This document shows positions 1 to 64,000 of a stretch of DNA of 64,000 nt, piece after piece (positions within the stretch are counted from its first letter, which is position 1; the number at the start of each line of letters is the position of its first letter). Made by a program: the position numbers and the translations under genes. Where the stretch lies: contig OZ210885.1 of the NCBI GenBank assembly GCA_964658305.1, forward strand, positions 5,208,001 to 5,272,000, given 5' to 3'. The notes beneath the pieces were generated by a model. The model saw nothing but the letters and a program-made list of their open reading frames with translations. It had not been told where the DNA came from and ran no database searches. This DNA comes from Leptogorgia sarmentosa. Its lineage: Eukaryota.

Positions 1-3000
1 AACATCTCAGCAAATGTTGTCATGATGACCCGAAGAAATGAAAGTAAACTTGTTGAGGAAGTATCAAGTCTCCATAAAGACTGTTGTCTTAGCCTAAAAT
101 GTTTCGAAGTAAAAGAAGCAAAGGACTTTATGTTCCACAGAACTGGGTTAACTCGTGATGACAACACGAACAGTATTTCTGAAAGTCTGGTTAATGAATT
201 GGGAGGATTGCCACTCGCTCTTGAGCAAGCAGGAGCTTATATTAAAGCACTTGGTTGCAGCTTAGCGAATTACCTCGAGCAATTTCAAACTGAACGCTTG
301 GAACTGTTGAAGATTCAAAAAGCAAAACCAGCATCACTCAATGAATCACCTGAGCGCCTGGCCGTCCATACGACATGGTCCTTAAATATCAAACACATCA
401 AAGAGAGCCAGCACGGTATGTCCGCCATCCGACTTATGAACGCTTATGCATTTCTTAATCCAAACGAGATTGAAGAAGAATTGGTCAATGTTGGTGAACG
501 TCCAGTTGAAGACAAAACATTCCGTGATTGCGTGAGCTCACCTCTCGGTACTCGTCAAGTTGTTAAATTGCTGACTGATTTCTCACTCTTTACTTATGTC
601 CATGCGCCCTCTGTCAGTACTCACCGCTTGGTACAAGAACTGATCAGGGAAAATCTTGAACCTAAGAAGAAAGCTGAGAGTGTTCTTGATGCAGTACGTT
701 TGCTTTCTTTCGCATTTTCTAAATGCAAATCTCCAAAACATCTTCTCAGTAATGTTGGTATTGAGGAACGCTTGACAGCCTATGATTTACTTAAAAACCA
801 TTCCCAATATTATTTGTGGTCTAAGCTTTGCTTTCATGGCTTTTATCTTCAAAAAAATATTGAAAGATTCCTAAGAAATCCGGATCCAAGATGTTTAGAT
901 TCCCTTTTCGTTTTGGAAACTGCTAAAGTTGTGTATGAATGCGCTGTTCACTTAAGTGCCAATCAAAAACAACATGAGGCTAAACGCACATTGAATTTTT
1001 CTTACCGAGTACTAGATTGGATTCCTGTAGAGGAGTACGACACATTTCAAAAGTTTCTTTCTAATAACTCTCTGCTTCCTCCGGGTGTTATTCCATTACC
1101 TAAATGGCTTCAGATTGTTATAACAAAATGTTGTGTGCCTTATATGAACTCCCTTGAACCTCTTTATGACACACCCAAGGTTATTCCTGATATTTCCGAA
1201 ATAGAACAGGAAATTGAAAAGCTCAGATTAGATGGGAATACTAAATTTAGAGATGGTCTGTATAAGGAAGCAGTTGCTTCATATTCTGCTGCAATAGATA
1301 TGAGTAGAGGTACAACTGCCTTCAACGCTTTATTGCTTACTAACCGTGCTTCAGCATACATCAAGCTCAAACAGTATGATGACGCTTTGAAAGATGCAAA
1401 TGAGTATATATCACGGTTGCCTGATTGTTGGAAGGGCTATGCTAGAAAGGCTTTGGCACTTGATGAGAAAGTCAGTGCTGAAATAGCGGCAGCACTAGCT
1501 TGTTATTATTTCAACCAAAAAGATGGTACATGTATTTTTTCAGAATACAAGCCATTCGAAGCGGCCTTTCCAGGCTTAAAGGAGCGTATTTTCTTGTGTC
1601 ATACTGTAGATCAGCTTATGTCAGCACTGTTCTCATTCAACACAGAAGATTGTCTGCGGGTTATAGTTCTTGGATCTCCAGAGTATGTTATAAAGGTCCC
1701 GCTCCTGCCCTTGAAGAACTGCATTATGGTTGGTACGAAACATGATGCCTCTGTTGCCCTGAAACGCGATGATTTAGGTGTCTGGCCGCTAGTCGGAAAA
1801 TGCATGCTTGCAAATCTTTCCTTTGTCATTAATGGTCAAGTAGCAGCTTGTCCTGATTCTTTCATTAAGTTCCTTAATTGCAATTTTACATCTCATCATG
1901 GTAGTTGGGCTGCAGTTTCATGTAACGGTGCGCTTAATGCAGAACGATGTAATTTCACTAACTCCAAAGCGGGTGGACTGGTTTGTGATGGACCTGGTAA
2001 TGCGGTTGTTGATAACTGCACATTTTCAGGTAATGTTAAGGGTGGTCTGGAAGTGCGCGGTAATGGACAACTGACAGTGAGAAACAGTCGCATGTATAAC
2101 AACAGTAGGGATGGTTTATTAATAGGACCTAAGGCGGCAAAATGTGACGTATTTGATTGTCAAATTTATCACAATGCTCGCGAAGGGATTGCAGCCTTAG
2201 ATGAGTCCAAAAACATCACTCTCATTCGAAACGCTGTTTTTGGGAATGATGAGAATGGTATATTCGTCCGTAACTCAGACGTCGATATGAGAGAAAACAA
2301 ATTTTTTGATAATGACGCTTGGGGTATTTGGTCACAGAACAACTCCTTGTGCAAGGTGTCAATGAATGAGGTTTTCCGTAACAAACGCGGAGGTATTCGT
2401 GTTGGTAAACGATTGGCGCTCAAAAAATTCCCTCCCTCTGTGGTTCAACTGAACAAAGTATACAATAATGGTGGCCCTGGAATTGTCAATACCATTAACA
2501 ACTTTGAAGACCTCCGTCTTGCTGCGTGCGATACAGACGTGTCGAAAATTCAAGGTGATTATAAATCGGCAAAATACAGTCAGAATGTCGAGTACAAAAA
2601 CGAAGAAAGCATTATCGTTGACAAATCAAAATTCTTTTCGCCCTGGTGTTCTGGCTGCAGCAGAAATTGTGTCGATATTAAATTGTGTGGGAAGTGTTAC
2701 ACTGCCGGGTATTGCGACAGGAATTGTCAAAGAAGGCACTGGTCAAAACACAAGAAACTGTGCAACATTTTACGCGAGAAATCAAGCTTTTTGATTCCTT
2801 CCTTGGAAAGGTCTCTTTCTGACCGCCAAATTAATATTCATGCGAAAAATCTTGATGAAGTTGGTCCCAAGTACAGCGGTCCTCCACCACGGAATGGTAA
2901 AAGATTCATTGTTAAATTGCAAACCGACTTTCAACATAAGTATCTTGGTTGTCACTTGATTGTCATTTACGACCGCAGTTTAACCATTTACGAAAGCTTT

Positions 3001-3153
3001 GAAGACAAATATATGTACCATCTTGTGGAGGAGTTTGGCGTGCTCTGTGAGAGGAAGTATCTAGAGAAAAAACTTTTCCTCTATTGCGTATATGAAAAAA
3101 GTGGAAAGCTACGATTGTTCATCAACGATTTCCCCGACTTTCAGAAATGGTGA
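1..3153 (+). CDS. STAND/NB-ARC NTPase (C-terminal part) - TPR - right-handed parallel beta-helix - MYND zinc finger protein (NLR-like), 5' truncated, single exon in window
   Basis: The frame is open from base 1 (NISANVV-MMTRR, resembling the ITTR sensor-1 motif). Motifs: ELGGLPLALEQAGAYI (NB-ARC GLPL), HRLVQELIRE (winged-helix/MHD-like), TPR (GNTKFRDGLYKEAVASYSAAI...NRASAYIKLKQYDDALKDA...WKGYARKA), PbH1-type repeats (NCTFSGN..GGLEV, IYHNAREGI, FDNDAWGIW) and a MYND pattern (CSGC...CGKCYTAGYCDRNCQRRHWSKHKKLC). Stop TGA at 3151-3153. Confidence 0.85.
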   Translation, partial: NISANVVMMTRRNESKLVEEVSSLHKDCCLSLKCFEVKEAKDFMFHRTGLTRDDNTNSISESLVNELGGLPLALEQAGAYIKALGCSLANYLEQFQTERLELLKIQKAKPASLNESPERLAVHTTWSLNIKHIKESQHGMSAIRLMNAYAFLNPNEIEEELVNVGERPVEDKTFRDCVSSPLGTRQVVKLLTDFSLFTYVHAPSVSTHRLVQELIRENLEPKKKAESVLDAVRLLSFAFSKCKSPKHLLSNVGIEERLTAYDLLKNHSQYYLWSKLCFHGFYLQKNIERFLRNPDPRCLDSLFVLETAKVVYECAVHLSANQKQHEAKRTLNFSYRVLDWIPVEEYDTFQKFLSNNSLLPPGVIPLPKWLQIVITKCCVPYMNSLEPLYDTPKVIPDISEIEQEIEKLRLDGNTKFRDGLYKEAVASYSAAIDMSRGTTAFNALLLTNRASAYIKLKQYDDALKDANEYISRLPDCWKGYARKALALDEKVSAEIAAALACYYFNQKDGTCIFSEYKPFEAAFPGLKERIFLCHTVDQLMSALFSFNTEDCLRVIVLGSPEYVIKVPLLPLKNCIMVGTKHDASVALKRDDLGVWPLVGKCMLANLSFVINGQVAACPDSFIKFLNCNFTSHHGSWAAVSCNGALNAERCNFTNSKAGGLVCDGPGNAVVDNCTFSGNVKGGLEVRGNGQLTVRNSRMYNNSRDGLLIGPKAAKCDVFDCQIYHNAREGIAALDESKNITLIRNAVFGNDENGIFVRNSDVDMRENKFFDNDAWGIWSQNNSLCKVSMNEVFRNKRGGIRVGKRLALKKFPPSVVQLNKVYNNGGPGIVNTINNFEDLRLAACDTDVSKIQGDYKSAKYSQNVEYKNEESIIVDKSKFFSPWCSGCSRNCVDIKLCGKCYTAGYCDRNCQRRHWSKHKKLCNILREKSSFLIPSLERSLSDRQINIHAKNLDEVGPKYSGPPPRNGKRFIVKLQTDFQHKYLGCHLIVIYDRSLTIYESFEDKYMYHLVEEFGVLCERKYLEKKLFLYCVYEKSGKLRLFINDFPDFQKW

Positions 3154-3844
3154 ACTTTAATTTGTGTGCGTATAATATCGTGAAAAATACATTGACAATA
3201 AGTGAACTTTATTTAATATATAATCATGGTATTTCATCAATAGTCATTTAGTCAATTTTAAAAATTTGTAGTATTTGTTTGTTCAGTGCACGTTTGCGTG
3301 GCGATAAACAATAATTATAAAATAGCTACATTGTGTATCTTTCCAACTAGAACTGTATATGGTAAAACAATTGATTGAATAAGTGTTAATTGTTAGTCTT
3401 TGCCTTTGTAAAACATTTGATTATGACATATATTTCAATGTAAATTGTATTAATCTGTTTATTTATTATTTCTTATTTATTTAATACTGCATTAACGAAA
3501 AGTTGTTCGATTTAGTTATTCGGATAAATGACTGGGGATAAATGGCAAGGAAAACAGAATTCAGTTCGAGTTACTGGCTGGGGAGTGAGTGGAGTGACCG
3601 AGTTAGTTAATGACGTTCTAATGCATTGGGAAGTTGAGCAGGTAATCTTGGAATTACCAAAAATGTTCTGTAAAGGGCTTTTCAAAGTTGTTAAACATAT
3701 TCAATGTTCGAGTCTGGGGCTGGTTGTATGATTTTGCTTATCTGGGATTAAATGAAGCGTAAATGATTTTAAGATGTTGGAAATAAGTCATGGCTTATGA
3801 CTTTATGATTTAAATAAAATAAGATTTCATTCTGCTGAAATATA

Positions 3845-4409
3845 AATTATTCACTTTATAGTATTCTCAATTTTGATTGGTCAATTTACCTGCAAATAAC
3901 TGCGTGCAAATAATAGTCTGAGCATGCGCATTTGTTAAAAAGGTTGCTCACCTGCAAATAATAGTCTGAGCATGCGCATTGCGTCACTTTTTTGTAAACA
4001 ATGGCGGCTCGTTTTCCTAAACTATCAGAAGACGAGCTGTCTTGTTTACTAGAGGAAAAAAATTCAGATGATACAAAAAAGCCACCAAAACGGCCGTCAG
4101 TGTCTTCCCGGCAATATTTAAAAGAAAGAAAAATTTAAAAGAAGAAGGTTTTTTCTGTAAACCAGTATTATTTTTTTATGAAATAAAATTTGTATGTAAA
4201 GCTCGTTGTATACGTCTACCTTGTAAGTATGCTTTGTAAGTGAATAATAAAACAATTATTGGACGAGATCTCGCAAAATATCGCGATTTTGTCGATGGCT
4301 CGCAGATCAATTATTTGCCTCTGCCTTCGGCATCGGCAAATAATTGATCTGCTCGCCACCGACAAATCGCGATATTTTGCTCGACCTCGTCCAATAATTG
4401 ATAATTATT
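3845..4409 (+). mobile_element. Non-autonomous Crypton-like hairpin element, copy 1
   Basis: 560-bp unit repeated in tandem. ATG at 4001 starts a frameshifted MAARFPKLSEDELSCLLEEKNSDDTKK-ATKTAVSVF-RQYLKE fragment resembling Crypton/DUF3504-type N-termini (recognised from memory, not searched). End IR ttattcactt / aagtgaataa; 148-bp palindrome 4253-4400; aattatt at both ends. Confidence 0.6.
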
Positions 4410-4973
4410 ATCACTTTATAGTATTCTCAATTTTGATTGGTCAATTTACCTGCAAATAACTGCGTGCAAATAATAGTCTGAGCATGCACATTTGTTAAAA
4501 AGGTTGCTCACCTGCAAATAATAGTCTGAGCATGCGCATTGCGTCACTTTTTTGTAAACAATGGCGGCTCGTTTTCCTGAACTATCAGAAGACGAGCTGT
4601 CTTGTTTACTAGAGGGAAAAGATTCCGAAAATACAAAAAAAAGCCACCAAAACGGCCGTCAGTGTCTTCCGGCAATATTTAAAAGAAAGAAAAATTTAAA
4701 AGAAAAAGGTTTTTTCTGTAAACCAGTATTATTTTTTTATGAAATAAAATTTGTATGTAAAGCTCGTTGTATACGTCTACCTTGTAGCTAAGTATGCTTT
4801 GTAAATGAATAATAAAACAATTATTGGACGAGGTCGAGCAAAATATCGCGATTTGTCGGTGGCGAGCAGATCAATTATTTGCCGATGCCGAAGGCAGAGG
4901 CAAATAATTGATCTGCGAGCCACCGACAAATCGCGATATTTTGCTCGACCTCGTCCAATAATTGATAATTATT
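4403..4973 (+). mobile_element. Non-autonomous Crypton-like hairpin element, copy 2 (hairpin centre inverted relative to copy 1)
   Basis: Direct repeat of copy 1 at offset 560. ATG at 4561 gives MAARFPELSEDELSCLLEGKDSENTKK, then a frameshift in an A-run. Palindrome 4818-4964. Confidence 0.6.
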
Positions 4974-6596
4974 ATTTGGTCAAGAGCAGTGGGTGAATTC
5001 GTCATATCTGCTCGGTAAAACACATATAAGACATAAATGTCGTATATTGAAAATTATATGACATTATGACGTCGACGAATTTATGCTGCTTATGTTAAAA
5101 GCGGCGAAAAAGACAAGTTCTTGTTTACAATGCAGCCGTTTACACTAAGTCGGATAAAGATACAAATAAATAATAAAGCAATTATTAAATTCGGTTCTCG
5201 TAGGGTATGCTGAATTACTAAGGCCTCGGTTTATGTTATTTCTCTCGGCCTTAATAATTCCTCATGTCCTACTCGACCTCATTCAATAATTGTTTATTGT
5301 TTTTGTAAAATACAATTTTTTTATTAACTGAAAGTTGCTTTACTTATTTCCATACCTCGAAGTCTTTCTACGCTTCATTTAACCAGGTGTCACAGCGGAT
5401 TTCCTCTTCGTTTCACCAGAACATAACTATCTAAGATACCACCACTCATCAAACTTTTCATGGAAAAGAAGAAATTCAGAGAAAGCACAAAAAGTTAGTA
5501 ATTTTTTCAATAATTTCCGAAATGTTGCTCAACAGACATGACATTTCAAAGGCAAGTGCTCGAGGCACGGACTCAGGGACTGGAATTTTGTACGTCAGTG
5601 TAAAATATATTAACTTTTTTACTAAGCGCGAGGTCTGAACAGAGAAAATATCAGACCGAGGTTTTTTGGACAGACCGAGCCTGTAAGGAAAAGGCTTGTA
5701 TAAAGACCAAGTAATATAACGTTTTCCCGAAAGGTAAACACTAGAATTAGTCAACTTGGATTGCATAATAGACAAAATTTTCAAAAAGTTCAAAATAGTG
5801 CAATATAATAACAACGTTAAAAAAGTTAGTAAAATTGCAGAGTTTGGTTGCGAAATGTTGTAAAATGCGAGAAATATACCCCTGTGAAGTTTGGAAATTT
5901 TGCATATTTTAGTGTTACGGACGCAAAATTGATACTCTTCTCGACAGGGGTATCAATTTGCCGTATCAATATACAAAATTTGAAAACTTTATAAGGTCAT
6001 ATCTTGCACATTTTAAACATTTCGCTCCCAAACTTTGCATTTCTACTAATTTGGGGATGCTCTTTAATGCTGTTGCTATGAATTGTACTATTTCGAGATT
6101 TTTAACCATAGGGTCAGAGCTGGAGCTGGTTTGAAGCACTGGATCGCAGATCAAGTTTCAGGATTCTTAGGATTAGGGTTACAGTTTTGAGGAGAGGCGC
6201 TTCTCGATGTTATAAAATATATTTCGTCAACAACGATGGAGGAGTCCTACGATACAAATAATGATAAATCTAAACTAAAATAGTAATTTTACAAGAAAAC
6301 ATGGTGGAATGACTGTATAAGAAGCAGTTACTCATTACTATAAACAATGAACTTACGTAAATTGGATAAAACGATGATAGTTCAATATAACAGTCTGGTT
6401 CTGTCCTGGAACGTAAAATCGACGTAAACAATATGGCCGAGGCCGACTCTTTTGAGCCGGTCAGCGGTACTTAATTAACTAGGGTCCATGCCCTAATGGC
6501 CGGTAGATAACTCTTCAAGTTTGAGATTATCTCAGTGGTTAGGATACTTTGTGGTTAGGGTCAGGTTAGGGGGTCAGCAGTCAGAATTGGGTTTAA

Positions 6597-8357
6597 GGAT
6601 TTGTGCATTGAGGACATTGTTATTTTGTGTATTTGTGCATTGAGGACATTGTTATTTTGTGGATTTGTGCATTTAGGACATTGTTATTTTGTGGATTTGT
6701 GCATTGAGGACATTGTTATTTTGTGTATTTGTGCATTTAGGACATTGTCATTTTGTGCATTTAGGACATTGTTATTTTGTGGATTTGTGCATTTAGGACA
6801 TTGTTATTTTGTGGATTTGTGCATTTAGGACATTGTTATTTTGTGCATTTAGGACATTGTTATTTTGTGCATTTAGGACATTGTTATTTTGTGCATTTAG
6901 GACATTGTTATTTTGTGGATTTGTGCATTTAGGACATTGTTATTTTGTGGATTTGTGCATTTAGGACATTGTTATTTTGTGGATTTGTGCATTTAGGACA
7001 TTGTTATTTTGTGGATTTGTGCATTTAGGACATTGTTATTTTGCCGGTGGATTTGTGCATTTAGGACGTTGTTATTTTGTGGATTTGTGCATTTAGGACA
7101 TTGTTATTTTGTGTATTTGTGCATTGAGGACATTGTTATTTTGTGGATTTGTGCATTTAGGACATTGTTATTTTGTGGATTTGTGCATTTAGGACATTGT
7201 TATTTTGTGTATTTAGGACATTGTTATTCTGGGAATTGGGCGTTTAGGACATTGTTATTTTGTGCATTTAGGACATTGTTATTTTGTGCATTTAGGACAT
7301 TGTTATTTTGTGGATTTGTGCATTTAGGACATTGTTATTCTGGGAATTGGGCGTTTAGGACATTGTTATTTTGTGGATTTGTGCATTTAGGACATTGTTA
7401 TTTTGTGGATTTGTGCATTTAGGACGTTGTTATTTTGTGGATTTGTGCATTTAGGACATTGTTATTTTGTGTATTTGTGCATTGAGGACATTGTTATTTT
7501 GTGGATTTGTGCATTTAGGACATTGTTATTTTGTGGATTTGTGCATTTAGGACATTGTTATTTTGTGAATTTGTGCATTTAGGACATTGTTATTTTGTGC
7601 ATTTAGGACATTGTTATTTTGTGCATTTAGGACATTGTTATTTTGTGCATTTAGGACATTGTTATTTTGTGGATTTGTGCATTTAGGACATTGTTATTTT
7701 GTGGATTTGTGCATTTAGGACATTGTTATTTTGTGTATTTGTGCATTTAGGACATTGTTATTTTGTGGATTTGTGCATTTAGGACATTGTTATTTTGTGG
7801 ATTTGTGCATTTAGGTTATGGTTATTTTGTGGATTTGTGCATTTAGGACATTGTTATTTTGTGCATTTAGGACATTGTTATTTTGTGCATTTAGGACATT
7901 GTTATTTTGTGGATTTGTGCATTTAGGACATTGTTATTTTGTGTATTTGTGCATTTAGGACATTGTTATTTTGTGGATTTGTGCATTTAGGACATTGTTA
8001 TTTTGTGTATTTAGGACATTGTTATTCTGGGAATTGGGCGTTTAGGACATTGTTATTTTGTGCATTTAGGACATTGTTATTTTGTGCATTTAGGACATTG
8101 TTATTTTGTGGATTTGTGCATTTAGGACATTGTTATTCTGGGAATTGGGCGTTTAGGACATTGTTATTTTGTGGATTTGTGCATTTAGGACATTGTTATT
8201 TTGTGGATTTGTGCATTTAGGGCATTGTTATTTTGTCGATTTGTGCATTTAGGACATTGTTATTTTGTGGATTTGTGCATTTAGGACATTGTTATTTTGT
8301 GGATTTGTGCATTTAGGTTATGGTTATTTTGTGGATTTGTGCATTTAGGACATTGTA
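6597..8357. repeat. Minisatellite array of interspersed 32-bp (tttaggacattgttattttgtggatttgtgca), 24-bp and 31-bp variant units
   Basis: Directly visible tandem units with no unique spacers. The rare variant ctgggaattgggcg occurs at 7229/7340 and again at 8027/8138 (798-bp higher-order offset). Confidence 0.97.
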
Positions 8358-8880
8358 ACTAACTTAACTTAGGTCAGGTTTAACATTGAAATACGAAAGT
8401 AGCCCGGCCTAAAACGTGACTGATACATGCATTTTGCAGTGAAAAAAATCGAGGATGGATTCGCCTTTCGCTCTACAATCGTGATTATTCAGTATGCATA
8501 AACCTTTTGTTATTGCATCTCCAACTACTGTGACGTTTTTCGTGAAGATTTTTTAGTAGAGATTTTAATTTTTTTTACTACAATCTCGTCATTAGGAACA
8601 TCTTACAAATGGTTATGAAAAACCTTTGGAGTGCAAGGAGAAAATCTCAGAACATGCACTTTGCTGGGGTCTCGGACTCGGTAAATACTTTTCTATTAGG
8701 ACACTGACTGCTTAATGATCTGAAACCAGAACACTCAACAACAAACACACGTTCCGGTTACTGCGCACGTACGAATCGTACGAATTGAGTAGATTCGACA
8801 GTATTGGACATTTGGGATTTCCCACACAATGCTTATTACGCTGGTTTTTGCACTTTTCGGTTGTATTGTGTTTTTGCTTT

Positions 8881-9100
8881 TTATAAAATAACCGGAAGTA
8901 AGTGAAAAAGATTGCTCGCGGGTGATTGGCCAACAGCCGTGTTGATGTGAGATTATGTAAACACAGCTATTTCCCGCTGCTTCTTTTGTACATTGACTTT
9001 TGTAAGCACTCGTTCCACACATTTCTCGTTCTTCCATACTTGCGCTTGCACTCGTGTTTACATAACTCGATGTAAACATGGAAAATGTTTTCTATTCCAT
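8881..9100 (+). mobile_element. Internally deleted copy of hairpin-element family 2 (ttataaaataaccggaag...)
   Basis: Homologous to 51398-51735 and to 23746-23993 (reverse). Retains the left end and the right hairpin arm. Confidence 0.75.
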
Positions 9101-10038
9101 AAGTATTAAACGTACGGGTCTAGTTCCTAAAGCGTTCTTCGGAACATTAGCTCACCTGATGGTAACTCAGACGGAGCCTCCCCTTTCGTCATTTTCTTTC
9201 CACAAAATTGGTCAACGTTCTTTCCCCACCCTAGGGAAGTACGTCGATACTGTTGCAATAGGGATAAATATCATCACAATTAACGAAAATTAAATCATTA
9301 GATTCTTTTATTTTAGCAATGAATACACATAACCAATAAATTAAAAACACAGGATAAAGGATTAATTATCCAATTGGTGTCCTATTCATCCTAAGAAGCT
9401 TCACACATAACATCCTTTGCAAATATTTTTTTTTTGCATATAAGAATTGGAATAGCTGGCTTCTAACAGCGGAAACTGCGAAAAGCATTCTTCACAACAT
9501 TCTATTTTAGAGAGAAGCCAGAAAAGCCAGAATGTACCTTTGACATAAAATATAATGTCATTGAATGTGGCGTGAAAAAAGAATTTCAAAAATTTTGAAC
9601 TACCCAAACGAAAATTTTACGAATGCAATATTTAGAATTGACGAAAGATAAATTTTCTTTCTGCAGATGTTGAAAACGGGCAAAAATAAGTTAGGTGTTA
9701 CATGGCAGGCAGGAAAAACAATTTTGCCGAGAAATTCTTTCCTGGATATAAAGCTTTTTTTTCGCTGGGCCCTGCTCAAGTACCTCGTTGCTGTCGATCC
9801 ACTATTAACACAAACACAAAAACAAATCATTAAATTCTTTTATTTTAGAATGTTACACATAAACACACGATTAGTTATCAAACTGATACCCTATTCATTC
9901 TTAAATGTGTATAAGACGCTTCACACTTTGCAAGTTTCTGCATATAAGAATTACAGGTTTTAAAAATCACAAATTATGCAAAACGTTCCTTCACAACTTC
10001 CTATTTTAGAATAAAGCTAGAATGTGTCTTGAAAAACG

Positions 10039-13000
10039 TTATACAAAATAGTAAACTTCGACATCAGTTGGGGTGTAATTGTAAACTCCCGCCAGCAAAT
10101 TTTTGGCCTTAGACGTGGCATAAGCGTAACCAGATGGTGGTTGGTAGGTGTGGCCCAAGTTGGTATAGGAAGCAGTTCCAGCATTAGCATTGTTAGCAAC
10201 GTAAAGATCATGACCACCTCCAAATGTGGGACCGTAGCCATTATTGGTATATATAGCATTCGCCTGGTTTTGGTAGACTGCCATTTTGAAAGGTGCAAGG
10301 TGATCTCGATTGGCGAAGGAGAAAAGGAAGGATCCATCAGCTCTTATGTAACGAGGAGAACCTATTGAGAAACAACAATATAATATTGAAATACTTATTC
10401 TCACAATCATACCTCGTCAATTTGTTGACAAATTGAAGAAGGTAAAATCTACTAAAATATTAATTCAAGCGTGAATGGCATAACTAGATCAGAATGGAGA
10501 TGCTTTGTGACATTGCAGACACCATCACACAAATAGAGACTAGTCACTATTTAATTTCCATCCCTAACCGATACAGAAATCCACTCTTTATATAACGTTA
10601 GTTCAGCAACATCAAAGTTCTGCTGGTCCTGAGATGTAAAATTTTATTAGTTTCTGGAACCACCACATTCGTTTTTTCTTGTAGTTGCAGGTCACAAACT
10701 AGCCTTTTATTGCTAACTATGTGCTTTTTGAAATAGATACCTTTCAATTACGTATTAGGCACACAATTTGAAAAGATAAATGAGAAAAACACGACGATCT
10801 TTAATGAGAAGGACTTACCTCCCCATTGTGCTGCCGCATATCCACCAAAGACATACTGTCCAGATTTCACCAAAACAACAGTGGGTCCTTTGCTGTCACA
10901 GAAGGAATGGAATGTGCTGGATGCCCATCCATTAACAGAAGCTCGGTAGCAAAGTTTCATTTTCTTATCCTGTACTTCTGATGGCAGCCATTCCTTAAGT
11001 TGTTCAATCCACTCTTTGTTACCTCCCAGTACAGTTGAAGTGAAGAGGAGTTCTATACAAAATTAAATATTACGAAATTGAGATTTTAAATTCCAGTGGT
11101 TGATGCGCCAGCAATAGTAAAGTATTTTCATCCAGTTATGCCGGTTTTTGTATGATTAAGTTATAATTGAAGTAAAGTTGGTCGAAAAAGATCAGAAATA
11201 ACACTCTCTATATCGACTTATATGTTTTTCCGCCTTTCATAATTCAACTGTATCGTAGCGAAACGAGCGTAAATTATTTCATTGTCTTCCTTTCGCTTGG
11301 GCGAAAACTATTGTCAGTGACTGAAGAGACAAATTTAAATGAGGTTCGCATGGCGCAGAAATTTGAGTTGTCGCAATGTTTATAATGAAGACAGTTACCT
11401 TTCTTGGTACAAACCAGTCCAGTATATTCACTTGTACAGGAACATTTGAAACTTCCGTCTTCCTGGTTGGAACAGACACCACCATTTTGGCAGGGAGATA
11501 CTTCACAGGGGAGAACTAAGGACAAAAAATTGTCATTCACGACTTAACAAAAATAGAGGACATTTCTATCGACCTAAAATATCTCAGGCGATTATAAATA
11601 TATTGGTGTTTGCAGAGTTTTCTAGGTGTGACTGATTAGATAAATTTGCACATTATTCAATCATTATTACGTGTAATACAACAAAGATGATTTGAGGTAA
11701 ATACCTTTCTTAGAGCAATCAAATCCTTTAAATCCATCAGGACATTCGCACTCGAAACATTTAACACCATCGTCTGAACATTTACCATTGTTCTTACATG
11801 GCTGTCTGTCACATGGACGAACTGAAGAAACACAACATTATCAGAAGTCATTGTCGGCAATTAGCCCATAGTGATTTACGTTAACGCGTCTTAAGTACGG
11901 CCCAAGAAATAATAAGTCGCTGAAGGGCGACTATAACATTTTTTTCAAAATGGCCGCTAACTGCTTGGCTATGAAAGATATATTGGCCTAGAATTAGGGT
12001 ACGATGGTATACAACAATTTTAAAGGGCAAAAAAATGACAAAAATTGTCAAAAGACATCACTAAGACGTTCTGACGTGTCAATTATATTTTACAAAAACT
12101 CACTTCGTCGCTCGCGAAGTTAACGAAATTTACGCCATGATGTATAAACAATGGTGTAAAGTGGAAATAAGGACAAAATTTAAGGCTTAAACTCATGGCA
12201 AAACAATTAGTCGCCTCAATCTCGGGACTTAGGGGCTGTTTACATGAACCCTGCAGGGAGGGCTAGCCCTACCAATAGGGCTGGTTTTCATCCCTTGTTT
12301 ACATGATAGGGCTGGCTCGCTTCGATAAACAACTCATTTATTTTAGTACGCAGTCTAAAATGATATTTTGCTAAGAAAATTTTCGATTAATAGGGATTTC
12401 AAATAGCACGGGAGATCTCGCTTAGTAGGGCCAGCCCTCCCTGTAGGGCTCATGTAAACAGCCCCTTAGAAGTCAATAGTCATTCGCGGCTTCACGGCTC
12501 AGTGATTATGAGCGTGTAATCACTTCGGCAGCCTCAGCTATTGTTGTCAGAATCCTTGCGAAGCCAAGGATTGACTATATGGAATGGGAACTGAGAAGCT
12601 TTGAATTTGAAACATAATTTATCATGTTTTGAACGAAACTATAAATGCAATGGTAGGTTTCTTCGGGATTTTTCATGCAGCACTGAACTGCTGCCTATTA
12701 AGATGCTATCTAGCCGAAACTTGTTCTTCAATTTTACCTTTTTTCTCACACAAAATTCCTTCGTAGTTTGGTGGACATTTGCATGAAAATGTGCCATCAT
12801 CGTTGTCTACACACACTGCGGAGTTTCTGCAAGGACTTCCTTCACACACAGTCACTGCATTGATAAAAGAAACAACACTATTAGACTTTCAACAACAGTA
12901 ACATGCAAGTTTCCGTGTTGTTTTATACAATTGTACAAAGAAATTTCAAAATTTCAGTTAGATATAACTAAATTCAATAAAGTTCATTCAGAAAGATTGA

Positions 13001-14216
13001 TTTAAATTGCAATCGAAAATTGAAAATCAACGGGGGCACACATGTAATTTCAACACAAAACATCTCTTCCACTGTGGAAGGAGAACATGCAGCAAGTACA
13101 TCACAGTTCTCAGGTGCTGACATGAAAATTAATTTATCAGTCGATTCAATGTGGATTTGTACACGATTTCAATGATTATATGTCCCAATGTTTAAACACT
13201 TCAAGCACGGTAATAACAAACAACAGTCTTAAGATCACGACCATTTGCTGGCTGAATGCCGCTCCAAATTACAAATGCATATGCAAATTATAACGACAGA
13301 ATATTTCTCTGTAATCTGAAATCACCTTTTTCACCGCAGTCAAATCCTTTAAATCCAGTCGGACAATCACATTTCTGATGATTTCCAGTTAATGGTGTGC
13401 CATTGTTTTGACAAACATCCTCGGCTAGAATTCCAGCTACAAAAATTTATACATTGAAATAACATTGTAATATGTGGGCGTTTTCTCGATATATGGACAA
13501 GCCTATAATAAACCGCACCCTAACCTCAACACTTTCGTTTGCTCATAGATCAAGAATAAGCCAATACATGCGCGGTATAGTTTCAATTAAAATTATAAAT
13601 GTACAACAATATATTCATGTCATTGTCCTCGCATTCCCTTCCACAAACGAAAAGGAAGGAACACTTTATATATATATGTATTAGTCATGCATGAAAAATT
13701 CCCTAGCATATGAAACGACAGCATCCATTTGATCTTTCTGTTCTGTGGCGATCTTCATCTTAAAATTACTATGAACCAACAATAGTAAGGAACATTTCGA
13801 CCTTCACAAAAACGTTAGTAGCTAAAGAATGATTCTTAATTGGGATGCTGAATACTGTTGTTGATTATTTGGTGCCCGTTGCCAAGTGATTAAAATCATC
13901 GGAGTGCAACTGATTTTGCGCGGAATCACAATACATCGCTTTATATTTGTTATAAGAATAGAGTAAAGATTTTAAGTCGGTCCCCTTATAGTTAAAAAGC
14001 TTTCCAATTTCACATTTGCTCGAATATCAGGTTGTTGAAACATGGATTTATTCAAAGTAATAACAGTGAAGTTTGTAGAGGAATACAAATGCAGTGATAC
14101 AGTACAACACTAGCATGCAGTTATAATTATCACTTCGAGACAACGGACATACGCAATCTGTAATACATACCAGTTAGCAACATGAACACAGCAAAGCTTC
14201 CCGACATTTTCAACAT
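10039..14216 (-). CDS. Secreted signal peptide-4xEGF-TLDc protein, paralog A (354 aa, 7 exons)
   Basis: Exons (-): 14171-14216, 13326-13436, 12738-12854, 11705-11821, 11399-11515, 10819-11052, 10039-10361. All introns are GT-AG and phase 1; total 1065 nt in frame. MLKMSGSFAVFMLLTAGILA signal-like leader, EGF Cys patterns, and TLDc motifs LCYRASVNGW, FHSFCDSKGPTVVLVK, VFGGY, SFLFSF, GPTFGGGHDL, DVEVY. Confidence 0.9.
12232..12465. mobile_element. PIF/Harbinger-type MITE in intron 3 of paralog A
   Basis: TIRs ggggctgtttacatga / tcatgtaaacagcccc with TTA on both sides. The site is empty in paralog B (~18238) and paralog C. Confidence 0.85.
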
Positions 14217-15962
14217 TCTGAAATCTTCCAGGTTCTTTACTGTCGACTGTATGAAAGTTAGGCGTGTTTCTAAAGATAAAAATTACACAATTTAGAATAC
14301 AAGGTAAACATCAGCTTGCTGTAAATGATTGGGTTTGCGTATTGTAAAAAACCCGATACCAACAAGTCGAATAATATTAGGGAAGATACCTAGTGTCGAT
14401 ACAGCAAATTGCTCTTAAACTTCCTTGCTTGGTGAAAAGATAGCCAGCGCTCTAGGTGTTCGTGTAGCCGCAAGGCCAGGTTTGCTATCCTGATTTAACG
14501 CCCAAGTTCAGATTACACTCAAAGCAAAGCAATCAAGTATGAAAGATGTTACATTTCAATCTACTGTATAGCTACTTCGTGCGGAGCAAGCCATATAAGA
14601 ACAAATCTAAAACGACTTACATAACTTCGAACCAAAGCGAGATCTCTTTGCCAGTTGTTCTTCTCTTGACGGTCTTCCCAGGTTTAAACTTGAGATGGAA
14701 CTTGGGCGTCTCTTATGTTCGCTCATTAGACCGTTTGGCATTCAACTGTATCGTAGCGAAACGAGCGTAAATTTTTTTGTTGTCTTGTTAATACTCATGC
14801 AGAACTGATAATATGAACACAAAGAATGCACTATACGTTTCGCTTCGATTGAAGTGTACAAAGTCATTGGGAAATATAGGCTTACATGTTAATAATATGA
14901 TCCCACTTAACCGAGATTTAATGAAGCGTCAAATGATTTTGAGGTATTGAAATGAGTCATGTTTATGAACCGAAACAACTAATGTTTGGACACTTCCAGT
15001 ACTAATCAACAAAAAAGATATATTTTATAAATTGATGCCCAACAACATTTTGTCTGTTTGATTTTTCGGCAGAACAAGTCTTGAGCAAGTTGCAGTTGAG
15101 GTGTCCCTAATGGACGATTTTAGTCACACTGTACTTGCCCATCAAATGTAATTCCAAACCAACGCTGTTGCAAATAACCAATACAGCGTTTCCAAGTTTT
15201 TCCAGACTGGGTCTTGCCTCGTGTTCAGGGCTTAGACTGAATTCACAACGTTACTACCATACAACCTTGACCTTTCAATTTAAGGGTCGCCCACACCCGG
15301 TTGAGCAGCGCCCTTTTATCGCCATTCCTTAAATTCATTGTCAAATGGATTCAAGTAATTATTATTACTGGAATATTATACTTATCCCATATCTCGGAGA
15401 TTGAGTGTGTCGAATGTATTTAGTTCTTGCACTTGTGAACGTTTTTCGTCACCATTCGTAGTATTTTATTTATTAAGGAAATAAGGAATAGAACTAAAAC
15501 AACTGAAACAAATTTTATTAAAAAAAACTGGAAAAATTTTGAGATGCCGAAACGAAAATTTTACGAATGAAATATTTAGAATTGACGAAAAGCAAATTTG
15601 TCTTGTGCAGATGTTGAAAACGGGCAAAAATAAGTTGGGTGTTTCATGGCAGGAAAACAATGCTGTGGACCTCTTTTCCGAGGACCTGCTTATGTACCTC
15701 GTTGCTGTCGATTTACCGATCAACTATTATCACAAACACAAAAACAAATCATTGGATTCTTTTATTTTATCATTGTTACACATAAAACACACGATTAGTT
15801 ATCAAACTCATACCCTATTCATTCTAAGATGTATATAAGACGCTTCACACTTTGCAAGTGTTTGCATTTAAGAATCACAGGTTTTAAAAATCACAAATTA
15901 TGTAAAACGTTCCTTCACAACTTGCTATTTTAGAATAAAGCTAGAATGTGTCTTGAAAAACG

Positions 15963-18900
15963 TTATTCAAAATAGTAAACTTCGACATCAGTTGGGGTGT
16001 AATTGTAAACTCCCGCCAGCAAATTTTTGGCCTTGGTCGTGGTATAAGCGTAACCTGATGGTGGTTGGTAGGTGTGGCCCAAGTTGGTATAGGAAGCAGT
16101 TCCAGCATTAGCATTGTTAGCAACGTAAAGATCATGACCACCTCCAAATGTGGGACCGTAGCCATTATTGGTATATATAGCATTCCCATGGTTTTGGTAG
16201 ACTGCCATTTTAAAAGGTGCAAGGTGATCTCGATTGGCGAAGGAGAAAAGGAAGGATCCATCAGCTCTAATGTAACGAGGAGAACCTATTGAGAAACAAC
16301 ATGATAATATTCAAATACTTATTCTAACAATCTTACCTCGTCAATTTGTTGAACAAATTGAAGAGGGTAAAATCTACTAAAATATTAATTCAAGCGTGAA
16401 TGGTATAACTAGTTCAGAATGGAAATGCAACATTGCAGACAGCATCACACAAAGAGACCAGTGACTATTCAATTTCCATCCCTAACCGATACAGAAATCA
16501 ACTCTCGATATAATGTTAGTTCAGCAACATCAAAGTTCTGCTGACCCTGAGATGAAAACATGTATTTTCTGGAACCGGCAAACTTGTTTTACCTGACCCA
16601 CTTCTGATAGTTGCAGGTCAAAAACTAGCCAAAGAAGTTGTTATGTACCTTTTGAAATAGATACCTTTCAATTACGTATTAAGCACACAATTTGAAAAGA
16701 TAAAGGAGAAAAACACGACGATCTTTAGTAATAAGAACTTACCTCCCCATTGTGCCGCCGCATATCCACCAAAGACATACTGTCCAGATTTCACCAAAAC
16801 AACAGTGGGTCCTTTGCTGTCACAGAAGGAATGAAATGTGCTGGATGCCCATCCATTAACAGAAGCTCTGTAGCAAAGTTTCATTTTCTTATCCTGTACT
16901 TCTGATGGCAGCCATTCCTTAAGTTGTTCAATCCACTCTTCGTTACCTCCCAGTACAGTTGAAGTGAAAAGTAGTTCTATACGAAATGAAGACAAACAAA
17001 TATTACGAAATTGAGATTTTAAATTCCAGTGGTTGATGCACAAGCAATAGTAAAGTATTTTCATCCAATTGTGCCGATTGTTGTATGATTAAGTTATAAT
17101 TGTAGTACAGTTGGTCGAAAAGATCAGATAGTACACCGAAAATCGAGAAACTGAATTATGACACTCTCTATCTCGCCTTATGTTTTTCCGCCTTTCTTAA
17201 TTCAACTGTATCGTAGCGAAACGAGCGTAAATGATTTCATTGTCTTCCTTTCGCTTGGGCGAAAACTATTGTCAGTGACTGAACAGACAAATTTAAATGA
17301 CGTTCACATGGCGCAGAAATTTGAGTTGTGGCAATGTTTATAATAAAGACAGTTACCTTTCTTGGTACAAACCAGTCCAGTATATCCACCTGTACAGGAA
17401 CATTCGAAACTTCCGTCTTCCTGGTTGGAACAGACACCACCATTTTGGCAGGGAGATACTTCACAGGGGAGAACTAAGGACAAAAAATTGTCATTCACGA
17501 CTTAAAAAGAGAGGACATTTCTATCGACCTAAGATATCTCAGGAAATAGTCAATATTGGTCGTGTCCTATCTTAATTGCCATGTTGTGGAATTTTTACGG
17601 TGTTTGCAGAGTATGAAGTTTTCTATGTGACTGATTAGATAAAATTGCACATTATTCAATCATTATTACTGTGTAATACAACAAAGATGATTTGAGGTAA
17701 ATACCTTTCTTAGAGCAATCAAATCCTTTAAATCCATCAGGACATTCGCACTTGAAACATTTAACACCATCGTCTGAACATTTACCATTGTTTTTACATG
17801 GCTTTCTGTCACATGGACGAACTGAAGAAACACAACATTATTATCAGAAATTATCGTCAGTAATACTTTGATTGCATGACGCGTCTTTAGTATATAAATA
17901 TGAGGCGACCACAACAGGTGATTATAACTCACTGCAGAGTAACCAAAACATTTGTTCAAAATGACTGCTAACAGCATGGCGCCTGTTATGAACCAAGATT
18001 TTTGGCGGAAATTCGAGTATGATAGTTTCCAACAACAGTAAGAAAACACAGAAAAATTTGAGAAGGATTCCACTAAGAACCTTTGTCTTTTTGCGTCGCT
18101 TGCGAAGTTCATGTTTATGGACTTAACGACATGGTTTAAACAACGGTGTAAAGTGTATTTAAGGACAACATTTGCGATTTAAACTCAAAGTTCACTTCAG
18201 TTTATGCTGAAACTATTGATCGCCTCAAGCTCGGTAATTAGAAGTCAATAGTCATTCGCCCTTCGCGGCTCAGTGATTACGAGCTTGTAATCACCTTGAC
18301 TTCGGCGACTAAGCTAATTGTTGTTGCCATAATCCTTGTGAAGAGATTAGATAGGTTGCCACTATCGAGAGGGTATATAGTCGAACCATGTTGTCTAATT
18401 TACCTTTTTTCTCACACAGAATTCCTTCGTAGTTTGGTAGACATTTGCATGAAAATGTGCCATCATCGTTGTCTACACACACTGCGGAGTTTCTGCAAGG
18501 GCTTCCTTCACACGCAGTCACTGCAATGATAAAAGGAATGATACTTTGAGACTTTCAACAACAGTACCATGCGAGTTTCTGTAATGTTTTATATAATTGT
18601 GAAAATCTATATCAAAGTTTAAGTTAGAATCTCAGAATTTGTACATCAGACGGTTCAATGTGCATTTGTACACGATTTCAATTTTTATTGCTTGATATGT
18701 CCCAATGTTTAAACAGTAGAACTCCAAAGCAGTGCATGGTAATGACAGACAATAGTCTTAAGATCACTACCGAGTGTAAAATGCCGCTCCAAATTACAAG
18801 TTATAATGACAGAATATTTCAAATCACCTTTTTCACTACAGTCAAATCCTTTAAATCCAGTCGGACAATCACACTTCTGATGATTTCCAGTTAATGGTGT

Positions 18901-19486
18901 GCCATTGTTTTGACAAACATCCTCGGCTAGAATTCCAGCTACAAAAATTTATACATCGAAATAACATTGTAAATTTGTAATATGTGGGCGTTTTCTCGAT
19001 ATGTGGATACGCCTATACAAACCACACCCTAACGTCAACACTTTCGTTTGCTCATAGATCAAGAATAAGCCACTTCCTTAGTAGCCGAAGGATCATTCTT
19101 AATTGGGATCAGTCTGAATATTGTTGTCGGTTGTTTGGTGCCCGCGTTGCCAAGTGTTTAAAACCATTGAAGAGTGCAACCCATTTTGCGCGGAATCACA
19201 GTACATCGCTTTATATTTGTTATAGGAATAATTTAAAGATTTTAAGTCGGTCCCCTTATAGTTAAAAAGCTTTAAAATGTCACATTTGCTCGAATATCAA
19301 GTAATCGAAACAAGGATTTATTCAAAATAATAACAGTGAAGTTTGTAGAGGAATACAAATGCAGTAATACAGTACAACACTAGCATGCAGTTATAATTAT
19401 CACTTCGAGACAACGGGCATACGCAATCTGTAATACATACCAGTTAGCAACATGAACACAGCAAAGCTCCCTGACATTCTCAACAT
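15963..19486 (-). CDS. Secreted signal peptide-4xEGF-TLDc protein, paralog B (354 aa, 7 exons)
   Basis: Exons (-): 19441-19486, 18828-18938, 18404-18520, 17705-17821, 17357-17473, 16743-16976, 15963-16285. Exon lengths are identical to A, introns are GT-AG and the frame is open. Confidence 0.9.
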
Positions 19487-20123
19487 TCTAAAATGTTCCA
19501 CGTCCTTTACTGTCGACTGTATGAAAGTTAGGCGTGTTTCTAAACATAAAAATTACACAATTTACAATACATCAGCTTGCTGTATATGGTTGGATTTGCG
19601 TATTGTAAAAAAACCGATACCAACAAGTCGAATAATATTAGGGAAGCTACCTAGTGTCGATACAGCAAATTGCTCTTAAACTTCCTTGCTTGATGAAAAG
19701 ATAGCCAGCGCCCTTGCTGTTCATGTAGCTGCAAGGCCGGGTTTGTTATCCTGATTTAACGCCCAGTTCAGATTACACTCAGAGCAAAGCAATCAAGTAT
19801 GAAAGACATTACATTTCAATCTACTGTACAGCTACTTCGTGCAGAGCAAGCCGTATAAGAACAAATCTAAAACGACTTACATAACTTCGAACCAAAGCCA
19901 AATCTCTTTGCCAGTTGTTCTCCTCTTGAAGGTCTTCCCAGGTTTAAACTTGAGATGGAACTTGGGCGTCTCTTATGTTCGCTCATTAGACCGTTTGGCA
20001 TTCAACTGTATCGTAGCGAAACGAGCGTAAATTATTTCATTGTCTTGTTAATACTCATGCAGCACTGATAATGAACAGAGAACACAAAGAATACACTATA
20101 CGTTTCGCTTCGATTGAAGTTTA

Positions 20124-20266
20124 GGCCTAGTTTTACGTCGGTCTTATGTCGAACTTTCGTCGCGTCAAATCCAATTCAAACAATACATAAAATGTAGCTG
20201 ATCTATATTTTGAATTGCATTTGACACCCAGAAAGTTCGATATGAGAGTGACGTATAAACTGGGCC
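20124..20266. mobile_element. Harbinger-type MITE
   Basis: Imperfect TIRs ggcctagttttacgtc / gacgtataaactgggcc flanked by TTA/TTA. Confidence 0.7.
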
Positions 20267-21320
20267 TTAAAGTCGTTGGGAAATAGGCGTAAGTGTTTAA
20301 TTGCCGTTTGGTCATGCTACTTAATTTCGTAATGAGTAACTCAAAGGCGTTTTATAATAGTCTAAACGCGGTGGATAAATGAAAACTTAAAAACGCTCTT
20401 ACTCATTTTGTGAATAATTCAACTTAAATTTTATCAACTAAGGCCCCTATTACACTATACCGGATTACTATTGTAATCAAGCGTGTTCTCAAATGTTGCC
20501 AAGCAGCAACACAGCTTTATTCCTTTAGCTGAGCGAAAGCAAACAATTCAAGCCTTTTTTATGGATGTATTTTTAGTATATATGTATTTTTATTGTCTTT
20601 TTGTCAAACCAAAGAGTCGCGGGAGAAATTTAATAGCTAGATGCGTGCATTACGCTGTTATTATGCACGCTCATTAGCCAATCACGTTGCAGATTTTACC
20701 CTACTTATATTATAATTTAAAATAGCTGTGTATAATGCCCGTTTTATTCAAATGTTATGAATTTATTTATCAATGTGCGAGCAGGGATCCCGAATTGTTT
20801 CAATTGTTAATTTGCTAAATGTTGTTATAGTTGTTCCCTCTTCTATCTGTTCTATCTTCCTTTTAGTTAGTTTATTGTTCGACTGGTTCGTATTCTCGGT
20901 TGAATTTTTTTCTTGTCTGGGTTTTCGTAACCCCAACCCAATTTTAATCGACTTTTACTTCGTCCCAAGTGTTGTTCTTGTGCATGCACCGTGACTGTCG
21001 TTCCAGTCAGTTCTAGGCTCATTCTAACGTGATACTTAGAGAGGATCAAAATTATAACATAAACTATATATTTCTGTCTAACAATTAATCGTCGAAGGCG
21101 AGCTGTAAATCTGAGCGTGTACTGACGGAGCCTCAGGCAACTAAATGCTTTAGTAAAAATTTCCTGGTCGAAAATAGGAGTTAATTAAATAAAGCCTATA
21201 TTCACTAATTTACCATACCAAAAATACCACTAAAATGTTTTTTAAATTTACAAAGAAATCCCAAATGTAGTAATCTGAGGGATGAAAAAAATGCGGTGCT
21301 CCTCTTAACTCAACTGAAAT

Positions 21321-24300
21321 TCATGTCGAAGTATTCATTTGAGAGACGTGACAATTTTGAGATTCTGGCTTCCTTCTGGTCGATGCTTTGTTTCGCCACA
21401 TGTTTATTGTCCTCTTGTTTAAGACGAAGGCGACGAAGATGAAAACTCCTGTTTTTAAAACAAAAATCCTTTGAAACAAACTTTGCATCTTGGATATTTT
21501 TTGTTATACTCGTAGCCGTAGGCGTTGATACTGAATATGATAAACAACACTTGGTGGATCAGTGGGAACCCATTAATTGGAAACATTACCCCAATTATAA
21601 GAGAATAATTTCAAAATGCTCAAACAGACAAGTGCTCACCTTGTAGACTGTTGACAATGATAAAGAGGTAAGCCACAACAACGTTATGCGGAGCACCAAA
21701 ACCCAGGAACCACGTGACGCCCATCACTGTTGACAGCTTACAGTAGATTTTCGCATTCTTTCTTTTAGTGCCAGAATTCACTGATTTTTGTACAACGCTT
21801 GTTGCCTAAAATAGCAGCAATAATTCAATATGAATACATACAATTAACAGTATAATTTCTATAGACACGACAGGTAGAGGAATATCTGGGGAGAGATCAT
21901 TAATACCTTGAATTGTTTTTTGGATACTGTACCCGTAAATATAAAAACCACACAGCCATTGAAACAAGATATGAGTAGGACAAAAACTTATTTTTCTAAA
22001 GGCGATACGTGAAGTTTAGACACGTCATTAATTTACCTTGGTTACATCATGGATACTGAATATGGTCCTTATCAATGAGACGGCATTGAAAAGTAGCATG
22101 ATTCCAACTGGGACGTAGAAGAATAATATCAAAGCCAACCGTTGGCCAATCCAACACGACATTGATTCACCTGCCAAAAATACGAGAATAAGTTTAACAT
22201 CTTTTTATCCAACTGGCTTTTCAAATTTCCCGCATGCTCATTCGGCTTAGTTGTTCTCTTTTTATGCTTCCATTTTATGACATTTTCTCCTCAGATAAAC
22301 TTCTTCCATAAATGATAAATCAACCATTCTCTCTTTTGTAACATAAAAAATGCTGGAAAATTCAGATGAAAAATTGTCTCTGAATAATCGTTTCCTTACC
22401 ATATCCAATATGGATGGCATTTGTTTCCCCAAGTATGATGGTCAGTAACACGATCACAGTCGAAGTCGACATGGAGAAAATAACGTAACGGTGAAAATCG
22501 GAACGGCTTGAATTTGTACTCGAACATTCCCCTGAAAAAGCCCCAAAATGATTTTTAGGTGGTACTTTTTAAATTTTGGAGGGGTACGTCCCTTCTGATG
22601 GAAAAGCCTGGAGTGGTAAGTTTTGAGGTGATTTGTGATTTAAAAGGGCATAATATATATTTACCATAACACCCACCATTTCGGGAAAATGTCTTCGAGA
22701 TATCGTAACTCATGACTGTTGTCCATACAAAAGAAGATAGAATCGCCCAGTGTAACAAAATTGCCATAGCTTTGCATCCTGGACTTCCTGACGTCGCATA
22801 AGGACTGGCCAATAGGAGACCTTGATAAGCGATGAGTGATAGTGACAATGCAAGCAATATCAGACCTGGAATTGTTCTTAATGTTGTGAAATGGAGGTAC
22901 GTCATCACGACTGCTAGTAAACACGCGATAGATAAAGATAAACCAATCACAGTGAGATAACTTTGTATGACGTCATCAAGGCTTTCTGTAGTCTTCGAAC
23001 CTTCGGCTTCGTTATCGTCAGAACTCTGAGAAAACGACTTGTGATCGAAAAATAACGTCAACGAAGATTTTGAAATTATATTTTCTGGCGGAATTTGGAA
23101 TTTCTTAACGCTTTTTCCGTTGCATGAAGCACAGTGAAAATTTTTGTAAACTACACCGTCTGCTTCAAGTAATTGAGAATAATCTTTACACTTATTCACC
23201 AGGTCGTTGTATTTCAATGATTCTTCAGCGTTGACTGCAGATTCGCATAGCGTTGCCTTTGTGCAACGACTTACAGAAGCAGCACTTTCATTTCCCGGGG
23301 ATACATACCAGGTACAATTCTCCCGTAGGTAGGCACTGCCATATATGAAATCAGTCCCGTTTTTGACTTTGACTGGATCAAAGCATGCTACCAAAAAACC
23401 CCATCGAGTGAAGTTAGTAATCCCATGACACTGTGCATAATACGCGTTTCTATAGGTTTTTCCATCTTCGCCAGTAACCGGAATGCGTTCGACAATGTCC
23501 ATAGAGTTAGTGTCAGGTCTGATCCAATTTCGTGTTTGGCTCTGATTGCCTGTCATCTTTGTTACTGGACAACGGTTTATCATCATATAGGCGATGGTCA
23601 TCCGGCTCTTATTGTTTTTTGGTTGGTGGAATTTGGTATCCACACACTCCCAAAGTTGTTGTGCTGACTGATCAAATGGTTTTGTCGTTACGTTGCAACT
23701 GAACAAAACAGAGAAAAATACAGTCGATAAATAAGCAATATTATATTTAAGGAATAGAAAACATTTTCCTATGTTTACATCGAGTTATGTAAACACGAGT
23801 GCAAGTCTGGGAGAACGAGAAATGTGTGGAAACACCAGCCCGAAGGGAGAAAATAACACGATGACAAAAGCGGAATAACGCAATAGCGAGAAGCAGCGGG
23901 AAATAACTGTGTTCACATAATCTCACATCAACACGGCTGTTAGCCAATCACGCGCGCGCAATCTTTTCATTTACTTCCGGTTATTTTATAAAATACAATG
24001 ACATCATAGACAACATGCTCAATTTTTCACACAACATGTATCGTCCTTTTTTAAGAACTTACCTTGGCCAGTAATCCACGCAACAATCTTTATAAAGTGG
24101 ACATAATCTGTCGCAGTGACAGTAAGGGCCAACACCTCTCCTATCTCTTGTTTCATCGCAGCGTTTCACACAAGATTTATCATCCATTTTTAAGAAAAAA
24201 AGGTTTCCACTCCCAACTGGACGACCAAAGTTTTCGAGGATGATCGCTTTTTCAAACTTTTTGTAATCATCACGAAGTTCGACGTAGGCAGTGGACTCTG

Positions 24301-24870
24301 GATCATCTGTAAACAAGCAGACAGTTTTTGAAAAGAGTTGCTTTTCTCGAAATATCAGGCCCCCCTTGCTTACATTTCACTACGTTCTCGATGTACTGTA
24401 ACATAATATCTACTTAGGGCATTTTTGAATTTTTATTCTGGTCTTTTTTGTTTAATTATTTTAAATGTTCGAATGCAGTACACATCCAAATGGCGATCAT
24501 TTTCAGTTGAAGTGGCGCAAGAGGATCTATATCATATCCTTATTGAACCAGGGTCGCCAGAATTCGTGAATAAATTAGCCAAACCATTATTAGTACCGTC
24601 AAGGAAACAAAGAAAATAAGAAAACAAAAAGCAAAGAAGAACAATGAGCATTGTTAAAAGTTTAACTAATTTATTCAGGTGAACTGGGCAACCTTGTATT
24701 GAACTGAACCTGTGTTCTCCACTTTGACTCCATTGTTTCCTGAATCTGGGAATCTGAATCTTTAGTAGGGAGTTAAATTTTCGCTCACCGTATTCTTTGA
24801 TCAGTGTCGTTCTTGCAATGTGCCCAAGGATAATCTGACATGAAAGAAACTGAAGGACAAAACTATGCAT
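21321..24870 (-). CDS. Somatomedin-B domain class B (adhesion/Methuselah-like) GPCR, paralog 1 (~635 aa, 7 coding exons)
   Basis: Exons (-): 24789-24870, 24063-24306, 22677-23698, 22400-22531, 22037-22170, 21640-21805, 21321-21448; 1908 nt in frame. SMB motif SCVKRC...CHCDRLCPLYKDCCVDY. 7tm_2-like motifs LLHWAILSSFVW, GYGESMSCWI, KLSTVMGVTWFLGF, NSLQGVFIF. Exon 1 was chosen because its donor and frame are conserved in paralog 2. Confidence 0.85.
23746..23993 (-). mobile_element. Hairpin-element family 2 insertion in intron 2 of GPCR paralog 1
   Basis: Reverse-complement homolog of 51398-51735 with half of the hairpin deleted. Absent from the equivalent intron of paralog 2 (~31480). Confidence 0.8.
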
Positions 24871-26274
24871 TTCCAGTTTGTTACTTTTTTCCAATTCTGT
24901 AATAAAATTGACAAGAAGTAAATGTAGGAAAATTGTTTCACTATTGATAGGAGAGTGTATTAGTGTGCAACCTGCCCATGACGTTTTATCTCCCGTCTTG
25001 AAAATTTGATTATTTTATACAATCATTTAGTAGCTTCTTTTTTTCTATAAGTGGTAGTACCTTTCTGAAGAGAGCAAAAGAAAAATATAGTGTTTATAGT
25101 GTTTAACCTTAAACATTAAACATCTGTTCAACAGCCTACATTTTGAGATCTTCACTTTGGCTATTTCGGTTAAAAAATTTCAAATTAAAAAAGTTTTCAT
25201 ACAGACCTGGCGATTACTGGGTACGTCCCACTTTTTATTTAATAAGACCCTGCAATTTTCTTTGCCAAACCGGTTTGAGGATAAATATCGTGTTGATCAG
25301 TTCTGAGAGCCACAGCTTTTTTTTGTTCCTTTCATAATACCGTCTTGGGGAAGCGATTTGCTAAAATGTTAATTATCCGTGCGCGTGTGCATGCTGTGAC
25401 ATCTACAGGGTGTGACACTTTCTACTCTCTTTAAATTGAAAGTCTATTTCGCTCAGATTTAATCAAATTTTAATTTTGTAATTAGCTTAAAAGCTCCGTC
25501 TGGCTTTAGATTTTGTCATATTGAGAAAGCTAATTCCCAGATGCATACTTTCCTTCTGTAGTACTTGTTTCTACATAGAAATAATAATTCAATAAATCAA
25601 ATTTTGGGAATCATCGAAATCCCATCAAAAGGCGTGGCTATGAATTTTCCTATATCGACTGTCCTTAACGCTCGCAGTGCCCCTCCTGCCTTTTTATCGT
25701 TCCTGTCTAAAAGCAATATTCATTCATCAAATCGCCATGTGGTAATTTGCCATGTCTATTTTTAAATTAACTGATTAAATTCTAGAATATTAACTTCGTG
25801 TCTCATAAAAAGGCATAAATATAAATATGTTATAAATACTTCTGTCGTTCATGAACCATTCTATTCAATTCTCAAAGGCATAACAACGCACGTTCATACA
25901 AATAGCCTTATCCATACTGAAATTGGCTTAAATGTTTAACAAATTGAACTAATTCTGTTTGGCAATTTCACACACAAGAAATACTGTGAGGAAGCCAGCC
26001 ATTCAATGTCCGACGTGAGAAAATGCGGAGCGTTTTGCGGAATGGTGGGACTCGCGCAAGCGCGGGGGGTCTGACAGAGCCATCGGGCTGTCTGGGGGAA
26101 AATGTTGAAATTTAGGCCTGTGAAATGACTACGGATGCTTCTAAATTTAACGCTGATCGAGAAATGGTAGACACGTTTTTGCTGAGTCAACTAAAATATA
26201 TGAGAACTCCTATCTGTGGAAAAATTATTGGTGGGGCTAAAACCCAGCGAGCCACCCTGCTCCGCAGTCCCTTG

Positions 26275-28945
26275 TCAAATGAATACAAAAACATTCTAGT
26301 TTAGGCCCCTGAATTAATAAATAATTCCCCCCCTTGAATTAAATGCCCTCATTGGTAAATCATGTTTAAGTAATTTTGCTCTCTCTATATGATTATTAAC
26401 ACAATGCTCCTATAAATGCATGCGTTCGACTTATTTGGTTTGTATGCAGGGGTCTTAAAAAACCCAATTGAAAGCATTGAAATACACCATAGTGACAATA
26501 GACCTTATGCATAATGGTCCATAATGACGTTTGTTACGCGGCATTTCAGAGTCTTAAGTCTACCATTTTCAGACAGGGTTAGTGAGTTTTACCGATAATG
26601 ATGATAGTTTTTGTGTGAAGTTAAAAAAAATGTGCAAGTCTTGATCATTGTGCAAGAATGTTTTGTTGAAGCTGTTTTAATTTAATGTCAAGCAAATTTT
26701 TAAGAAGGGGTCCAACTTTACCGAGGGGAGTAATAAGGACTGAAGATGAAGTGCTCTGAGGTATCTGAAATAGCCCTTAGCAAGTATAAACATGAGAAAT
26801 CAGACTTAAAACAAGTAAAAATTTCATCACTTTTTTCTACATGTTGTATAAAAAATGCAGCTGTTTAATAATTATTCACTTTGTTTTCAAACTCAATCGA
26901 TTTTAAGGTCTTAGAAATTCAAAATTGCGATCCACTATAATATCTGCATGTTGTCGTAATTCATCAAACGTGCGTCTCTATTCTCTGGCGACATCTTGTG
27001 GTGTGGTAGAAAATACTTGTATTCTTGTTTGTTATGGAAGCCTGCCAACCACCTACCTGTATGTATACAAGAGAGCCCCACCCCAATCAAACGTTGACAC
27101 ACAAAGTATTACAAAGCTGCAAACATGACTAAGATTTTGTCTAAATTCATCAAAGTGGTATATGTATTTTTCTTTTTAACAATCTTTATACAACTATTTT
27201 TCTACGTCTTCTTGTTATATAATGCCTATATTCACTAGTTTATTATAAAAATCCCAAATGTAGTAATCTGAGGGATCGGAAAATGCGGTGCTCCTTTTAA
27301 CTCACTGAAACTCATGTCGAAGTATTCATTTGAGAGACGTGACAATTTTGAGATTCTGGCTTCCTTCCGGTCGATGCTTCGTTTCGCCACATGTTTATTG
27401 TCCTCTTGTTTAAGACGAAGGCGACGAAGATGAAAACTCCTGTTTTAAATAGAAAGATTCTTTGAAACAAACTTTGCATCTTCGATTTCTTTGTTATATT
27501 CAGTGGCAGATTATTAGTTGCGGGGCCTGTAGGCTATGAGTAAATAGTAGGAAGGGAACTAGCAGGAAGAGACCAGAGGATAAAGTCGTAAATATGCTGA
27601 ATTAGTAACTCTTTTCAAATGAATACAAAAACATTCTAGTTTAGGCCCCTGAATTAATAAATAATTCCCCCCCTTGAATTAAATGCCCTCATTGGTAAAT
27701 CATGTTTAAGTAATTTTGCTCTCTCTATATGATTATTAACACAATGCTCCTATAAATGCATGCGTTCGACTTATTTGGTTTGTATGCAGGGGTCTTAAAA
27801 AACCCAATTGAAAGCATTGAAATACACCATAGTGACAATAGACCTTATGCATAATGGTCCATAATGACGTTTGTTACGCGGCATTTCAGAGTCTTAAGTC
27901 TACCATTTTCAGACAGGGTTAGTGAGTTTTACCGATAATGATGATAGTTTTTGTGTGAAGTTAAAAAAAATGTGCAAGTCTTGATCATTGTGCAAGAATG
28001 TTTTGTTGAAGCTGTTTTAATTTAATGTCAAGCAAATTTTTAAGAAGGGGTCCAACTTTACCGAGGGGAGTAATAAGGACTGAAGATGAAGTGCTCTGAG
28101 GTATCTGAAATAGCCCTTAGCAAGTATAAACATGAGAAATCAGACTTAAAACAAGTAAAAATTTCATCACTTTTTTCTACATGTTGTATAAAAAATGCAG
28201 CTGTTTAATAATTATTCACTTTGTTTTCAAACTCAATCGATTTTAAGGTCTTAGAAATTCAAAATTGCGATCCACTATAATATCTGCATGTTGTCGTAAT
28301 TCATCAAACGTGCGTCTCTATTCTCTGGCGACATCTTGTGGTGTGGTAGAAAATACTTGTATTCTTGTTTGTTATGGAAGCCTGCCAACCACCTACCTGT
28401 ATGTATACAAGAGAGCCCCACCCCAATCAAACGTTGACACACAAAGTATTACAAAGCTGCAAACATGACTAAGATTTTGTCTAAATTCATCAAAGTGGTA
28501 TATGTATTTTTCTTTTTAACAATCTTTATACAACTATTTTTCTACGTCTTCTTGTTATATAATGCCTATATTCACTAGTTTATTATAAAAATCCCAAATG
28601 TAGTAATCTGAGGGATCGGAAAATGCGGTGCTCCTTTTAACTCACTGAAACTCATGTCGAAGTATTCATTTGAGAGACGTGACAATTTTGAGATTCTGGC
28701 TTCCTTCCGGTCGATGCTTCGTTTCGCCACATGTTTATTGTCCTCTTGTTTAAGACGAAGGCGACGAAGATGAAAACTCCTGTTTTAAATAGAAAGATTC
28801 TTTGAAACAAACTTTGCATCTTCGATTTCTTTGTTATATTCAGTGGCAGATTATTAGTTGCGGGGCCTGTAGGCTATGAGTAAATAGTAGGAAGGGAACT
28901 AGCAGGAAGAGACCAGAGGATAAAGTCGTAAATATGCTGAATTAG
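26275..28945. repeat. Near-perfect 1340-bp tandem duplication (26275-27605 / 27615-28945)
   Basis: Identical text at offset 1340, e.g. identical ORFs 26925-27128 and 28265-28468. 9-nt junction taactcttt. Confidence 0.95.
27312..27439 (-). other. Duplicated terminal coding exon of GPCR paralog 2
   Basis: Identical to 28652-28779 (GVFIFVAFVLNKRT...NTST*), with an intact acceptor. Confidence 0.85.
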
Positions 28946-31900
28946 CTATGTTCTCCTCTAACTGCTTATTTAGTAAAAGAGAAAAATTGGAAAAACTCAT
29001 TCCCTACAAAAGCACGCGGGTGTCTCAAAAGCCTGGGCCTGTAGGCTTCAGCTCACTCCGCCTATTGGGTAATCTGCCACTGGTTATACTCGCAGGCGTT
29101 GATACTGAATATGATTATATGATAAACAACACTTGGTACATCAATGGGAACCCAACTGATTTATTACCGTAAACTGTTGTGTTAATAGTGGTTCCGTCGT
29201 TAAACCCAAAGTTTAAACCAATTTATTGAGATTTCACGAATATTTGCAAAGAAAGGTTTGCTAAGCATATCCGCCACTATTCTGTTTCATTTTGGGATAG
29301 AAAAAAATGGCAGGTTCTGAAGAGGTCAGACAATGGGACTAGTAAACAAAACGCCAAGTAACCAAGTGTTGAAAGGGATATTTAGAACTTTTAATATTTT
29401 TAACATTATTTAAACTTTTAACAATTCATACATTTTTAAATGATGATCGTGCACCTTGAAGTGCTCACCTTGTAGACTGTTCACAATAATAAAGAGGTAC
29501 TCCATAACAACGCTATATGGAACACCCAAACCCAGGAACCACGTGACGCCCATCACCGTTGACAGCTTACAGTAGATTTTCGCATTCTTTCTTCTGGAGT
29601 TGGATTTGACTGATTTTTGAACAACTTTTGTTACCTAAAAGGCAGCAAGAATCCATGTATTATCATTTTTAGCGATGCTAAATTATACCTGGAGAGAGTT
29701 CAGTTGAATAAATTATTTTTAAGACATCCATGAAATTCTTCCATACATATACATATCACACAGCCATTGAAACAAGATATGAATAGGACAAAAACTTATT
29801 TTTCTAAAGGCAATACGTGAAGTTTAGACACGTCATTAATTTACCTTGGTTACATCATGGATACTGAATATGGCCCTTATCAAAGAGACGGCATTGAAAA
29901 GTAGCATGATTGCAACTGGGACGCAGAAGAATAATATCAAAGCCAACCGTTTGCCAATCCAACACGACATTGATTCACCTACAAAAAATACGAGAATAAC
30001 TTCTTGTATATTCCGCCTTCAAATTTTTTGTATATTCCGCCTTGTCGTTTTCATACTTTTTATGGGTCCTTTTTATGATATTTTTTCTCCGTTTATCCTT
30101 CTCTGTAAATCAACCTTTCAAACATAAAAATTCCTAAACAATTTGGACGACAAATATTGTTTCATTATAATCATTTCCTTACCATATCCAGCATGGATGA
30201 CATTTGTTTCTCCAAGTATGATGGTCAGTAACACGATTCCAGTCGAAGTCGACATGGAAAAAATAACATAACGGCGAAATCCAGAACGGCTTGAATTTGT
30301 ACTCGAAGTTTTCCCTGAAAGAGTCATAAAGTATTTTTAATTTTGGAATGGTGTATCCCTTCCGAGGTGATTTATAGGAGTACATATTGTATCTATATAT
30401 TGCCCTGGTTACCCACCATTTCGGGAAAATGTCTTCGAGACATCGTAACTCATGACTGTCATCCAGGTAAAAGAAGATAGAATCGCCCAGTGTAACAAAA
30501 TCGCCATAGCTTTGCATCCTGGACTTCCTGACGTCGCATAAGGACTAGCCAATAGGAGACCTTGATAAGCTATGAGTGATAGTGACAATGCAAGCAATAT
30601 CAGACCTGGAACTGTTCTTAACGCTGTAAAATGAAGGTACGTCATCACGACTGCTAGTAGACACACGATTGATAAGGATAAGCCAATCACAGTTAGATAA
30701 CTTTGTATGACGTCATCAAGGCTTTCTGCAGTCTTCGAGCCTTCGGCTTCGTTATCGTCAGAACTCTGAGAGAACGACTTGTGATCGAAAAATAACGTCA
30801 ACGAAGATTTTGGAATTATATTTTTTGGCGGAATTTGGAATTTCTTAACGCTTTTTCCATTGCATGAAGCGCAATGAAAATTTTTGTAAACTTCACCGTC
30901 TGCCTGAAGTAATTGAGAATAATCTTTACATTTGTGCACGAGGTCGTTGTATTTCAATGATTCTTCAGCGCTGACTGCAGATTCGCATAGCGTTGCCTTT
31001 GTGCAACGACTTACAGAAGCAGCACTTTCATTTTCCGGGGAAACATACCAGGTACAATTCTCCCGTAGGTAGGCACTGCCATATGTGAAATCAGTACCGT
31101 TTTTGACTTTGACTGGGTCAAAGCATGCTACCAACAAACCCCATCGAGTGAAGTTAGTAATCCCATGACACTGTGCATAATACGCGTTTATATAGGTTTT
31201 TCCATCTTCGCCAGTAACCGGAATGCGTTCGACAATCTCCGTGAAGTTATTGTTAGGTCTGATGCAATTTCGTGTTTGGCTCTGATTGCCTGTCATCTTT
31301 GTTACTGGACAACGGTTTATCATCATATAGGCGATGGTCATTCGGCTCTTATTGTTTTTTGGTTGGTGGAATTTGGTATCCACACACTCCCAAAGTTGTT
31401 GTGCTGACTGATCAAATGGTTTTGTCGTTACGTTGCAGCTAAAAAAAAAACAGCGAAAAATACGGTCGATAAATAAGCAACATGCTCAAATTTTTACACA
31501 ACATTTATCGTCCTTTTTTAAGAACTTACCTTGGCCAGTAATCCACGCAACAATCTTTATATAGTGGACATAATCTGTCGCAGTGACAGTAAGGGGCAAT
31601 ATCTCTGCTATCTCTTGTTTCATCGCAACGTTTCACACAAGATTTTTCATCCATTTTTAAGGAAAAACGGTTTCCACTTCCAACTGGACGACGAAAACTT
31701 GCGAGAAGAATCGCTCTTTCAAACTTCTTGTAATCATCACGAAGTTCGACGTAGGCAGTGGACGCTGGATCATCTGTAAACAAAGAATCATGTGATCGAG
31801 GTTTTTCATTCACTTTTTGAAAAGAGTTGCTTTTCTCGAAGTATCACATTACTACGTTCTCTATATGTACTGTAACATAATATCTACTAATTAGGGCATT

Positions 31901-32359
31901 TTTGAATTTTTATTCTGATCTTTTTTGTTTAGTTATTTTAAATCTTCGAATACAGTACACATCCAAATGGCGATCATTTTGAGATGAAGTGGCGCAAGAG
32001 GATCTCCATCGTATCCTTATTGAACCAAGGTTGTCATAATTCGTGAATAAATTAGCCAAACCGTCATTAATAGCTATCGTCAAGGAGGCAAAGAAAATAA
32101 GAAAACAAAAAGCAAAGAAGAACAATGAGCATAGTTAGAAGTTTAACTAATTTATTCAGGTGAACTGGCGGCAACCCTGTATTGAACTGAACCTGTGTTC
32201 TCTACTTTGACTCGATTTCTTGTGGTTTCCTAAATATGGGAGTTCAAATTTTAGTAGGGAGTTAAATATTCGCTTACCATATTCTTTGATCAGTGTCGTT
32301 CTTGCAATATGCCCAAAGATAATCTGACATAAAAGAAACTGAAGGACGAAACTATGCAT
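28652..32359 (-). CDS. Somatomedin-B domain class B-like GPCR, paralog 2 (~635 aa, 7 coding exons)
   Basis: Exons (-): 32278-32359, 31530-31773, 30417-31438, 30183-30314, 29845-29978, 29469-29634, 28652-28779. Same exon lengths as paralog 1, GT-AG introns, open frame. Confidence 0.85.
28841..29082. mobile_element. hAT-type MITE in the last intron of GPCR paralog 2
   Basis: TIRs cagtggcagatta / taatctgccactg; 8-bp TSD gttatatt/gttatact; single gttatact at the empty site in paralog 1 (~21503). Confidence 0.9.
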
Positions 32360-33571
32360 TTCCAGTTTGTTTCTTTTTTCAATTCTGTAATAAATTTGAC
32401 AAGAAGTAAATTTAGGAAAGTTCTTTTCCTGTTGACGGGAGATCGGTTTACAACCTGTCGAAAACGATCTCCCATCTTGAAAATTGGATTTTTTACACAA
32501 TCATGTAGAAGCTTCTTTTTTTCTGTAAGTCGTACTACTGAAGGAAGGCAAAGCAAAATATAACTAGTATTTGTAGAAGTCAATTTCAGTAAGCAGTTCA
32601 TTGGTTTAACCTTCAGCATTAAACATCTGCTCAACAGCCTATATCTTCACGTCTTCACTTTGTGGGTTTTCAGGCTAAAAAGACTCAAAGAAAAAAGGTA
32701 CGCTTTATAGCATGCCTATAATTTTAGTGTGCAGTTATAAGATAAGCAGTGATAAAAAGCAAAATGTGCAGTGATAAAATGTCTTCTGAACTTGGAAGAT
32801 GGGGTGAACGATACTTAATTGTCTTTGGTGTAAACTGCATGTGTATCATTTTCAAAATTTTGCAGGAAATGTCATGTCGGAGACTCTGGATTACAAAATT
32901 TCTACGGGTGCATGACCCCGCATCCCTCGAGAGTTTCGTCATGGCAACATCGCCTCTCATTTCTCAATACGAAAACTCTCTGTTCTCTACAGACATGCGA
33001 TATGAACCTAAAATGTCTCACGAAGTCGTAACAGTAGACTGGTATAAGAACGTGGTTCACCTCAAGGGCGTAACTGTACTAGGCTAAAACTTTACACGAA
33101 ATTAAATGTGCAGTAATAAAAATTTCTTAAAATTAGGTATGTTTTATACAGACCTGGCAATTACTGGGTTCCTCGCACTTTCTATTCAATACGGCCTTGC
33201 AATTTTCTTCTATCTAACCAGTTTGAGCAGGAAATATCACGTTAATCCGTTGCTAGAGCCACAGCGTTTTCTTGTTCCTTTCAACATACCGTCTGAGCAA
33301 GCAGCTTGCTGTAATTTTGAATTTATATTCGCTGAAATATTAATTATGATTGCGCGTCTGCTTGTATAATTGGCAACGATGACATCTGTGTCGGTTTCCA
33401 CTTTGTGCTCTCTTTAAATGGAACGCCTATTTCTCATGGATTTAATTAAATTTTAATTTTAGTTTTTTAATTTGTTTAAAAGGTCCGTTTAGTTTGTAGT
33501 CAGTACAATAAAATATGATAAGCCGAATAGACCAAATGTTACCAAGCTTTCGCACTAAACGTTCATCGTTA

Positions 33572-33773
33572 AGGCCCTGTTACACGATGCCATTTTTCTT
33601 GCAACTTGCAACGCAATTCTGCTCTTGAGAGATGTGAATTAGTGAAAACTGTCTGATTTGTAAAAAATATATTAGGAAAATCTGATGAAGACTCGTACTT
33701 GCCAATTTCACATCTCTTAATAGTAGAATTGCGTTGCAAGTTGCAAGAAAAATTGCATCGTGTAACAGCGCCT
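33572..33773. mobile_element. Harbinger-type MITE (second, diverged copy at ~55609-55810)
   Basis: TIRs aggccctgttacacgatgc / gcatcgtgtaacagcgcct; TTA flanks. Confidence 0.8.
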
Positions 33774-34020
33774 TTAGTGTAAAATTAATGTAATGGTATA
33801 CCTTAAAGCAATATTTATACACCGAATCGCCCATGTGGTAATTTACCAGCCATATCTAGATCTATATTCAAATTGACTTGATTAAATTTTAAAACACTAT
33901 AGTTCAATTTTGAAAATTACGAAAATTAATTTAAGAATCTGCGAGTCTCAAAAAAAAGCAAACGATTAAAGCAACGAAGTTGAATGGCTTAATCATTCTG
34001 TGGTGAGTTCAAGCACTATA

Positions 34021-34627
34021 CAGGGTGTATCAAAAAAAAGTTTACTGATGAAAAACATTCTCTAAACTAACGAGCGCTCAAAATTTCCAAAAACTTTCGG
34101 TTAGCCTGGGTAGTTTAACACCCTCTGGTATATCTAGCACTAAGTTTATTTTAAAAACAGACTTTTTTAGAATGGGAAATGTGGTTACCGAAAGGCCCAT
34201 TAAAAACGGCTTGCGCGGAAAAAATAAGTTTTCTTCACACAATTTGATTTAATCGGATGAAAATATGGAGTATGATATACAAGCTATTCAAGTTTTGAGA
34301 AATTTGGTGCACGCTGAGACGAACGTGCGATGTCCGAAAACTGGATTTTCCGCAACTTGAATAGCTTGTATATCATACTCCATATTTTCATCCGATTAAA
34401 TCAAATTGTGTGAAGAAAACTTATTTTTTCCGCGCAAGCCGTTTTTAATGAGCCTTTCAGTAACCACATTTCCCATTCTAAAAAAGTTTGTTTTTAAAAT
34501 AAACTTAGTGCTAGATATACCAGAGGGTGTTAAACTACCCATGCTAACCGAAAGTTTTTGGAAATTTCGAGCGCTCGTTAGTTTAGAGAATGTTTTTCAT
34601 CAGTAAACTTTTTTTTTATACACCTTG
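34021..34627. mobile_element. Tc1/mariner-type foldback MITE (~270-bp arms)
   Basis: cagggtgtat...atacaccttg termini flanked by TA. Long near-perfect inverted arms around a ~60-bp spacer. Confidence 0.85.
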
Positions 34628-34762
34628 TATATCTCCCAGATTCTAGACAGAAATAACTTGCAATATTATCATTTATGCAAGAATTGCTTTTAAAATGAAA
34701 GAAGTCACTTTAAAGGATCACAAGAGCGAACAGTTGTGGGATTTTACAAATTAAAGAATATA

Positions 34763-34865
34763 TATTCAACGTTTCGACCATTATTTAGTCATCATCAGGA
34801 TAGAAAATTTTCTTTCATTTTCATTCCTGACGATGACTAAACAATTATAGTCGAAACGTTGAAAT
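34763..34865. ncRNA. Pair of oppositely oriented minimal hammerhead ribozyme motifs (Penelope-like remnant)
   Basis: Plus strand: ttc-CTGACGA-t-gacta...tagtc-GAAA-cg-TT-gaa. Minus strand: CTGATGA-t-gact...ggtc-GAAA-cg-TT. Both match the CUGANGA/GAAA core. Confidence 0.6.
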
Positions 34866-35891
34866 AAAAAAATCATGTTTTCGATTTTCGGAGCTTTCCT
34901 TGTATTGTATTTTATTTATTAAAATACTCAGCGGTTCCCATAATTTCTAGTACAAACAAACAGTCAACATATTTATTAGTGTCACTTAAAAACGTTGGGA
35001 AATGAAATAAATTAACCATAAACGATATACAAATGATATAAATTACTGCCTTATTCAATAAATTTGCTTGAATATTAACCAAACTGGAACAAATTAAATT
35101 TGACAATTTCACATGGGACAAATATTGCGAGGAAGCCACTCAGTATCTGACTTGAAATGATTACAAAAAATTTTAAAATTTAGCCAATCAGGGCCCAGTA
35201 ATTTTGTCCCTGAATTAAGAAAAAATTATTCCCTGCTTATTAGTCAATCTTGTTATAGTAATTTTTCTCTCTATATGACTATTAATGCAATACACTTATG
35301 AATATTTAATTTAGACATCAATGCGTTATGATCGACCCATTTAGGTTAATTATGCAAGGTGTCTTAAAAACCCAAAGCAATGAAATTATACACCATAATT
35401 ATGATTGTTTGAATTTGACAGCCCTAGCACTAAGGCTAAGCTGTTGAAAAAACGCGTAAAATTCTAGATCTCGATATTTTTGCTTATGGGAATTTTAAAA
35501 TGTTTTCTTCACACGAAATTTTATTTAATATATACGCACAAAAAGTGATATATTTATATACACAAATTTATTTCATAGACAAATACTGAAAGGGGTAAAT
35601 ATTCCAAATATACTTGAATGTTTACTATAATTTCTGTCTATTTGAATATGGCAAAAATGGTTCATAGCACACCCGGTATAGTTTTGTCAAATCAGCATTT
35701 TTTGGGAGCTCAAACCACTCGCCTAGCTTATGGATTTTAAGCTTTTTGGAAATAAGGATACAATCACTTTCAAAAGTAGTTGGGACACATGCAGTTTCAC
35801 ATTACATTTACTTGTATCCAATTATACCGTCCAAAACAATGTCCTCTCCTCTCCTCCCCTCCACTCCCCCCCCCCCTTCCCCACTGTATTT

Positions 35892-36279
35892 GCTACGCGC
35901 AAATCGCGAGTCATTGTGAGTGAGAATTCAATCGCAAGTTGCAGTCGTTGCGAGTAGATGAACTATTATAAATAATATTAGAACGGATTTACCAGTAGTG
36001 TAGTCTTTCAGAATTTTGCCGGTCAATTTTGTTTGGCTACAAGTATGAAATGCAAAATCTACAGAAGACGTAATATATAAAGGCGATTCATTATTATAAT
36101 GCTGAGTAAACGACAGTGACATTATTAGTTTAACATAGCACGAATGGCCTGCTATATTGGCAATGACAGATTCAGCTTTGTTTTCTTAAAACAGTCGAAG
36201 CGTCTAAAAATCCACTTGCAACGACGCGCAACTTGCGAGTGAATTCTCACTTGCAATGACTCGCAATTTGCGTGTAGCT
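35892..36279. repeat. Inverted-repeat (MITE-like) element
   Basis: gctacgcgcaaatcgcgagtcattg...caagttgc pairs with gcaacttgcgagtgaattctcacttgcaatgactcgcaatttgcgtgtagc. Confidence 0.6.
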
Positions 36280-36597
36280 AGACGTACGAGTGGCGAGTAC
36301 TCGCGAGTGGATGTACCCTTACTCGAGGCTGGTACTGTAGCTAACATTTGTATGTTTAAATACGACGCACTGCTCGTTTAAAAACTTCAGACAGGCTGCT
36401 GTCGTAATTCATCAAACGTGTCCCTTATTCTCTGGCGTTACACATCGACATCTTGTGTTGGTTGTGGTAGGGGGGGGGGACATTTTGTCCCTGTTTGTTG
36501 CGGAAATTCGTTGTTCGGTTGTGAGCTGCACCATTATGGCAGACGATGGCACGATTAAAAGCAACTTTTTGAACTGAGTAGGCCCGAGTAGGCTTAA

Positions 36598-36740
36598 AGG
36601 CCCATTTACACTTGCGATTTTGGCTGCGATTTTCTCCCTTTGACGGATGTGAATGAGCGGATAATTCACTCGTTTACATCCGTCAAAAGAAGAAAGCCGG
36701 ACGAGAAATCGCGGTAAAAGTTGCAAGTGTAAACGGGTCT
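36598..36740. mobile_element. Harbinger-type MITE
   Basis: aggcccatttacacttgc / gcaagtgtaaacgggtct termini with an internal palindrome. Confidence 0.65.
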
Positions 36741-36985
36741 TAGACTTAAAAGTTTCCTGGGGTAAAAAGTCAAAACTGATGTTGTGTTCAAGAACAATAT
36801 AAATATTCCAGAATATTAAGTGTTGCGTTTCTTGATACACCCTGTATTGTATAAAAATACAATCCATTACGGGGGTAACGGGGCTGTTTATATGATCCCA
36901 TCCCACTTACCAGGATTAATTAAATGAAGCGTCAAATGATTTTGAGGTATTGAAATGAGTCATTTTATGAAACGAAACAACCAAA

Positions 36986-37165
36986 CAGGGCCGTCGCTAG
37001 AACGTTAATTGGGGGGGTGCATATTCATATTTTGGCGTTCTGCCGACTGATTTCTTTTGAAATCAGTTGTTTATGAATTAATTTCTAAAGAAATCAGTCG
37101 GCAGAACGCCAAAATATGAATATGCACCCCCCCCCCCCCCAATTAACGTTCTAGCGACGGCCCTG
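36986..37165. mobile_element. hAT-type palindromic MITE (cagggccg family)
   Basis: TIR cagggccgtcgctagaacgttaatt; perfect 8-bp TSD caaccaaa. Confidence 0.9.
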
Positions 37166-37455
37166 CAACCAAAGTTAGGTCACTTCTGGTACCGATCAAT
37201 AGAAAAGATATATTTTGTTCACTCGTTTACAATGCTCAACAACATTTTATATGTTTGATATTTTAGCAGAACAAAATCTTAAGCAATCAGGAATCCAACA
37301 CTGTCTTGAAATCATAAACTATGACTCATTTCAATACCTCAAAATCATTTGACGCTTCATTAAATCCCGTGTATGCGGGACCATATAAACAGCCTCTATA
37401 GTGAAGTTTAGACATACCAACTTATCAGACCAAACATGTTTTGTGATGTGTTTAA

Positions 37456-37608
37456 CAGGGCCGGAGCTAAAACGTTAATTAGGGGGGGGAGGGGTAAATA
37501 TTCATATTTTGATTTCAACAGAAATCAGTCGGCATAACGCCAATATATGAACAAATATTTACCCCCCCCCCCCCCCCCCCCAATATTAATGTTCTAGCGC
37601 CGGCCCTG
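37456..37608. mobile_element. hAT-type MITE (cagggccg family)
   Basis: Same TIR family; TSD gtgtttaa/ttgtttaa (7 of 8 match). Confidence 0.85.
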
Positions 37609-37760
37609 TTGTTTAAATTTGTACTTCAAGACTTTAAGCCGATCTATAGAAGTCTACACTCTATTGTAGCTGCCTAAATTTTGTTTTCAATTAATTACAG
37701 ACCTAACGATCTACAAAGTGACCGATAACTGCATGATGTACACAATCTGTATGATATCAG

Positions 37761-37999
37761 GGGCCGGTTGTTCGTAGCCCGTTTGCTTAAACGGCGGATA
37801 AGTCAAATTTAAATTACGCTCCCGTTCATCTTGTGAATAACTGAGCATGAATGTTAAACCCTAAATATGTAGTTGTGTACACAAGTGTTTATTTTAGATT
37901 GAAAATTTTTCAGTTTGATTGTTCAATGAACACATAGACGTGTTTGATATTTTGGACTTATCCACCGTTTAGGCTAAACGGGCTACGAACAACCGGCCT
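37761..37999. mobile_element. Harbinger-type MITE
   Basis: TIRs gggccggttgttcgtagcccgttt / aaacgggctacgaacaaccggcct; CAG flanks. Confidence 0.8.
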
Positions 38000-38547
38000 C
38001 AGTTAGCCACATGAACGCAGCAACGCTTGCTGACAATCTAAACATTCTCAAATTCTCGATGTGGACTATATAAAAGTTCAGTTGCCCTGTTTCTAGTTTG
38101 GCAGTACGCCATAATATGAATATGCACCCCCCAATTAAAGTTCTAGCGCCTGCCCTGGACACAAACAACTGAACTTCACCTTGCTTATTGAAGTTCTCAA
38201 TGTGTTTTTCTTTACAATTATCAAAGAAAGTACAATTGAAGCTTGCTTGTTTCTGTCAGGTTCCCGAACGCAAAGTAAGATTAAACTCAGAGCAAAGCAG
38301 TCAGGTGTATCATATAGCAATTATAGCATCTTGACCCATAGTTATTTTTGGCAGTATGTTTGTTGTTCAGCCCGTTCGCCATTCAACCTCAACTTGACGT
38401 CATTACTCCGGGAGTTACTCATTACGAAATTAAGTAGCATGACCAAACGGAAATTAAGCATACATAATAGTGCATGTTTATACATTATAATCCCACCTAC
38501 CTGGGATTGAATCATGCAGGCGTAAAGTGATTTTGAGTCAACTCTCA

Positions 38548-38923
38548 GGCCCCTATTACACTATACCGGATTACTTTTCGTTCCGGATCATTTTTGACAC
38601 GGATGAAAAAAATGGCAGCGATTACACTACGCCGTTCCGCTGTCGAAGACGTCTTCGTATCGTATAATGTTGGATATTTAGGGCATACAAACACGACATT
38701 ATTTGCAGCACGCTTGCAGCAGTCAATACATACATAAAAATATTTTGTAAGGCAATCATTTTGGTACGGCACATACCGGATTACTTTTCGTATCACGAAC
38801 GAAGCGGAGTGATTTTTGCTCCGCGGCACGCACCGGATTACAGTGGCGTAGTGTAATCAACAGCCCAATCCGGTATAAAAATCGCTCCGCTCCGATGCAA
38901 TCCGGTATAGTGTAATAGGGGCC
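38548..38923. mobile_element. Harbinger-type MITE
   Basis: TIR ggcccctattacactataccggatt; TCA/TCA TSD. A lone end of the same family lies at ~20442. Confidence 0.85.
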
Positions 38924-39575
38924 TCAGTCTCTCACTGAGCATTTTTAGCGCTCGAATATGCACATCGCGATGTGAATCACTCTAGAGAAAAACAATTAGA
39001 TGTCGCGATTGCTAAGCTTAAACAATTACATTTTGGCATTGTGCGCTGACAGCTAATTTACTCAATCCAAATTGAATGGTATATACAGTCGAACCTCATT
39101 AAGTGGCCACTCTCGGGTAAAAGAGATGGCCGCTAAATAGAGGTACACGCTAAAAAGACCCTGGGTGTGGTCACTTGCGTATTTTTATTTAGAAATAACT
39201 GGCTATTGTAATAAACAGACTTTAGAAATATCAGTATGTTTGTTGTTCAGCCCGTTCGCCTTTCAACCTCAACTTGGGGGTCATTCGGGAGTTACTCATT
39301 ACGAAATTAAGTAGCATGACCAAGCGGAAATTAAACATACATATATAATATTAGTGCATGTTTATACATTATAATCCCACTTACCTGGGATTAAAAATCA
39401 TGCAGGCGTAAAGTGATTTTAAGGTATTGAGATGAGTCGACTTCATAGTTTATATGATTTAAAGAGATGTTAAACTGCTAATTGCTCAAGATATTGTTCT
39501 GCTGAAATATCAAACAGACGAAATTTAACTGTTAGGCATCTATTTTTCTGTTGATTATTACTAGAAGTGTCCTGA

Positions 39576-40545
39576 AGCCAGGCGCACACAACGCGATTTT
39601 TGTCGGTCGATGAAAATCGGTTGACATACCGATGGAAATTTCGTCATACCACCGCACACACAATCAGAACTATGCAACCAGGGCCGGCGCTAGAATGTTA
39701 ATTGGGGGGTGGGGGGTGCATATTCATATTCTGGCGTTCTGCCGACTGATTTCTTTTGAAATTACTTCATAAACAATTGATTTCTAAAGAAATCAGTCGG
39801 CGGAACACCACAATATGACTATAACCCCCACCCCCTCCCCACAATAAACGTTCTAGCCCCCGGCCCTGTATGCAACAAGCAGTAATTTAATTGCATAACA
39901 AATTAAGGCGATGTCCACACCAATCCGTTTTCGTTTGAGAACGAATACTCTTCTGTGCGTTTCCACCGATCATCCACATCAATGATTAATATGATGGAAA
40001 ACGGATGTGTCGGTTCATAAAAATGGATCTTTTTTAAAACAGCTTTAAAAGTGGAGACTTTTCAATACGGAGGCGTTTTGGATTAGTGTGGCAAGGCAAA
40101 AACGAGGGCTTTTAAAAACGCCTACGTCATGAACTAGTTAATTTATTTAAGTTCGTCAGCAGTGTCAGACTGTCAGTATGCGGCCATTCTGGCCTTGTTG
40201 TGGCCATGCGCACGGGGAAAAAGAACAAATAATGATCGTTGTGCGAACAGTAGAAAACGAACCGAAATCGCTAGTGCACGTGTACGCAGATACTTGTATG
40301 CGTTTTTGCCCCGTCAAAACGGAGGCGATTTGAAGTGGTGTGGTGTCTCAAGCAGTGTGGACATGCAAGGCCGCACGCGCAAGGCGTCTGCCGATAAAAA
40401 TCGGGCAATATCAAAACTGTTTGATATTCGCCCGACGCAATCGGGCGAATATAATTAAAATCGCTTGAAAATGATGCCGCGCACGAAAGATTTTCATGGG
40501 TCGACAAAAATCGACCGACAAAACTCATGTCGTTTGCGCCTGGCT
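39576..40545. mobile_element. Harbinger-type MITE containing two nested insertions
   Basis: TIRs agccaggcgca / tgcgcctggct. Nested: a cagggccg MITE (39679-39868, perfect TSD tatgcaac) and a ggcgatgtccacac.../gtgtggacatgc element (~39908-40372). Confidence 0.75.
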
Positions 40546-41233
40546 TTACCTTTGTTGTTTCGTTTCATAAAGATGACTCATTTCAATAATTTCCCAATGA
40601 CTTTATAAACTTCAATCGAAGCGAAACGTATAGTTGATTCTTTGTGTTCATTATCAGTGCTGCATGAGTGACTAAACAAGACAATGAAATGCATATACGC
40701 TCGTTTCGCTACGATACAGTTGAATGCCAAACGGGCTAATGAGCGACATAAGAGACGCCCAAGTTCATCCCAAGTTTAAACCGAGGAAGACCTTCAAGAG
40801 AAGAACAACTGGCAAAGAGATCTCGATTTGGTTCCAAGTTATGTAAGTCGTTTTAGATTTGTTCTTATACGCCTTGCTCTGCCTGAAGTAGCTGTACAGT
40901 TGATTGAAATGTAATGTCTTTCATACTTGATTGCTTTGCTCTGAGTGTAATCTGAACTGGGCGTTAAATCAGGATAACAAACCCGGCCTTGCAGCTACAT
41001 GAACAGCAAGGGCGCTGGCTATCTTTTCATCAAGCAACGGAATATAAGAGCTTTGCAGTATCAAAACTAGGTAGCTGCCCTGGCTTATTCGACTTGTTGG
41101 TATCAGATTTTTTACAGTACGCAAATCCAACCATATACAGCAAGCTGATGTATTCTAAATTATGAAATTTTTATGTTTAGAAACACGCCTAACTTTCATA
41201 CAGTCGACAGTAAAGGACCTGGAAGATTTGAGA

Positions 41234-44200
41234 ATGTTGAGAATGTCAGGAAGCTTTGCTGTGTTCATGTTGCTAACTGGTATGTATTACAGATTGCGTA
41301 TGTCCGTTGTCTCGAAGTGATAATTATAACTGCATGCTAGTGTTGTACTGTATTACTGCATTTGTATTCCGCTACACTCAAGACCAGTATTCAGCATCCC
41401 AATTAAGAATCACTCTTTAGCTACTAACGTATTTGTGAAGGTTGAAATGTTCCTTAATATTGTTGCTTCATAGTAATTTTAAGATAAAGATCGCCATAGA
41501 ACAGAATGATCAACAATGACTGCTGTGTTTCATATGCTAGAGAATTTTTCATGCATGACTAATACATATATATAAAGTGTTCCTTCCTTTTCGTTTGTCT
41601 CTGGAAGGGCATGCGAGGGCAATGATATGAATATATTATTGTACATTTAATTTTGAATTCAAGTATACCCCGCATTTATTGGAATATGAACTTCATTTAT
41701 GAAAAACCGAATGCAGTGATAGTTATAGGGTGTGGTTTTTTATAGGCTTGTCCATATATCGAGAAAACGCCCACATATTACAATGCTATTTCAATGTATA
41801 CATTTTTGTAGCTGGAATTCTAGCCGAAGATGTTTGTCAAAACAATGGCACACCATTAAATGGAAGTCATCAGAAATGTGATTGTCCGACTGGATTTAAA
41901 GGATTTGACTGTAGTGAAAAAGGTGATTTTAGATTGTAGAGAAATATTCTGTCGTTATAATTTGCATTTGTAATTTGGAGCGGCATTTTACACTCGGTAG
42001 TGATCTTAAGACTATTCTCTGTCATTACCATGCACTATTTTGGAGTTCTATACTGTTTAAACGTTGGGACATATCAAGCAATATAAATTGAAATCGTGTA
42101 CAAATGCACATTGAACCGTCGGACAAATTCATTTTCATGTCAACAGCTGAGAATTGTGATCTTCTATACTTGCTGCGCGGTCTCCCTCCACACAGTTCGT
42201 TTTGATGTTTTGTGTCCAACTTAAATGTGTGCCCCCGTTAACTTTCAGTATTCAATTGCGATTTAAATCGATAACTTTATTGAATTTAATTATATCTAAC
42301 TTAAATTTTGATATAGATTTTCACAATTGTATAAAACATTACAGAAACTCGCATGGTACTGTTGTTGAAAGTCTCAAAGTATCTTTCCTTTTATCATTGC
42401 AGTGACTGCGTGTGAAGGAAGCCCTTGCAGAAACTCCGCAGTGTGTGTAGACAACGATGATGGCACATTTTCATGCAAATGTCTACCAAACTACGAAGGA
42501 ATTTTGTGTGAGAAAAAAGGTAAATTAGTTCATGGTTCGACTATATACCCTCTCGATAGTGACAACCTATTTCATTGTTTCTCCAAGCAATTCAGTGTTG
42601 CATGAAAAATCCTAATAATAATCCCTTCACAAGGATTATGGCAACAACAATTAGCTTAGTCGCCGAAGTCAAGGTGATTACAAGCTCATAATCACTGAGC
42701 CGCGAAGGGGCGAATGACTATTGACTTTTAATTACCGAGCTTGAGGCGATCAATAGTTTCGGCATAAACTGAGTGAACTTTGAGTTTAAGTCGCAAATGT
42801 TGTCCTTAAATGCACTTTACACCGTTGTTTAAACCATGTCGTAAAGTCCATAAACAATAAACATGAACTTCCCAAGCGACGAAGTGAGTTTTGCAAGATG
42901 TAACTGACGTGAAAAGACAAAGATTCTTAGTGGAATCCTTTTCAAATTTTTCTGTATTTTCTTCCTGTTGTTGGATACTATCATACTCGAATTTCCGCCA
43001 AAAATCTTGGTTCATAACAGCCATGCTGTTAGCAGTCATTTTGAACAAATGTTTTGGTTACTCTGCAGTGAATTATAATCACTTGTTGTGGTCGCCTCAT
43101 ATTTATATACTAAAGACGCATCATGCAATCAAAGTATCACTGACGATAATTTCTGATAATAATGTTGTGTTTCTTCAGTTCGTCCATGTGACAGAAAGCC
43201 ATGTAAAAACAATGGTAATTGTTCAGACGATGGTGTTAAATGTTTCAAGTGCGAATGTCCTGATGGATTTAAAGGATTCGATTGCTCTAAGAAAGGTATA
43301 TTTACCTCAAATCATCTTTGTTGTATTACACAGTAATAATGATTGAATAATGTGCAATTTTATCTAATCAGTCACCTAGAAACGTCATACTCTGCAAACA
43401 CCGTAAAAATTCCACAACATGGCAATTAATATAGGACACGACCAATATTGACTATTTCCTGAGATATCTTAGGTCGATGGAAATGTTCTGTCTTTTTAAG
43501 TCGTGAATGACAATTTTTTGTCCTTAGTTCTCCCCTGTGAAGTATCTCCCTGCCAAAATGGTGGTGTCTGTTCCAACCAGGAAGACGGAAGTTTCAAATG
43601 TTCCTGTACTGGTGGATATACTGGACTGGTTTGTACCAAGAAAGGTAACAGTCTTTATTATAAACATTGCCACAACTCAAATTTCTGCGCCATGTGAACG
43701 TTATTTAAATTTGTCTCTTCAGTCACTGACAATAGTTTTCGCTCAAGCGAAAGGAAGACAATGAACTAATTTACGCTCGTTTCGCTACGACACAGTTGAA
43801 TTTAGAAAGGCGGAAAAAACATAAGGCGATATAGAGAGTGTCATAATTCAGTTTTTCGATTTTCGGTGTACTATCTGATCTTTTTCTGCCAACTGTACTA
43901 CAATTATAACTTAATCATACAACAATTGGCACAATTGGATGAAAATACTTTACTATTGCTTGTGCATCAACCACTGGAATTTAAAATCTCAGTTTCGTAA
44001 TATTTGATTGTCTTCATTTCGTATAGAACTACTTTTCACTTCAACTGTACTGGGAGGTAACGAAGAGTGGATTGAACAACTGAAGGAATGGCTGCCATCA
44101 GAAGTACAGGAGAAGAAAATGAAACTTTGCTACAGAGCTTCTGTTAATGGATGGGCATCCAGCACATTTCATTCCTTCTGTGACAGCAAAGGACCCACTG

Positions 44201-45056
44201 TTGTTTTGGTGAAATCTGGACAGTATGTCTTTGGTGGATATGCTGCGGCACAATGGGGAGGTAAGTCCTTATCATTAAAGATCGTCTTGTTTTTCTCCTT
44301 GATCTTTTCAAATTGTGTGCTTAATACGTAATTGAAAGGTATCTATTTCAAAAGGTACATGACAGCTTCTTTGGCTAGTTTTTGACCTGCAACTATAAGA
44401 AGTGGGTCAGGTAAAGCGAGTGTGCTGGTTCCAGAAACTAATAAAATTTTACATCTCAGGATCAGCAGAACTTTGATGTTGCTGAACTAACGTTTTACCG
44501 AGAGTTGATTTCTGTATCGGTTAGGCATTGAAATTAATAGTGACTGTTTTCTTTGTGTGATGGTGTCTGCAATGTTGCAAAGCATTTCCATTCTGAATTA
44601 ATTATACCATCCACGTTTGAATTAATATTTTAGTAGATTTTACCTTTGTTCAACAAATTGACGAGGTATGATTGTGTGAATGTTATAAAAGTGTTATTCA
44701 AAAGTATTTGAATATTATATTGTTTCTCAATAGGTTCTCCTCGTTACATAAGAGCTGATGGATCCTTCCTTTTCTCCTTCGCCAATCGAGATCACCTTGC
44801 ACCTTTTAAAATGGCAGTCTACCAAAACCAGGGGAATGCTATATATACCAATAATGGCTACGGTCCCACATTTGGAGGTGGTCATGATCTTTACGTTGCT
44901 AACAATGCTAATGCTGGAACTGCTTCCTATACCAACTTGGGCCACACCTACAAACCACCATCTGGTTACGCTTATACCACGACCAAGGCGAAAAATTTGC
45001 TGGCGGGAGTTTACAATTACACTCCAACTGATGTCGAAGTTTACTATTTTGAATAA
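41234..45056 (+). CDS. Secreted signal peptide-4xEGF-TLDc protein, paralog C (354 aa, 7 exons)
   Basis: Exons (+): 41234-41279, 41812-41922, 42403-42519, 43179-43295, 43528-43644, 44027-44260, 44734-45056. GT-AG introns, all phase 1, 1065 nt. Confidence 0.9.
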
Positions 45057-46448
45057 CGTTTTTCAAGACAAATTCTAGCTTTATTCTAAAATAGGAAATT
45101 GCGAAGGACGTTTGTGATTTTTAAAACTTGTGATTCTTATATGCAAAAACTTGCAAAGTGTGAAGCGTCTTGTATACATCTTAGTATGAATAGGGTATCA
45201 ATTTGATAACTTATCGTGTGCTTTATGTGTAACAATGCTAAAATAAAAGAATCTAATGATTTGTTTTTGTGTTTGTGATAATAGTGGATCCGTAAATCGA
45301 CAGCAACGAGGTACTTGAGCAGGTCCTCGGAGAGGAGAGCTTGGTGTCCAGGAAAGAGAATTTCTCCGCAAATCTGTCCACAGCATTGTTTTCCTGCCAT
45401 GAAGCACCTAACTTATTTTTGCCCGTTTTCAACATCTGCAGAAGGCAAATTTGCCTTTCGTCAATTCTAAATATTGCATTCGTAAACTTTTCGTTTTAGC
45501 ATCCAAAATTTTAAGTTTTTTTCATAAAATTTTTTCCAGTTGTTTTAGTTGTATTCCTTATTTGCTTAACAATTAAATTATTACGAATGGTTCTGAAAAC
45601 CGTTCACAAGTGTAAGAACTAAATACATTCAACACACTCAGTCTCCGAGATAAAGGATGATCAATTGACAATGGATTTAAGGAAGGGCGTTGTTCGTCCA
45701 GAGGTGGGGGACCCTTTTTAACTTGAAGGGTCAGGGTTCAATGGGAGTCACGTTGTGAATTCAGGTTAAGCCTGAACACGACACTTGACTCAGGTTGGAA
45801 AAAACTTCGAAACGCTGTATTATTTGCAACATTTGATGGGCAGACAATCGATCCATTGGGGACATTTTAAGGGCTAGAGAAATGTAAAGTCTCGATAGAT
45901 ATGTTGCTGTTTAATTTTTTGGTACAACCACTCAGATACTGAGATAATTGTGCACAAGTTGTTTATAAAATTGTTCGTCATTGGAATGGAAAATCACATA
46001 ATTGCAAACAAGAAGTAGGAATGGAAAAAATACACATTGTTCATGCTAGCCGTTGTTCTTAATCAGTCGGATGCAAAAAATTACTGAGCAGCCAGTAGCC
46101 TTTGTAAAGTTTTATGGTGGAACTTTATTACAATATTACAACTTGGTATTTACAAGTTTAGAAAATACTCTATAGAGAACAATCGGTTTGTAAATAATTT
46201 TGTAAATAATGGTATGATGGCTTATTCTGTTTTTTTCTCCAGATTTCAACATAAAATTTAAGGAGCCTACATAATGTTGAAAAGAATTTGTGGACGCATA
46301 TTTTCAGCTTGCAGTTGCGATAAGGACAGATATGGACAACTACTTTCGTATTAGGGGGTGTTTTTATGGAGCCATGGAGATGATATATCAGTACATATGC
46401 AATCGTAAGTTGGGATGAGCGAAGAGATACTCTGTCAGCCTCTTTGGT

Positions 46449-63855
<17,407 letters not shown>

Positions 63856-64000
63856 CTATAAAAAGACCGAGGCACAGTATACCTATACAGTAGTCCAACT
63901 CATTGTTTTTTTGCAAGCTGTATTCGTCACTCAGCAAGTGCCCTAAACAGAAGCAGTCACCCCCCTGAGTATTATTCATTTTGAGTATTGCCAGGGGGGT

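What the first reader, a model, noticed from the sequence alone, without database searches (positions are those of the whole stretch)
10039..45056. Family of apparently secreted EGF-TLDc proteins
Seen: three intact genes encode a signal-peptide-like leader, four EGF modules on symmetric phase-1 exons and a C-terminal TLDc domain, with no transmembrane segment. Known: characterised TLDc proteins (OXR1, NCOA7, TBC1D24, MEAK7, TLDC2) are intracellular V-ATPase-binding or oxidative-stress proteins. Inference: exon shuffling has moved TLDc into the secretory pathway, suggesting an uncharacterised extracellular role (mucus, skeleton matrix, symbiosis or immunity).
Basis: partly seen in the sequence, partly recalled or inferred. 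Interest (0 to 1): 0.7.

Follow-up and report, generated by a model that had tools for sequence, protein, structure and literature searches.

The report
Secreted coral proteins with TLDc heads
Three neighbouring genes of a likely soft coral, one of them seen as a spliced transcript, encode a likely secreted protein that carries a TLDc domain (studied so far only inside cells) at the tip of a short EGF stalk, where it likely works as a sugar- or surface-recognition head and not as a proton-pump regulator.

Summary
Observation confirmed: three intact 354-aa paralogues (95-98% identical), all introns phase 1, each with a hydrophobic leader, four EGF-type exons (the first has only four Cys), a C-terminal TLDc domain and no membrane anchor. 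Spliced contigs from three runs show all six coding joints of gene 3. In two of them an upstream joint puts an in-frame stop before the leader ATG. The fold is TLDc (Z 21.6), but the domain is not OXR1/NCOA7/MEAK7-type. It belongs to a large 'YGPTFGGGHD' subfamily that is exported repeatedly: on EGF, collagen-Ig, fibrinogen-like and lectin scaffolds in anthozoans, and in bacterial surface proteins (51 of 60 with a leader; NCBIfam NF038124). Only 2 of 8 MEAK7 V-ATPase contacts are identical. Best reading: a secreted stalk-and-head recognition protein, probably glycan-binding; the ligand is untested. Ten literature searches found no description. The scan reported secreted TLDc once before, in Naegleria (e1-671071).

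The parts
14171..14269 (-). G1 exon 1: end of 5' UTR, ATG at 14216, first 15 residues of the leader
13326..13436 (-). G1 exon 2: end of leader and 4-Cys EGF-like module 1
12738..12854 (-). G1 exon 3: EGF 2
11705..11821 (-). G1 exon 4: EGF 3 with an extra Cys113
11399..11515 (-). G1 exon 5: EGF 4
10819..11052 (-). G1 exon 6: TLDc N-half (Cys204, Cys221, His218)
10039..10361 (-). G1 exon 7: TLDc C-half with YGPTFGGGHD motif, stop
19441..19539 (-). G2 exon 1: end of 5' UTR, ATG at 19486, leader
18828..18938 (-). G2 exon 2: end of leader and 4-Cys EGF-like module 1
18404..18520 (-). G2 exon 3: EGF 2
17705..17821 (-). G2 exon 4: EGF 3 with extra Cys
17357..17473 (-). G2 exon 5: EGF 4
16743..16976 (-). 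G2 exon 6: TLDc N-half
15963..16285 (-). G2 exon 7: TLDc C-half, stop
40802..40842 (+). G3 non-coding upstream exon (3' end; its start is unknown). Splicing to 41181 makes an in-frame TAA before the ATG
   Evidence: joint in X4 and X6; frame; equivalent donors at 14621 (G1) and 19881 (G2)
41181..41279 (+). G3 exon 1: end of 5' UTR, ATG at 41234, leader
41812..41922 (+). G3 exon 2: end of leader and 4-Cys EGF-like module 1
42403..42519 (+). G3 exon 3: EGF 2
43179..43295 (+). G3 exon 4: EGF 3 with extra Cys113
43528..43644 (+). G3 exon 5: EGF 4
44027..44260 (+). G3 exon 6: TLDc N-half
44734..45056 (+). G3 exon 7: TLDc C-half, stop; transcript contigs continue to about 45238

Best explanation
These three recent paralogues encode a likely secreted, roughly 36 kDa octocoral-type protein in which four EGF-type modules are predicted to form a spacer rod carrying a TLDc-fold head that likely binds an extracellular ligand, most likely a glycan on microbes, algae or mucus, rather than the V-ATPase. 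Shown: gene structure, splicing of G3, domain identity, and membership of the non-canonical YGPTFGGGHD subfamily. Inferred: leader cleavage near residue 20 and export; a Cys204-Cys221 disulfide in the head; pairing of the conserved spare Cys113 between two chains, which would give a two-headed, agglutinating molecule; and a binding patch formed by Tyr252, Tyr290, Thr293, His298, Tyr313 and residues 341-342. I put about 0.9 on secretion, 0.7 on a non-enzymatic binding head and 0.4 on a glycan ligand.
For: Export: hydrophobic leader and no other hydrophobic segment. In-frame stop upstream of the ATG on the RNA-supported joint. Leaders also in P0001, P0002 and P0034, at 80, 56 and 53% identity. 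Position of the head: it closes collagen-Ig-Sushi, fibrinogen-like, PAN, F5/8C-EGF and H-lectin/C-type-lectin-EGF proteins in anthozoans. It occurs with LamG, C-type lectin, collagen, HYR, Ig-like, T9SS and PEP-CTERM parts in bacteria, and with WSC or PAN in viral contigs. It is often repeated, up to 8 copies. Inside cells it ends BTB and TRIM proteins, at the position where substrate-recognition domains usually sit (that role is established knowledge). 51 of 60 bacterial ORFs with their own Met have a hydrophobic leader. Loss of the V1 interface: of 8 MEAK7 contacts named in PMC9263379 (passages), 2 are identical (G211; P250, which varies in the family), 3 differ, 2 fall in MEAK7 insertions absent here, and 1 is not reliably aligned. 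V1 is cytosolic (PMC8804929 passages). Patch: covariation ranks T293-H298 3, Y290-H298 22, Y290-N342 27, Y313-Y341 31 and Y252-T293 42 of 12,122 pairs. Cys204 is present in 33 of 36 domains with extracellular partners versus 3 of 32 BTB/TRIM/IFI44 domains. In bacteria it occurs only together with Cys221 (35 both, 7 Cys221 only, 34 neither, 0 Cys204 only). The spare Cys113 is kept in P0001, P0002 and P0034.
Against: No ligand, localisation or proteomic evidence exists, and no fold match to a known lectin was seen; the only clear matches of the head are TLDc. Trp246, Tyr252, Tyr285 and His298 have like residues in MEAK7, so part of the conserved patch may be fold core; surface exposure could not be measured. 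The Cys204 association rests on only 2 independent pairs (sign test not significant), the 204-221 pair ranks only 984 in covariation, and 45 other leader-bearing sequences lack Cys204. dN/dS between paralogues is 0.17-0.29, with no sign of the diversification often seen in immune receptors. Asn342, next to the patch, is an N-glycosylation sequon. Most of the subfamily's top representatives lack a leader, so the conserved site must also work in the cytosol.
Confidence: 0.5

Rival explanations
1. Secreted matrix or mucus adaptor: the head binds a protein partner (collagen, gorgonin, mucin), and Cys113 cross-links the protein into mesoglea, axis or mucus.
For: Canonical TLDc is a protein-interaction domain (PMC8608904 passages). 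Sister proteins carry collagen, Ig and FN2 modules. Purifying selection fits.
Against: No TLD term or family peptide in the Corallium rubrum skeletome (main text and 13 supplement files; file 11 not searchable) or in PMC7533068 (main text and 1 file); these cover other species and only mineral matrix. The same site is conserved in bacteria and viruses, which share no such protein partner.
Confidence: 0.2
2. Secreted enzyme, metal-binding or redox protein: His218, His298, Asp299, Thr293 and the cysteines form a catalytic or metal site, for example for antioxidant defence in mucus.
For: His218 is kept in 94-100% and Asp299 in 97-100% of members. TLDc was named 'domain catalytic' and is tied to oxidative stress (PMC5614904 passages).
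Against: The same review states there is no evidence of enzymatic activity for TLDc. Tandem arrays of up to 8 copies and tip positions on stalks fit a binder better. Cys221 is replaced by Ala, Val or similar in 34 of 76 bacterial members.
Confidence: 0.12
3. Lumenal protein of lysosome, symbiosome or calcifying space that still acts on V-ATPase, from the exoplasmic side.
For: Same fold as the V-ATPase binders (Z 20-21.6). G211, equal to NCOA7 G815 which is needed for binding, is kept. A leader does not distinguish secretion from lumenal targeting.
Against: The known contacts are with cytosolic V1 subunits A, B and E. Most mapped contacts differ or are absent. The loop that touches subunit A carries a whole FN2 insertion in Pocillopora relatives. 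G211 is 85-97% conserved in bacterial and viral members too, so it is probably structural.
Confidence: 0.07
4. The EGF modules are the active part (growth-factor or Notch-type ligand) and the TLDc is a passenger.
For: The best sequence and fold hits of the N-half are Notch, Delta and DLK1 EGF repeats.
Against: No calcium-binding, O-fucose or O-glucose consensus in G1-G3. No DSL domain or membrane anchor. The TLD is the more constrained half (dN/dS 0.16-0.21 versus 0.21-0.44, few changes) and is the part shared by all scaffolds.
Confidence: 0.05
5. Not secreted, or an artefact of gene modelling or assembly.
For: No SignalP run. The leader's h-region is modest (KD19 1.64). Transcript start sites are unknown.
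Against: All G3 joints are seen in spliced contigs. The UTR joint closes the frame. The same architecture is found in independent species. G1-specific intron DNA is present in run X2.
Confidence: 0.03

Closest known systems
Canonical TLDc proteins (OXR1/Oxr1p, NCOA7, TBC1D24/Skywalker, MEAK7/TLDC1, TLDC2, Rtc5p)
   Same: Pfam TLD PF07534; same fold, VIA Z 14.8-21.6, rmsd 1.9-2.9; structural glycines and the terminal Glu kept
   Different: 18-25% identity; leader and EGF stalk; YGPTFGGGHD motif; Cys204/Cys221; most mapped V1 contacts changed or absent; the reviews I checked do not use the word 'secreted'
NCBIfam NF038124 PEP_CTERM-anchored TLD domain-containing protein (bacterial surface protein, function unknown)
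   Same: Same TLD subfamily (P0001 E 5.6e-18); exported; motif shared
   Different: Below the cut-off (65 versus 100 bits); no PEP-CTERM anchor; EGF stalk; the PEP-CTERM members found lack Cys204 and Cys221
Unstudied anthozoan EGF-TLD database proteins (P0001 and P0034 Paramuricea clavata, auto-named 'basement membrane-specific heparan sulfate proteoglycan core-like' and 'fibropellin-1-like'; P0004 Dendronephthya; Porites and Pocillopora EGF-TLD)
   Same: Same architecture; P0001 is 79-80% identical over the whole length; ESM Atlas clusters of 98 and 62 members with TLD+EGF, mostly Cnidaria
   Different: Only automatic, misleading names; no functional study found
Stalk-and-head recognition proteins: collectins, ficolins, and the Xenia lectin LePin (recalled; paper not held)
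   Same: Secreted spacer with a terminal globular head; P0279 combines H-lectin, C-type lectin, EGF and this TLD
   Different: The head is TLDc, not CTLD, fibrinogen or H-lectin; no collagen in the window genes; sugar binding untested
BTB-TLD, TRIM-TLD and IFI44-like intracellular proteins
   Same: Same subfamily and motif; IFI44 is called the most distant TLDc member (PMC5614904 passage)
   Different: Cytosolic scaffolds; mostly no Cys204 (3 of 32)

Membership tests
TLDc domain (PF07534) | Profile match above the gathering score | tested here: met
   Both TLD exons of G1 and G3 score 33-58 bits, cut-off 24.5; P0001 scores 103.6
TLDc domain (PF07534) | TLDc fold | tested here: met
   AlphaFold2 model of the orthologue P0001 (pLDDT 91-98 over residues 171-350) matches 4ACJ at Z 21.6, rmsd 1.9, 162 residues
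V-ATPase-binding TLDc proteins (OXR1/NCOA7/MEAK7 class) | Cytosolic location facing V1 | tested here: not met
   Leader plus disulfide-type EGF modules, frame closed upstream; by prediction, not experiment
V-ATPase-binding TLDc proteins (OXR1/NCOA7/MEAK7 class) | Conserved V1 contact residues | tested here: not met
   2 of 8 MEAK7 contacts identical, 3 changed, 2 without an aligned residue, 1 unreliable; HMM alignment only, no superposition
V-ATPase-binding TLDc proteins (OXR1/NCOA7/MEAK7 class) | Physical binding to V-ATPase | not testable with these tools
   Needs pull-down
NF038124 PEP-CTERM-anchored TLD | Score at least 100 and a C-terminal PEP-CTERM anchor | tested here: not met
   65 bits for P0001; the protein ends at the last TLD strand
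EGF-like domain (PF00008) | Six-Cys module above the cut-off | tested here: met
   Modules 2-4 score 25.9-31.5 bits, cut-off 21.5. Module 1 has 4 Cys and passes only EGF_2
Notch/Delta or calcium-binding EGF proteins | cbEGF, O-fucose or O-glucose consensus; DSL domain or membrane anchor | tested here: not met
   No consensus in G1-G3; no TM segment
Secreted proteins | Cleavable signal peptide, no TM or ER-retention signal | tested here: inconclusive
   Hydropathy, orthologue leaders and the closed upstream frame agree; no SignalP or DeepTMHMM available
Lectins / collectin-like recognition proteins | Carbohydrate binding by the head | not testable with these tools
   Only domain context and conservation
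Lectins / collectin-like recognition proteins | Multivalent assembly | not tested
   A spare conserved Cys113 suggests dimers; no complex was folded

The most novel reading that the evidence does not exclude
The YGPTFGGGHD-type TLDc is an unrecognised family of glycan-binding heads spanning bacteria, giant viruses, protists and corals. It is used on adhesins and secreted pattern-recognition proteins outside the cell and on BTB/TRIM scaffolds inside it. V-ATPase binding would then be the specialised use of one branch, and these octocoral genes would be a new class of secreted lectin acting at the coral-microbe or coral-alga interface.
Probability: 0.35. Interest if true: 0.82.

Novelty: new variant of a known kind. 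Interest (0 to 1): 0.6.

Why it matters
[quoted passage not shown] A very large sister subfamily (25,587 clusters at 50% identity matched my profile at E up to 0.001, a count that can include canonical TLDc and BTB-only matches) is repeatedly exported and cannot reach V1, so the domain must have a second function. These small, soluble, expressed coral proteins make that function directly testable. They could also supply a new recognition module for coral immunity or symbiosis, and help explain IFI44-like, BTB-TLD and the expanded Entamoeba TLDc genes (PMC12930195 passages).

Tried and rejected
No whole genome is held, so copy number outside the window is unknown. No listed run is on record as RNA; X4-X6 are taken as RNA because they cover exons only and are spliced. 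G1 had no spliced-contig cover over its EGF and TLD exons at 95% likeness, and the joints laid on G2 are the G3-type contigs (same depths, differences from G2). Expression of G1 and G2 is therefore not shown, which is no evidence of silence. A single-exon scan of prokaryotic genomes found 0 relatives among 126 stretches; the alignment scan then found them. The careful tree did not finish, so only the quick tree is quoted. Octocoral TRIM-TLD proteins fell inside the anthozoan clade there but outside the all-Cys204 clade in FastTree, so re-internalisation is not claimed. No canonical TLDc outgroup was in hand, so no root, donor or horizontal transfer is claimed. The phylogeny-aware test of Cys204 had too few independent pairs. 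Complex prediction of head self-assembly was not available. The fold search found no lectin fold. Literature searches without a description of secreted or coral TLDc. The library lacks most subscription papers; bioRxiv supplements and other papers' supplements were not seen and could list these proteins. The LePin paper is not held. TFGGGHD at 100% in the bacterial and viral sets is a result of the search pattern and was not used as evidence.
Full report
1. Observation. Self-comparison shows three copies of a roughly 5-kb unit: two in tandem on the minus strand and one inverted 21 kb away. Gene models built from splice sites give three 354-aa proteins with 7 coding exons, all six introns GT-AG and phase 1, and no internal stop; they are 95-98% identical. 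A translated search finds no further copy in the window. Pfam places EGF on exons 3-5, a marginal EGF_2 on exon 2 and TLD on exons 6-7. Module 1 has lost its first and third cysteines, which pair with each other in EGF (established knowledge). Module 3 has a seventh cysteine, leaving 25 Cys in all and one likely unpaired. Pairwise dN/dS is 0.17-0.29, on 7-18 amino-acid-changing differences.

2. Transcripts. Six runs hold the G3 region, none on record as RNA. I laid 4 of the 6 on G3. X4-X6 (one study) cover exons and give all six coding joints in 3 of 3 runs; X1 covers introns and gives none. A further joint, 40842 to 41181 (2 of 3 runs), creates an in-frame stop before the ATG, and the same donor and stop exist in G1 and G2. 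The contigs match G3; G1 and G2 are not shown to be expressed. A low-depth contig with 11 differences over exon 2 points to another expressed paralogue.

3. Organism and close relatives. The best hit is a 357-aa Paramuricea clavata protein with the same architecture, 79-80% identical, so the window is likely from an octocoral. Two more leader-4xEGF-TLD proteins lie at 53-57% (P0002, P0034). All keep a hydrophobic leader and the spare Cys. The ESM Atlas has two mostly cnidarian TLD+EGF clusters of 98 and 62 members. The architecture is thus in databases under automatic names.

4. Which TLDc. A model of P0001 built with a 103-sequence alignment is confident (mean pLDDT 89.8). Its head matches the solved TLDc domains at Z 14.8-21.6 with 18-25% identity, and nothing else convincingly. 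The close relatives are not OXR1/NCOA7/MEAK7. They form a subfamily marked by FHxxC and YGPTFGGGHD that includes BTB-TLD, TRIM-TLD and IFI44-like proteins. A profile search matched 25,587 clusters at E up to 0.001 and 4,028 at 1e-30 (the profile includes some N-terminal columns). Mapping the eight mEAK-7 contacts given in PMC9263379 (passages) through HMM alignments: G276 = G211; P316 = P250 (P in at most a fifth of the anthozoan set); H277, Q317 and Y341 changed; T354 and Y367 in insertions that this subfamily lacks; K384 unreliable. NCOA7 G815, needed for binding (PMC8608904 passages), is kept, but it is equally kept in bacteria.

5. The subfamily is exported again and again. In anthozoans the head ends EGF, collagen-Ig(-Sushi), fibrinogen-like, PAN-like, F5/8C-EGF and H-lectin/C-type-lectin-EGF proteins. 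In a quick tree of 89 of 269 domains, these fall in one 36-row group with SH-aLRT 91, which is not starred; the Stylophora BTB-TLD lies outside it. Pocillopora relatives carry an FN2 module inside the TLD right after the Trp-Gly where the window genes have their internal phase-1 intron: direct evidence of exon shuffling, in the loop that contacts subunit A in mEAK-7. In prokaryotic genomes 107 of 140 pattern matches were relatives and 79 loci were kept, mostly MAGs but also isolates. Of 60 ORFs with their own Met, 51 have a hydrophobic leader by a crude window test. In the 24 ORFs scanned, partners include LamG, C-type lectin, collagen, HYR, Ig-like, T9SS and PEP-CTERM parts, and WSC or PAN in viral contigs. 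Three of 7 tested pass NCBIfam NF038124, a named but uncharacterised bacterial surface TLD family; the coral proteins match it below the cut-off. Other hits include FN3-TLD receptors, TLD-MACPF, STIG1-TLD and TLD-EGF-LamG (28 proteins scanned). Against over-reading: most of the 150 top representatives lack a leader. An earlier scan note reports secreted TLDc in Naegleria (not checked).

6. A possible extracellular adaptation. Cys204 is found in 34 of 34 domains of the hand-picked anthozoan-clade set. It is in 33 of 36 domains with extracellular partners against 3 of 32 BTB/TRIM/IFI44 domains (sets picked by hand from 269). 52 of 53 domains with Cys204 also have Cys221, as do 35 of 35 in bacteria. 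A disulfide is likely but not shown: independent pairs are too few, covariation ranks the pair 984 of 12,122, and 45 leader-bearing sequences lack Cys204.

7. How it most likely works. Shown: gene structure, G3 splicing, domains, subfamily. Inferred: co-translational export and leader removal; EGF modules acting as a rod, since they lack calcium-binding and Notch-type glycosylation motifs; dimerisation through Cys113; and ligand binding at the patch whose residues covary (T293-H298, Y290-H298, Y290-N342, Y313-Y341, Y252-T293). H218, W246, Y252, Y285, Y290 and Y313 stay at 82-97% in bacterial and viral members without being selected for. A ligand common to such different organisms, a Tyr/His/Asp/Thr-rich site and lectin neighbours point to a glycan. 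W246, Y252, Y285 and H298 have like residues in mEAK-7, so this remains a hypothesis (0.4). The role would be recognition or agglutination of microbes or algae at the mucus or gut surface. Two octocoral skeleton proteomes gave no hit for the domain name or four family peptides (PMC7853314: passages and 13 supplement files, file 11 unreadable; PMC7533068: term search and 1 file).

8. Literature and novelty. Ten full-text searches found no account of secreted or coral TLDc. I saw passages of PMC13570293 (zero occurrences of 'secreted', 'extracellular' or 'bacteria'), PMC5614904, PMC8608904, PMC9263379, PMC9174246, PMC8804929 and PMC12930195; all other papers only as search listings. LePin, collectins and ficolins are recalled. 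Verdict: real and likely secreted, a new variant of a known domain family. Interest 0.6.

Noticed in passing
P0050, P0051, P0053, P0108 (Pocillopora): An FN2 module is inserted inside the TLD domain at the place of the window genes' internal phase-1 intron.
   Followed up: partly
P0037, P0039: RING/B-box TRIM-like proteins (P0039 from Dendronephthya) end in this TLD and keep Cys204; their place in the secreted clade is unstable between trees.
   Followed up: partly
P0070-P0136 group: A family of about 35 unnamed eukaryote-like proteins with leader, acidic helical region, dibasic site and TLD, lacking Cys204: apparently a separate secreted lineage.
   Followed up: no
L080-L119: 40 viral contigs (many labelled giant-virus MAGs) encode 675-1,250-aa proteins with this TLD, some with an N-terminal hydrophobic segment and WSC or PAN domains.
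   Followed up: partly
L021:1471-3495, L022: Nitrospina proteins with leader and TLD; L021 has a collagen repeat, paralleling coral collagen-Ig-TLD.
   Followed up: no
P0184, P0279: Four TLDs fused to MACPF; H-lectin, C-type lectin, EGF and TLD in one secreted Oculina protein.
   Followed up: no
window 21630-25500 and 29459-33500 (-): Two tandem secretin-family (7tm_2) GPCR genes with a long Cys-containing N-terminal exon lie between G2 and G3.
   Followed up: no
window 26271-28945: A 1,335-bp tandem duplicate at 99.9% identity: a very recent duplication or an assembly artefact.
   Followed up: no
window 49644-50549 (+): Single-exon rhodopsin-family GPCR.
   Followed up: no
window 58557-61588 (-): Exons of a family B DNA polymerase (Pfam); they read like polymerase delta catalytic subunit (recalled).
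   Followed up: no
window 6597-8356 and 52532-53114: Tandem repeat arrays; the first is strongly G/T-skewed.
   Followed up: no
window 41813-41920: A low-depth spliced-run contig with 11 differences suggests a fourth expressed paralogue outside the window.
   Followed up: no
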